A stretch of 63,644 nt of DNA, counting the filler, from Folioceros fuciformis (Eukaryota), in assembly GCA_049999805.1 (NCBI GenBank). It is 9 parts of 9 records of this genome, joined end to end, with 100 filler letters (N's around TTAATTAATTAA, not from the genome) between each part and the next. Parts side by side here need not be neighbours in the genome. Positions count along the whole stretch, not along the records: positions 7,496 to 11,955 come from JBNGIO010005617.1; positions 12,056 to 22,717 come from JBNGIO010005618.1; positions 22,818 to 36,991 come from JBNGIO010005619.1; positions 37,092 to 49,830 come from JBNGIO010005620.1; positions 49,931 to 59,573 come from JBNGIO010005622.1; 4 more parts are not named here. One strand, written 5' to 3'. Shown piece after piece: positions 1 to 63,644 of the stretch (its first letter is position 1; the number at the start of each line of letters is the position of its first letter). Made by a program: the position numbers and the translations under genes. Below the pieces are notes generated by a model. The model ran no database searches. It saw nothing but the letters and a program-made list of their open reading frames with translations, and was not told the DNA's origin.

Positions 1-480
1 TTAATCATTTAATATTATATATCTTTAATTAATATTAAACTAATCACCCAACCCTATGGCCTGGTACCGAACCTAATCCTTCCCAGCTCTGGGACCAAAC
101 CTATACCCACTCTTATAACCAAACCAACTATTTCTTGGTCAATTAACCTAATTAGCACAAAGAAAAATAGAAAAAATGACCAGAAAATAAAGGAAATTTA
201 GGGAAAATAAGTAGAAAAAGAAAACCAAACCATACCACTATTAACCCTTTTTCAACCAAAACAAACCACTACCCCAAACTTTGGAGGTTCACAACAACTA
301 TATTTCTTATTCTGGTACTACCTCCCACAAAGATATCCTCCCTACGTGGGCATACCTCCCTATAGGTAGCCATCCCAAAGAAGGTAACTTCTTTATAATA
401 CTACCCCTAATTATCGCTACTCATCTAACCTACCAAACCAAGACCAAACAAAACTGAAAATGTTATTAGCCGCTCCCTAC

Positions 481-1233
481 CTACTGCGGGTATTTGCCAA
501 AAACCCGCATTCCAAATGCCTCCCTTCTCAATTTTTTGCGACCCTGCAAACATCTAACGATGTTTGAGGCTGCCAATATTTCTTCACCTTCCATCCATTC
601 ACTCTTCAACTCCTTGAGCTGTACTGATCCGTTGTCATACACTCGAACTACCTCATAAGGCCCCATCCATCGTAGGCGAAGCTTCCCTGGAAAGTCCATA
701 TACCGGCTATCATACAGGAGAGCTAAGTCCCCCGGTGCTAACTCGTCCCGCTTCCGGAGTTTCGCGTCATGCCTCCTCTTCCTCTGTTCTTGTATGCGCA
801 AAGTCTCTTGCAGTGCCCCTTCCCTCTGTTCCTCGTACTCCACGAACCCCTCCAATCGAGCTAGTTGGCTGTCCTCTGCACTCATCCTTTCTTCCTCCAT
901 GATTCGGTAGGTTGGGATCTCAAACTCGATGGGCATCACTGGCGACATACCATACGTGAGGTAATATGGTGTCCACTTGGTAGTGACCTTCTCAGCAGTC
1001 CTGTATGCCCACAAAGCTGAGTGTAACTTAGTATCCCAGTCATACATATGCGTCACTGTCACCTTTGTCAGAATTGTGCATAGCAACCCATTAGATTTCT
1101 CTGTCAAACCATTGGCCTTGGGATTGTAGGGAGTGGTCTTGCGATGACGGATGTTGAAGTATTGAGTGAGGCGTTTGATCACCACGTTGAGGAAATGCGT
1201 TCCTCGATCACATACTAATTCCAACGGGCAACA
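481..1233 (-). mobile_element. Ty3/gypsy integrase C-terminal fragment
   Basis: DRGTHF...TTPYNPKANGLTEKSN core, ALWAYRT, and a GPY/F module (WMGPYEV). Homology stops at about 1233, where unrelated sequence starting TGTGGAGG begins. Confidence 0.9.
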
Positions 1234-1424
1234 TGTGGAGGCAAAACCCCGGGCACTGATTGCCAACGGGTTCCACCTTTAGTGGCCACACTTATCCCAC
1301 TGTCGTTGAGAGATTGGGTTTTGTTCCCACGAAGGAGCGATGAGGTTCCTCGATGGTATGTTCGGGCTATTTTTATGCAACTAATTTTTGGAAGTAATTT
1401 GCATGATTTTGAAAATTTGGAAAA

Positions 1425-1655
1425 CTCTTAGTGCTTATAAATAAATAAATAAGTAAAATTATTTTTAGATTAAAATAAATGGAGATTAATTATACATTAA
1501 AAAATTTTAAGATAAAAGATTTCATGGAAGATAAAAAAAGAGCTCTTAGTACTTATAATTTTTTTTAAAGGTATTTTAAGATTAAAAGAAATGGAGATTA
1601 ATTGTACATTAAAAATGTTTTGGATAAAAGAACTCATGGAAGAAAAAAAAAAGAG
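1425..1655. repeat. Degenerate ~118-bp AT-rich tandem duplication
   Basis: ctcttagt...aaatggagattaatt...tcatggaaga occurs twice, starting at 1425 and 1543. Confidence 0.75.
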
Positions 1656-2219
1656 TCCTTCCACAAGAGAGAGAGAGAAAAGAATAGGATTTTATAAGAT
1701 ATTGTTCTAGTTTTAAATTTGCATGGATCCGAATTTTGAAATGAAGTCCTCAACTGCACGATTTGCTATTACATCATGGCGTTGCAGGTCAACGACATCG
1801 TATCTTGCCTTCCTACCGCAGTGCCCTTCATCGATGAAGTCCATATCATTTAATTTTATTTTCTTTGCATTTATGATTTCACGCATATGCCGATGGTCGC
1901 GGCAACCCCGTAAAATGCCATAAGGCTCCTCTTTTTTCTTTTTTCTTTTGTGGTGCCACACTCTCATTTACATCAATTTTGTTATAATTATTTTCTTTTA
2001 TTTTATCATGTAAGAAAAGAAGCGCGGTAACCCGTTGCAACAAAGTCAAGGTGAGCGCTTACTTATGCACATGACCGCATTGCCACAAACTTGAACTTGC
2101 ATTATGAGACTCTTAAGAACATGAATATATTACAAAATCCAAGAGTGAACTTTGAAGTGCAAACATGTCAATCACATGTATGTGCATCCGCAAGCACACA
2201 ACACGACATGACACAACAC

Positions 2220-2351
2220 AGCATAAAATATGCAATGTACAAGCTGCACTACGTACTTATGCACCTAACATGGTATACCACAATGTGCCACACAAGGTAG
2301 CATAAAATATGCAATGTACAAGTTGCCCTACGTACTTATGCACCTAACATG
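2220..2351. repeat. 53-bp direct repeat, 79-bp period
   Basis: agcataaaatatgcaatgtacaag...cacctaacatg at 2220-2272 and 2299-2351, with 2 mismatches. Confidence 0.85.
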
Positions 2352-3346
2352 ACATAGGAAAGTGGCTAGTTACGAACCTTGCATGTTGAGTAGGGTGCAT
2401 TTCGTTTTGCTGCTCCATTATTTCCACGTCTGGAGACTCGCTCTAAGGATATTTGTTCCTTAGCAGGATTTGCTTGTTTTTGTTTGTTCATTATAGCATT
2501 GACGAGCGCCGCGTCTTACTTGCATTTTATTAAGCTTGATCAAGTCATCAAGACTTTGATCATTAATATTATTTTGTATTAAGGTTGTTTCTTATTATAT
2601 AGTTTGCTTGCTCTTTATTGAGCTTTGCTTTTATATTAGATTTTCCTTGCTTATTATTGAGCTTAATTAGTTCATCCAGACTTAAGGAGTTCATAGGCCC
2701 TTTTTCTTTTGGGTTGTGTAATTGTAGAGCGCGTTCCTTTTCTTGTTTCTTTAGATTGATCAAGTGTCTCAAGTCATCCATACGAAGCATGTTTGCATGC
2801 CCTTTCGGGCCTTTTGACTTAGGGGCTTGCATTTTTCATGAAATAGAATAGATTTGATTTATAGACTTCTCTTGTAATTGAATTATTGAAGGGATCTCCT
2901 TTTGAGTTTAATAATTTGATGTTCATAAAAGTTCAATTATAAAGACATAAAACAATAAGATAAAGATTAATTCAAATCATAGAACAAAATGAAAAAGCAA
3001 AAAACAAAAACAAACAATCAAGCACGAAATAGAAGATTCACCATGAAGAACAAGAACAACATGAAGATGAAGATTAAGATTAAGACTAAGATTAATATTA
3101 CGGCAAAAAAAAATGAAACCCTCAAACGAAGGAGAGAAAGAATAGCTCGAAAAGAAAAAAAAAAACCAAAACCAGAACCAAAAAAACTCTAAGAGGAAAC
3201 ACAAGTGAAACAATGGAAGAAGGCAAAAAGCACTTAGTTCAAACATATTAGAAAGAGAAGAGACAATAAAGAACCCTAAGAAAAAGAAGAAAACAGACAC
3301 AACAAGAGGAAAAGGGAACAATCCAAGAAACCAAACGCACTCATGT

Positions 3347-3548
3347 AGTTAGAATTGCGGAAGCAGATGCATCGAAGATGATCTATTAGCAACTGAATAG
3401 GTGGATACAAAGGTAGGCCTTAAATAGCGGTTTACGAAGGGGTGGGTCCTATAACTAGCCTGCCAGTTAACTAACTGTACTTATAACTAGGTCTAGTTAG
3501 ACTAACCAACGTGATACAGAACCACGTGGTCTGCCTTATATTCTAACT
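3347..3548 (-). repeat. 3' LTR of copia A (202 bp, termini AGTTAGAAT...ATTCTAACT)
   Basis: Reverse complement of 25490-25697. Preceded on the minus strand by PPT TCTGAGAGGGAG (3549-3560). Confidence 0.93.
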
Positions 3549-6500
3549 CTCCCTCTCAGACACGTCCTGGTTGCTGTGAACTGAGAGCTCCTAAATACAA
3601 ACGGAGATCACCGCCGTTGACGCCAAGCTTCAAACATCTTCAAATCAGCTATCACCAAGAGTCGGTCGTCCTCACTCTTGCAGAGCCTGTAGCCTACAGG
3701 ACCTCTCAAAGTAGAACACCACTCCAGAGACCAGAAGAGAAGCATGCCGTCTGCTTCGAAACACCAACCCAAGTGACGGAACATAGGTGTAGTGAAAGGT
3801 CCTACCAAATAAGTGACTTATCTAGTCTCATGTAACTACTACAATCCACCAATCCAAGCCCTTCCCTGTGGTAACAGTGTTTAAACTTGGGCAAGGACTT
3901 GGTCAGCACATCTGCTGTGTTGTCGGCGGTAGGTATATAATGAACCTTGACGATACCTCGCTCAACAGCATCCCTGATATAATGATGTTGTATCTCTATA
4001 TGCTTGGTGCGTGCGTGGAAGACGGGGTTAGCAACCAAAGCAATTGCTGACATGTTATCACAATGCAAAATAGTTGGCCCTTCCTGCTTCATACCCGAGT
4101 CTTCGCATAGCTTCCTTTCCCATTCAGCCTCCTTTGTAGCTTCAGTGAGTGCCTTGTACTCTGACTCTGTGGAAGATAAAGAGATGACTGCTTGTTTTCT
4201 ACAAGACCAGTTAACTACGAAGGAGTTGGCGAGAAAGCAAAAGGCTGATATACTTTTGCGGGTATCAGCGTCAGAAGCCCAATCTGCATCTACGTAGCAG
4301 GTGAGTTGCAGACGCTTCTTCCCGTTGGGTTTATAGCAAAGGCCATAATTGGGTGTACCCTTGAGGTACCTCATGATATGCTTGAGGGCTATCCAGTGAA
4401 CCTTTCCTGGGTTCTCACAGAACTGAGCAATTGCATTTACAGTGTTGAAGATATTGGGCCTTGTTTGATTACTCAAGAACATAAGAGTACCTACCGCCAT
4501 ACGGTAAGGGATATTCTCCATTTCTTTCTTGTCTTCTTTAGATTGTGGACATGAGGCAAAAGAGAGCTTGACACCGAAGGCACCTGGTGTGGTTGACGCC
4601 CTTGCATTCTCCATGTTGAAGCGTTTGAGCATACCAGCTACGTATCTACCCTGGTGAAGGTAAATAGCACCTGTACTATCTGTGTACATGCATGCCAAGG
4701 ATATACTTAACCTTTCCCAGGTCCTTCATCTCGAATTCTCTGCTGAGGTCAGCCTTGATTTTGTTGACTAGGTCTATGTTGTTCCCTGGAATGATCAAGT
4801 CATCCACATAGAGAGCGACTAGCACAAGAGAGCTATCCTTGCGTAGAACATAGATGTTAGTGTCAGCTTCACTTTGGACAAACCCTATTTTCTTGAGATA
4901 AGAGTCCATCCTCTCATACCACAAACGTGGGCTCTGCTTGAGTCCATAAATGGATCGATTGAGTTTACACACCTTGTGTGGGCACGCCTTGTCTACGTAG
5001 TCCTCAGGCTGATCCATGTAGATCTCTTCCTGTAAATGACCATAGAGAAAGGCCGTGCACACATCTAGCTGATAAATCTCTAAGTTTAGTTCAGCACATA
5101 AAGCAAGGAGCATCCCTACGGACACAGCTTTAACTACGGGTGAGTAGACCTTATTGCCTTGATAATCAACTCCCTCTTTCTGACTATACCCCTTAGCCAC
5201 TAATCTCGCTTTGTAGCGGATTCTAGGCTCAACTTCCTGGAACTTAGTCTTAAGAACCCATTTGCATTTGACGGTAGTTCTACCCTTGGGCAGGCTGACA
5301 AGAGACCAGGTGTTGTTTTTGATTAATGAGTTATACTCATCATCGACGGCCAGCTTCCATTTAGCTGCCTCAGGTCTGGAGTAAGCCTCCTGTAAGGTTA
5401 AAGGATCTCCCTCTGCAACATCAACACTTAAGGCATAGAGAGCATCCATAGAATCACCATAGGTTAAGTGAGCTTGATTAAACTCAATGTCAAATGGTAG
5501 GTCCTTCCAGAGATGCCTAGGCTGACGCACACGAGTGGGATATCTACGCTCGGGAGCAGCCAATGGCCTAGGAGGGGATGGAGGAATATCATGGGGCACC
5601 ACTTGATCAAAACCAACATGTTCAACATCACCTTGTTCCATAGGAGGGTCCTCCGCTACTGCCTCGTGGTCTATCTCCATGTCCCCCTCTCGAGCAAGAA
5701 CAAGGGGCGCAGGAGCGGGCTGCATGTGAGGAGCAAGACCAGCAACTGGCGGCACCGGACCTGCTTGAGGGATAGGAGCCACAGGAGGAGGAGGAGGAAC
5801 ACCAACAGCTGGAAAATGAAAGGGCTGAACAATGTGTTCAAGAGAGATGTCACCTGGGGAGCGGGGAGTGCGCGAGCCAGAGGAAGCACCATCAGAGACA
5901 TCAGGAGGAAGCTCCAAAGACGTCCTGAGAGCAGACACTATCTTGGCTTCATCAAAGGTGACAGCGCGCGCATAGATTAGAGTCCGAGTGGCGATGTCCA
6001 CGAGCTTGTAGGCTTTGCAATCATCACCATAGCCCACAAAGACCAGCTTCAGACCCTTCCGAGCACGAGCATCAAGCTTGTCGCGGTGCTGCGAAGGGAC
6101 AAGAGCATAGGCAGGGCAGCCAAAAACACGAAGATGTGAAATTAGAGGCTTGCTCCCATGCCAGCACTCGTAGGGTGTACGGCCCGAAACTGCCTTAGTA
6201 AGGACCCTGTTCTTAATGTATGCCACAGTAGACACAGCCTTAGCCCAGAAGGACTTGGGCAGCTGAGACTGAGTCAGCATGGCACGAGCCATGGACATCA
6301 AATCGCCATTAGCCTTCTCGGCCATGCCATTCTGCTTAGAGGTGTATGGAACAGTGAACTGACGCAAGATACCGCGTTGCACGCAGAAGTCGCGAAACTG
6401 ATGGTTGTTGAGTTCTCCCGCATTGTCGGACCGAATACATCAAAGTTTACGGCCAGTCTGTAACTCGACCATAGCAACAAAGGGTGAGAACACATGAAAC

Positions 6501-6762
6501 GAGTCACTCTTAAGACGGATGGGAAACGCAAACGTATATCGACTGAAGTCATCAACGACAGTCATAAAGTGGTTAGCCCCGCCTAAAGACACAACAGGGA
6601 GAGGACCACATAGGTCTACGTGGACCAGATCAAGAGGCACAGTGGACCGACTAGCAGGAAGAGAAGGATAAGGAGAACTTCTCTGTTTTGCAAGCACACA
6701 AGCCTCGCAAAGAGGAGGTGTTGAGAAAATTTGTGGAAGCTTATCGCGATACAAGTCCTGCT

Positions 6763-7172
6763 TGTTAAGCATGATTAACGTTGATATTAATTAGTGCTAA
6801 TCCAGCTTATTGAGTTTGTACTAATTAGTGGTAAGAGTGATTAAGGTTATGATATATATATATATATATATATAGCTTATTAGACTTTGCTATGTTAGGC
6901 AAAAGAAGTATTGTAGGGTTTGGTTGGGGTCATTTATCCCATATTGGGCACGAAATGAGAGTGCCACCCATAGGTCCATAAAAGAAGGGATGAACCCACT
7001 TCGTATATGTAGTCTAACTCCCTCTTCACTTGTATTGTGTTGTTTTTGTAATTCTCCTTTTTATTTGAGTTTAAGAGCCTTGTTATAGTGCTCTTAGTTT
7101 TGGGATTCTGCATCTTGCTTCAACTAACTTGTTTTAACCTCCTTTGAGCATGGCGGGGGTGACATCTCAACA
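6763..7172. mobile_element. 410-bp solo LTR inserted in copia A pol
   Basis: TGTTAAG...CTCAACA termini with 5-bp TSD CTGCT (6758-6762 and 7173-7177). Removing it restores the sequence seen in copy 2. Contains a (TA)n tract. Confidence 0.92.
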
Positions 7173-7395
7173 CTGCTGAGTCGTGGCTAGTAGCCTGGCT
7201 GGATTTAGATGTCCAAGCCGACAATGCCAAAGGAGAGCATCACCAGGGTGGGATCTCCTTGAAGGCTGGTCACCGTGAGAGGGAACCACCAGAGAGGCAG
7301 CCGCCGGAAGCACGGGCTGGCCTGTGAAGACATACAAGTCATGACGCAGACGACCTCTAGCAACAACCACACGAGGGTTAGATGACCGATATAGA

Positions 7396-7495
7396 NNNNN
7401 NNNNNNNNNNNNNNNNNNNNNNNNNNNNNNNNNNNNNNNTTAATTAATTAANNNNNNNNNNNNNNNNNNNNNNNNNNNNNNNNNNNNNNNNNNNN
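7396..7495. other. Artificial contig spacer (first of eight)
   Basis: Identical 100-bp N44-TTAATTAATTAA-N44 blocks at 7396-7495, 11956-12055, 22718-22817, 36992-37091, 49831-49930, 59574-59673, 60881-60980 and 62486-62585. Adjacency across them is not biological evidence. Confidence 0.98.
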
Positions 7496-8045
7496 AACTC
7501 GTCCTTTACTAGAACATGAAGTATTTTGAATAGCTTATGCGCTGGTTGACCGGCACACCATATGTTTCAATTGTTAAATATCAAGTTTCGCGTAGAAGAC
7601 TCACAATGTTTACTACATTTATTTTGGTTTTATTGACATTTGGTGAATAAATAATATGCGCATACATGTCGGTGGCCTTATTGTTTGTGAAAGAGATCAA
7701 AGGTAGATATGGGGCGTGGATCAAGACAAATTTAAAAAGCGCAAAACAGGCTTTGTGGAATCTGCCCGTCTAGGTTAGACCTTGTTATAACTATTCATGA
7801 GTAAACTCAATGTTCTTTTGTTGGAATAACGTTTCGTTATATATTTAATCTATGAGTATGCATCTATAGATAACCTAACTAGATTAGGGTTTGAATATAA
7901 ATACTTTAAGTTTGTGACATCCCTTATTCTGTTCATATTTTTTCCATTCTGCTCATATATGTTGGTCACTCTTCGTGCCCCTCGCGCTACACGCACAATA
8001 TATCAAGCTATCTTGATTGCTACCCAGCGCACTGTATTTTAGATA

Positions 8046-8057
8046 TGGTATCAGAGC
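8046..8057 (+). promoter_or_regulatory. tRNA-iMet primer-binding site
   Basis: TGGTATCAGAGC. Also at 16288, 25698, 46492, 52340 and 48752 (1 mismatch), and on the minus strand at 61814-61825. Confidence 0.95.
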
Positions 8058-8087
8058 ACCAACGCTGGTGATTATGCTGTAGCTAAG

Positions 8088-8636
8088 ATGCCGAGGAACA
8101 GATCGAGCTGTGGAGTTGGTGGTAGAGGAGGTTTTGTCAAATCCTTCTCTCGACCTCTCAACAGATCATCTGTGCCCTCAAGCATCCCCTGGATTGAGAT
8201 TGAATTGAAGGCTGAACGTGATCAACGAATTCTAAAGAATTATTGGCATTGTCAGAGTCGCAGGGACTTCCATTGTCAAACGCATAAAATTGCTACATCT
8301 AAATCTTGCAACAGTTGTGGCAGATTTTTGATTCCATATCACTTTGCAGCTAGGCCACCCTTGAGGCGACCACCTTCTGCTCCACAGTCCTGCACGAGGA
8401 ACACCAGCACATCAACAAACACATTACTGGATTTTCAACCTCAGATACAAGATTTGGAAGGTATATTGAATGCTGCTGTCCAGTGGCAGGAATCTTTTTC
8501 CAAACGCCTGGACTCAATAGACTGGAAGATCCACAAGATTGCTGCTAAGTTTTCCTCAGAAATTGATAGACTGACCAGGCAATTACAGATTTTAAACATA
8601 ACACTCCGTTCCTCTGATGAGGAGCACTCAGATTGA
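8088..8636 (+). CDS. Accessory ORF upstream of gag in copia B (182 aa; Cys/His cluster plus C-terminal coiled coil)
   Basis: Open from an ATG 30 nt after the PBS. Contains HCQSRRDFHCQTH...CNSC and the heptad-patterned IQDLEGIL...IDRLTRQLQIL. Confidence 0.65.
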   Translation: MPRNRSSCGVGGRGGFVKSFSRPLNRSSVPSSIPWIEIELKAERDQRILKNYWHCQSRRDFHCQTHKIATSKSCNSCGRFLIPYHFAARPPLRRPPSAPQSCTRNTSTSTNTLLDFQPQIQDLEGILNAAVQWQESFSKRLDSIDWKIHKIAAKFSSEIDRLTRQLQILNITLRSSDEEHSD

Positions 8637-8933
8637 TCTAACCTCTCTGGTTCTTGCCTAGGGATCGTGAGATGGAGAGGTTTTTCATGGATTGTGCTGT
8701 CCTTTCTGCTTATTCCCCTGCCATGTGGCTTCCCCTGTCCCAGCACAAGCGGTTAATAACCGTTTCTTAAATCTCTCTGCCCTAGGAAGAAAGTCGGCCG
8801 GTTAGTTTTTTCTGCTAAATCAACCATGAAACCCTAAAATGGGTTCTGTTTTTAAATAACTACTTACCTGTTTGAAATGAAGGTCTTGTCTATCTGAAGG
8901 TCTTACCTGTCTGATAGGAGGTCTCCCCTTTAC

Positions 8934-11900
8934 ATGTCAATTAGGGATCAACTCCTTAATTTTCCTGTGTCCCCCTACATCATCCGTAGAAGAGATCTAG
9001 GTTTTCTGACACCTCCACCTAGCCCTCCTGCTAGCCCACCGAGATCTTCTACTCCACCTCCTACTCCCCCTCCTGTTCCATCACGTGTGCTGCCGAATCC
9101 ACCCTTAGTACCACCTGTCACAATGTCAACTCCGACTTATACAGCAGAAGTTAAGGACAAGGAAAGGTTCAATGGAACCAAGTTTGAAGTATGGCGAGTA
9201 CGCATGACAACAACTCTGCGTGCAAGAGGTGTTTGGCCAGTGGTAGATGGCACATATGCCGAGCCTGTCATCCTTGTTGTTGGTGCTGCAGCAACAGGGA
9301 CCACAGTTACCCAATCTGATGTTGATAAGTGGAACACACTCAACAGCGTGGTTGTTGCTCTTCTGATCAATGGACTTGATGAAGTCCTGATTCCAGACGT
9401 GGAGTCTCTTACAAAAGCACATGAAATCTGGACTTAGCTTATGGGTACATACGCCGTAAAAACAATGCTTTCGAAGTGTGCAGCAAAACAGGAGTTCTAT
9501 ACTTTGAAGATGCGGGAGGGTGAGAGTGTGGCTGTCCACACTAGCAAGTTTCGTCACCTTCGCTCCCGCCTTGCTCAGTTGAACTCGATGATGACAGAAG
9601 AGGATGCTATAGCTCAGCTTCTTCTCAGCTTACCTGCATCATATTAGACATTTGTGTCACTTCAGAATGGACCTCTTGCCGTAGCAGGTCAGAATGTAGC
9701 AGCTGGCAATCCGGCTGCCATCACCTTGGAGAGTGTAATTGCTGCACTCTATCAGGAGGAGCAGAGCCGGCTTAGACACAGCTCAACTGGTTCTGGGAAA
9801 ATTCGTACCGACCGAGTTTTGTACACCTCACCTCAGCGTGGAGGTTATGGGAGAGGGCGAGGCAGAGGAGGAAGACCTTCATTTCAAGGCTGACAACAAC
9901 AAACCTCCACTGCTGGATCCTCTTCATCGACTTCAAAGAAGCCTGGTAGCTGTAACTGGTGCAACATACCAGGCCATTGGGAGAGGGACTACCGGCGCAA
10001 AAAGGACGGCGAGCCTCGTCTTCCCAAACCAGAGGTCAATTCAGTGGCCAAGGAGAGATCTTCGGCTAAAGGAAGCAAGGCTGTGGTGAAGATTTACACC
10101 ATATGTCTTTCTTCTTCTTCAAGTGATCCTGGCAATTGGTACTTGGACTCTGGAGCGACTGCCCATATCTGCAAAGACAAGAGACTGTTTAGCACCTACA
10201 AGGACTCGCCCAACTCTAAACAGGCTGTTTTGCTTGGGGACGAACAGCAATCCACAAGTTTGCCCATCAAAGGCTATGGTACCTGCCGTTTCCTGATGAC
10301 TGACAATTCAGTTTTGCATGTGCCAGGAATCTTGTACGTACCAGGCATGGCGAAGAACCTTCTCTCTGTGAGACTTCTCGCTATCCATCACAACCTGGAG
10401 TTTCGATTCTTTGGCACCACTTGTGAAATCTTCAGGCGCTTCCAGTACACAATGTATTGGTCGTGGAATACCCGATTCTGAGCTTTATTGTCTGGATGTG
10501 CTATGTGAAGTTACATCAACTCCTGTTGCCATAGCAACCACACCTTTACACTTGCCTGCAACCAAACAAGCCAAGTTGTGGCATGCCCGACTCGGCCATG
10601 TCAACAAAAATTCATTAATCAAGATGTCAACTGAAAACTGCTATGCTGAACCACTTCCATCTTGTTTCAAAGATTTACCTATATGCGAGGCCTGTCTGCT
10701 CGCCAAACAACGGGAGAAGCCTTTTTCACATGCTGGTTTCCGCACTTCTGCAGTTCTTGATTTAATTCATGCTGACATCTCTGGCAAGTTGCAGACTAAG
10801 TCGATTGGTGGCTCATTCTACTATCTGACCTTCACCGACGATTTCAGTCGTTACACATGGACCTACCCAATGGCAAAGAAAAGTGATACATTTACCTGTT
10901 TCCAGGAGTGGTTGCCTATGGCACAGAGACAGTCTGGTCACCTTCTCAGGTGCATTCGTTCAGACAACGGCACGGAGTTTTGCAATAGTCTGTTTGACCA
11001 GTATCTACAAGAGCGTGGTATCATACGCTAGCTCACAGTGCCATACACACCACAACAAAACAGTGTGGCGGAACGTAAGAACCAAACCCTCATGGGTATG
11101 ACTAGAAGCATGTTGAGCTGGGCAAATTTACCTGGAGAGTATTGGGCCAAAGCAGTGGTTACTTCAACATATATTCTCAATCGGCTGCTCACTACCTCTT
11201 TACAAGGCAAGACTCCTTTTGAGATGTTTTGGGGCCACAAGCCCAGTATTCTGCACTTCAGAGTTTTTGGATCTCCCGCCTTTGCCTATATCCCACAAGC
11301 TAAACGTCAGAAGCTAGATGATAGATCTAGAGCCCTTCTTTTTATAGGCTACAGTGAAGAGGCAAAAGCATATAAATTAATTGATCCTCTAACCTTTGCT
11401 CCAGTTTTAGCTCGCAGTGTCGTTTTTAAAGAGCTTGTTGATCAAGGATCTCCTATTACATCTGGAGTGCATGCTGATTCTGATTCATCTGAAGATGAGG
11501 ATACCACCTCAGATCTTGCTGGTTTTGACACACATCCAGTTCAATTCCCACTGGGGACTCTTGAAACTCATCACAATGCTGCTCCTATACCTGTTGTCCA
11601 ATCTCCTGCTCCGATAGCAGTACAACAACCTCCAGTCCCTGATCTACATCCTGATGATCCTGATCTGGATTCCCTTGACATTATCCAGGACCCTAAGCCC
11701 AACTTGGTGGCAGACCCGCTCCTCTTCCTGACCCTGACCCAGACCTGTCAAATGTAGAGGAGGATCTCCCACCACCTCCTACCATCCGAGCACCCAGACA
11801 TAACCCTGTTCGAGCGCGTCCACCCCCTTCTCAATGGACAGAACCCCCATATGTTTCTCATGATTTTCGGCCCTCTGCCCATGCTGCCACTCCGGGCAGT

Positions 11901-11955
11901 TCACCTCTCCTCCTCGACCCTATTTTCATGGACGCTGCATATGCCGGTCCTCATG
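8934..11955 (+). pseudogene. Copia B gag-pol, decayed
   Basis: Pro-rich N-terminus, then gag, protease and integrase motifs broken by stops and frameshifts. Confidence 0.92.
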
Positions 11956-12055
11956 NNNNNNNNNNNNNNNNNNNNNNNNNNNNNNNNNNNNNNNNNNNNT
12001 TAATTAATTAANNNNNNNNNNNNNNNNNNNNNNNNNNNNNNNNNNNNNNNNNNNN

Positions 12056-15000
12056 GCATACCCAATCTTCTTTGCCTTTGACTTCGTAACCCTCGGGTTG
12101 TCTCATGTATATTTCCTCTTGCAGGCGCCCATACAAATATGTTGTCTTAACATCCATTATGTGGAGTTCAAGATCATGTTGAGCACATAAGGCAAATATC
12201 ATTCGAAGTGTGGCAAATTTGGCTACTGGGGCATAAGTGGCCCAAGGCATGTAATCTAGGCCAAGAATTTGTGTAAAGCCTCTGGCTACTAGACGTGCCT
12301 TATACCTTTCTATAGAACCATCTCCTTTTCTATTAATTTTGAATACCCATTTGTTGGTTACTATCTTCCTACCCCTAGGTGGCTTGACCAATTCCCATGT
12401 AGAGTTATTAATCAAGGAATTATATTCAGAGTCTACAGCTAGCTTCCATAAGTCTTTTTCAAGAGAAGAGAACGCTTGTTTTAAGGTAAGAGGTTCTTTT
12501 GGGTCTATAGTGGCCTTGTAGACAGGTTGAGAATAAAGTGATACAGGGGGAATAGGATCATCAAAAACAGCTAGGTATCCTAAAGGAGGTTCCTTCCAAC
12601 CTGCAGGACCTGAAATAGTAGGTCAGGCTCTGAGGTTGTACCTTTGTGCAGGTGCATCATCCACAGGAGCGGGATCTACGACAGGATCTGCTGGCTCCAC
12701 AATGTCATCCTCTAGAGGGTCATCAAACTCATCATCATGAGTGTCAACTGGTGCCTCTGCTGGGATGTCAACATAAGGTTCATCTGGTTGAGTTGTACCA
12801 GGTTGTGGAATAGATGCTAACTCCTCCTCCTCTTGCATAATAGGTTCAACTAAAGGAACACGAGAAGCAAGAATGGGAACGGGAATGAGATCATCCGTAT
12901 CATCAAAATAAGAAGGGTCAATGGTCTCATCGAGAGAAGGACCAATCGGATCAGCTTCCACTGTTGGGGAAAAGAGGTAAGACTCGTGAAAAGTAACACT
13001 CCGGGCATATAAAAGTTGCCTTGTAGAAGGGTTGGATAATTTATACCCTTTGATACCTTCGGTGTAGCCAATGAAAGTGTATTTAGCTGCTTTGGGATCC
13101 AACTTCTTACGCAATGCTTTGGGAATAAAAACATATGCCGGGGATCCAAAAATTCGAAGGTGGTCAATAGAAGGCTTCTTGCCAATGAATGCTTCATATG
13201 GAGTCATACCTTGGACTGCTGATGTAGGCAATCGATTCATGAGATAGGTTGCTGTGAGGAGGGCCTCTGCCCAATAAGTCTTAGATAGCTTAGCTTGTAC
13301 CAATAAGCAACCTGTGATCTCTTGAAGGCATAGATTCTCGTTCTCGGCTACGCCATTTTGTTGAGGAGTGTAGACAACTGTAAGTTGTTGAGCTATACCT
13401 TCAACTCGACAAAACTCCTCAAATTCAGTAGATGTAAACTCTCCACCATTGTCAGAATGTAAGGTCTTGAGTTTGTTATTTGTAAGTCTCTCAGCCCATT
13501 TCATGTAGTCCTTGAAGAAGTGAAAGGCATCACTTTTGTTTTTCAGGATGTAGGAAAGGACAAAACGAGAGAAATCATCTGTGAAGGTCAAAAAATATCT
13601 ACTACCACTAAAGGAGGGTGTAGACAAGGGTCCACAAATGTCTGTGTGTACTATCTCTAAAGGTGACTTGGCCCTTTGTGGAGATTTATTTTTGAAAGGC
13701 TCTTGATGTCGTTTAGTGAGGACACAAGATTCGCACCAAGGTAGGTGTGCAACCTTTGCAAGGTAAGGGGCTCTATTTAAAGCTACCTTAGACATTTGGA
13801 TTAACTTTTGACTATAAGGATGACCAAGGCGACAATCCCAAAGCATGGTTGGGGTAGGTGTCGCAGAGTTTGGAATGGCAACATTAGCAGAATGGGTGGC
13901 TCCCACTTGTACTAACAATCTATAGAGACCATCATCTAAAATGCCTGTGCAGATTGTATTGTGTCTATCACTTATGAAAGAGAGAAGACAACTATCTGCA
14001 TAAAGGATCACCTGTAGAGTGTGTTCTAGACAAAGACTCACAGTTGATACTAGATTCTTGCACATTGATGGAACATGGAGGACTTGATGAAGATGAAGAA
14101 CCTGCCCTGAATCACATTTGAATACAACTGAACCGACACCCGCTATGGGTAGGTTGTGATCATCTCCCAGGAGGACAAACTGATGTCCTGTGGCAGGCGA
14201 GTAAGACTCAAAAGAGTTTCTCTTGTGGCAAATATGTGAAGTAGCTCCACTGTCTAAGTACCATGAGGTATTGGAGGGCTTGGAAGAAGCCAAGCACACA
14301 GTGAGCACTGTTGGAGTTGAGGAAGATTTTTTCTTCGCTGCAACGTTAGCTCTAGGTGGGGCCTCCTTCTGAGGTTCCCCATTCTTCTTCTTATGACAAT
14401 CCTTTTCCATGTGATTTGGGATTCTGCACCAATTACATATAATCCCAGTCTTCTTGTTACCTCTTGCAGGTGTTGAAGAAGATGCCTCTCCATCTTGGAA
14501 AGTATGTGTAGGATATGGGGGTCATTGGAAAGCAGAACCTCGGCCTCTGCCTCGTCCTCTTCCTCTACCCCTTTGTGAATACGTCACCTGCTGCTTGTTG
14601 GCTCTGGAGTGATGGTGACGTCTGCTTGCCTCCTCCTATAGCAATGCTCCGATAAGTTCGGAGACACTGATGTCTAGCTCTTCATTTGGATCTTCATCTG
14701 TAGCCTTTCTAACATTACGAATCACTATTTTGAGTTGTAATGAAGGCCCTGTAAGAAGGTGGCAATGAAGATAAGAGAATGACGTAAGCCTCCATCTCTG
14801 AGATAGGTACCCCAGTTGAAGATTCCAAATTGGATCATGCCAATTGAAAAGCATTAACATGATGTTTGATGGTATTGGACTCCTTCATTAAGAGGTTGCG
14901 GAAGTTATGTGAAGCTGCAACAATACTCATTACATCTCGAGATGAATATAATTGAGCAAGGTGAGTCCACATATCCTTGGAGGTCTTTGCGTGTGCGACA

Positions 15001-15317
15001 TGTCTCACCATATGTAGAGAAAGTCCACTGACCATTAAATCTTGTGCCTTCTCGTCCCTAGCGTCCTAGGAAGGTTGAAGTTCACGTTCAAATCGGGCGT
15101 GTGGCCTTGGAATTGATCCATCGACGATGCCCCAAAGGTCTCTTTGTCGCAAAGCTCCTCGCATTCTCAATGCCCAGATGTCATAATCCTTCCCATTGAA
15201 TCTGTCTTTCTCTTTGAAGCTATCACTATAATGGTAATGCAATGAAGTGTTAGCATTATCATTGCCCAATTGAGAATTAGGAGCAGCTTGTTCTACATCA
15301 TTAATCACTCCAGCCAT
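12056..15317 (-). pseudogene. Copia D gag-pol (gag, PR, IN, start of RT)
   Basis: FKEKDRFNGKDYDIWALRM; WYLDSGA; HTDICGP...DNGGEF...NGVAE; KARLVARG. Confidence 0.94.
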
Positions 15318-15328
15318 TGTAGGTGGAT

Positions 15329-15916
15329 TTAGAGGACTAGGCCTCGCTGGTACAACCTCTGATCTTCTCTATTGCACGCGCGAAACTCTTCTCTTGCATC
15401 ATAATCTGATTCGGAGGATGATAGCATGCTCTCGAATCTCTGCGCATTATCAACCTTAGAGAGAATAGACAATTTTGTCTTTACTTCAGATAATTCTCCC
15501 TTAAGATCAAAAGATTGGATTCTAAGTGTTACTAATTGATGACCAATTTCTTGAAATTTAAGAGTTTCTATGCTATTTTTGCCTTGCAAATTAGAAGATA
15601 AAGGAGTACTAATACCAGCATTCAAGTTTGGGATATGTTGGAGAGCTAATTCTAATGCCTTGACGTGAATTGGGCTAAAAACTTCTAGCAAATCATGTCT
15701 AGCTAGCTTAATAAACTTCCCTTGATTTGGTTTAGAAATTAAAATAGATGCAATGAAATTTGCTATACAAGAGGAGGTGTCTTCTATCTCTCCCTTTATA
15801 GCTTGTTGTCTTCTATTGCTTCTATTTGTTGGACTCCTAATTTGTTCTTTTTGTCTTGCAGGGCTATCTCTCTTCTTAACTCTATGCCCTCTTCTTCTAA
15901 GGGAACACAAATCCAT
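15329..15916 (-). CDS. Accessory ORF upstream of gag in copia D (195 aa; basic N-terminus plus coiled coil)
   Basis: Intact ORF whose stop lies 11 nt before the gag ATG (15317). RRRGHRVKKR N-terminus and LRIQSFDLKGELSEVKTKLSIL heptads. Confidence 0.65.
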   Translation of the reverse strand: MDLCSLRRRGHRVKKRDSPARQKEQIRSPTNRSNRRQQAIKGEIEDTSSCIANFIASILISKPNQGKFIKLARHDLLEVFSPIHVKALELALQHIPNLNAGISTPLSSNLQGKNSIETLKFQEIGHQLVTLRIQSFDLKGELSEVKTKLSILSKVDNAQRFESMLSSSESDYDAREEFRACNREDQRLYQRGLVL

Positions 15917-16302
15917 GGAAGAAGGACAAAGAATTAGTGCATAAAAGCATTGTTAGAAGAGAAATGTTAGCATAAAAGAAATGCATGCAAAGATAGCAAT
16001 TCTAGGATAAACACAATCCATCTAGGCAAATGCTATAAATATAATGGAGTTAGGGTTAGGGTCGCATAATTATATAAATAGCCAGTGTTTATTAATTAAG
16101 TCCAAACGATGGATAGCTATAGACTCGTCTAAGGGTCGTGTCCTAAATATTAAACGCCACGCTCACGGGTCACTACGAACAGGTGCCCGCATGCCTTTTA
16201 AGGCCACACGGCCCTCAATCAAGCATTCTTTCTTTTCTTCTCTTCTTGTTTCCATCTCCTCCTCGTTCGATCTTGCCATCCGCTTCATGGTATCAGAGCA
16301 GG

Positions 16303-16476
16303 ATGGACTCAGCCTCCCCTAGCGTTTGCGCGATCTACAGAAGCACAAACTGCATCAAAAACCTACCTCACTTACATTTCAGGGCAGTGATCGCCGCACT
16401 CAAGAAATCGCTAAGCCGCTTAGGGGAGATGGCTGACTCCTTTCTTGCAAGCGCCGTTGAGCACTACTATAGCTAG
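16303..16476 (+). CDS. Small first leader ORF of copia C (57 aa)
   Basis: ATG 3 nt after the PBS; MDSASPSVC...EHYYS*; stop is 11 nt before the next ATG. Confidence 0.4.
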   Translation: MDSASPSVCAIYRSTNCIKNLPHLHFRAVIAALKKSLSRLGEMADSFLASAVEHYYS

Positions 16477-16487
16477 TGCGCGTCGCT

Positions 16488-17099
16488 ATGCCGAGATTTA
16501 GAGGAAAAGACAAACAGCAGTTGGTCGATCCATTCGCGGGTGCGCCAGGAGACTCCGTCGAACTCTTGTGTCGAAGACTCACCCATTTCTTCAATTCACA
16601 CTGCAAGAACCTGCACCAGCATAGACGCACTGTCAATCAGTCCGTTCGTCACAAACCTGATCCACTACATTCTTTACACACACAAATCCGGCAAGAAATT
16701 GCACAGGCGCGTGAAATCTCTGCTCACTCTGCACGCAGGTTGGCAAGTAATCGCACCTTACTTTGTCAAGATTGCACAAATGTTATAAATTCCTATCCCT
16801 CACTTGCAACACAGCTCCTGGTCGAGGTGTATGAATTAGTAGTAATCTTGCGCAATCACATTGCAGAGTTAACCTCTAGATTCAGCAACACCAACCTCAA
16901 ATTAGACACTCTAATCTCACAAGTATCTACCCTATTAGTCCCTAAAACAATACAACCTGCTAGTGTGCACTATGGGTCAAGTACCTTACAAGAATCAATC
17001 CCACCAGTGGTCAAGAACATGCTAAGTATGGAGAAAGTCTTCGAGAACGAATTGCAAAGGAAGGAAGCAATTGAACCCTCACCGGTTCACCCACAGTAA
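16488..17099 (+). CDS. Second leader ORF of copia C (203 aa; His/Cys residues, CxxC, coiled coil)
   Basis: MPRFRGK start; HCKNLHQH...CQDC; LRNHIAELTSRFSNTNLKLDTLISQV. Stop is 8 nt before the gag-frame ATG at 17108. Confidence 0.65.
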   Translation: MPRFRGKDKQQLVDPFAGAPGDSVELLCRRLTHFFNSHCKNLHQHRRTVNQSVRHKPDPLHSLHTQIRQEIAQAREISAHSARRLASNRTLLCQDCTNVINSYPSLATQLLVEVYELVVILRNHIAELTSRFSNTNLKLDTLISQVSTLLVPKTIQPASVHYGSSTLQESIPPVVKNMLSMEKVFENELQRKEAIEPSPVHPQ

Positions 17100-20000
17100 A
17101 AGGGTATATGTCATATGGAGGTCATGGTGGTTGAGGCAGCAGACCACATAGAAACCCTCCAAGACCTGGCAGAGGTAGAGGAATTGAACAAAGTAGAAGA
17201 ACTGAAGACACAGATGATTCAAATTTAACCAAAGACTACTTCGACCCCCTCTCCTTTTCACACAATACTGTAGAGTCTAGCACATGTCCAGCCTTGTCTG
17301 CAGCACAACTCGCATAGCTTGCTCAGTTAGCACAAGTAGAACAAGCCACAAGGGCTGCACTAGCTGCTAGGATAGTGCACAACATGGCAAATCCAGGCGG
17401 GGCTGTAACAAACAACACAACAGTCCACAACCTAAAAATTGACTTTAAAGAAAAAGACTGGTTTTCAGGTTCTCACTTTGATATCTGGGCAATGAGGGTC
17501 AAAACAATCCTATGGGAGAACGGTCTTTGGGAGGTTGTAAGCGGGTAAGCTCCCAAACCTCCACAAACTGCCAGCCAGGCTGACCAGGATGCATGGGCTA
17601 AGCGTGACCTACAAGCACTAGTGGTTATTCAGTCTACACTTGACATGTCAATGATGTTGCATACTCAAGATGCAGAATCCACGAAGGCAGTTTGGGACTC
17701 ATTAACCCAAATATACCAAGTAACGAACGGCAGCTCCATTGTTCAGTCCACAAGAGCTTTCTACAACTGCCAAATGAAAGAACATGAGACAGTGGAGTAG
17801 CACGTTGCTAAATTCAGGGCGCTCAGGGCAAGGCTTACTTCAAGTGGCACGAAAATTAATGAGCTGCAAGCATCGGTTGCCCTCCTTCTCTCTTAGCTAG
17901 AAAGCTACCATATTTTTGTAAGCAATCACAGCTCGAAACTTTGAGCATCAGCAACTACAACAGCTGAAGGTCAGCCACCAAGAATCTCCCTGTCTAACCT
18001 GATCGGAGCTCTTCTGGAAGAAAAGTCCACGCATAAGGCAAGCAGGGGTGGTTCCTCCCATCGGGGAGAGGCCTCATATAGGGTGCTCTATGTTAACAGA
18101 GGCCCTTGGAAGCTGCGACCACGTCAGCCTTGGCCATCAACCAACAACACTGCTTACAAAAGACGACCTGCAGCTCCTGGCTCAAAGGAAAAAGGCCCAT
18201 GTAACTGGTGCATGATACCAGGCCACTTTGAAGCTGAGTGTAGAAAGTAAAAAGCTGGGGAGACCCGGAGGACTGCCCCACCTGCAGAGATGAACATCGC
18301 ACAACGTAAGTCCAACACCTTGCTAGTTGTGTGTTTAGTGTCATCAGAATTAGACAGAGATGCATGGTTCCTAGATTCAGGAGCCTCCGCACACTGCTGT
18401 CACACTAAGGAAGCCTTCAGTGAATACACAAAACTACCACCTGGTCAGACTGTGCTTATGGGAGATGAGAGAGCATGCCCCATAGTTGGGATGGGAACAG
18501 TACCAGTGCTGCTGCAAGATAAAACTACCATACAGCTTCGGGACGTCCTTCATGTCCCATCTGTAGTAAAGAACCTTGTGGCTCTTCTCAGATTTTCCAA
18601 ACACACACAACTGAATACCTTCTTCAGTGGCGACACCTGCATCATCACAGACCCTAAGTCAAACAACAAGGTCAAAGCTGTAGGAACACCTGTTAATGAC
18701 ATCTATAAGCTAGACTTTGCCTCTAAGCTGTGTCAGCCACACGTCAATGTCAGTCAAGCTGACCTCCAAAAACAAGATGCCATGCTTTGGCACTGCCAAC
18801 TTGGTCATGTAAATTTTGACAAGCTGAAGGACATGGTGAATGCCAACAACCTATACCGAGAAAAGTTTGTGTTGCGGTGTGCCGACAAACAGTTCTGTGA
18901 GGCCTACATTTTCGGCAAACATCACAGGCAGCCATTCACAGATGCTAATCCTACAAGAGCTAACAAGATAGTGGAGCTCATGCACTCGGACATATGTGGT
19001 CCCATGTCCACAAACACCTTCAGCGGGGCTAAATACATTCTTACATTTATTGACGACTGGAGCAAGTATGTGGTCGTGTACCTTCTTAAGCTGAAGAGCA
19101 AGACTTTGGGCTGCTTCCAAGAGTACGTGAGCTTCGCCCAACGCCAGACTGGGGAGCTCATAAAAACCCTGCGCAGCGACAATGGAGGGGAGTACTGTTC
19201 AAAGGCATTTATGGATTACTGCAAAGAGCTAGGGATATTAAGGCAACTTACTATAGCCCTCAGGCTATCTCATGTAGATAGTTTCCTCAAGCTTGCCATC
19301 AAGAAACGCCGTCTTGATGTCCATGTGCTGCAGGTTGTAGTCATACTGGGCAGCTAAAGCAAGCAAGGTGCGGATGGAGGTAGCTCGGACTACCAGAGAG
19401 AATGTCTCCGTGTAGTCCAGCCCTTCGACTTGGCTGTAGCCTTTCGGCACCAATCTGGCTTTATAGCGCGCTACTGATCCATCTGGGTTCAACTTTTTCT
19501 TGAAGACTCACTTGCACATTATTGCTTTCCTTTCAGGAGGTAGGTCTTCGAGGACCCAAGTCTTGTTGTCAACCAATGACTTGTACTCTGAATTTATTCC
19601 TTCCATCCACTGCTTGCCTTTTGTTGGATGACTGATTGCTTCTTGGTAAGAAAGAGGCTCGCTCATGTCAAGTGGTGTGCTCCCATCCTGAACCATGAAG
19701 GTGGCAGGTGAGAGTGGTGGTTGCAGCCATTCCGACCGTGATGACGTTCGCCTCCTTGTGCCAAGGTCTGTCCCTTGTCATAGAGTTTCTGAAGGAGCTG
19801 CAGCATCTTCTTGTGGTGAAACATCAGAGGGACCAGGTGAGTCAGCACGGTCCAAATCCTCTTGCATTTGTTCAGCTGTTTCTGCTGACCCAGCTTGCTG
19901 TCCATCCAGGTCATCTCTTGGGAAAGTGTTGAGCTCATCATGCGGTGGAGGTGGTGTGACAGGGACAGCTGGATGAGAAGCTATAGGTAGGTATGGCTGT

Positions 20001-20483
20001 GACCCAAGTTGTTCTACAGATGGCTAACTGTAGGTCTCACAGGAGGACGTCTCTTCTACTGACTTGTTAGTGGGATGCAAAAGGATGTGCTCATTGAAGA
20101 CGACACTACGAGCATGTGTGATGAATCTAATGTCTAGGTCAAACAACTTGTAGCCTTTTATACCTTCAGTGTACCCTATGAAGTCAAACTTGCGGGCTTT
20201 GTAGTCTAGTTTAACCCTTTGATCTTTTGAGAGATGTGCATATGCTGGGCACCCAAAGATTCTAAGGTGATTAATTCTTGGTTTACGTGATGTCCATCTC
20301 TCAAATGGGGTGGTTCCCTTGAACACACTTGTGGGCAGTCTGTTGATCACATAGACTGCTATAGAGATTGCCTCTCCCCAGTAACCACGTGACAAGCTTG
20401 ACAATTTCAGCATGGACTTTGCAGTCTTCTGCAGGCGTCGATTGGTCAGTTCAGCAATTGGATTCTATAAAGATGTGTAAGCT

Positions 20484-21588
20484 GCTAGAGCATTGTACCC
20501 AGAGCTGGTGCATCTGCAATTGAGGACACCATTATTGCACTTCGTGCCCTTCGAACCTCATGACACTATACCGCAAGATCTTCTTGACCACATGGTCGAA
20601 GAGCCTTTTTGCTTGGATAGGGTTGTTTTTGGGCATGCACTCTCTTCTGCGCCATGACTTTCTGCAGGGGGTTTGTCTGGCACAGTTTATGACCATTTTC
20701 AAGATTATTTTTCTCCTGAGGATCCCTCAAGAGATTTTTCGGAGCTTTATACACTAGCAGCTGCTGTGGCTAGGGGCGAAGTTCCCAATCGAATCTCTCA
20801 AGTTTTGGCGGCTAGTAGGCTACTTGCATTGGAAAAGCCCACCTCAGGATTGCGCCCTATTGCTATGGGGGAGGTATTTTTGCGCCTTATCAGCCGAAGT
20901 ATCGCAATTCAACTTAGGGAGTACTTCCAAGCGCATCTTGCACCCCACCAATTTGGGATTGCTACCCCAAGTGGGTGTGAATCTGTTGCTCTCGGCATCC
21001 AGGCGGCCCTTGAGTTACATCCTCACTGGGTAGCTTTGCAAGTTGATATTGAGAATGCTTTCAACACCATCTCTAGGGTCGCCATGTTCTCAGAGCTCAA
21101 GAGTGCAGGAGGTCAAATGGCAAGTCTTATCCCTTTTGTTCACTCCTTCTATGGCTCGCCATCCAAGGTCTACTACCAACAAAGCCCGACTATTGAGAGG
21201 GTCTCAGTTTTTGATTCAGCAAAAGGCACAAGGCAAGGGGATCCACTAGGGGGTGCTCTTTTGCAATGGCGCATTTTCGTGCATTGTCTTCTACTGCCTT
21301 AGCATTTCGGGAATGCCTTTTCCCTTCCGTGACTATGACACTCATATTCTTGGGCAAGGAGTCATAGTCAAAGCAGCATTTGATTTCTTCTCATCAGAGC
21401 TCTCTAAGGTGGGGTTGCGGGTCAAGCTATCTAAATGTAGGGTTTGGTCCCCTTCAAGCATCACTCCCTCCCTTCAATATTTGGGGGGGGATATCACCCC
21501 CTCGCAGGGACTTCGAGTCTTGGGTGTGCCTGTGGGACCTCCTGATTTTGTTCATAGGTTTGTGGATGAAGCATTGAACACTATCTAA
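20484..21588 (+). mobile_element. Non-LTR retrotransposon RT fragment, CRE/R2-group-like
   Basis: RLLALEKPTSGLRPIAMGEVFLRL, HQFGI, VDIENAFN, GTRQGDPLG, LRVLGVPVG; catalytic DD region frameshifted. Confidence 0.8.
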
Positions 21589-21977
21589 CTCAGACGGTCG
21601 TATTCCGCCATTTCGGGCTTCGAGATATTTTGATGCTTAAAAATCGTGTCGCTTAAAAATCGTGTCCTGTGTTTTTGTCTAGAGAACCCGAAATGTGGCG
21701 AAAAAAAGTGTTCATTATAAACGTAATCATCAATTGGTTCCAAAATAGTAGCAAATTTGCAGGTGTTATTGCAAAAAAATACACGACAAAACCCAATAAT
21801 ATGGCAGGTACTACGTAATTCGCGTGTTATCGGATTCCATGTAAGGTCATAGGTGTTTGAGCGATACCTCACAGTAGGTGATCATATTTCTCATAATTAT
21901 CAATTGTAGATATCTATAACCCTTTTTCAGAAATAGTGGTGAAATAGAACGCACGTAACACAGCGCGGAACAAGCGG

Positions 21978-22003
21978 GAGTGCGCCGGTAGACCGGCGCA
22001 CTC
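21978..22003. repeat. Perfect 12-bp inverted repeat
   Basis: GAGTGCGCCGGT-ag-ACCGGCGCACTC, with a third half-site GACCGGCGCAC at about 22024. Confidence 0.9.
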
Positions 22004-22137
22004 TTAAGAAAAAAGGCGGCGTTGACCGGCGCACACTACCATAGGCACAAATATGTCAAGTGGAAAACGGAACCTGACTGTCGCCACATACCAAAATTAT
22101 CAAATCATTTTGTACTAAACACTTTCATCTGAAAGTC

Positions 22138-22717
22138 TTACAAGTTTTCATTATTCTCAAGAGGCAATATACCCTGGTCGCGATTGAGGACGTATAGGTT
22201 CCTGCGAATGAGAGTCCTCGTTCGAGAGGGAAGCTGTTTTTGGCGTGTCAAGTTAAATCCAAATGCTAGAATAAAAGTGTCTTCAATGAATAAGGTATCT
22301 ACGTGCTTCCAAAGTCTTCTACTTGACCTGCTCTGCAACCACCCCATAACCCTCTTGGCGGAGCTTCATCTAGTACAATCATCTCTTCTTGGTAATGACC
22401 CTCAAAAGCATCTGAACATTTGGTTACCCACCAGTGCACTTTGACATATGGTTTTTCGCATGTAATACTTGCCTCTAAGACTTTGGCAATCCAAAATGGC
22501 ATGTTGTCTTCGTCAGTCTCGCAAGGAACTGCAATCATATGCCCTTTTTCTATTTCGATTATATCCCCGTTCAAACTCTCGCGGTCGTCATTGAAGTTCG
22601 TCTCCCTACAGTATGCCCCCACATACATGTTTCTTTTGGGAATCTCACGGATGCGTGGATGGTGAACAACCATTTCGTCTGGTACAATAATGGGTGTGTT
22701 CAATATTTCTGCCGCCT
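22138..22717 (-). pseudogene. C-terminal fragment of an unknown protein with a Tudor/SH3-like beta pattern (possibly DNA-transposon associated)
   Basis: GHMIAV...PFWIAKVL...VKVHWW, then a frameshifted FNLTRQKQLP...T segment; runs into the gap. Confidence 0.45.
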
Positions 22718-22817
22718 NNNNNNNNNNNNNNNNNNNNNNNNNNNNNNNNNNNNNNNNNNNNTTAATTAATTAANNNNNNNNNNNNNNNNNNNNNNNNNNN
22801 NNNNNNNNNNNNNNNNN

Positions 22818-25489
22818 GTCAGTGGACTTTCGAAGGAGATGAACAAGTATTGTCGACGGGGCACTAAGACAGTGGATGGAGCAATGAAGTTAGCAGAGGA
22901 ATGGGAGTCGGCTGAACTAGGGAGCGCCAAGGACGAGAAGTCGAAAAAGAGAAAGAAGAAGAAACATTCTCGAGGAGTGGACGCCTCATCTTTAGATGAT
23001 TCGAGCTCATCAAAGGATTCTAGCTCGATTGAGAAGGGGAGTGAGAGTGATTCAGACACAGAGACGACATCTGCAAGTGAGTCCGAAAAGACCTACAACC
23101 GTAGGTTGAAGCGAGATTTGGCTAAGGCCCGTAGGAGGAGGGAGGAGCTTGAGCGAGATGCGAAGGACAAGGGAGCACGGCAAAGTCATTCAGGAAAGGC
23201 GTCAAAAGATAGTAGTATGTTGGAGCAAATTGACACCTTAACTAAGCGACTCGCGGAGTTGGAGGTTAAAGCCCTCAAAAGCCACACTCCACGCCCATCT
23301 CCCTCACCAGGTAGGCAGCAAGTATATTGCTCGATTTGCCATCAATCAGGGCACACACATCGTGAGTGCACACGGGCTCCAAGACATGTTGTGAACCAAG
23401 TGGAATCCTATGTGCCTGGGGATGATTGGTACGTGGACGAGGCCTACCAAGTTCAAGCCGTGACAGGAGGGAGACCGCCCTAGTCGATGCGACCTACCTA
23501 CCAACCAGCTGCACCTCCTGCCATAAGGTATGGGAACCAGCCCAGTTCGCCAGGGCCATGGAGACCAGATTCATCGCAACGACCTCTCTCGGTGCCAGCA
23601 GGATGTTGCTATAACCGCGGGGTACCCGGACATTATGCAGGTGATTGTACTGAGCCTTGGCGGCAAATGGGATATGTTCCCTTCTGCCAAGTCTGCAAGG
23701 AATTGGGACATAAGGCTAGGGATGCACGATGTAGTGGTGTCAATCGAACAATCCCTATGAGACCAGGGGTCTGTTTTGCGGAGCCACCAGTAGAGACACA
23801 ACCCGCTAAAACAAAGACGGCCATCACGGTCACATCCACTCCAGTCCTTATGGTGGAGACGGAGACATTGGGGGACCTTAAGCCTTCGGTAGCGTCTACT
23901 GAACTTGGTTACGAAGGGGAAACGAGCGATGGGGCGGAGGAAATGGTAGCCCGAGTAACCACCCGTGCCGAACGTCGGGAGAAGGATCGGCGGTTGGAGA
24001 AACGAAGAGACCGAGAGGAGCGACAACGAAAGAAGAAGTCACAAAAGCCATCCAACGGAATGAGTGAACTTGGGGCAACTGTACCCCCATCATCTTCCCC
24101 AAATGGTAGGGAGCCCACTCCACAACTAAGCGAGATGTTGGAAGACGTCAGAACGGGTGTTCAGGAGGAAGGACCCCTTACCTTCCCTCCTAACATTAGT
24201 AGGGAGGTTGTAGACATGTTGGAAGGTGAGTTACGGAGACTTGCAAACTGTGTAGGGAGAAAGGATCCCTCCCTACCTAATGAGGTAATTGAGAAGGAGA
24301 AGGAAGATGGGGTACACGAACATTCCTCTGAGGTGAGAGCTGGAAATGATCAATCTCAAGGAGACATTGGGGAGCAAGTTGCCACAACTGCAAGGACCTT
24401 ACTAGACACCGAATTTGTGATTAGCTTAAGGCAATTGCTGGCAGCTAGTCCGAAGTCTAGGAAGATTGTGAAGGAGGTCATTTGTAACATACCCACCGCA
24501 GCCCTTCTACATGAAGCCATTGTAGCAGAGGTGGATGTAGTACGGACAGCTGATTTAGGAGCTCCTGAGGTTGAGATAGAGATTGCTGGATGCTTAGTAC
24601 AGGGGGTTCCGCTTGACACTAGGTCAAGGGTCAACTTGATGACAGAAGAAACGGCAAAGCGGCTTGGATTCACAACCTTCCACCCATCCCAAGTTTACTT
24701 ACGCATGGCAGACCAAACGCGGAGGTGACCCTTGGGAGTTTTGAAGCAGGTACCTACCATTATTGGAGGGATTCCCTACCCACTTGACTATTTGGTGATC
24801 AGACCTGTTTCAGAGTTGGGATACAAGGTGTTGATTGGAAGACCCTGGCTCTACGAGACAGCTTGTGTCTTTGACTTTGGGCGACAAGCTATTCGTTTCA
24901 AGGACCATGAGGGGCAAGTTAGGAGAGCTTCGTATGTTTCTTGGAAGAAAACTCCACATGGGGGGGAAACTCCTCCCCCTACAGATGGGTACACCTCAGG
25001 CAGTCAAGAAGGGAGTATATCGGAGAGTGACCAAGGGTACACGGGGTGGAATTTTGGAAGTAAGGAGATGATGGAAGATGGCTCTTGCTTTCACGTGGAT
25101 ACTGAGGCAGGATTTGCTCATCCATATGAGGGGGCAAGAGTGAGCCAAGGAAGCAATCCTGAGGGGACCTACGTGGATTCTGACGCTGTAGAGAGATTGG
25201 AGTTAGCACCAGGGAAGGTAGTGAAGATCTCCAAATACTTGAGCCCTGCGGAGAAGGAAGCCTTCCGAAGCTTACGGACAGAGTATCTTGATGTCTTTGC
25301 CTTTAAAATCACTGACATGATTGGGATCCCTGAGGAATTGGGCGTGCACCGGATTGACTTGAGGGAAGGGAGCACTCCCATCCGAGTCAAACAATACCGT
25401 TTGAATCTCAAATACTCCATGGTAGTGAAGGAGCAGCTGGACCCGTATTTGGAAGCAGGGGTGATATGTCCTATTCTGAACAGCGAGTG
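22818..25489 (+). mobile_element. Ty3/gypsy gag-protease-RT start, decayed, interrupted by copia A
   Basis: Three CCHC-like knuckles; protease LDT(R)S...LIGRPWL; RT entry YLDVFA...HRIDL...LEAGVICP...SE. Same frame with stops at 23481 and 24726. Confidence 0.92.
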
Positions 25490-25697
25490 AGTTAGAATAT
25501 AAGGCAGACCACGTGGTTCTGTATCACGTTGGTTAGTCTAACTAGACCTAGTTATAAGTGCAGTTAGTTAACTGGCAGGCTAGTTATAGGACGCACCCCT
25601 TCGTAAACCGCTATTTAAGGCCTACCTTTGTATCCACCTATTTAGTTGCTATTAGATCATCTTTTATGCATCTGCTTCCACATTAGCAATTCTAACT
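25490..25697 (+). repeat. 5' LTR of copia A (208 bp, AG...CT termini)
   Basis: Matches 3347-3548 and abuts the PBS directly. Confidence 0.93.
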
Positions 25698-26212
25698 TGG
25701 TATCAGAGCTACGGCTCACATGGTTACTGATCATGGCTAGAAAGATGCTGTTGAGTTTGCGCAAGAACTCTGGGGAGATCTGCGTAAGATGGGGAGATCT
25801 CTGGATCTCTTAGGATGTTTAATAGAAAGTTGCTTCTAATTAAATCTGCAAATCAACAGGTTTAGATTAGAGTAGCAAGCTTCTCTATACATTCTACTTT
25901 CAGAATAGAACGTTCTGATATAAAAATCCACGAAAATGATACCGTTGATCGGTCCCCCACCTCAATATTGATCCTACCCCTAGGCACTCAACTTCAGAGT
26001 TTTGATGTGGAGCGGGTTACTTACCCGACTCATACCTCAGCACGTTATACATCTGGTTTGGTATAAAGATATGAAGAGGCAAACGCCGTAAAAATGACTT
26101 TAATTTTCGTAGAGAGGCTCGCGGCCTCTCCCTCTTTGCGCTTCGTTCACATGCGCGACGCGAGACAATTGTCGCGGGGGCAATTCTTGTCAATCTCTCC
26201 AATCAGATCACC

Positions 26213-27226
26213 ATGGCAAGAACTCGCAAGAGATCTCAACGTCCAGGTTCACGGTCTCAGAGGCAAATTGGGCCTCAACCTAACAGAATTGCAAGGGATC
26301 AGGCATCCGGCCGATGTCCAATCTTCGGAATTCTGAATCCTCCCAGGGAATTGCAGGCCCTGTCTTCTTCTGATCAGATCGCAATTTGGCTCTCTGCCCA
26401 TGGCTGGCTACATGGAATCCAGGCCTCTGTACCTCTCTCAAATTCGCTTGAGATTGCTGCTTCTAGGCCTGAGATTGCCCAGAATTGCCCTTGCTTCAGT
26501 CCAGATTGCACACACAGGAATCCCAGATTGTTTGCTCTTCAGGTAGGAGCTCGCCAGGTGGATCTGGCAGCAGGGGGAGCACGATCCTTTCCCAACCACA
26601 ATTCTTTGCAGGAGGTGCAGGTTCAGGGAGAGGCCTCCCACATCACCGCAGCGCGTGAGGATGCCCTCGCAATGCGCGGAACGGCGCGGGGGTCCGAACC
26701 GGTGCCCCCGCCCGGTCGTTACGGACCGGTTCATTATGAACCGGTGCCCGTGACCGGGTGTGCACCGGTTCATAACTGAACCGGCAAACTTAATGCCGGT
26801 TCGAGCCCGGACCTGACCTATCCCTCCTCGGATCTAACTAATCCTTACTTTTCTAAGAATTCTGGTTTTCAAGACTTTGCTGGTGGCCTTTCTACACATA
26901 ATACAGCCTCTCAACAATTGATCTCCGCGCCTGTTGGACCAGCTCTTGTGAAAATCGAATCGGACTCTTCGCTACCTCCACATCGCGGATTGGCCATCCG
27001 AGTTGTTCCTCCCAAGCGCTCTCTGGCAGAAGTTTATGCTTCGTGTGGTGATCCTCTTGGATCCACTGCTCCTCCGGCTCGGCGGGATAGACTTTTGGCT
27101 CTCTGGCAATCGGTGGCCAACGCCAACGAAGACCTTCTTAACTTGGCAACCCAAATTCAAGAATTTCAAGGGCTTGACCTAAGTTCCGAGAGTACTGAAG
27201 TCACCGAGCCCTCCTCCTCTCCCTAG
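26213..27226 (+). pseudogene. 337-codon accessory ORF of copia A (MART N-terminus), one internal TGA
   Basis: ORFs 26213-26779 and 26918-27226 share a frame and the interval between them is stop-free. The single TGA at 26777 is compatible with CGA>TGA. Confidence 0.7.
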
Positions 27227-30200
27227 ATCACTTGCAGCAAGGGAGGAATTATGACGGTTGGATCCTAAAATACAAGTGGTAATATATTTATTATATTAAT
27301 CTCGTGCTTTGTACTTACCTCGTACACTCGGCATTGTGTCACAACATATCGTCGGCTTACGCGTTGAAGTCAAATTCACAAGAAATGTCAGGCGCTTCTA
27401 GCTCTGGGTCAGGGTTAGGTACTGGTGACGGGTTCTACGTGTCTCCACTTTGGCAAGGCTCCAGACCCCCGTCACCACCCATGGGTGGACCCCTGATTAT
27501 CCCACCATCTTCACCCCCGGGTGGGCCGTTGGGTAACCCACCACCCCCACCTCCCTGTGGCCCAGCGGCCCACTGCCGCCTCTACCCACTGTAGGACCTC
27601 AACCTTACTTCAACATCGTTAATATCAATACTGACTTTAAGGAACAGGATAGATTTAACGGTACGAAGTTTGAGGTGTGGTCTAAGCGCATGAAGACTGC
27701 CTTAAACACCCGGGACCTTCTTCCAATCGTGGAAGGAACCATCCCCAAGCCCATTGGTAATCCGGTTGCCCTTGATGCTTGGATTCGTCAAGATCGCCAG
27801 GCCATGCAGATGTTGATCTCTGGTCTTGACGAGGTTACCTTACATCACATTGATGGTGCGTCCACGTCAGCTGAAGCTTGGAAGCAAATCACTGATATCT
27901 ATCAGTCCACTAACGTGATGACGTTGGTCACTGTACGCTTAGAGTTTTATTCTTTGCGTATTGGCCCTACTAACAGCGTTGCTCAACACGTTAGTAAGTT
28001 TCGATATTTGCAAGCCCAGCTTGCTGCTCCAGGGACCACCATCACAGAATTTGAAGCTGCTGTTCAGTTATTGGCTAGCCTCGCGGCTAGCTACCAAACC
28101 TTTGTCTCCTCACAAAATCAGACGGTGAGAAATGCACATCAGGCTGTGCAGTTGGGTATGGTACCCAACATCACCGTGTCGGAGATCGCTGGAGCCCTCC
28201 TTCAAGAGGAGACTGCCAGGTTCAATGTCGAGACTTCAAAACGTGGAGGAGACCGGGTTATGTTCGTCGCCAAAGGACGTCAACAACAGCGTAAGAATTT
28301 TACTAAACCTAAAAACAGGAACACTTCCCAAGGTTCCGACAAGCCTGCTTCCTCAGCTGGCTCTTCTACCAAGACTCCCAAGCGACAAGGCACGTGCAAT
28401 TGGTGCCAAACGCCAGGTCACTAGGAGCGGGAGTGCAGGAAGAAGCAAGCTGGTGAGGCCAAGCGAGAGCACCGTACGGCCAACTCGGCTACTGTCTCGA
28501 CTAAGGCCAAGAATCCTTCTTAACCTGGAATTGCTCTCACTGTTTGTCTTGTGGCATTTGAGCACAGTCAGTCATGGCTGATTGATTCTGCTGCGTCCGC
28601 GCACATCTGCAGTCACAAGACCCTGTTCACGAAGTATGAGGCGGTTGCTGACATTCAGCGCTTTGTTCTTCTCGGAGATGAGTCTGGTCTTTCCATTGTG
28701 GGGATTGGCTCCGTCGCCTTCACTCTGGCTGACGGCTCCCTCATGGTGCTTTCTCATGTTTTACATGTTCCCCAGATGGCCAAGAACCTCATCTCTATTC
28801 GACAACTTGTCAAGGACGGCTCCTTTCGCCTCGAGTTTGGTTTTGGCGATTGTCTTCTATATCGGTCATCTAACCCTTGTGTGGTTGTTGCTAGAGGTCG
28901 TCCGCGTCATGACTTGTATGTCTTCACAGGCCAGCCCGTGCTTCCGGCGGCTGCCTCTCTGGTGGTTCCCTCTCACGGTGACCAGCCTTCAAGGAGATCC
29001 CACCCTGGTGACGCTCTCCTTTGGCATTGTCGGCTTGGACATCTAAATCCAGCCAGGCTATTGGCCACAACTCAGCAGGACTTGTATCGCGATAAGCTTC
29101 CAGAAATATTCTCAACACCTCCTCTTTGCGAAGCTTGTGTGCCTGCAAAACAAAGAAGTTCTCCTTATCCTTCTCTTCCTGCTAGTCGGTCCACTGCGCC
29201 TCTTGATCTGGTCCACGTAGACCTATGTGGTCCTCTCCCTGTTGCGTCTGTAGGCGGGGCTAACCACTTTATGACTGTCGTTGATGACTTCAGTCGATAT
29301 AAGTTTGCGTTTCCCATCCATCTTAAGAGTGACTCGTTTAATGTGTTCTCACCCTTTGTTGCTATGGCCGAGTTACAGACTAGCCGTAAACTTTGATGTA
29401 TTTGGTCCGACAATGCGGGAGAACTCAACAACCATCAGTTTTGCGACTTCTGCGTGCAACTCGGTATCTTGCGTCAGTTCACTGTTCCATACACCTCTGA
29501 GCCGAATGGCGTGGCCGAGAAGTCTAACGGCGATTTGATGTCCATGGCTCGTGCCATGCTGACTCAGTCTCAGCTGCCCAAGTCCTTCTGGGCTGAGGCT
29601 GTGTCTACTGCGGCATACATTAAGAATAGGGTCCTTACTAAGGCGGTTTCGGGCCGTACACCCTACGAGTGCTGGCATGGGAGCAAGCCTCTAATTTCAC
29701 ATCTTCGTGTTTTTGGCTGCCCTGCCTATGCTCTTGTCCCTTCGCAACACCGCGCCAAGCTTGATGCTCGTGCTCGGAAGCTGGTCTTTGTGGGCTATGG
29801 TGATGATCGCAAAGCCTACAAGCTCGTGGACATCGCCACTTGGACTCTAATCTATGCGCGCACTGTCACCTTTGATGAAGCCAAGATAGTGCCTGCTCTC
29901 AAGACGTCCTTGGAGCTTCCTCCTGATGTCTCTGATGGTGCTTCCTCTGGCTCAAGCACTCCCCGCTCCCCTGGTGACATCTCTCTTGAGCACATTGTTC
30001 AGCCCTTTACTTTTCCGGCTGTTGGTGTTCCTCCTCCTCCTCCTGTGGCTCCTATCCCTCAAGCAGGTCCGGTGCTGCCAGTTGCTGGTCTTGCTCCTCA
30101 CATGCAGCCCGCTCCTGCGCCCCTTGTTCCTGCTCGAGAGGGGGACATGGAGATAGACCACGAGGCAGTAGCGGAGGACCCTCCTATGGAACAAGGTGAT

Positions 30201-31876
30201 GTTGAACATGTTGGTTTTGATCAAGTGGTGCCCCATGATATTCCTCCATCCCCTCCTAGGCCATTGACTGCTCCCGAGCGTAGATATCCCACTCGTGTGC
30301 GTCAGCCTAGGCATCTCTAGAAGGACCTACCATTTGACATTGAGTTTAATCAAACTCACTTAACCTATGGTGATTCTATGGATGCTCTCTATGCCTTAAG
30401 TGTTGCTGTTGCTAAGGGAGATCCTTTAACCTTACAGGAGGCTTACTCCAAACCTGAGGCAGCTAAATGGAAGCTGGCCGTCGATGATGAGTATAACTCA
30501 TTAATCAAAAGCAATACCTGGTCTCTTGTCAGCCTGCCCAAAGGTAGAACTACCGTCAAATGCAAATGGGTTCTTAAGACTAAGTTCCAGGAAGTTGAGC
30601 CTAGAATCCGCTACAAAGCGAGATTAGTGGCTAAGGGGTATAGTCAGAAAGAGGGAGTTGATTATCAAGGCGATAAGGTCTACTCACCCGTAGTTAAAGC
30701 TGCGCCCGTAAGGATGCTCCTTGCTTTATGTGCTGAACTAAACTTAGAGATTTATCAGCTAGATGTGTGCACGGCCTTTCTCTATGGTCATTTACAGGAA
30801 GAGATCTACATGGATCAGCTTGAGGACTACGTAGACAAGGCGTGCCCACACAAGGTGTGTAAACTCAATCGATCCATTTATGGACTCAAGTAGAGCCCAC
30901 GTTTGTGGTATGAAAGGATGGACTCTTATCTCAAAAAAATAGGGTTTGTCCAAAGTGAAGCTGACACTAACATCTATGTTCTACGCAAGGATAGCTCTCT
31001 TGTGCTAGTCGCTCTCTATGTGGATGACTTGGTCATTCCAGGGAACAACGTAGACCTAGTCAACAAGATCAAGGCTGACCTCAGCAGGGAATTCGAGATG
31101 AAGGACCTGGGAAAGGTTAAGTATATCCTTGGCATGCATGTACACAAAGATAGTACAGGTGCTATTTACCTTCACTAGGGTAGATACGTAGCTGGTATGC
31201 TCAAACGCTTCAACATGGAGAATGCAAGGGCGTTAACCACACCAGGTGCCTCTGGCGTCAAGCTCTCTTCTGCCTCATGTCCACAATCTAAAGAAGACAA
31301 GAAAGAAATGGAGAATATCCCTTACCATATGGCCGTAGGTACTCTTATGTTCTTGAGTAATCAAACAAGGCCCGATATCTCCAACACTGTAAATGCAGTT
31401 GCTCAGTTCTCTGAGAACCCAGGAAAGGTTCACTGGATAGCCCTCAAGCGTATCATGAGGTACCTCAAGGGTACACCCAATTATGGTCTTTGCTATAAAC
31501 CTAGCGGGAATAAGCGTCTGCAACTCACTTGCTACGTAGATGCAAATTGGGCTTCTGACGCTGATACCCGCAAAAGTATATCAGCCTTTTGCTTTCTCGC
31601 CAGCTCCTCCGTAGTTAACTGGTCTTGTAGAAAACAAGCAGCCATCTCTTTATCTTCCAAGAGTCAGAGTACAAGGCACTCACCGAAGCTACAAAGGAGG
31701 CTGAATGGGAAAGGAAGCTATGCGAAGACTTGGGTATGAAGCAGGAAGGGCCAACTATTTTGCATTGTGATAACATGTCAGCAATTGCTTTGGTTGCTAA
31801 CCCCGTCTTCCATGCACGCACCAAGCATGTAGAGATACAACATCATTATATCAGGGATGCTGCTGAGAGAGGTATC

Positions 31877-31878
<2 letters not shown>

Positions 31879-31925
<47 letters not shown>
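31879..31925 (+). repeat. A47 homopolymer
   Basis: 47 consecutive A between copia RNase H and a LINE fragment. Confidence 0.97.
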
Positions 31926-31926
<1 letters not shown>

Positions 31927-33546
31927 CCAAGATGAAAGTTTTGCATGCTCAATGGGTTGTCAGGGCAGCGGATCCAGCATACTACCCTTGGAAGAGTCTG
32001 CTAACACGGCACTTGGACGGCACCCAAGTTGTCCCCAGGGGTAGGAGGTCTACTGACAACATTCAGGCTGACAAACCGCTACTTGATACTGTAGGATGCT
32101 CCCCGCTCTTTAAGTCCATCTGGAACAGTTTCTTTGAGGTCAAACATTATCTTATCCTGAGCACCTTCTCTCATGTGGATGATGTTCTGGGCATTCCTCT
32201 ACAGGGCTTCTCGAGGTCATGGGTACGGGAGTTCAGGTCAAGGGTATATCAGTCACAAATTTTTGGGCTGGCTTGTCGCAAAGGCATTATCCAGCTTGGG
32301 CATTTATCGAATAGATCAAAGTCCCACTGGAAGGAGGTGGAAGAGGTCAGAAGGGAGTTTGGCGTAGGGGCCCGGCATGTCAGACTCATATTCTCATGGT
32401 TGCACGAGGGGCTAGAGGAAAAGGTGCATCAGATCCTAAGGCAACAACCTACCATAGGCGAGGAAGGGTGGTAAAGCAAAGGTTTGCCCCTCTGATAAAG
32501 CAAAGGTTGTGTGCTGGTTCCGATTAGGTGAAAACTGAGCTCTGACCTTCAGACCAGATGTCTACAGGTGGCCCAAGTGTCTGGGGTGCAAGAAGGCTAC
32601 TTCTCGATCTTTTTTCAACTTTCCAACGGCGGACCTTTTCCTTTGGTTGGTGCTAGCGCAGAAAATCAAGCAAAGACAACCAATGGCTCCCCGACTACAG
32701 TTAGCTGGACGACACTAAAAGGAAGCCATCAAGCTCCTATGGAACTCCGTAGGAGTCCCTCCCAAGGTCAAGTCTACAGTTTGGTGTTTCTTTCAAGCAT
32801 GTTTGCCTAATGCAGGTCGTTGGGATGGGCTTCTAGTTGCAACGGGGGAGGATGTGTGTCGATTGTGCACCGCTAGTGCCCCGAACAAGAGTCAACACAT
32901 GTTCTTCACTGCTGCTTTCCCCAAGAGATCTGGGGGGAGGTGGGCAGGTGGCTTCAATTGATTTTTCTTGGAGCTAACCTCAGGATCACGAGTCAATCAG
33001 CCTTATTTGGGCTGGACGCAGCCTCGGGCAAACCTCTCCTGAAGGCCCAATGGTGGGGCTTACTGTGGTCCTCTTGTCTTTTCTATCTCTTGGTCAATTG
33101 GTCCGCAGTGGTCTATGGAGGACAGAAGTCGACATCAGCGAAAGCTTTGTTATGGCGCATATGGATAAATTTATTGATTGCAGCAGAAGCCTTGGAGCAA
33201 TCATGCCGGAAGCAGTTTGAGCGAACAGACTAGAGGATGGCCGGCTTCCTTTCGCCTGGGAAAGATATGGGTTGGAATCACTCGTGCCCCTGGGGAAGGT
33301 GAGTCTTTAGGGTCTTTGAGAGACTTCGAAGTGTGACTATCAGTGGTTTAGGCAAGCGACGTGTACCATAGTGTAGGGGAGCACTCTTTGTGCGCCTTGT
33401 CTTGAGTTTTGGACTTAAGGCTAGTTCTCCCCCCTCTCTTTTGGTGCTGGATATATGTACATTCGTTAGTAGGGGGTTCCCATTGTATTGTAAGTGGGAG
33501 GAGTCTTCCACTCATAATCAGAATTATTTTCTTCGCGAAAAAAAAA
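31926..33546 (+). mobile_element. 5'-truncated L1/Tx1-like LINE, copy 1
   Basis: Post-RT domain KVLHAQWVVR, zf-RVT-like C-x2-C...H, 3' UTR and A9 tail. Homologous to 34854-36800. Confidence 0.85.
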
Positions 33547-34853
33547 TGTTTCTCATGTGCCAACTTTGGCAATGCTTTAGTTAAAAGGTCAACCATATTT
33601 TCTCAGTGGCTGCATGATCTACGATAATCTATGCAATCTGGTATAAAATGATGGGCAATTTCAATGTGCTTACTTCTTGCATGAAAAACTAGATTGTTCG
33701 ATAATGCAATAGCTGATTGATTGTCACACCAAAGTTGAGTTGGTCCTTCATTAAGTTGTTGAAGTCCACTTAAGAAAGATCTAATCCAAATAACCTCTCT
33801 GGCAGCCTGCGTCATAGCACCATATTCTCCTTATGTAGAGGAAAGGCAAATAGTAGAAAGCTTTTTACTAGACCAGGAAATAACTGATCCACCTAAAAAT
33901 TTGCAATAAGTTGCAATACTACGTCTAGTGTCTGGGTCTCCTGCCCCAGTCAGCATCACAGAAGGACATTAATTGTAGGCCATAAGGTTGCTTAGAAAAA
34001 CGGAGACCTTTGCGAGCTGTCCCTTCAAGATATCGAAAAATTCTTTTCACTGCAGTCCAATGTGGCAATCGAGGATTCTCTAAAAATTGACTCACATTGC
34101 TGATTGCACATGTGATATCTAATCTAGTCCAACCTAATAGACAGATTAAACAACCAACACCTTGTCGGTAAGGCTGAAGTGTTATCTCAGCCTTTTCTTC
34201 TATTGTTGTTGGGCATTGTTCCTTAGATAGCTTTTCGCCTGTGGACATAGGTGTGCTCACGGTCCTGCATCCTCCATCTTAAACCTCTGCAGAAGTTGAT
34301 GTACAAAATGCTCTTGATGTATATCAATAGTATTGTTATGAGCATTGAAATGAAATTGTATGCCAAGAGAAAATGACAATGGTTCCAAATCAACCATATC
34401 AAACTTTGCCAAAAGCACTACTTTCACTCATGCCATAATTGTTGGTGAGGTGCAAAATAAAATATTGTCGTCCACCTAAATAGTTAAAATAATAAAATCA
34501 TTGTCTTTCCATGAAAATGTATACGCTTTTGTCAGCTTCTAAGCCTGTGAAACCCAATTCCATTATTAGCAAGGCATGAAACACTTCATTCCAAGCACGA
34601 GAGGATTGTTTAAGGCCATAAATTGTTTTTAAAAGTTTACACACTTTGTTAGGCTCTTTAACATATCCTTCCGGTTGAGCCATGTAAATATCCTCATCTA
34701 AGGTACCATTGAGGACGGCAGTTTTAACATCTAACTAATGTACTAGAAGGTTGTGGTGTGCAACTAAGGCTAGGAGTATTCTTATGGACGTAGACTTGAC
34801 AACTGGGGCAAATGTCTCAATATAATCTAGCCCAGCTATTTGACTATATCCTC
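33547..34853 (-). pseudogene. Copia RT-RNase H fragment, heavily decayed
   Basis: YGLKQSSR, WTAVKRIFRYL, DADWG, FHARSKHIE, LLTKAL. Confidence 0.92.
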
Positions 34854-36800
34854 TTTTTTTTCGCAAAGAAAAAGATTCTGATTAATAGTGACTTCCTCTT
34901 ACAGTACTAAGGGGACCCCTGCCTACGTACTTACAAAGCATGCGTACCGCACTCGGGAGAGAAAAAGACCGGCCCCAAGTCTAGCCCTCCGGACTTTGCT
35001 CGAGGAGTGCTCCCCATCACACTAATGAAAGCGGACTGCTAAGACCATCTAGACTAATCTCAAACCCGCCCAGGGATCATGGGGGCTCACCTACCCCAAG
35101 GACAGGCGTGGTTCCAGTGCTCGCTATTCTGATTGACTAGGAACCCCGCCGACCTCCATTCGCTCCTCTTGAACTGTTTTCGATGAGCCTGCCTTAGACT
35201 TTCTACTGCAATTAGTAAATGCTCCCAGATGCGCCACAGCAGAGCCTTACATGAGACTGGCTCATTACCTCCATAGACCACAGAAGACCAGTTAACCCAA
35301 AGATGAAAAAGGCAAGAAGACCATAGTAAACCCCACCACTATGCCTGAAGTAGAGCTTTGCCTATGGTTGCATCCAACCCAAAAAGGGCAGTTTGTTTCG
35401 TGATCCTGAGGTTGGCGACCAAGAGAATCCTTTGCAACCAATTGCCCACCTCACTCCATATCTCTTGGGCAGAGCTGCAATGAAAGAATGTGTGTTGGCT
35501 TCTATTTGGGGCACTGGAAGTGCACAATCGACACTGGTCTTCCCCCGCAGCAGCCAACAAGCCATCCCACCGGTCTGCGTTAAGCAAACAAGCTTGAAAA
35601 AAACACCAAACCGTCGTCCTAACCTTGGGAGGAATTTCTACTGACTTCCAAAGCAGCTTGGTAGCCTCCTTTTGCCTCCGCACAGATAGCTGTAGCCTGG
35701 GAGCCATGGGTGGCCGTTGCTTGAGTTTCTGTGCTCGTACCATCCATAGGTAGAGGTCCGCCGTTGGGAAGTTGAAGAAAGACCGAAGGTTGACCGCCTT
35801 GCACCCAGGCCTCCTAGGCCAATTGTATAGATCAGGTTTGAAAGCCAACTCCCAATTTTCCGCCAGCCGATACCAACATCGGACTCCTGCCTTGCCCGAG
35901 GTTTGTGGCCCATTAGAACGTTCGACTTGGGTGCACCACCGCCCTGCATGAACAGACTTATAGAGGACCGTGATGGACCTAAGCTCCCCTCTCACCGGGT
36001 ATCACCGTCATGCCTGCCCTGATCCTCTAAAAGTCCTTTAGGTGAAAGGACCTTGAATGACCGCAGTTCTTCTTTTTCAGCCATGCCTGTAAGCCAGACT
36101 GCCCTATCCAGTTTGAGGACTTCCTCTTGTTCATCCTCATCAGAATCGGCTCCCTTACTATCCATGGAATATGCATACCACCCATCGATGCCCTGGATAG
36201 GTTGTTGCCTTAACACCTGATGAACCTTCTCCTCTAACCCCTCTCGCAACCTTGAGAAGATGTGCCAAATATGTCTGGTCCCTAAACCAAATTCACCCTT
36301 AACTTCCTCCACCTCCTTCAAGCGAGCCTCTGATCTGTTCCATAGGTGACCAAGCTGAATAACTCCTTTCCGACACGCCAATCCGAAGATTTGTGACCAA
36401 TACACCCCAGCCCTAACTTCTGGAGCCACAACTTCGAGAAACCTTGCAAAGGAATACCCAGAACGTCATCAACTTGCAAAGGGCAACAAGGGAGAATGCA
36501 TCACTTAACCTCTAAGTAGCTACTCCAGATTGAGCACTTTGCCGCATGGGGAGCACTTTGCCGCATCAAGAAGTGGTTTATCCGCAAGGATGTTGTCGAT
36601 AGACCTCCTTCCCCTAGGGACAGCTTGACTGCACTCCAAATGTTGTGTTAGCAGGCTCTTCCAGGGGTAGAAGGCCGGATCCACTATCCTGACAACCCAC
36701 TGAGCATGCAAGACTTTCATCTTGGCAACCAGATCAACCACCCCAAGCCCCCCCAAACTGCATGCCTGGATAATGTGTTGCCAAGCCACCTTAGAGCACC
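34854..36800 (-). mobile_element. 5'-truncated L1/Tx1-like LINE, copy 2
   Basis: KVAW...GGLGVVDL motif, CRLC...H.FFHC zinc motif, and the same 3' end (aatcagaat...cgaaaaaaaa) as copy 1. Confidence 0.87.
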
Positions 36801-38513
36801 CAGTCGAAAGTGGAGCCAGATCAAAATGCGCGATCACTTCTTTGATTGGCGTGCTCTCCAGCGGAGGAGGCGAGACGCCCAGAATTGCAGACGCGCCTCC
36901 CAAATCAGCAGTCGCAGCCTGAAATTGGAAGGGCGCACCACCTGAATTTGTGGCGGCGACCTGAAATTGTGGAGATGTCCCGCTTGGATATNNNNNNNNN
37001 NNNNNNNNNNNNNNNNNNNNNNNNNNNNNNNNNNNTTAATTAATTAANNNNNNNNNNNNNNNNNNNNNNNNNNNNNNNNNNNNNNNNNNNNCTTGAGGAA
37101 CTTCCTCTCCTCGACTTCAACCATTTTCTCATACTTCTGAAACAAACGGGTTTCCTCATCAGTAAGAGCGCAGGCTGGTGGATCCGAATTCGAAGACGAG
37201 CGAGCCTCCCCGATGGTCAGAGGCCTAGGCGCCACATTCAGTCCATCCTCCTCAAGAGCCGACCGAACGTCCACAGCCTCCTTAAGAGCAACGAGGGCAG
37301 GCAATCCCATGAAGAGCTGCTCCGAATCAGAAGCCAACTCGTCCAGCCCGGTAAGCTGTTCCCACACCAAAAGTCCGCAAGACAGAATGTAGTCCCGACC
37401 ATACTTCTGCACTGCGGTGGCCGTTCTCTTTGCCTTCTGCTTCCGAATGGCCAACGCTCTGGACACCCGGGCCACGAGATCGTCAAGAGTAGCATCAGGA
37501 TCACCTCCGTCAGCCTTGGATAGCGCTCAATACGCCTCAACGCAAACCAAAGCCTTGTCGTACGAGGTATCAAACAACTTCTTTTAATCCCCTGCCGGCT
37601 TCTCGCAAATGTAATCCGCAACCGCAGTGCTTAGCCACACTACTGGCTTCCTGTCCTTGTATCCATTAATGGACCAGGACTCCAACTGCCCAAACCCCTC
37701 GAACCGCAGCCAGCTTCGGCTGCCTCTGCACACACGGCAAATTCCCTTCCCCTTCCGCTTCCCCTAATCTTCATCACCGTCTCCACAACAACCGCCTTCG
37801 CAGTTGCGACGTCCTCGAACACCATATCCAGCAGCCCCAGCGCCTCCATAGACCACCCCGGTCCCTGGCTTCCTCCTCTGCCTCCACCCCTGTTTTTTCA
37901 GAATCAGGCCGACCTTGAACAAGCTCACACACCCAAGCACCTTCCTGCCAGTCCAACCGTAGCTGGGTCTTGGACCGTTTCCCAAACCGCCTCAGGAAGA
38001 GAGCCGGTGAATCCTTTCCGACTGGATTGCTATTTGCATTGCTTTCAGGCAAGCTTGGCAATTCCTCCGGGTTTGACGCAGTCAGATTCCCCCCCCTTAT
38101 ACCCCCGAATGGGAGGGAACGAGACCCAGTCCCCAAAGATTGAGAGCTCACAATTAACAAGCTATAGAAGCTTGTCCAGCCAAATTTCCTTGCCAAGTGT
38201 TGCAAGCGAGTGTCTATGAATTGCATAAGAGTGTGCATGAGCACAGGTAGCTCGAAGTAGTGTGATTGTGAATAAGGTCTCGCAACAATTTTGGAGGAAG
38301 GACACGCTAAGGAGATCTAAGAGTGCGTGCTAGAGGAGTCGTGTGCGAGAGCAAGGCACGTGAGGAGCGTAACAAGTGAATCCATTTGGACGTTCAATAT
38401 CTAGTGCAGGTGCACAGAAACTCAAGATAGCAAGGATCTATTGGAGTGTTGGGAGTGAAGTAGTTGAAAAGACATTGCAAGTAAAAGTGTTGGTTTAGAT
38501 GGAAGCTTGAGTT

Positions 38514-38720
38514 ATGGCAAATGCACAAGGATTGGAAAAAATTTCTCATATTGTTGGAGAGAAGCTAGACAACAAGAATTTTGCCTTATGAAAGTTTAGG
38601 ATTAAGATTCTTTTGGTAGGTAGAGGGCATTGGGACTCTTATACACATGATGAGACGGAACCTAAACTAAGAAGAAATCCATCACAAGAGCATCGCAAAG
38701 CTCATCAACTTTCCAAGGCT
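38514..38720 (+). pseudogene. Copia gag N-terminal fragment (distinct family)
   Basis: MANAQ...EKLDNKNFAL*KFRIKILLVGRGHWD. Confidence 0.7.
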
Positions 38721-38855
38721 CAAGGGTTAGTTAGTTCAATCTCACGCTTAGACAATCATGTGACAAAAGGTCCTTGGTGCTAGTGAGAGTAGTGAGATAG
38801 GTAGGGGGAATGACTAGAGAAAGAGGGATGATCAGCTGACGTTAGGCCTAAAAGT

Positions 38856-39194
38856 GGTATTGCCTACAACAAAAACGGGATTTGTAGGAAGGTTGACACG
38901 GCTGCTAGAGTTTGACCTCGAAAGTGCCTATATGGTCATTGGACTGTCAAGCAGGTCAAATAGGTAGAAGGAAAAAGAAAAATTGGAAATTCTGATTTCG
39001 GAAAAAAAACTTAGGGGAAAAAAGGAACAGAAAAGAAGAAAAGGGAAATGAGGAAGGGAAAAAAGGGATGGGGGAATGAAAATGGGGGACGAGAATCGAG
39101 AACAAGTTGCCCCCTCCACACTCTGGCTTCCCTGGGACTAGCAACCTACCAACCTTCTTCATCCACAGCTCACGATTTTTGTTGTGGGCACACC
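38856..39194. mobile_element. Possible MITE-like element
   Basis: Imperfect TIR: TGCCTACAACAAAAA (38861) versus reverse-complement TGCCCACAACAAAAA (ending 39190). No TSD identified. Confidence 0.35.
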
Positions 39195-39801
39195 CAAATC
39201 CCCTCTACATCCCAATGCCCCTAGCCTCTCAAATCCCCACAACTCCCTATCATAGAGCTGGTTCCTTGCGCGCTCTCTAGGTCCCGCTTCCAACTAAAAA
39301 AGTCCTGATTGCACCCTTGGCCCTTTTCAATCTACCTCGAGCCTGGCTTCTATGGCACCTCCTCCCTTGTGCATTCTCAATCTCGCTAAGGTGCCAATCT
39401 CCTCCTTATCCAACTTGCCTAGATCTCGTTTGATTGTAGGCCCCGGTCTCCTTGCTGGGATTGCTATCTCGAGGCCCTTTCCTTGCACACAAGCATGGTA
39501 TGATGAGATCCCCCTTTGTATCTCTCTAATCCTCCTCACAACCTCAAACACTGTTGGTGCTGGCCAATCTACTAGCTTTGCCCTTCGTCCCGTGCCCTAG
39601 CCAATGTGCCCTTTGGCTATCTTGACCAGTAGACGGTAGTGATGAGAGGAACCCTGCTTCAACTAATCCTCTATCCAAGGTAGCCATTGATTTTAACTAC
39701 TCACCTATTTAAAATAACTATTTAATATCAGCTGAACTACTTCGGTTAATGATTAATTAATGTCAATGGCAGTTCCGCTTAATTTCTCCATTCAAATCAC
39801 C

Positions 39802-40901
39802 ATGGCGAGAACCCAGCAATCCCTTGTCACCCTGAAGCGCATGCGCCCAGACCAGCCCGCTTAGGAGGTCGCCTTTGATTTACATTTCACGGTCATAGCT
39901 TCAAACGAAGGCAAGCGCAAACGGCAGCAGAAATTCTCGACACCAATCTCCTACAACAGTTTTTGAGAAGTAGCTGCTAGGGTACAGCATAACAGGGGCC
40001 TTGGGGTGTCCCCCATGATTGCATATGCTCACCTACCTCAAGCCCCAGGGAAGATTGCTTCATCCACGGGTTCTCAGAGGACGATTTGGTCCCTGGAGCA
40101 GCCCGCAGCCTTCTGCCCCTTCCTACTCCAAATTCTCAAGATCAATCTAAGGATTTGCCCTCTGCTACTTTGATTCTTCCTAATGAGGACATAATTAATC
40201 GAATTCCCTTGAGATTTGAGAGGGCGTGCAGGACTGCAGGACGAGGAGCAAATCTAGCCAAATCTTGGTCAAAAATCTCTCAAACTTGGATGTAATCCAC
40301 TGCAGGGGGAGGCGCCATAGCTCGAGGATCCAGCACCGGCAGCCAATCGCACCCGCAACCTACTGCAGGTGTTGGAGGAGGAGAGCGCTATCGCGGTGGT
40401 GTGCACCGCGGACGAGCATTGCAAGCATGCGGAGGGGGAGCGCGCTTGTTAAGGGGCACGCCCTTGCTGAAACGACACCCCCGTGCCAAAACGACAACTT
40501 AAGTTGTTGTTTTGTAGAGGGAGGGGGTTCTTATCCTCAAAACGATGTGAATGCGGCATTTCGGGCGACGGTTCCGAACTGATTCCACCTGGCGCCATTT
40601 CACACCTGCGCCTTGCTCCTGGGAAGTTTGCATTCCTGTAGGATATGTCCACATTCCTTTTGATCCTTTTGCCGACAACCAACCTGGTCTTGGACATCAT
40701 CCTCTTGTGAAGATCGAACCAGCATTGCCCGCTCGGCAACCGGCACCCTCGGCCTCCACGGATCGTGCCTCAACCTTGTGGGACCAGCTTCAATACACAA
40801 CCAAGTGCTTGGTGGACCTAGTTTATCACCTTCGCCGTATAGCAAAGTCGGAGGTGGATAGCTTGCAAGTTTCTAACTCATTGGACATTGAGTGGTCTTG
40901 A
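39802..40901 (+). pseudogene. Decayed MART-type accessory ORF of copia G
   Basis: Start context and C-terminal motif match 26213-27226; contains internal stops and frameshifts. Confidence 0.55.
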
Positions 40902-41844
40902 GTGCCCTAGAGTTGCTTCGTCGATCTAGGAAGACACTAACACTAGTCTCTCCTTGGACAATTGCGCTTCTCTTGTAACTCCTACTTAACAATATTGAAG
41001 GAAGAGCCAGCACGCTGTACACCCCCGTCCGATTTTATGACCACAACTTATAACTCCTTTGTGGATCACCTCATACAACAGCTGAACTCACTGTCATTAG
41101 ACCCCACAACGGCGATGGCGAGCAGCACCCCAGCCACTCTTACATGTGCAGGGCCCGGGCCGTCTTCACCGACCATATAAAAGAGAAGGACCAATTTAAC
41201 AGCCAACATTACCTGGTTTGGCGCGTCCGGATGAAATCAATCCTGATCAGCAAAGGCGTCTGGAAGATAATCGACGATCTCGATGTCATCACAAGATCTT
41301 TATAGAGAACCATTGCCAAGATGTTTTCAGCACCTCCCATTTTGCGAGTCATGCATGATTGCAAAGCAGAAGGAGTCGCCGTTCCCCAAATATGCACAAA
41401 GGGCAGAATTAGTGCTGGAGCTAGTTCATGCTGATATATCAGGAAAAATTCACACATCTTCCCTAAGAAGAGCGATTTATTACCTCACCATCATGGACAA
41501 CTTCAGCAAATATTCCTAGACTTTCCCCATGCACCTGAAGAGTGACACATTCACATGCTTCAAGGATTGGTTGCTAGTAGTGTGGAGTGATTTCTTGCAC
41601 CCAAGAACCACCCAAGGGGCCACACATCCCCCTATTGTCGTTGCAGTCCTATGGTTCGCTCCCAAGGGAGTGAATTAGTGCCAAGGAACACTACCTATCA
41701 CACTTCTACCTATCAGCCGGTCTATAGGTCTGTCCATACACTCACAACAAAAGGGCTAGAAGCCTAGCCTACCCCCTAAGTCAGCTCACCCAACTCACAC
41801 TCCTGTTCTTCAATCCTCCAGCTCTTCTTGATTCCCACCTCAGC

Positions 41845-41968
41845 CACTTCCTCCTTACTTCAGTCCTCCAAGATTTCCACTTCAGTCACTTTCTCCTTAC
41901 TTCAGTCCTCCAAGATTTCTACTTCAGTCACTTCCTCCTTACTTCAGTCCTCCAAGATTTCCACTTCA
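41845..41968. repeat. 42-bp tandem repeat x3
   Basis: cacttcctccttacttcagtcctccaagatttccacttcagt. Confidence 0.92.
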
Positions 41969-42420
41969 ACACACACTCCTACTCTTCAAGAGCTCACTCT
42001 TCACTTCTATGCATTCCACTCCAACTCTTCCTCTCTTTTCTTCAGCTCTTTCCCCCCTGGAAATTAGAGCACAATGGCTTCACTTCTTGCAGCCTTCAAG
42101 CATAGTGTGGCTCTAGGACTGGATAGCCCTTCAGCTCACGGTCCTGTTCCTTCACTTCAGCCAACCTGCGATTCATGTAGCCCTTGCGGATCCGGCCACA
42201 CGGATCTTGACAGCCCCAGGATCCCCACGTTCCCCTAGTGGCAAGGGGAATCAAGACTTTGGGTTGACCTCAACCGGCTCAGCGCCCTAAGCCAGGAGTT
42301 CTACCCACAAAATCCGGGGACCTCACACCATAGACCGCCCCCCCTTCAATGGCAGGCCTCTCCTCTTGTACCCTCACCCTCATCTCTCTCTCTGACTTAA
42401 ACCATCCTACATCCGGTTGT

Positions 42421-42545
42421 GACCTAAACCTAACCTCAGTCTGACCTAACCCTAATCTAAGCCGGACCTAGACCTAACCTTAATCTGACCTAACCCTAAT
42501 CTAAGCCTGACCTAGACCTAACCTCAGTCTGACCTAACCCTAATC
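42421..42545. repeat. 44-bp (2x22) CCTAA-rich tandem repeat x2.8
   Basis: Units start at 42421, 42465 and 42509: gacctaRacctaacctYaRtctgacctaaccctaatctaagcc. Confidence 0.88.
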
Positions 42546-45500
42546 CTGATCGCAGCCTAACCAAAGCCTAACTCTAACCTACCCCTGCACCTAATTGCCC
42601 ATTACCCCCCTTGGACACCGCTGGTTGCCCTCTATCCAACATTGTCAGCCTCTCACAACTAGCAAGAATCCGGGGTGCTCCTCAACACTCTCCTCTACTC
42701 CCTCAGATCCTCCCCTAACTCCCTCAGGGCCTTCACCTTCTTCCAATCCTCAAGCCCCCCCCTTGCTAGCCATATTGGCCAAGAAGGTCTGGCATGTAGC
42801 TGTAATGCTAACTGATAGTTGGACACAACTCATTAACCTCCTGTCCCTGCTCTCTAATTTGTGCATGCAATTGCTCTCCTTTCTTACTGCTGCGGCTTCC
42901 ACATTTGCAGCACTTAGCTTCCAGACCTTTGCTCCGCAATCTGTGGAGAGATGCAACCAGTCCAGTAAAGCCCAGTGGTGTTCGTGTTTCTCCTGTGCCC
43001 AGCTTCCGTACATGAGAGTCTATTTCGACGGTTTTGGTTTATCTTTCAGCGCCTCCACGGAAATGATCCATGTTTCCATCGGTCCACCCCTTCAGCCCGA
43101 AGCGCCCGGCCCCTGACCTTCAACCTCCTCTCGCAGGCAGGTGAGTTAGGGTGGAATCGAGAGCACCACGCGGTTGGATCGTATAGAGCCAGCTCCGTGT
43201 GCCAGTGGGGGGTCGGGATGTGTGCTCTGGGGAGGATTCCGCCATTTGCTTCCCTGACACCCGACCATCCGTGTTACGTTTCCCCCTTCAAACCTGGCAA
43301 CTCATAAGCATCCCCCGTCTTCCACAGGAAGGTCACCAAATCAGTTGCCATGTTCAGCCTATATCTAGTACCTAAAAATCGCCCCTATCGACAATACACC
43401 CTCCCGTGCACTACCCTCTCATGCACATAGCACTACCTCCAACTGGGTCACCATCGCAACTATCTACCGCCTCTCAATCCTCCCCTGCTTCTGGCTCCTG
43501 AATCGCGGGGTGAGGCTAGAAGCCCCGGAACTTCTTCCCCACTGGCCACACTCTCGGATCAAACATATTGAACAGCATCAGGCAACCAACCCACTATTCA
43601 GGGGGAAAGGTGAACCCGCCTGGGTCCCCTACCTGTAGCGCAACGCCTTGCCCCTGACTGGGCCTCCACTGGAGCCAGCCATCACGATCCAACCTGCCCC
43701 CTGCCGACCACCTGGCTGGATCCTCCCCAACGTCCTACGCAATCCGCCAGTCGGTCAGCGAGCCTGCATGCTTGCCCAGATCATGTCGCCACCCGCATGG
43801 CCTGGATCCGGTTGCTGCTGGACCACTTGCCAACCTTCGGATCCAGCCCTGGTCCCGACCAGCTTTGATCCGCCCCGGCCGCCTGCCGATTGTCCGCGCT
43901 GCTAGGACGCTTGCCTACCTTCAGCAGCCGGGCCACTGCTTGGGATCCTGCAACTAGGTCAGTGGGCCACTGCTTGGGATCCTACCCGGCTTCGGGATCT
44001 GACCCCGGCCAGCGAGCTGGGTTTGCCTGCCAGGCCTCCTGCCCTCCTGAACCTAGCCAGGCAGCCAGCTTGCTGGGTCCGCCGCCCGATTGTTGCCTAG
44101 GCCCCGCACCCAGCCAGCCCGCCTTGGGCACAACGCCGCCCACCTTGCCCATCCGGCCTGGCCAAGACGAGACCCTTGCTAGGCCCCGTCTATTGTTGCT
44201 GTTGATGCCAAATAGAAACCGGCTCGGAGCAGAGGCACGGGCACCATAAGCCGCCTGTGCCCCGCCTATTGGATGCCTTGCCAGATCCGGCCAACCAACC
44301 CCATGATCCAGCCTACTAGACTGATCCTGGCACCCGCTTGCTTGGGGCGCCGCTTGCCTGGATGCCAACGCCCACCTTTGATCCGCCTGGACGCTGCCCG
44401 CCCCAGCTTGCCTCTTGCTTGCGTCAATCCCGTTGAGCCCGATTCTGCGCGTCATGGCTCCGCTTACTTGCCTGGATTTCGTAGGCAACCCGCTTGAGAC
44501 CCTACCGTTGATTAGCTGTCCACCTAGCCAGGCCTCCTACACCTCGCTTGGCCAGTCTCCAGTGGCGCACGCCCTACCTGATCCGTTCCGGCCTGCTGGA
44601 TCTAGCCCGCAACCTACCTGGGTCTGCTCCTAGCAACGCCTACCTGCAGCCCGGCTTGCCAATCATCCAGGCTTCCCGGATCCGCCAGCAACCAACCTGC
44701 TCATCGACAAGCCATGCTGCCTGCCATGCAGGGCTGTCGGACTGCCCACCTGCAGCCCGATCGATTGGCTGGCCGCTGATGGTCGGCTCAGCCTCTGCTG
44801 CCTGGCTCAGGTCCACCCCGGCCAGCTCCTGCAAGTCGGGCAGCCTACCTGCTCGCAGCCCGACATGGCCAGCCGTCCTGCTTGATCCGCTCTGGCCTGC
44901 CACAACCCGCTGGAGCGGCCTGCCCCCAACTGGGGCCTCCCCTGCTAGCCAGGCCCTCGCTTGGCTCTAGGATCGGCCAGCCATCACGGCCGGATCCAGC
45001 TCCGCCCCTGCCTGACCCACCTAGGACTATCTGTCGATCTGGCCTCCTGGCCGGCTAGATCTGCCAGCCCACCCTCCTGGCAGCCTACTGCCGGCCACTT
45101 GCCCAGAGGCCGCAACCTGGGGCCGCAACCTGGCTCCTGCCTTCTGAATCCGGCCAGATCTAGGCCACCGCCCTATCCCGCTGGTCTGCTAATTTGGCCA
45201 CCTGTGCTCTAGTGATCCCTATCCACCCGACGCACCAGGGCCGCGTCTCGACACCTCCATCTCTGTCCCCAACTTCCACCAGTGACAGCCAGAAGACCCC
45301 CCAGCTCGCTTTCCACGACGTCCCAAGTTTCCTATTCCTCCGTTATCTTACCCCGAGGAACCAGAGCCCGTGTCCCATCCACCACACAACCTACCTACCC
45401 TATCGACTCACCATCAATCTAGCTATTATTCTAACCTAACCTTTCAACCTTTCCTCTACAACACTCACCCACAAATCCAAAAAAAAGAAAACCTATCATT

Positions 45501-46340
45501 TCCCAGGGGTCTATTCAGCATGTGGAGTCCACAAGTAGCTGAGCGTCAGACAGGCAACCTTTTGAAAATCTTGCGTAGCAACAACGGGACCAAATTTGCC
45601 AACACTGAATTCGATGCGTTCTTTATTTAGTGAGGAATCCAAAGACAATTTAGTGGGCCCTACACCCCACTACAAAACAGAGTTGTAGAGCGCAAGAATC
45701 AAACTCTTCTCTCTACGACTAGAAGCATGCTTTTGTGGTCCGGCCATCTATAGGGCTTCTGGGCAGAAGCCATTGTGTTCGCCACTTATATTTCCAATCG
45801 GGTTATCACAAGCTCAGTGCCCGAGCGCACACCATATGAGGTCCTTTGGCAGTGGAAGCCAAGCGTTCTTCATCTGTGGGTATTTGGATTTGCGGCTTTT
45901 GCCCACATCCCTGCACATAAGCGGCGCAAGTTAGAAGATAGAGCAAAGAAGTTAATTTTTGTGGGATATAGTGAGATCACCAAAGCCTACAAACTCTTCG
46001 ACCCTAAGATTCACGACATCACCTTAGCACGAATTGTCACCTTTTTGGAGCCAGCCTAGCAAGCTTCAGAGGGAGCTGTCTCGGCCACAGACCCAGCCCA
46101 CCCATACTTTGATACTCCGTCAAACTTTCTTGTGGAGGACAGCGACCCTAGCACTCTGGACACAGCGGATGATGGTTCAGATGCTGAGGATGGGGACCCA
46201 GCTATACTTGTCTTCACTCTTGAAGCCAGCGTCGGCACCTCCCTGGATACTCCCCCTGCCGCTGACAACGCCACTGGTGACCCTATACCGGCCCCACATG
46301 AAGATGTCCTCGATGGGCCACCGCTTGCTAATCTACCGCC

Positions 46341-48592
46341 TAAGAACATGTTGGTTAGTTTCAGGTCAATAGGTTAGGAACCTAGCGGTTATAACTGTCA
46401 ACTCCTTGAGTTCACGAGACATGGTTTGTACGCAACATATAGTATGCTATGCAAGCATTCCTTGCTTCGTAGGCGCGCCTCCTACTTGTCATGGTATCAG
46501 AGCTGCTTTACACTTAATGATTCCTGCTATGGCCTAATGGATCGTTCACCTTGATCACGGCGATGCGTTCTTTCCTACATATCGTGGGAATATGCAATGC
46601 TGAGGTGTTGACAACAAATGCATCCGGTCGATTGTCGCCTAGAGAATGTCTACAACATCACGCTTGATTAGCAACAATGCCTGGACTTAGGAAGAGACAG
46701 CGCTTCGCACGCAAAGCACAAAGGCTGCAAAGCTTAAGAGCCTGGCAGCGTGAGAAGGACGAGACGTACCTTCAAACACTCCATGCGCTGGCAACAAGTT
46801 TGGGTGAAGATCTGCATCATTTGTGAATTAATGGCAACCAATATTCTTAATGGCTATCCTACCCTTGATGGTTATGATTGGAGTAGCATCGATGTTTCTG
46901 ACCTCGTTTGAACACTATGTTACTTCCTTCGAGCATCAAGTCCTTTTACCTATATTTTCCAACATCAACATATGCTGTGTATGCAAGCTTGCGTGAACAC
47001 TTGAATGCCCTCTTTCTGGGAGAGCCTGCACATGAGCCACTGTACATAGTACATCAGTATGCAGCTCACATACTGTACAAGATTGAATCAGAATATAGCG
47101 TTCACGACGCACATATATTAGAGGTCACCATTCAGCACTGCAGTGAAATAAACAAGCCGTACTCCTGCAAGGCCCCATATAGAGCCATTTTGCTTTAAGA
47201 AGGGCAGATATGGCAAACCAAGCCTCAGCAGCCATTCAACATACATCCCTATCTACTATTGCCAAAGAAGACAAGTTTGATGGGGAGAACTTCCACGTTT
47301 GGAAGTTCCGAATCGAGGTTGTGCTGAAGTCAAGAAAGCTGTGGGGCCATGTTGGTGGGGTAGGTACGCCTCTAGTACTTATACCCAAGCCTGGAGTAGG
47401 ATCTGCACTTGTGGACATTGCCAAGTGGGAGGAAGCTGATCAGCAGGCAAAAGACCTGCTGCATTTTAGTGTGAAAAACACTCACATTGGCATCTTTCAA
47501 GGAGCTGGTGACACAGGAGCGGACTGGTGGAAGCAAGTCAAATTAGTTTATGACTCAAGGGACCTAATGTTACAAACTCTAGTTCTCAAGAAATTCTTAG
47601 GCCTTAAGATGACTGAAGGTGATACTGTTGATAAACATGTATTGGAATTTTATAACTGGAGAGGAAAAATGATTTTTGCAGGGTTTGACCTGGAAGAAGA
47701 ACTGTTGGCCGTCATCTTGCTTACTACACTCCCAGATACATGGTCCGGAGTGATACAAAGCCTGCAAGATGTATCCACAATTACAGTCAACAGAGTAATT
47801 GCAGCAATGCTTATGGAGGAATCCCGGAGGAAGATGTCTAGTACATCTATCTCTTCTAGTGACAAGGCCTTTTATTTGAATAAACCTTTTAGAGGTAGAG
47901 GCCGAGGCCGTCCGTTTGCGAGAGGAGGCTATGGAGGTCGTGGTGGCCGAGGAGGCACCAGACCCCAACAATTCGGAGGAAGTACAAAGCAAAGACCTCC
48001 ATGTGGCCACCGTGGGTTGACAAACCGCACGTGGGAAACTTGTTGGAAGAGACTTGCCGGGGAAGGTGGCCAATCTTCAAGTCATCTGGCTGTCACAATG
48101 AGCAAATACAATCGTGCTTTTGTTACACACCTAACCACCATAAAGGAGAAGCAAGACGACTCACCTGAGTCACATTTAATTCCATCCTGCAATGTAGCTA
48201 CATGCTTTGTCTATCAGCCAACACATCGTTGGCATATTGACAATGGGGCCTCTCAACACATGACCCCACATTCTGCATACTTCATTGAACTGCATGATAG
48301 CGCTCCTATTGAGTTTGTGTGTTTGGGAGATGATACCACACACAAGATAGAAGGTCAAGGAACAATTCAGCTCAATCTCGAGCCCAATCAACAATTTGGA
48401 GATATCAAATGTATTATATGTTCCAGGTTTGACAAAGACCCTTGTATCAGTCCCGAAGATTGACGAATTTGGCTGTTATGCTTGTTTTGGTGGTGGCAAG
48501 TGTGTAGTTGAAACTGCAGACGGCACACTTTTGGCCACTGGTCACCTGCAAGACGATGACCTCTATCACTTAGACCTCAAGAAGCAGCAGGC
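46341..48592 (+). mobile_element. Ty1/copia family E, copy 1
   Basis: 151-bp LTR 46341-46491, PBS 46492-46503, ORF-A 46677-46911 (5-bp deletion), ORF-B 46917-47198, gag-PR from 47210. Confidence 0.93.
46917..47198 (+). CDS. Leader ORF-B of copia E (93 aa, His/Tyr-rich)
   Basis: Intact here. Homologues at 49295-49576 and 52793-53074, with mostly synonymous differences between E and F. Confidence 0.75.
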   Translation: MLLPSSIKSFYLYFPTSTYAVYASLREHLNALFLGEPAHEPLYIVHQYAAHILYKIESEYSVHDAHILEVTIQHCSEINKPYSCKAPYRAILL

Positions 48593-49830
48593 TGAAAGTA
48601 TACATGTAGTTAGTTAGTTACAGGTCATTAGGTTAGAAACCCTAGCGGGCGGTTAGGACCCCTAACGGCCAACCGTCCACCGCTACCACATTCATAAGAC
48701 ATGGTCTATACATTTTCTTTCCTAAGCAAGCATCTCTCTTGTGATCTCTCATGGTATGAGAGCCAGACTTTGATCCCCTAATCACTGTTCTGGCCTGATG
48801 CTTCATGCGTGGTAGCTGCTGTGTTGCATTCTTTCCTATCCTGGGATGGAATATGTGACGTGGTGGTTATCATTTTCAAGAACGCTTGCTTCTCTGCAAT
48901 TTTTTGTGCTACTCCTTCATGAGGTAGCACAATCCATGCGTTCTCTTCCTGCCAAGATCTGAGCGCTGCTATCTGGTGGATTGCTGTCAGCACATGAATC
49001 TGGTTGAAGCTCATCTGGAGAATGTTACAGCACAACACCAAGTTATCAGCTATGCCTGGTCTTAGGAAGCTACAACGCCTTGCACACAGAGCTAGCAGGC
49101 AGCAAGAATTGAGAGTGTGGCAGCGAAGAAGGGACAAGGAGTACCTCCAAACACTCGCCCCTAATCGCTGGCAACAAGTTTGGAACAAGGTCTGCATAAT
49201 TCTTGAATTGATGGCAACCAATGTCCTCAATGGATACCTGCTTTGGATGGCTATGATTGAGCAATATCGATGTTTTTGACCTTGTTTGACAAACATGTTG
49301 CTTCCTTCGAGCAGCAAGACCTTCTATCTTTGCTTTCCAACTTCAGCATATACTGTGTATGCAAGTTTGCGTAAACACCTAAATGCTCTCTTCTTGGGAG
49401 CCCCTGCACATGAACAACCATGCATTGTGCATCAGTATGCAACGCACATACTGTACAAGATATAATCTGAGTATAGCGTCCACCACACACACCTGCTGGA
49501 GGTTACCTTACAGCGCTGCAGTCACCAGCATCAGCCCTATTCCTGCAAAGCCACATATAAACCTGTTCAACAGCAGAAGGGACAACTATGGCGGGCCAGG
49601 TCCCAGCGACTCAGCAGTCACCAATTTTGAACATTGCCAAGGAGGACAAGTTCGATGGTGAGAACTTCCATGTATGGAAGCTACGCATGGAGGAAGTTCT
49701 GAAGTCACGCAAACTCTGGGGCCATGTCCAAGGCATAGGCACACCTCCGGTGCCTATACCTAAACCTCCTCCTGGTTCAGCAACTGAAGACATAGCCAAG
49801 TGGGAGGAAGCAGACCAGCAGGCAAAGTCC
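48593..49830 (+). mobile_element. Ty1/copia family F (sister of E) nested in E
   Basis: LTR 48593-48751 (TG...CA), PBS TGGTATGAGAGCC, ORF-A 49052-49289, ORF-B from 49295, gag ATG 49588. Confidence 0.92.
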
Positions 49831-49936
49831 NNNNNNNNNNNNNNNNNNNNNNNNNNNNNNNNNNNNNNNNNNNNTTAATTAATTAANNNNNNNNNNNNNN
49901 NNNNNNNNNNNNNNNNNNNNNNNNNNNNNNACTTAC

Positions 49937-50236
49937 TCGATTTCGTTCATCAATCTCTGATTTATATGCCTTTTCAGCTCGAGCCCTCTCCTTTGCATGT
50001 CTTTCATCCATGGCTGCTTTTCTTTTGTTATCCTCAAACACCTATGCAATAATATATGTTCTACAATCCCAAACAAAAATCTTGCAACCAAGTGAGTAAC
50101 ATGTGAACAAAAGATGAATATTTGAACAAACCTTCACACCATGTAGTCTTTGAGATGCAGCACGAGCCTCTAAATAATTTCCTTCAATCTCACACTTCTT
50201 TCTATAATCATCAAGTTCTCTCATTACATCCAATAC
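49937..50236 (-). CDS. Two exons of a host coiled-coil protein resembling a family conserved in flagellated eukaryotes (partial gene)
   Basis: Exons 50236-50132 (VLDVMRELDDYRKKCEIEGNYLEARAASQRLHGVK) and 50041-49937 (VFEDNKRKAAMDERHAKERARAEKAYKSEIDERNR), 105 bp each and phase 0, with AG/GT borders and a 90-bp intron. Family assignment is from recall, not a search. Confidence 0.75.
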
Positions 50237-51529
50237 CTATATAAAACAAAGCTATTTTTATTAAAAATAATCATAATATATTTATGAGGGCTCAAAAAAT
50301 TGTTTGATTAGTGTATCTTGCTTTTCAATTCTAGTGCCAACCACATGGTTTACATAGTTGTTATGTATGAAGATGAGCTTATTTTTATGATTTGATAATA
50401 CTAATTGCAGAGCAAGGTTGTGTACGGCTAGTATTTAGGGCAGAAACTAAAGGAGAAGGGTGAGGGAAGGAGAGGAAACATGGCGGAAGTGAAAGCAACG
50501 GAGGAGGAGAAGGGGGTGGGAATGGGAGTAGAAATGTAGGTGGAGAAGCAGGAGGAAAGGAGGAGATAGGGTGAGAGGGAAAACTAAAGGACCAACCAAG
50601 TACCATGTACCATGTGGGGTTGTCCATCCCTCGGTTGTAGCTACATCACCTGCGGTCATTGTAGTAGCATTGCCAAAGTCCTTCCCCATGAGTCTAGTGT
50701 CATGCTAGAAGCGGCTATCTACTTACATACTCCACCACTCAACTCAAAATACCAACTATAAGTCACTCTCAATACAAACGTTTACATCCATCCACTACAC
50801 GCTTAACAAGGAGCCGATCCTTGAGCAAGAAAGCTGCCCCTCCACTCTCATTTCAAGTGAGGAATTCGAGGCCAATCTCGGAAAATCCTGCCACCAAATT
50901 TTCCGAGATGCTACCTTGATGGCTCACCTTACCACAGTGAGCCACCACCAGCACTGTCACCAATGATTGTGGTTCCAAGGAATTCCCTCGTTCTTAATTT
51001 CCCTGGCTATCTCCTTGGCCCAAGATATCGCAGTAAAGCTGCGTGCAGTCGGCTAGGCTTGCTCGACAACTAGCTCCTTTGTTAAGATGATTTAGGAGTG
51101 CTCTTGATTTCACCTTTGTCGAATCATACAAGAATGCCTGCCGTTCAAGAGTACATGTGCAGTAGGTCCGGAGAGCTAGAGAGAACGATGTTCCGCTCGG
51201 AAAGCAGCCCGTCCAAGCTATGAAGTAGGAGCCAAGCCTTCGTAGCTTCGCCTACCACCTCCCTCTCTGTCACGAAGCAACAGGAATTAGGCTGGGCTGT
51301 GATACACTCCATAGAGGTACCTTTGGTGGGCATTCGAAAGCTCTTGATGAGCACACAAGATGTGTTCCACCGGATGCCCGAAAACCCATGTGACGTCCTC
51401 TTGTGCAAGTCTCTAAGGCAACGGAGGTGTCATCTTGAGGCCAGTCTCAAAACTCGCTTGCTGTCTGCATCGGAGCAACCTAGGTTGTGAATTCTGGAAT
51501 GCCACGAATGCCAGGTGGTATTACCCCTC

Positions 51530-52092
51530 CACCAACACCCTGAGCCCCATGCCCACAAAGATGCATGCCGCATGCAGACCCACCATGCCGGATTCAAAGA
51601 TGCCCTCAGTGCAAAGAAGTACTGGAACCTAGTGGCTTGGGCCTGTAGCACGTACACCACCCCAAACTTGAAGAACCACGTGAATTCCTTCACATACACT
51701 TTGGCCTCGATCACCAAGGCTGCTAGCACGGCAGCCCAGGAAACCGCAGAGAGGGCTAGGGCAAAAATTTCGGAGGGAGGCATGCCTTGCTCCCTGTCCT
51801 ACGGTGCATTCACAGTGCTCCATCCCAGGGACAGTTCTAGCACGGGGGCAGCCACCAAGAAAGCCGCTAGGACCGCCTTCAATGTTTGTGGCAATAGCAA
51901 TTTGAGGCGGAAGCGCATTAGCCTGGGCACTAAGACCAGGAGGTGGATTTGCCACAATACCAGGTAGAGCAGAACACTGTGCAAGATTCTGAGCACCACT
52001 GCGTCCACCATGCAGAGCGTGAAGCTGCCGAAGCTGTTGGCTAGCTGTGTTGCCCACATGCCCTCTGCAATTGGGTGGCAGACGGATGCCAT
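51530..52092 (-). pseudogene. ABCC/MRP transporter N-terminal (TMD0) fragment, ABCC1/2-like
   Basis: CHP...W....NSFGSFTLCMVD...PPSE.F...SW.....IEAKVYVKEFTWFFKFGVVY resembles plant ABCC1/2 N-termini. In-frame TAG at 51799-51801; similarity is lost after about 51530. Confidence 0.8.
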
Positions 52093-52187
52093 CTTCTCCT
52101 TCCAGCGATCCGGGCCTGAGAGGGCGTCATTCCAAGCTTGGGATCAATGAGGTAGCTCTCATCCCACACAAAGTCGAAGGCCATGAC

Positions 52188-55010
52188 TGAGAACATGTTG
52201 GTTAGTTTCAGGTCAATAGGTTAGGAACCCTAGCGGTTGTAACTGTCAACTACTTGAGTTCACAAGACATGGTCTGTAAGCAACACACAGTATGCTATGC
52301 AAGCATTCCTTGCTTCGTAGGCGCGCCCCCTACTTGTCATGGTATCAGAGCTGCTTTACACTTATTGATTCCTGCTATGGCCTGATGGATCGTTCGCCTT
52401 GATCACGGTGATGCATTCTTTCCTACATATCATGGGAATATGCAATGCTGTGGTTGTTCTTTTAAGGAAGCCGAGGTGTTGACAACAAATGCATCCGGTT
52501 GATTATCGCCTGGAGAATGTCTACAACATCACGCTTGATTAGCAACAATGCCTGGACTTAGGAAGAGACAGCGCTTGGCACACAGAGCACAAAGGCTGCA
52601 AAGCTTAAGAGCCTGGCAGCATGAGAAGGATGAGGCGTACCTTCGAACACTTGCCTCCACGCGCTGGCAACAAGTTTGGGTGAAGATCTGCATCATTTGT
52701 AAATTAATGGCAACCAATATTCTTAATGGCTATCCTGCCCTTGATGCTTATGATTGGAGTAGCATCAATGTTTCTGACCTCGTTTGAACACTATGTAACT
52801 TCCTTCGAGCATCAAGTCCTTTTACCTATATTTTCCAACATCAGCATATGGTGTGTATGCAAGCTTCCGTGAACACTTGAATGCCCTCTTTTTGGGAGCG
52901 CCTGCACATGAGCCACCGTACATAGTACATCATTATGCAGCTCACATACTGTACAAGATTGAATTAGAGTATAGTGTTCATGAGGCACATATATTCGAGG
53001 TCACCATTCAGTGCTGCAGTGAAATAAACAAACCGTACTCCTGCAAGGCCTCATATAGAACCATTTTGCTTTAAGAAGGGTGGATATGGCAAACCAAGCC
53101 TCAGCAGCCATTTAGCATACATCCCTGTCTACTATTGCCAAAGAAGACAAGTTTGATGGGGAGAACTTCCACGTTTGGAAGTTCCGAATCGAGGTTGTGC
53201 TGAAGTCAAGAAGTTGTGGGGCCATGTTGGTGGGGTAGGTATGCCTCCAGTACCTATACCCAAGCCTGGAGTAGGATCTACACTTGAGGACATTGCCAAG
53301 TGGGAGGAAGCTGATCAGCAGGCAAAAGACCTGCTGCATTTTAGTGTGAAAAGCACTCACATCGGCATCTTTCAAGGAGTTGGTGACACAGCAGCGGACT
53401 GGTGGAAGCAAGTCAAATTAGTGTATGACTCAAGGGACCTCATTTACAAACTCTAGTTCTTAAGAAATTCTTAGGCCTTAAGATGACTGAAGGTGATACT
53501 GTTGATAAACATGTATTGGAATTTCGTAACTGGAGAGGAAAAATGATTTTTGCAGGGTTTGAACTGGAAGAAGAACTGTTGGCCGTCATCTTGCTTACTA
53601 CACTCCCAGATACATGGTCCGAAGTGGTACAAAGCCTGCAAGATGTATCCACAATTACAGTCAACAGAGTAATTGCTGCAATGCTTATGGAGGAATCCCG
53701 AAGGAAGATGTCTAGTACATCTATCTCTTCTAGTGACAAGGCCTTTTATTTGAATAAACCTTTTAGAGGTAGAGACCAAGGCCATCCGTTTGCGACAAGA
53801 GGCCGTGGAGGTCGTGGTGGCCGAGGAGGCACCAGACCCCAACAATTCGGAGGAAGTACAAAGCAAAGACCTTCATGTGGCCTCTGTGGGATGACAAACC
53901 ACATGTGGGAAACTTGTCGGAAGAGACTTGCCGGGGAAGGTGGCCAATCTTCAGGTCATCTGACTGTCACAATGAGCAAATACAGCCGTGCTTTTGTTAT
54001 GCACGTAACCACCACAAAGGAGAAGCAGGACGACTCACCTGAGTCACATTCAATTCCATCATGCAATGTAGCTACATGCTTTGTCAATAAGCCAACGCAT
54101 GATTGGTATATTGATAGTGGGGCCTCTCAACACATGACCCCACGTTCTGCATACTTCACTGAACTGCATGATAGTGCTCCTACTGAGTTTGTGCGTTTGG
54201 GAGATGATACCACACACAAGATAGAAGGTCAAGGAATAATTCATCTCAATCTCAAACCCAATCAACATTTGGAGATATCAAATGTATTCCTGGTTTGACA
54301 AAGAACCTTGTATCAGTCCGGAAGATTGACGAATCCGGCTGTTATGCTTGTTTCGGTGGTGGCAAGTGTGTAGTTGAAACTGTAGACGACACACTTTTGG
54401 CCATTGGTCACCTGCAAGACCATCGATGACCTCTATCACTTAGACCTCAAGAAGCAGCAAGCAAACTCAGCCTCAGCTCATTCTCACTTTGCCAAACCCT
54501 CACTTACTTACTTGTGGCATTTGCGTCTTGGCCACATGAATTTTCCAAAACTTGTGAAGATGTATAAGGAGCATCTAGTTGTTGGCGTCACTCTGAATGA
54601 CTTTGGCGCTTGTGAGGCATGTATTCTTGGCAAGCATAAACGAGCCCCGTTTCCTACAAAAGCAGCCACAAGAGCTACTAAAGTGTTAGGACTTGTGCAT
54701 ATTTGTGGCCCCTTACCTAAATCTAATGGTGGCAAGGAGTATTTTCTGACCTTTATAGATGACTTCACGTGTTTTTGTGTAGTCTATCTCCTGAAGCGCA
54801 AGTCTGACATCTTTGGCTGCTTCCTAGAGTTCAAGGCATGGGCTGAGCAGCAGACGGGCCATGCGTTGAAGCAACTCTGTACCGACAATGGCGGAGAGTA
54901 TTTATCTAGTGAGTTTGTCTCCTTCTGCAAAACTCATGGTATTGGTCGTCAGCTTACCAATGCACCTACTCCTCAGCAAAACAACGTTTCAGAAAACAAG
55001 AATCAGGCAT
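52188..55010 (+). mobile_element. Ty1/copia family E, copy 2
   Basis: LTR 52188-52339 (TGA...TCA), PBS 52340-52351, ORF-A, ORF-B, gag ATG 53086, PR and IN. Cut by the LTR of H. Confidence 0.94.
52548..52787 (+). CDS. Leader ORF-A of copia E (79 aa, basic helical)
   Basis: Intact MPGLRKRQRLAHRA...DLV*. Start and stop are conserved in all three E/F copies. Confidence 0.75.
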   Translation: MPGLRKRQRLAHRAQRLQSLRAWQHEKDEAYLRTLASTRWQQVWVKICIICKLMATNILNGYPALDAYDWSSINVSDLV

Positions 55011-58000
55011 TGGAAACATATGCTTCTGTGAAAGTTGTGCAAACGATTGTTGCCAAAACTGAATGAATAAAATAATCAATACAAAATGTTTACGAAACAT
55101 GTGTTTAAATATTCATGACTAGAGTCATGTTGTTTCACTTTAACTAAACATATTTAATCTAAATTAAATACATACAACCCTAAGTGTGACAGGGCTTGTT
55201 ATCTTAACACTCCCTCTCAAGCTTCACGCTTAGGTAACAACTGGTCTAGAGCAATCTCCACATAAATGAAGCAAGGCAAATAGTCCACCAGCGGGCAATG
55301 ATTCTCCACACATGAGGCCTCCCCCACTTTGTGGTAGAAAACACATGTGCTAGCGGCGCAGCAGTAGCAGTTTTGAAATTGAAGAAAGCTCATAAAGAAA
55401 AATGGAGATAAATAACTCACAACTGGTTGTCTGCTTATGGCTTCATCTATAGGGTCGTTCGCTCCCTCTGTAGGTCTAATCCTACACTATGTGTCATTCA
55501 CATAAGCTGAGTAGTCACCCAGCTCTAAGCCATCCATATGCTTATAATGTTTTGGCTTAGAAAGTGCTTTGGTTAGAATGTCGGCCACATTGTCATCTGT
55601 TCCAACATAACTAACCTTCATTACCCCTCTATCCACGGCATCCCTGATGTAATGATGGGATATCTCTATATGCTTGGTGCGTGCATGGAATCGAGGATTA
55701 GCGACCAGGGCAAGGGCTGACATGTTGTCGCATAGGATAGGAGTAGGATCCTGTTGTGTCTGCCCCAAGTCGTGCAAGAATCTCCTCTCCCATTCAGCCT
55801 CCTTGGTGGCCTCTGAGAAATTTATACTCTGCCTCTGTTGAAGATAAAGATACAGAGGGTTGTTTCTTGCAACTCCAATTAATAGCAGCTTCTGCAAGAA
55901 GAAAACAATATGTGGAGAGGCTGTGACGGGAGTCAGCATCAGACGCCCAGTCGGCATCTGTGAAACCTTGGAGGATGAGCTTAGGCTTGCCACTACGCTT
56001 GTATATGAGCCCATGTGTCATTGTGCCTTTTAAGTATCTAAAGATACGCTTGACGGCAACCCAATGAGCCCTACCAAGGTGTTCTAAGAACTACGACACT
56101 GTACTAACTGCATATAGGATGTCGGGTCAAGTCCAGTTCGTCACAAAAATGAGGCTCCCAACTGCATGTCTATAGGGTACATCCTGCATATCCAGCTGCT
56201 CCTCTGGGGTCTAAGCACACTGAAGGCTAGTAAGCTTCACGCCCACAGCAGCTAGGGTAATAGTGGGTCGTGCCTCATCCATATGAAACTTGGTCAAAAT
56301 CACCTTGATGTATTTATTTTGATGTATGGCCATCACCCCATCAGCTCTCACTGTCCCTCATGTTGTTGCATGTAGAGTTCCTCCTCAAGCTTGCCATACA
56401 AATAAGTTGTGCATACATCCATTTGATGCAGATACAGATCGTGTTCCGTAGCCATAGCAAGCAGCATCCTGATTGATTGAGATATGACTACGGGGCCTCA
56501 AAAGTCTAAAGTCTCTTGGTAATCTAGGCCTTCAACTTGCTTGAAGCCCCTAGCCACGAGTTTGGATTTGTAACGTGCAATCTCTCCCTTGGAGTTGAGT
56601 TTGTGCTTGAAACCCACTTGCACGAGATGGGTTTCCTACCAAGTGGCAAATCCACTAACTTCCATGTATTATTCTTGATCAAGGATTGATACTCATCCTC
56701 AACTGATATACGCCACTTGTCACCATCAGGGCCATACAAGGCTTGCTTCAAGTTGATTGGCTCATCAGGGATGACAGCAGCGAGTGATATGGAAGTGTTG
56801 CGGAAATCTATAAACTGATAGGGGGGATCGATCCACTCGGCTCTAGGTAGTCTATGGCGGGTGGATCTACGCAACTCGGGCTCTGGTGGAACTTCTACAA
56901 CCTGTGGTGGCATGACATCTGGCTCTAAAACAGGTTCATGGTCATCCTGAAGAGGGTCAGGAATTGCATCTTCCATGAAAGATTCAGGGTGATGTGCAAG
57001 GTTGTTGTCCACAGCTGGTGCATTCAAGTGTTCATGTGCCAGCTCATCTACAGGTGCATGGGCAGGCTGGACATCCTGTGTATCTAAAATAGGCAGAGGG
57101 TTAGCTGGCAGCTCATCATCTTGTGGATACATGGCAGGTACCTGATTAGTGTCCTGCTCATCATCTTGTGGATACATGGCAGATACCTGATTAGTGTCCT
57201 GCTCATCATCTTGTGGATACATGGCAGGTACCTGATTAGTGTCCTGCTCATCATCATAATCAGCTAATGGAGCTGCTCCCTCTACTGACGTGGTCGGTTC
57301 ACCATGAGCATAGCTAGGTTCAGTGAAAGTGACACTATGAGCTAAGGTTAGAGAGTGAGTAACCGGATCATAGAGCTTGTATGCCTTGGCAGTCTCGCTG
57401 TATCCAACGAAAACAAGGCCCTTGGCTCTCATGTCAAGCTTTCTCCTCTTTTTGGAAGGGATATAAGTGAATGCCTTCGCTCCAAAAACTCGAAGATGAA
57501 GCAGGCTAGGCTTACGCTTCCAAAATACCTCATATGGTGTCCTTCCGTGTACAGCACTGGTGAGCACCCGATTGAGGATGTACGTCGCAGCAACTACGGC
57601 CTCTACCCAATACCCTTGAGGTAGACCTGCCCAAAGCAGCATACTCCTCGTCATACCTAGCAGAGTTTGGTTCTTGCGCTCGGCAACTTCGTTCTGTTGT
57701 TGACTACAGGGTACACTAAGCTGGCGCTGAATGCCATGTTGTGCCAAGTACTCGTTGAAGGTTGCGTTGACAAATTCCGTTCCATTATTAGTGCACAGTA
57801 TTCTAAGAAGATGACCCGACTGTCTCTGGGCAACAGGCAACCATTCCTGGAAACAGGTGAATGTATCACTCTTCAACTGCATAGGAAAGGTCCATGTGTA
57901 CCTACTATAGTCGTCGGTCAAGCAAAAGTAGTAACGAGATCCGCCAAGTGAAGCCTCATGTATCTTCTCAGATATATCCGCGTGGACAAGCTCCAATACT

Positions 58001-59230
58001 TGTGATGCCCTATGTGCAGGTGCATTAGGGAAAGGAGCCTTCTTCTTCTTGCCAAGAATGCATGCTTTGCAGACTGTAAGGTCTTTGAAGCACTTGGGCA
58101 GGGGTTCTCGAAAACATTCCTTGTTGGACATGTCCACCAGCTTTGCTCGGTTGACGTGTCCTAGGCAAGCATGCCACAAAGCAGCCAGCTTCTTCTAGTC
58201 CATGTGGGTACTCCCTGTAGAACATACTGTATGAACACGCTTGCAGTTGATGTTCAGCTTGTACAAGTCGTTGACTACCACCACCCCTTCGAAAGCACAG
58301 ATACCAGGTGAATTTGCCTTGCTAAAGGAACAAGACACCTGATCAGCTTGCATAAGAAGAGCGTGTGACTTCAACAATCTGCTAAGTGACATCAAATTCT
58401 TCGCCATCCTCGGGACATACAGCACCCCATCAAGAGTAAGCTGTGTATTGTCCGACAGGATAAAGGTTCACCTCCCGTGCCCTCTGATCTGAAACCTAGT
58501 CTCAGTCCTCTCATCTCCCAACAACACTTTCTCAGCTACTTTGAGCAGATGCAGATGTGAAAACTGGTACTTGTCCATACAAATATGTGTAGTTGCTCCA
58601 GAGTCCAAATACCAACTGATACTATCCCTCATGGAGCTAGACAGGCAAACAGTATAAATCCTCACAATAGATTTATCGTGGTCACTCTAGACTTGTCTTT
58701 CATTGCCATGCTGGAAGTAGGTTTGTGTTGGCGCTACAGCCCGCCTACCTTCTCCTTGCGGCAGTCACGGGCCCAGTGCTCAACTATCCCACACCAATTA
58801 CAGTTGCCTGTTTTCTTAGTGGAAAAAAATCTAGAGTCACTAGCATGCTGACCTGATCTTGAGTCTTCCCTTTATTTGTGTGCGGCTTGAACTTCGTAGC
58901 CATGACCTTTTCACTTTTGTGTTTATGTCACTCTTGTGTTTATAAGCTATTGACTTTGCTCCTCCTGGTACAATGCCCCAATGACATTCTCCAATGTCCT
59001 AGTGTTGGATGTGCTCGCAGCGCCAATGTCCTAGTGTTGGATGTGCTCGCAGCGCCTGTAGGGCGAATTGGACCATTTTGTATACTCACAAAATTTTGAT
59101 AGGATGGTGGAAGACTGATCAGCAGTTGCGCAATGGCATCCTCTTCATCCATAGTAAAATTAAAAGATACCAAAATTAAAAATTAAAAGACTCCTTCATC
59201 TTAAGGGTGAAGAGCTCCTGCCTTGCAGCG
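55011..59230 (-). mobile_element. Ty1/copia family H (related to B), decayed, with 3' LTR
   Basis: LTR 55011-55209 (TGTTAAG...TTTCCA on minus), PPT CTTGAGAGGGAG 55210-55221, RH, RT with an internal deletion, IN, PR, and gag EEDAIAQLL. Confidence 0.92.
57111..57255. repeat. 45-bp in-frame tandem repeat x3.2 in IN-RT linker
   Basis: Encodes DDEQDTNQVPAMYPQ repeats. Confidence 0.93.
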
Positions 59231-59340
59231 CAAAGAGCCATCCTATGCGCACTCGATATGTCCTCTCAAGTTGCGCCTAGATCTCATGAGCCTTGAGCAA
59301 ATATTCTACATCTGGAATTAAAACAGCATCCAAACCAGCT

Positions 59341-59573
59341 GTCCTTGTAGCCTTGTACACCAGCACCTACAGCCGTGGTCAGCAGCGTGCCAGTCCAGCA
59401 GCGTCCTTGTAGCCTTGTACACCAGCACCTACAGCCGTGGTCAGCAGCGTGCCAGTCCAGCAGCGTCCTTGTAGCCTTGTACACCAGCACCTACAGCCGT
59501 GGTCAGCAGCGTGCCAGTCCAGCAGCGTCCTTGTAGCCTTGTACACCAGCACCTACAGCCGTGGTCAGCAGCG
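59341..59573. repeat. 62-bp perfect tandem repeat (at least 3.75 copies) running into gap
   Basis: gtccttgtagccttgtacaccagcacctacagccgtggtcagcagcgtgccagtccagcagc. Confidence 0.96.
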
Positions 59574-59673
59574 NNNNNNNNNNNNNNNNNNNNNNNNNNN
59601 NNNNNNNNNNNNNNNNNTTAATTAATTAANNNNNNNNNNNNNNNNNNNNNNNNNNNNNNNNNNNNNNNNNNNN

Positions 59674-60880
59674 CCTTATGCTTCTTATGACTTCCGGCCT
59701 TCTACTCATGCTGCCATTCCTGGCAGCACTCCCATTTTGCTGGATCCTGTTTCCATGGATGAAGCCTATGCTGGTCCTGATGCTGATAAGTGGCAAGCTG
59801 CAGTAGAGGAGGAATACCAGTCTATCCTTAAAAATAAAACATGGGAACTTACAGACTTGCCACCTGGTAGGAAGGCTGTCACTTGCAAATGGGTCTTCAA
59901 GACCAAACTTAATGCTGAAGGTGAGATTGCCCGTTATAAGGCCAGGCTCTGTGCTCGTGGATTTTCTCAAGTTCCTGGCCTAGATTACCAAGGAACTTTT
60001 TCCCCTGTCGTACGAGCACAATCTATTAGGATGCTGTTAGCCATATCTGCGGAACTGAACTTGGAATTGCATCAAATGGATGTGTGTACTGCTTTTCTAC
60101 ATGGGGAGATTAATGAGGAAATTTACATGGAGCAGCCCCAGGGTTATGTGGATAAACGTTTTCCTAACAAGGTACTGAGGCTACTCAAAGCCCTGTATGG
60201 GCTTAAGCAAAGTGCCATGCTGTGGAATGAGAAACTTGACGCTGAACTCAAAGCTCTAGGTTTTACACAAAGTTCAGCAGACTCATCTGTATATTATCTT
60301 GTCGACAGCTCAGCCTTTTGCATTCTTGCAGTGTATGTAGACGACTGCATCTTTGCCTGTACAGATACCCATATCTTGAATAAGGTTAAAGACCTTTTAA
60401 GGGATAAATTTGAAATGAAAGATGTGGGAGCACTTAAATTCTGCCTGGGTGTTCAAGTATTAAGGAACAGAGAAAAAGGCCTCATAGTCATTCATCAAAA
60501 GAAATACTTATCTGAGATTTTGAAGCGTTTTCGGCTTGATGAAGCCAGGCCTGTGTCCACCCCTGGTTCAGTCGGTGTTAAGTTAACATCTGATCAATGT
60601 GCTTCCACTCCAGAGGAGATTGCTGATATGGAGAAGATTCCCTATAGGCACGCTGTCGGTTGCCTCATCTTCATATCAAATTGGACAAGACCTAATATCG
60701 CATTCTCAGTCAGCTGTGTATCCCAATTTCTGGAGAAGCCAGGACGAATTCATTGGGCAGCAGTGAAAAGAATCTATCGTTACCTGAAGGGGACCATGAA
60801 TTACGGTATCTTCTACCAAGCTGGTCTTCCTTCTGGTCTAACACTTGAAGCTTACACAGATGCAGATTGGGCTTCTGATC
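59674..60880 (+). mobile_element. Copia RT (open frame), family B-like
   Basis: KARLCARG, YGLKQS, VYVDD, DADWA. The start overlaps in homology with ~11850-11955. Confidence 0.95.
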
Positions 60881-60980
60881 NNNNNNNNNNNNNNNNNNNN
60901 NNNNNNNNNNNNNNNNNNNNNNNNTTAATTAATTAANNNNNNNNNNNNNNNNNNNNNNNNNNNNNNNNNNNNNNNNNNNN

Positions 60981-62485
60981 ATACGAAGCAAGCTAAGGAT
61001 GGAAGCTTGCTCATTCTGGTCCTCTATATGGATGATATGCTAATTGCTGGGACTAACAGTGATGAGATTTCAACGTTGAAGTCAAAGTTGAATGGTTGCT
61101 TTGACATGACAGACTTGGGAGAGGCAAGCCATATTCTTGGCATGCGTATTCGTCGAGACAAACAGAAGCGTTTGTTGTACTTGTCTCAGACTGAATACGT
61201 TAACAAGGTGCTTCAACGTTTCAATATGGAGAAGGGGAAGGTATTAAGTACTCCGTTGCCTCCATATGTGAAACTGTTGAGCAAGGATTGCCCAAGCTCT
61301 ACGGAGGACAAAGTTGAAATGGATAAGGTTCCATACTCATCAGCTGTAGAGAGTTTGATGTATGAAATGATTGCCACACGTCCCGACATTGCCTTTGTAG
61401 TGGGAGTGGTTAGCAGGTTTATGTCAAACCCTGGCAGGAAGCATTGGGAGGCAGTGAAAGGAGTTATGAGGTACTTGAATGGTACGAAAGCTTTGTGCTT
61501 ATGTTTTGGTAGTGAAGATGCATCTGTCATGGGATATACGGATGCTGATTATGCAGGGGATATGGACAAAAGGAGGTCCACATGAGGTTACGTCTTCATG
61601 TGCACATGAGGGGTAGTCTCATGGCGATCTCGTTTGCAATCATGCATAATGCTATCTACCACATAGGCCGAGTATGTTGCAGCAACTGAGGCATGCAAGG
61701 AAGCCATATGGCTTGCTTGTCTAGTGGGCGATTTAGGGATCAAGGTTGAGCTGCTAGTGTTGCATTGTGATAGCCAGAGTGCTATTCAATTGGCAAAGAA
61801 TCCAGTGTTTCATGCTCTGATACCACTTGAAAGGATCATTAGAGGAGCATGGTGAAGGAGAGGAGAGAAGAAGGGAGGAGGAGAGGAGAGGAGAAAGAGA
61901 GGTCTCACAGCTTTATTGCAAAGTGAGCTCAAGAGGGTATTTATACCCCCTAGAAAAGCTCCCAAGGAAGCTTCACAAGAAGCTCACAGAAAGCTATGCA
62001 GGAAGCTTCCTAAAGATTAGCTTAAGCTAATGATACTTAATTAAACACTAATCTTAGACTAATTACATTAGTCTAATTAAACTTATCACACTAGTTTAAT
62101 TAGACTAATCACATTAGTCTAAGCACATTGGGCTTTAATAACCCTACAACCGCCCCCTTAAAGGCCAATTTACCTTCATAGGGGAGTAGTCTACCTCACG
62201 CCCATGTGTGTCCGAGCTTGTGCGAACTGCTCCGAAGAGAGCCCCTTGGTAAGAACATCTGCAGGGTTCTGACTGGTGTGAACTTTGACAAGTTGTACCC
62301 TCTTGTCTTCCAACACCTCTTAAATGAAGTGATACTTCACTTCCACATGTTTGGTCTTCGCATGAAACACTGGATTCTTTGCCAATTGAATAGCACTCTG
62401 GCTATCACAATGCAACACTAGCAGCTCAACCTTGATCCCTAAATCGCCCACTAGACGAGCAAGCCATATGGCTTCCTTGCATGCC
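60981..62485. mobile_element. Copia family I: RT-RH (+) joined to an inverted RH-PPT-LTR-PBS (-)
   Basis: LYMDD...DADYAGD on + to 61815. On minus: RH end, PPT 62149-62164, LTR 61828-62148, PBS 61814-61825. Confidence 0.9.
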
Positions 62486-63644
62486 NNNNNNNNNNNNNNN
62501 NNNNNNNNNNNNNNNNNNNNNNNNNNNNNTTAATTAATTAANNNNNNNNNNNNNNNNNNNNNNNNNNNNNNNNNNNNNNNNNNNNGGGCTCTATCAGCCT
62601 TAGGGCGCACTCCCTGACCAGCTGAGGTGCTGCATGGTTCCACTTCTGGGTCATAAAAGTCAAACCCAGCTCTGCCACCAATTTTCCTGCCCTGGCTCTC
62701 CAATGCTCCATGTTGGGCCACAGAAGCAGGTCGATTTGGGGGACAGGAGGTCCCCTCTCCTGTCTAGAGGGTGCTGCTCTAGGGATCAGTTCAGGTCGCA
62801 ACCTCATCCTGGCTGCCCCCCCCCCTCTCGCGCTCGGACTCAGAACTCTTCTGCCCTAGTCGCGCTTTGGCCCTTCCTCTGTTCGCCCAGATCCCTCCAC
62901 CGCTCGCGCCTTGGGGGTCTTCCACTCCCCTGCGCTTGCTCGACCCTCATGCCCTGCGCCGTCTGTCCCGTCGTCCTGGCGCTTTCACCTTCCTCAGCCA
63001 CTTTACGCTTCACGTTACTCCCGCTCCCCACGCTTCCGGATACTGGGCAAAGCTCCCCTTTCTCTAGGGTTTTTCACCCATCGGGCTACCACCAGTCGTT
63101 CCTCCGGCGACGGTTGCCCTGCCGGCTACCGTCGCCTCGTCGTCTCGGCCCTTACTTTGGCCTACCTGAATGTTCCCAAGGACTCGAGGGTCAGGGAGGC
63201 ACTCGCTGCTTCCTCCTTCCTCTTTGTCCCGATCTCCAGTACACCCCCAAACCCTGAAGCCCAAAGTGGACTTTGGGTATAAACACCCTGGTCTTGCTCG
63301 CTTACTAAGCCGATTCGCCTGTCCCTTCACAAAAAAAATCACAACCTGCTCATTCCGTCGCTCAAAATGGGGATTCCGAAAGTTTTTTTCGTTCACACCC
63401 CCTCTTAAACTTAATGCGCTATTTGGAAATACAGAAAAGAAACATAAGGGGTATAATAGCCAGAATACGCAGGAAGACCGCGGACGGGAGGATGACGTCG
63501 CCGCCATGCTGAGCCTCACAATTTAAAAAAAAAAACCGCGGGGTGAGGGAGAAGGGCATGGGGGCGCGGGCGCGCACCAGCCACAGGTTGAGAGGATGAG
63601 CTTATTGGGTAAGCAAACCAATCAAATCGGGTGGCTTAAGAAAA

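Follow-up and report, generated by a model that had tools for sequence, protein, structure and literature searches.

The stretch of Folioceros fuciformis DNA analysed here (63,644 nt of assembly GCA_049999805.1, hereafter the window) probably holds copies, all of them decayed, from at least five families in a distinct Ty1/copia group, whose ancestors carried a third coding region in the leader, with a product acting in the manner proposed below. That the elements are a copia variant of the known theme of 5' additional open reading frames (ORFs) is taken as real, and the function of these ORFs, for which roles in anti-silencing, targeting or the particle had been suggested, and their polycistronic translation are put forward as proposals. 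The leader ORFs are either too long for chance or under purifying selection, and they have a common layout and an N-terminal motif, with all other similarity lost. The window consists of nine separate contigs joined by N44-TTAATTAATTAA-N44 spacers; therefore positions 8046-53088, the span given in a preliminary description, are not a single locus, and this interval crosses four spacers and involves five unrelated contigs.

Five Ty1/copia families (B, C, D, A and E/F/E') and a decayed sixth (G) were recognized in the window. In D and A, the Pfam domains follow the order Retrotran_gag_2, DUF4219, Pol_BBD, gag_pre-integrs, rve, SH3_retrovirus and then RVT_2, and B, C and F show the same order as far as the integrase; E-values were 1e-25 to 1e-27 for Retrotran_gag_2 and down to 2.3e-66 for RVT_2, and rve was also matched. 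This domain order bears out the Ty1/copia identity given in the preliminary description, and blastp matches link the elements. The primer binding site is of the plant tRNA-iMet type, with the motif TGGTATCAGAGC, which is exact at 8046, 16288, 25698, 46492 and 52340 and has one mismatch at 48752; seven matches to the motif were found in the window against 0.29 expected, a number reached by none of 100 shuffles. The long terminal repeats (LTRs) are very short, about 150-340 bp, the two LTRs of an element are never present together on a contig, and gag-pol of every copy has stops or frameshifts somewhere. The elements group exclusively together in three integrase trees, which weakly supports the suggestion that they form one lineage: the grouping recurs, but its support is SH-like 91 in FastTree and SH-aLRT 0 when the partial C row is counted.

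In all families, an extra sense ORF lies 5' of gag, in the order primer binding site, ORF, gag, and every ORF named earlier for B, D, C, A and E/F was recovered in place; every leader ORF has the primer binding site on one side and a copia gag with Pfam support on the other. Leader length is 0.7-1.9 kb, and the sense ORF before gag totals 172-337 codons. Family B, on the plus strand, has an exact tRNA-iMet-type primer binding site (8046-8057), a leader ORF of 182 aa (8088-8636; start MPRNR, heptad stretch at aa 137-164) and a decayed gag-protease-integrase region (8934-11955; in-frame ATGs at 8934 and 9123), which has about 5 breaks in about 1000 gag-pol codons and ends at the contig end. Family D lies on the minus strand, with gag (ATG 15317), protease, integrase and the start of the reverse transcriptase (RT) running to the contig end (12056-15317), and with a leader ORF of 195 aa (15329-15916), whose frame is open as far as 15952, where the LTR of C cuts the 5' side of the element. 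Family C, on the plus strand, comprises a 5' LTR (15951-16287; limits inferred from TG..CA ends and the start of organism B reads), a primer binding site (16288-16299), a small leader ORF of 57 aa (16303-16476), a leader ORF of 203 aa (16488-17099; start MPRFR, heptad stretch at aa 122-149), and gag (ATG 17384), protease and a partial integrase before truncation (17384-19354).

Family A, also on the plus strand, has a 5' LTR of about 210 bp (25488-25697), a primer binding site (25698-25709), a leader ORF of 337 codons (26213-27226; start MARTRKR, heptad stretch at aa 293-320) with a single internal TGA at 26777-26779, and a gag-protease-integrase-RT-RNase H region cut at a poly(A) run (27537-31881), in which gag has no start codon in this copy. 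A second copy of A, on the minus strand of the first contig (3347-7395), retains pol, a purine run and the 3' LTR that follows it; this LTR (3347-3549) matches the 5' LTR of the first copy at 94% identity, the only LTR pair visible. Family G had been described as a decayed homologue of A, and what can be recognized agrees with this as far as it goes: 52 nt around the start match the start region of ORF A at 79% identity, and only a plus-strand remnant of 20 codons is left of the leader ORF (39802-39864, MARTQQ...), with a gag remnant near 41195.

The E/F/E' family, on the plus strand, carries a basic ORF of about 57-79 aa followed by a His/Cys-rich ORF of 93 aa. In E, the LTR (about 46340-46491) and primer binding site (46492-46503) are followed by ORF1 (46677-46826; 49 aa, frameshifted relative to F), ORF2 (46917-47198; 93 aa) and a gag of 417 aa (47210-48463). 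E' has a primer binding site with one mismatch (48752-48763), ORF1 of 75 aa (49052-49279) and an ORF2 (49295-49627) with a stop after 56 codons, whose frame then passes the gag ATG at 49588. In F, the LTR (about 52187-52339) and primer binding site (52340-52351) precede ORF1 (52548-52787; 79 aa, start MPGLRKRQR), ORF2 (52793-53074; a stop at codon 2, then 91 open codons) and a decayed gag-protease-integrase region (53086-55063), with a stop after 9 codons of gag.

This is the one family in which conservation across copies can be compared by dN/dS, the check on leader ORFs proposed in the preliminary description. Between E/F and E', the Nei-Gojobori omega is 0.25 for ORF1 in frame versus 0.93 and 0.88 in the other sense frames, and 0.16 for ORF2 versus 0.75 and 2.89 (Fisher p 1.6e-5 and 1.6e-10, respectively); the gag control gives 0.09, with a dN of 0.175 versus 0.19-0.21 in ORF1/ORF2. 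Gap columns number 0 in ORF2, 2 in ORF1 and 94 in the stretch from the primer site to ORF1. Purifying selection on the E/F/E' leader ORFs is thus supported by the comparisons with E', but not by that of the recent copies E and F, where omega is near 1 or above.

The open frames of families B, C, D and A, which run to 192-234 codons, were compared with dinucleotide shuffles, and their stop-to-stop length was reached in 3, 0, 0 and 12 of 2000 shuffles, respectively, supporting the conclusion that these leader ORFs are not due to chance. The same length test was not significant for E, F and E' (213, 357 and 683 of 2000). The simple heptad score, which served as the coiled-coil criterion, exceeded shuffles in B (0/500), C (1/500) and A (0/500) and did so weakly in D (22/500). 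The C-terminal heptads reported earlier therefore hold for B, C and A and less firmly for D, but they are absent from the E/F ORFs, whose scores were reached by 397 and 162 of 500 shuffles. The basic N-termini were confirmed, with 6-13 Lys and Arg among the first 40 residues of the leader ORFs. The pattern M[PA][RG]x(1-2)R, picked after the leader ORFs had been seen, occurs at the start of 4 of the 179 ATG-initiated ORFs of at least 50 aa in the window; these four, from A, B, C and F, are all leader ORFs. In C, D, F and E', the start is soon followed by a purine-rich YTTAGRRGAAGAG-like word, and the start contexts of B, C, A and F have A or G at -3; the leader ORFs of F and A come after 8-10 upstream ATGs.

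Codon-usage scores of the leader ORFs (z 1.4-3.4) exceed those of most antisense controls (-0.6 to 2.0) but lie well under those of size-matched gag-pol controls (3.7-7.4). Nucleotide periodicity was lacking in B (p 0.75), C (0.18), D (0.19), E ORF2 (0.36) and F ORF1 (0.52) and present in four gag-pol controls (p at most 0.002), in a test that also misses both ORFs that pass dN/dS. No relative of the leader ORFs was found in Pfam, PDB sequences, metagenome contigs or viral contigs, none of ORFs C and D in 5.8 billion clusters, and none of ORF B in 1.84 billion representatives, and no similarity was found among leader ORFs of different families. As all copies are decayed, the open frames of B, C and D today may be a matter of luck. 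The lack of periodicity in B, C and D, the weak codon-usage scores, the missing homologues and the hypervariability of the D and C leaders among genomic copies would all suit a reading in which B, C, D and A have long untranslated leaders that change fast and whose open frames are relics or by-products lacking a protein function, and only the E/F/E' ORFs, or none, are genes; hypervariable leaders regarded as untranslated are described in grapevine copia elements (PMC2576258). We consider this unlikely, although it deserves some weight, because frames of 192-234 codons that 0-12 of 2000 shuffles reach recur in four independent families, all four start with a similar basic N-terminus that the other 175 ORFs lack, the heptad stretch occupies an equal relative place in B, C and A, and the leader ORFs of the related E family are under selection.

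To our knowledge, a leader ORF before gag is well known in gypsy-type elements and hardly described for copia, and the 5' extra-ORF cases studied are all Ty3/gypsy. The layout was indeed unusual among the copia elements used for comparison: none of the 22 loci that have an LTR pair, and none of the 20 that have an exact primer site, contains a leader ORF longer than 69 aa, and the median distance from primer site to gag in the latter 20 was 75 nt. The preliminary description regarded 5' ORFs as typical of the Ogre lineage, which holds for Ogre but is too narrow, as 5' additional ORFs are reported in Tekay chromoviruses as well, such as sunflower Tekay group 2 (PMC11728184); Retrosat-2 ORF0 of rice, RIRE3 and RIRE8 are further Tekay-type examples (PMC3485330). 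The Tekay ORFs resemble those described here in being sense ORFs between the primer site and gag, in encoding proteins with basic, nuclear-localisation-like motifs, a few predicted helices and no recognisable domain, and in being kept within a family without amino-acid similarity between species or families. In contrast, Tekay elements are Ty3/gypsy, with RT before integrase and a chromodomain, whereas the present ones are Ty1/copia, with integrase before RT; the sunflower ORF has about 400 aa versus 75-337 codons here, a comparison by description only. Ogre, of the Tat lineage of Ty3/gypsy, likewise has an extra forward ORF1 upstream of gag, with the plant mobile domain PF10536 in 57% of Ogre elements (PMC6317226), whereas no such Pfam match occurs in the leader ORFs here; PF10536 (PMD), Transposase_28 (PF04195) and Athila ORF-1 (PF03078) all gave no match at E up to 10. 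Membership of the Tekay/Ogre type was rejected, the elements being copia and the known 5' ORF domains absent.

Within Ty1/copia, SIRE (Sirevirus) elements likewise have an extra, fast-evolving ORF of unexplained function, but theirs is an env-like eORF-3'F after pol rather than an ORF before gag (PMC6317226). Membership of SIRE/Sirevirus was rejected for family A, the one family with its 3' end inside the window: in its second copy no ORF lies between pol, which ends at 3802, and the 3' LTR, from near 3549, a stretch of about 250 nt. Neumann et al. (2019) define a class eORF-5'F and count eORFs of at least 250 codons in 582 Ty1/copia elements, so that part of the architecture may already be catalogued, and such a screen would miss B, C, D and E/F (PMC6317226). 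In the grapevine copia elements Noble and Tvv1, too, the leader after TGGTATCAGAGCC is long by copia standards, and large insertions and deletions make it variable; these hypervariable leaders measure 269-695 bp and are treated as untranslated by the authors, in contrast to 0.7-1.9 kb with frames longer than chance here (PMC2576258).

In the account that we favour, active ancestors would have carried an element-specific 5' additional ORF in a long leader, from the primer binding site to gag: in B, C, D and A a single ORF, about 180-340 codons long, presumably with an Arg/Lys-rich N-terminus and coiled-coil-like heptads near the C-terminus, and in E/F/E' two short ORFs instead. The leader protein may have been translated as the 5'-proximal cistron of the full-length element RNA; its basic end would bind nucleic acid and/or drive nuclear entry, its heptads would self-associate, and it may have acted on the RNA or particle of its own element, as proposed for the 5' proteins of Tekay chromoviruses. 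Plant pararetroviruses such as cauliflower mosaic virus use polycistronic translation, and some RNA viruses use stop-start re-initiation. By analogy, the pararetroviruses may be compared as reverse-transcribing plant elements with several closely spaced ORFs on their RNA, and the short stop-to-start distance of the stop-start viruses recalls the 11-nt gap in D and E. In these two, exactly 11 nt separate the TAA of the leader ORF from a gag ATG in good context, and gag could be reached by re-initiation; across the wider gaps of B, C and A, access to gag may instead depend on leaky scanning, on shunting or on a separate RNA.

The 11-nt spacing in D and E would also fit long regulatory upstream ORFs, the translation and stop of which before gag set the Gag dose, with a peptide that has no role of its own, and so would a position that is kept while the sequence turns over rapidly and the lack of any known fold or family. 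We regard this as quite improbable in view of the amino-acid-level constraint in E/F/E' (omega 0.16-0.25), the basic end and heptads conserved across families, and the stops of B, C and A, which lie roughly 280-490 nt from gag (about 300-490 nt in B, 284 nt in C and about 310-430 nt in A), with ATGs between (5 in the gap of C and 7 in the longest gap of B). It is very improbable that the leader ORF supplies an N-terminal portion of Gag, joined by splicing or frameshifting in elements that are not polycistronic. ORF B does share its frame with gag, and in C, D, E and E' the frame of gag is offset by -1 from that of the leader ORF, but six in-frame stops separate ORF B from gag, no slippery heptamer was seen by reading in the 40-nt overlap of D, and a separate ATG for gag, in good context, is present in C, D and E and, by reading, in B; in addition, the DNA contigs hold no splice evidence, and the gag of relatives in the protein set begins within 9-56 residues of the N-terminus.

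LTR retrotransposons are known to capture genes, as a review relates (PMC7264820), and the leader ORFs may be conceived as captured fragments of host genes or other mobile elements. This seems scarcely credible, as no match was obtained to any protein outside the elements and the same position and N-terminal motif recur in five families, a pattern that independent captures would not give. A stronger form of our own account is conceivable but doubtful, namely that the third gene is old and clade-defining, a copia counterpart of those of Tekay and Ogre, whose evolution would be so rapid that between families only the position, the basic MPR/MAR-type start and the coiled-coil tail survive, with the ORF translated before gag on the genomic RNA, gag reached by stop-start re-initiation over the 11-nt gap, and a product acting on element RNA, nuclear entry or host silencing.

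Plant LTR retrotransposons have numerous extra ORFs that evolve fast and whose functions are unexplained, and a 5' ORF in each family of a copia group, together with the purifying selection measurable in one family, would, if true, mean that this solution emerged or was retained in the other superfamily as well. With ORFs of 75-200 codons and very short LTRs, these elements offer a compact system for studying the role of these proteins and the translation of gag when a long ORF lies ahead of it. For annotation, screens for at least 250 codons, or the masking of leaders as untranslated, would miss these ORFs.

Finally, the leaders were observed to be the most variable part among copies. Pieces of organism B contigs diverge by 8-11% in ORF C versus 0-7% in gag-pol, depth drops to 2.6 over 16711-16955 in the leader of C, and a high-depth contig of organism A lacks 15234-15842, which is nearly the whole of ORF D.

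The accessory-gene reading of the Ty1/copia leaders, that is, of the sense ORFs between the primer binding site and gag, is supported for coding capacity, with strong sequence evidence in one family and statistical evidence in four. The preliminary description had reported these ORFs across 8046-53088, and they were confirmed at matching positions. The 63,644-base window contains eight identical spacers, each with TTAATTAATTAA between two runs of 44 N (7396-7495, 11956-12055, 22718-22817, 36992-37091, 49831-49930, 59574-59673, 60881-60980 and 62486-62585), and therefore consists of nine contigs end to end: c1 (1-7395), c2 (7496-11955), c3 (12056-22717), c4 (22818-36991), c5 (37092-49830), c6 (49931-59573), c7 (59674-60880), c8 (60981-62485) and c9 (62586-63644). 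Neighbours on the two sides of a spacer are without genomic linkage, and the span 8046-53088 extends across five contigs. Scans for Rfam families and for tRNAs gave no match in it.

Frames translated with X at stops and scanned against Pfam revealed the copia-type domain order, namely gag (Retrotran_gag_2, DUF4219), the protease barrel (Pol_BBD), gag_pre-integrs, rve, SH3_retrovirus and RVT_2, in families B (c2, plus strand), D (c3, minus strand), C (c3, plus strand) and A (c4, plus strand). Copies E (c5) and F (c6) were tied to these four by blastp, and their translations have the same gag start. The primer motif TGGTATCAGAGC, which we take to be a match to the plant initiator tRNA and on that basis label 'plant-type', occurs exactly at 8046, 16288, 25698, 46492, 52340 and 61814 (minus strand) and with one mismatch at 48752; these 7 matches compare with 0.29 expected, and none of 100 shuffles reached 7. 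The LTRs of the copia elements are very short: ~210 bp in family A (25488-25697, with a 94% match to the 3' LTR at 3347-3549 in another A copy on c1, where a purine run comes before this LTR), ~150-160 bp in the E family and ~337 bp in family C, the limits of the last being inferred from TG..CA ends. Every copia copy in the window is decayed. The closest reverse transcriptase relatives, from plants, Microbotryum, an oomycete and animals, reach no more than ~50% identity, and the copia elements therefore have no close relative in the sets searched.

That these elements make up a single lineage, as had been proposed, was recovered as monophyly in three integrase trees, although the grouping is not statistically firm (support 91 vs 0). 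In a tree with 113 copia proteins taken from databases, all six rows from the window (A, B, C, D, F and J, the last a further copia copy) formed one clade with an SH-like value of 91. An IQ-TREE quick search with 49 other sequences again placed the six rows on one side of a branch, with support 0 when the partial C row was included, 82 for the clade of D, F, A, B and J, and 95 for that of A with B and J. When 80 metagenome loci and 31 references were added, the common ancestor of the six rows held exactly those six.

The leaders are long. The distance from primer site to gag ATG is 876 or 1065 nt in B (ATG 8934 or 9123), 1084 nt in C (ATG 17384), 706 nt in E, 734 nt in F and 824 nt in E', a third copy of the E family; in A, whose copy in the window is devoid of the gag ATG, gag lies ~1.9 kb from the primer site, and D is truncated by the LTR of C ~35 nt upstream of the start of its ORF. 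The baseline was a set of 80 copia loci retrieved from metagenome contigs with a copia polyprotein alignment, of which 69 had an N-terminal gag match. The 22 loci with an LTR pair and a gag ATG had a median leader of 304 nt, some of these leaders being too long because of BLAST-derived LTR ends, and their longest leader ATG-ORF measured 11 aa at the median and never more than 68 aa. For the 20 loci with an exact primer motif, the median distance to gag was 75 nt (at most 353 nt in 17) and the longest leader ORF 69 aa. Given baseline leaders this short and ORFs of at most 69 aa, 0/22 and 0/20 loci are like the elements of the window.

In 2000 dinucleotide shuffles per leader, the observed ORF length was reached 3 times for B, never for C or D and 12 times for A, and the long leader ORFs are therefore not attributable to chance. 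In the E family, lengths were reached far more often in the same test (213 for E, 357 for F and 683 for E'), so that its two short ORFs, ORF1 and ORF2, called for a different test. Identity is 92.6% between E and F and ~75% between E' and each of them. Between F and E', dN/dS agreed with the proposal that these leader ORFs encode proteins: for ORF1, omega was 0.25 in frame and 0.93 and 0.88 in the two alternative sense frames, and for ORF2 0.16 vs 0.75 and 2.89, with Fisher p values on synonymous and non-synonymous counts of 1.6e-5 and 1.6e-10, respectively. The first 79 codons of gag, used as a control for the same pair, gave an omega of 0.09 with a dN of 0.175, about that of the ORFs. One antisense frame, which shares third positions, had a likewise lowered omega (0.48 and 0.21), and stops interrupt this frame in E and F. 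For the recent pair of E and F, omega was 0.81 in the frame of ORF2 and 1.6-2.9 in that of ORF1, values near or above 1 being expected after insertion. The constrained core of ORF1 comprises approximately its first 57 codons, and the frame relation of its tail to ORF2 differs copy by copy.

Evidence against a gene was also obtained. The nucleotide periodicity of gag-pol (p <=0.002 in four control stretches) was not found in the leader ORFs of B (p 0.75), C (0.18) and D (0.19); the power of this test is low here, because both selected E-family ORFs fail it too. Codon-usage scores of the leader ORFs were intermediate (z 1.4-3.4), gag-pol scoring 2.8-10.6 and antisense ORFs -0.6 to 2.0. Contigs of four sequencing runs from two organisms, here called organisms A and B and distinct from the families of those names, were compared with 12056-19400, which revealed 1267 differences, parts uncovered in organism B not being counted as absence. 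Organism A carries multiple copies of both D and C, and C is present in organism B too. The leader is the least conserved part among the contig pieces, with ORF C differing by 8-11% vs 0-7% in gag-pol, and sequencing depth drops across 16711-16955, within ORF C. In both organism A runs, a high-depth contig joins 15233 to 15843, skipping 15234-15842 (minus strand), a stretch with almost the whole of ORF D and the initial 28 codons of gag.

Searches for relatives gave no match for the leader ORFs C, D and B in large protein sets. Against PDB sequences, the best hit was to the heptad region of a fusion glycoprotein and was not significant (E 0.14); against Pfam at E <=10, three sub-threshold matches were obtained, all for C; and D against metagenome contigs and B against viral contigs gave pattern matches and no relative. 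Nor did the leader ORFs match one another or the rest of the window in sequence, and an E-family ORF2 profile compared with B, C and D showed no relationship (probability <1%).

A common design had nevertheless been described for most of these proteins, and its basic N-terminus holds for all leader ORFs; the C-terminal heptads hold for B, C and A, are weak in D and are absent from the E-family ORFs. The starts read MPRNR, MPRFRGK, MPGLRKRQR, MARTRKR and, in D, MDLCSLRRRGHRVKKR. The pattern M[PA][RG]x(1-2)R, picked after these starts were known, occurs in 4 of the 179 ATG-ORFs of at least 50 aa in the window, and all 4 are leader ORFs. A purine-rich word just 3' of the start is common to C, D, F and E', and the start regions of A and G, a decayed copia copy, have in common 52 nt at 79% identity. 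In a heptad test of a 28-residue stretch near the C-terminus, shuffles matched the observed score in 0/500 cases for B, 1/500 for C, 0/500 for A and 22/500 for D, and the E-family ORFs did not beat shuffles. The basic end suggests nucleic-acid binding or nuclear import, and the heptads suggest self-association.

The -3 position of the ORF start is A or G in B, C, A and F. Exactly 11 nt separate the ORF stop (TAA) in D and E from a gag ATG whose -3 position is a purine and whose +4 position is G, a gap that would suit termination followed by re-initiation at gag. In B, C and A, the stop lies ~280-490 nt from gag, this gap holding 5 ATGs in C and, at its longest, 7 in B, and gag would need another route than stop-start re-initiation. 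In B (8934-9122, plus strand) and A (27537-27650, plus strand), the open gag frame extends upstream past the conserved start, and the proline-rich stretch encoded there may represent an extension of the Gag N-terminus that is distinct from the leader ORF. Two further candidates were dropped: -1 frameshifting in D, where the overlap was read by eye and had no slippery heptamer, and homology of an N-terminal gag extension of E to ORF A, where a weak tblastn match (E 0.56-0.85) fell inside the gag domain.

Extra ORFs of at least 250 codons have been counted in 582 copia and 3372 gypsy elements, with a class eORF-5'F defined, and the copia discussion in the accessible text of that study is limited to the 3' ORF of SIRE (Neumann et al., 2019; PMC6317226). 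A 2020 review, in its accessible text, covers 3' ORFs and names upstream ORFs by citation only (PMC7264820). In sunflower, Tekay chromoviruses carry 5' additional ORFs whose proteins have nuclear-localisation-like motifs and a few helices, are much disordered and lack similarity from one species to another; the leader ORFs of the window match this description, but in another superfamily, copia (PMC11728184). Grapevine copia leaders of 269-695 bp are hypervariable and were taken as untranslated in the accessible text (PMC2576258). No description of a 5' ORF in Ty1/copia was found in the main texts of the openly available papers searched. The elements of the window are probably a copia version of LTR retrotransposons with 5' additional ORFs, a known kind.

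Other features accompany these copia copies. At 22818-25487 (plus strand), a single reading frame of ~900 codons with two stops, interrupted by the family A insertion, has three CCHC-like motifs, a protease-like stretch and, by eye, an RT-like start; it had no Pfam match at E <=0.01 and may belong to an unclassified retroelement. The family A pol is cut short by a run of 47 A, and the ~1.3 kb after it (31879-33188) recurs inverted at 35201-36726 with 73-74% identity; the ORF of this repeat had no copia match. Past the truncated family C lie an RVT_1 match typical of non-LTR elements (~20832-21266, plus strand, E 1.4e-8) and a copia integrase/RT fragment (19268-20464, minus strand). In contig 5, the decayed copia G is split by a G+C-rich insert (55-59% GC; 41700-45200, plus strand) with tandem repeats of periods 42, 22/44 and 11 bp, the 11-bp unit of which, ACCTAACCCTA, looks like a degenerate telomere-type repeat. 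At the end of contig 6, a 62-bp tandem repeat (59336-59573, minus strand; 3.8 copies, 99% matches) lies upstream of the gag remnant of copia J, and a 45-bp repeat of 3.2 copies lies within the J pol ORF (57111-57255, minus strand). Contig 8 contains a 126-bp inverted repeat (61690-61815 and 62360-62485, 99% identity) that, together with the exact primer motif at 61814-61825 (minus strand), overlaps the end of a plus-strand RNase H fragment, an arrangement that may represent a fold-back or an assembly chimera.

Follow-up and report, generated by a model that had tools for sequence, protein, structure and literature searches.

Two small open reading frames under purifying selection between the PBS and gag of short-LTR Ty1/copia elements in Folioceros fuciformis: probable accessory genes

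LTR retrotransposons are usually seen as gag-pol machines. Most known accessory genes lie either 3' of pol, in gypsy elements of plants, or 5' of gag, in the Drosophila MDG1 group; one MDG1-group accessory gene mediates cell-to-cell transfer. The window analysed here, a stretch of 63,644 nucleotides from Folioceros fuciformis (GenBank assembly GCA_049999805.1), contains two tandem small ORFs, ORF-A and ORF-B, ahead of gag, and raises the question of whether such ORFs in a copia leader encode proteins.

The window consists of nine contigs with spacers (N44-TTAATTAATTAA-N44) between them, so one of the three copies of the ORF pair, c3, lies on another contig than c1 and c2. The ranges 46677-47198, 49052-49576 and 52548-53074 are homologous and each is flanked by a PBS and a copia gag; they are the 5' leaders, from PBS to gag, of three truncated Ty1/copia elements. 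Copies c1 and c3 are designated family E, and c2 the diverged family F. The PBS motif, TGGTATCAGAGC, which we take to be a match to initiator tRNA-Met, occurs seven times in the window, where chance alone would give 0.29 matches, and in all three copies it stands directly 3' of a TG...CA repeat of approximately 145 nt. Assignment of the copies to Ty1/copia draws on the PBS matches, the short LTRs, Pfam Retrotran_gag_2 matches in c1 (1.7e-23, 47210-48463) and c3 (1.2e-11), and the gag_pre-integrs and rve domains of c3. These domains stand immediately behind gag/Pol_BBD, but c3 ends before any RT, so that the copia order gag-PR-INT-RT is visible only as far as the integrase. No 3' LTR was found within the window for c1, c2 or c3. 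Self-BLAST and LTR searches placed the c2 insertion within c1, which it cuts off at about 48592. The following features were mapped:

46349..46491, + strand: 5' LTR of c1, about 143 nt, TG...CA; 94% identical to 52190-52339, abutting the PBS; left boundary approximate
46492..46503, + strand: PBS of c1 (motif search of the window)
46677..46911, + strand: ORF-A of c1, disrupted; the ATG frame stops at 46824-46826, and the conserved TGA (46909-46911) is out of frame
46864..46940, + strand: 77-nt RNA hairpin of c1, enclosing the ORF-A stop and ORF-B AUG together with the 5-nt spacer between them
46917..47198, + strand: ORF-B of c1, intact, 93 aa plus TAA; used as query in the homologue search
47210..48463, + strand: gag-protease ORF of c1, 417 aa, starting 11 nt past the ORF-B stop; Retrotran_gag_2 as above, Pol_BBD 3.7e-11
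48605..48763, + strand: 5' LTR (about 147 nt) and PBS (48752-48763, one mismatch) of c2, nested in c1
49052..49289, + strand: ORF-A of c2, disrupted, 75 aa; ends at TGA 49277-49279, conserved TGA at 49287-49289
49295..49576, + strand: ORF-B of c2, disrupted by an internal TAA (49463-49465) and lacking a stop at the family-E stop position
49588..49830, + strand: first 81 codons of c2 gag, the remainder cut off by the contig end
52196..52351, + strand: 5' LTR and PBS (52340-52351) of c3 (PBS and LTR searches)
52548..52787, + strand: ORF-A of c3, an intact open reading frame, 79 aa plus TGA
52793..53074, + strand: ORF-B of c3; codon 2 is a stop, the rest is open to TAA 53072-53074
53086..55066, + strand: decayed gag-pol of c3; gag ATG at 53086, stop after 9 codons
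53483-54298 and 54404-55066, + strand: ORF pieces of c3 carrying gag, Pol_BBD, gag_pre-integrs and rve

The order of the layout is ORF-A (79 aa, 240 bp), 5 nt, ORF-B (93 aa, 282 bp), 11 nt and gag; the 11-nt gap is present in the two E copies, and the ORF-B stop that defines it is lost in the F copy. According to the preliminary description, the starts, the ORF-A stop and an exact 5-nt spacer are kept in three copies from two divergent families. The ATGs, the string GAC CTN GTT TGA and the 5-nt gap are present in all three, but the stop is in frame only in c3, and the spacer is constant in length but not in sequence (ACACT in c1 and c3, CAAAC in c2). Copies c1 and c3 are 93–95% identical, and the three copies therefore yield a single independent between-family comparison. 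Both ORFs are open together in none of the three: c3 has the only complete ORF-A and c1 the only complete ORF-B. In c1, ORF-A lacks five bases near 46778-46781 and stops after 49 codons; the five extra letters are present in other genomic copies (runs X1 and X2). In c2, two single bases are missing near the end of ORF-A, which stops 11 nt early. Further genomic variants of the leader ORFs are present in Logan contigs.

The differences between the copies had been described as concentrated at silent sites, and the 18-codon example given for this was exact (six codons synonymous, two non-synonymous). Over the full frames, the silent-site excess between families was significant. NG86 omega between E and F was 0.25–0.26 for ORF-A (75–77 codons) and 0.14–0.16 for ORF-B (91–92 codons), with Fisher tests on synonymous and non-synonymous sites giving p = 3e-5 to 7e-5 and p = 3e-11 to 4e-10, respectively. 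Pairwise maximum likelihood (GY94) gave omega values of 0.32 and 0.26 for ORF-A (likelihood-ratio p = 0.0024 and 0.00035) and of 0.22 and 0.22 for ORF-B (p = 9e-7 and 7e-7). Omega is hence below 1 for both ORFs. The other five frames gave omega values of 0.28–4.3 and none did as well as the sense frame, which disposes of the antisense frame as the source of the conservation. Substitutions on the E/F branch were distributed over the three codon positions as 12, 12 and 24 in ORF-A and as 17, 8 and 32 in ORF-B, and no indel separates the families over the 282 columns of ORF-B. The dN values (0.20 for ORF-A, 0.16–0.17 for ORF-B) compare with 0.172 for gag, computed over its first 80 codons between the same two copies. 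Both frames were under purifying selection while E and F diverged, with an amino-acid divergence the same as that of gag. Between c1 and c3, synonymous and non-synonymous changes numbered 1 and 11 in ORF-A and 5 and 13 in ORF-B; this divergence looks neutral. Each of the three window copies is dead, and its later decay was neutral.

A HMMER search of 1,835,955,588 proteins with ORF-B gave seven matches at E <= 0.001, six of them full-length. The six homologues (P0001–P0006) are 85–94 aa long and align end to end with ORF-B (E 3e-13 to 2e-5) at 35–45% identity (30–41% by a second estimate), with pairwise identities of 26–49% among themselves, and in five of the six the start falls within one residue of the ORF-B Met. 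For the five with a listed source, that source is Logan assemblies alone; each is a single-member cluster, and the contigs measure 1068–5515 nt. These alignments show ORF-B to be a member of a family of predicted proteins of about 90 aa that is present in other assemblies; we infer that the six homologues are linked to copia elements. Profile searches, which the preliminary description had called for, thus supplied six full-length relatives of ORF-B but no Pfam match. Neither ORF matched Pfam or PDB, and ORF-B had no Pfam, NCBI or UniRef-named relative; judged by homology, it founds a protein family without assigned function. The proposal that the leader ORFs are real proteins under purifying selection is borne out by the low omega values and, for ORF-B, by the homologues: the coding status of ORF-B under such selection is strongly supported by an omega of 0.22 together with six full-length relatives, and that of ORF-A moderately, by in-window evidence (omega 0.26–0.32).

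AF2, run on four rows, predicted for ORF-B a beta-alpha-alpha-beta-beta fold (pLDDT 70, pTM 0.60). The invariant columns P15, L29, L32, F33, L53, E59 and A86 are mostly hydrophobic, which would fit a folded core. The model gave recurrent weak structural matches to the eRF1/Pelota N-terminal domain. The suggestion that ORF-B, being His/Cys-rich, may bind metal did not hold, as these residues vary across the eight aligned family members: among nine His/Cys columns only columns 28 and 53 keep His (seven of eight members each), and the Cys columns hold Cys in four and five of the eight. A zinc-knuckle-like reading with four conserved ligands fails on the same columns.

For ORF-A, no homologue outside the window was found in a word-index search. 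In the c3 product, a basic N-terminal stretch of 45 residues (pI 11.8) is followed by 34 acidic and hydrophobic ones; AF2 predicted two long helices (2–35 and 39–60, pLDDT 65). Maximal Kyte-Doolittle values over 19 residues were 1.36 for ORF-A, 0.58 for ORF-B and at most 1.29 for the six homologues, the usual transmembrane threshold being 1.6.

ORF-A and ORF-B might instead be one gene, read through a programmed frameshift at the junction or derived from an ancestral ORF split by a frameshift that E and F share. Single leader ORFs of 182–203 aa occur in three further copia families of the window (8088-8636, 16488-17099 and 26213-26779), the longest of them, of 203 aa, shows weak collinear similarity to ORF-A (hhalign E = 0.0024, probability 12%, motif TN[IV][LI]N[GS]YP[AS]L), and the ORF-B frame is -1 relative to ORF-A. 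However, a TGA six codons before the ORF-B ATG closes the frame, leaving only an 18-nt window for a shift, in which no X XXY YYZ slippery site was seen. The six homologues begin at the ORF-B Met without upstream extension, selection persisted on both frames after any split, and the ORF-B profile finds no counterpart among the single leader ORFs (hhalign probability 0.5%; HMM E = 31). We therefore consider a single gene unlikely.

Retroelement leaders are established carriers of cis-acting RNA signals, and the leader might be a non-coding RNA element for packaging, dimerisation or translation control, its ORFs being incidental or serving as regulatory uORFs whose translation, and not whose product, counts. 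Many short uORFs precede ORF-A, and dS in the two ORFs (0.8–1.1) falls below the 2.06 of gag; some constraint at the RNA level therefore acts as well. A stable local hairpin is also found at the junction in the E copies: in c1 it has a folding energy of -25.0 kcal/mol (z = -3.79) and puts the ORF-B AUG on the 3' side of a 10-bp stem, and its c3 equivalent has -24.1 kcal/mol (z = -4.04). The c2 equivalent is not the MFE structure (z = -0.70). Pairing is kept in 87 of 92 cells with two compensatory pairs, and covariation in the hairpin showed no excess over shuffles (121/500). Conservation of the region as a whole is not explained by RNA structure, since the 533-nt region folds no better than shuffled sequence (z = 0.00; 48 of 100 shuffles as good) and the alifold covariation term is positive, that is, penalising (+1.38). 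Against a purely RNA function stand also the codon periodicity of the substitutions, in exactly the frames that are open in the sense direction, and the conservation of ORF-B amino acids in six distant homologues of the same length, which make it very improbable.

Equally remote is the capture of ORF-B, and perhaps ORF-A, as a host gene fragment transduced into the E/F ancestor without an element function: such transduction by plant LTR elements is documented and the homologues are predicted proteins that stand on their own in other assemblies, but no named relative was found in Pfam, NCBI or UniRef, the sourced homologues (5/5) are from raw Logan assemblies rather than annotated proteomes, ORF dN tracks gag dN, and transduced genes are described as having one or a few copies (PMC7264820), whereas here all three copies of two diverged families carry the ORFs.

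We consider it probable that ORF-A and ORF-B are genuine protein-coding accessory genes, carried in sense orientation in the PBS-gag leader of a Ty1/copia lineage with very short LTRs. The two proteins would be made as separate cistrons from the element's own RNA; among the sequencing runs listed as carrying the stretch, none was an RNA run. In c1 the ORF-A ATG is preceded by twelve others, counted from the start of the LTR, which makes simple cap-dependent access to ORF-A doubtful. ORF-B may be started by ribosomes fresh from terminating ORF-A, because stop and start are 5 nt apart in all three copies and the ORF-B AUG lies in a hairpin that a terminating ribosome could open. Because there are a further 12 ATGs from the ORF-A ATG to the gag ATG, gag, 11 nt beyond ORF-B, would be reached by reinitiation or another non-scanning route. 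ORF-A, with its arginine-rich helical N-terminal half, may bind nucleic acid and act in the nucleus, and ORF-B, as a small alpha/beta domain, could act as an adaptor, for protein or RNA, that serves element replication or counters host silencing; domain, fold and profile searches gave no fold or family match in support of these functions. A bolder version, to which we assign little probability, is a tricistronic RNA (ORF-A, ORF-B, gag-pol) read by successive termination-reinitiation, in which (i) the hairpin would act as a gate, shutting off the ORF-B AUG until translation of ORF-A is complete, (ii) ORF-A would be an arginine-rich nuclear protein that binds RNA in the manner of Rev or sORF1, (iii) ORF-B, with a new alpha/beta fold, would act as a gag-reinitiation factor like CaMV TAV, and (iv) the 182–203-aa leader ORFs of the other copia families would be this accessory module in fused or divergent form. 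If this were true, the weak eRF1/Pelota matches of the ORF-B model would become meaningful.

Among known systems, the closest analogue by description would be sORF1/sORF2 of the Drosophila MDG1 group (412, mdg1, Stalker, blood; Ty3/gypsy), which lie in sense upstream of gag on the full-length transcript and for which low dN/dS, translation and localisation are reported (PMC11952523). Both systems have two small sense accessory ORFs 5' of gag with low dN/dS, of similar size (about 110 and 70 aa in MDG1; 79 and 93 aa here), and in both the first product is predicted to be helical, that of MDG1 being nuclear. The two are compared by description, not sequence, and differ in that the MDG1 elements are insect Ty3/gypsy and those studied here plant-type Ty1/copia. 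In addition, sORF2 is a FAST-like transmembrane protein with a helix and a polybasic patch, whereas neither ORF-A nor ORF-B has a transmembrane-grade segment and ORF-B is a predicted alpha/beta domain; translation and localisation have been shown for MDG1, and the present pair is known from sequence alone.

Most or all members of a family carry the aORFs described for plant LTR retrotransposons, whose conservation is comparable to that of the element's proteins and which lack database homologues or known function (PMC7264820); remnants of both ORFs are likewise found in all three copies of two families here. Those aORFs, however, are mostly located 3' of pol, before the 3' LTR, in either sense (env-like) or antisense orientation, and belong to Ty3/gypsy or Sirevirus-type elements, upstream ones receiving only a mention (PMC7264820); the ORF-A/ORF-B pair lies 5' of gag in copia and is packed tightly against it. 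Ogre/Tat elements share a sense ORF without known function between the 5' LTR and gag of a plant LTR retrotransposon, but this is one long ORF (1527 bp in a Medicago family) in giant gypsy elements (PMC2533021, PMC9181549), set apart by description from ORFs of 240 and 282 bp in compact copia elements with LTRs of about 145 nt. Termination-reinitiation is exemplified by SART1 (UAAUG plus hairpin), calicivirus TURBS and CaMV TAV (PMC5902531). Long consecutive ORFs with a close stop and start (5 nt and 11 nt here) are common to these systems and the copia leader, as is a stable junction hairpin in the E copies. Here, unlike there, stop and start do not overlap and coupling is a proposal, and the SART1 hairpin lies downstream of the junction whereas the present one lies across it (PMC5902531).

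No description of such leader ORFs in copia was found in the literature searched, the REXdb paper included. A conserved 5' accessory pair in a copia lineage would add a new protein family to copia biology, and it raises a translational problem, namely how ribosomes reach gag when two long ORFs and a dozen ATGs precede it. ORF-B can be tested directly, since each of the two genes has a natural intact frame. Were the 182–203-aa leader ORFs the same module, 5' accessory genes would be general and overlooked in these plant-type copia elements. Leaders of transposable elements that are masked from annotation can hide selected genes.

ORF-A (79 aa) and ORF-B (93 aa), the tandem small ORFs lying between the PBS and gag of three truncated Ty1/copia copies (c1 and c3 of family E, and c2, the diverged family-F copy), are conserved genes of the element that code for proteins. 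Plant-type Ty1/copia remains were abundant throughout the window, and the PBS motif TGGTATCAGAGC occurred seven times as compared with 0.29 occurrences expected by chance. In all three copies the ORF-A/ORF-B stretch begins approximately 185-300 nt 3' of this motif and ends 11 nt 5' of a copia gag ATG, giving the order ORF-A, 5 nt, ORF-B, 11 nt, gag; the downstream gag contains the Pfam domains Retrotran_gag_2 and Pol_BBD, with gag_pre-integrs and rve farther 3'. A repeat bounded by TG...CA was located directly 5' of each PBS:

46349-46491, LTR repeat of c1
48605-48751, LTR repeat of c2
52196-52339, LTR repeat of c3

Since each repeat measures only ~143-147 nt, the LTRs are very short, unusually so. 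The assignment to families follows sequence identity, which is 93-95% between c1 (from 46349) and c3 (from 52196), and 74-77% between c2 (from 48605) and these two copies over both ORFs, or 73% between c2 and family E over the whole aligned leader. The c2 copy is nested in the gag-pol of c1 at ~48592, and its LTR starts ~12 nt past the end of c1 homology. Upstream of c1, positions 42001-46000 showed a G+C content of 0.56-0.59 versus 0.38-0.52 in the rest of the window, and a GC skew that was strongly negative relative to the remaining window. Nine separate contigs form the window, joined by N44-TTAATTAATTAA-N44 spacers at the following positions:

7396-7495, spacer
11956-12055, spacer
22718-22817, spacer
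36992-37091, spacer
49831-49930, spacer
59574-59673, spacer
60881-60980, spacer
62486-62585, spacer

Any distance or "tandem" arrangement that spans one of these junctions is artificial; c3 lies on a different contig from c1 and c2.

The preliminary description stated that the two ORFs keep their starts, the ORF-A stop and the spacer in three copies. At the nucleotide level this was accurate, as the ORF-A ATG, the GAC CTN GTT TGA terminus, the 5-nt gap and the ORF-B ATG were found in 3/3 copies; upon translation, however, none of the three has both genes open, and the spacer described as exact is constant in length but not in sequence. The ORF-A of c1 lacks five internal bases and reaches a stop after 49 codons, while that of c2 lacks two single bases near its end; ORF-B has an internal stop and no terminal stop in c2, and a stop at codon 2 in c3. 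Hence, a whole ORF-A is present only in c3 (52548-52787) and a whole ORF-B only in c1 (46917-47198). Further genomic variants of the family were visible in Logan contigs from two DNA runs, possibly those from which the assembly was made, and the five letters absent from c1 were present in three of the four listed contigs spanning 46684-46834; at 100-250 nt, these contigs are too short to yield whole additional copies. A further run of the same sample, X3, was excluded from the variant reading. Nearly all of its differences over 46492-47300 were C>T (21) or G>A (36), and it looks like a bisulfite-converted library.

For codon comparison, the copies were aligned and the frame of the intact copy was retained. 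The 18-codon example quoted previously was reproduced exactly, with six synonymous and two non-synonymous codons, and the excess of silent differences between the families extended to both ORFs, with omega below 1 by NG86 and by maximum likelihood (ML) and with significant Fisher and likelihood-ratio tests.

Codon statistics of ORF-A and ORF-B between families E and F
NG86 dN: ORF-A 0.20; ORF-B 0.16-0.17
NG86 dS: ORF-A 0.77-0.81; ORF-B 1.08-1.10
NG86 omega: ORF-A 0.25-0.26; ORF-B 0.14-0.16
Fisher test on synonymous/non-synonymous sites, p: ORF-A 3e-5 to 7e-5; ORF-B 3e-11 to 4e-10
ML (GY94-F3x4) omega: ORF-A 0.32 and 0.26; ORF-B 0.22 and 0.22
ML likelihood-ratio test versus omega = 1, p: ORF-A 0.0024 and 0.00035; ORF-B 9e-7 and 7e-7
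Substitutions at codon positions 1, 2, 3: ORF-A 12, 12, 24; ORF-B 17, 8, 32

As c1 and c3 are not independent, these values amount to a single between-family comparison. Within family E, c1 and c3 differed by 1 synonymous and 11 non-synonymous changes in ORF-A and by 5 and 13, respectively, in ORF-B; these differences look neutral, as expected of post-insertion decay. The first 80 codons of gag gave a dN of 0.172, a dS of 2.06 and an omega of 0.08 for the E versus F pair. The dN of the leader proteins is thus close to that of gag, demonstrating that they have diverged as slowly as gag, and the lower dS in ORF-A and ORF-B hints at an additional constraint at the RNA level. RNA structure did not account for conservation of the region as a whole: the 533-nt region folded at the level of shuffled sequences (z = 0.00), and the covariation term of the alignment fold was positive. 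A 77-nt local hairpin was nonetheless observed across the ORF-A stop, with the ORF-B AUG paired within it (-25.0 kcal/mol, z = -3.79 in c1; -24.1 kcal/mol, z = -4.04 in c3). For c2 this hairpin was not recovered as the MFE structure (z = -0.70). Across the three copies 87/92 cells were paired and two pairs had changed on both sides, and covariation showed no excess over shuffles (121/500, with three sequences only). In the other five frames, used as a control, omega ranged from 0.28 to 4.3; the only one below 1 was the antisense frame sharing the third positions of ORF-B (0.28-0.40), and it contains stops. The main interpretation, that ORF-A and ORF-B are real proteins under purifying selection, holds.

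An exhaustive HMMER search of 1.84 billion proteins with ORF-B (E <= 0.001) returned seven matches. One of them (P0007), a 1135-aa ankyrin/STAND protein, matched over only 20 residues and was dropped as spurious. The other six (P0001-P0006; 85-94 aa) aligned to ORF-B from end to end, with identities of 35-45% in the search or 30-41% over the alignment, and were 26-49% identical to one another; in five of them the first residue falls no more than one position away from the ORF-B Met. The five listed with a source came only from Logan assemblies, on contigs measuring 1068-5515 nt, and each was the sole member of its cluster. Word-index homology searches with ORF-B and ORF-A gave no candidates, related-locus searches with single proteins gave no match in metagenome or viral contigs, and Pfam gave nothing below E = 0.045 for ORF-A, ORF-B or any of the eight members of the ORF-B alignment. 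Searching PDB sequences gave no match with ORF-B alone and one with its profile (E = 0.48), and the best ESM Atlas score was 0.79. The AF2 model of ORF-B, built from four window rows, is a beta-alpha-alpha-beta-beta domain (pLDDT 70, pTM 0.60), for which the best E-values were 0.2 against the PDB (Foldseek) and 0.076 against BFVD; a wide VIA search gave Z = 7.3 (ThermoDBP-RP1) and 6.1 (HutP), within the background range of the tool, and none of the fold searches rose above background level. ORF-B founds a new protein family. The N-terminal domains of eRF1/aRF1/Pelota recurred among the weak matches to this model (46917-47195), all sub-significant (Foldseek PDB E = 0.34-1.4; VIA Z = 5.0 for 7nwh_t; BFVD ranks 2 and 11), and the modeled similarity may serve as a lead only. 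A metal site formed by His/Cys residues, as had been suggested, was not supported by the alignment, in which two of nine His/Cys columns were kept, both His and each in 7/8 members.

ORF-A was predicted to form two long helices (pLDDT 65); its N-terminal half is strongly basic (pI 11.8), whereas the tail is acidic and hydrophobic. Its PDB sequence search yielded a single 21-bit match to a designed protein, and the ESM Atlas no usable match. No transmembrane-grade segment was detected in ORF-A or ORF-B, and their co-fold score of 0.02 is evidence neither of binding nor of its absence. In the +1 frame, the ORF-A/ORF-B junction is overlapped by a third ORF:

46850-46996, +1-frame ORF in c1
52726-52872, +1-frame ORF in c3
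49270-49374, +1-frame ORF in c2, in part

This 48-aa ORF has a transmembrane-like stretch (Kyte-Doolittle 2.07), and 3/3 copies retain its start and stop codons. With 4 synonymous versus 20 non-synonymous differing codons between families, it was rejected as incidental. Single long leader ORFs were located before gag in other copia elements:

8088-8636, + strand, 182 aa, 3' of the PBS at 8046
16488-17099, + strand, 203 aa, 3' of the PBS at 16288
26213-26779, + strand, 188 aa, 3' of the PBS at 25698

Each has a basic Met-Pro/Ala-Arg N-terminus; none matched Pfam or showed significant similarity to ORF-B. Similarity of the 203-aa ORF to ORF-A was collinear but only weak (probability 12%, E = 0.0024 in hhalign).

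ORF-A and ORF-B would each be translated as a cistron of its own from the element RNA. From the ORF-A ATG to that of gag, 12 ATGs intervene, and c1 has another 12 located 5' of ORF-A; ORF-B and gag therefore cannot be reached by plain scanning. Termination-coupled reinitiation is suggested by how closely the ORFs are packed and by the hairpin at their junction; the alternative is a short subgenomic RNA.

The nearest analogue of ORF-A/ORF-B is the sORF1/sORF2 pair 5' of gag in the MDG1-group gypsy elements of Drosophila, which has a low dN/dS and has been shown to be translated, sORF1 being nuclear and sORF2 a FAST-like membrane protein (PMC11952523). Architecture and selection signal are common to both systems; in contrast to sORF2, neither ORF-A nor ORF-B has the transmembrane feature, and the superfamily also differs. 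A review of plant aORFs places them mostly 3' of pol (PMC7264820), and Ogre/Tat gypsy elements are described with one long ORF 5' of gag. Neither the literature searched nor the REXdb paper describes 5' accessory ORFs for copia elements; supplementary files could hold such annotations. ORF-A and ORF-B belong to an already known class, the retrotransposon accessory ORFs, and within this genome long leader ORFs may be general among copia elements. The probable character of ORF-A is that of an arginine-rich protein binding nucleic acid, and ORF-B is probably a small folded adaptor, and their candidate roles for the element would include RNA export/packaging, reinitiation and anti-silencing defence.
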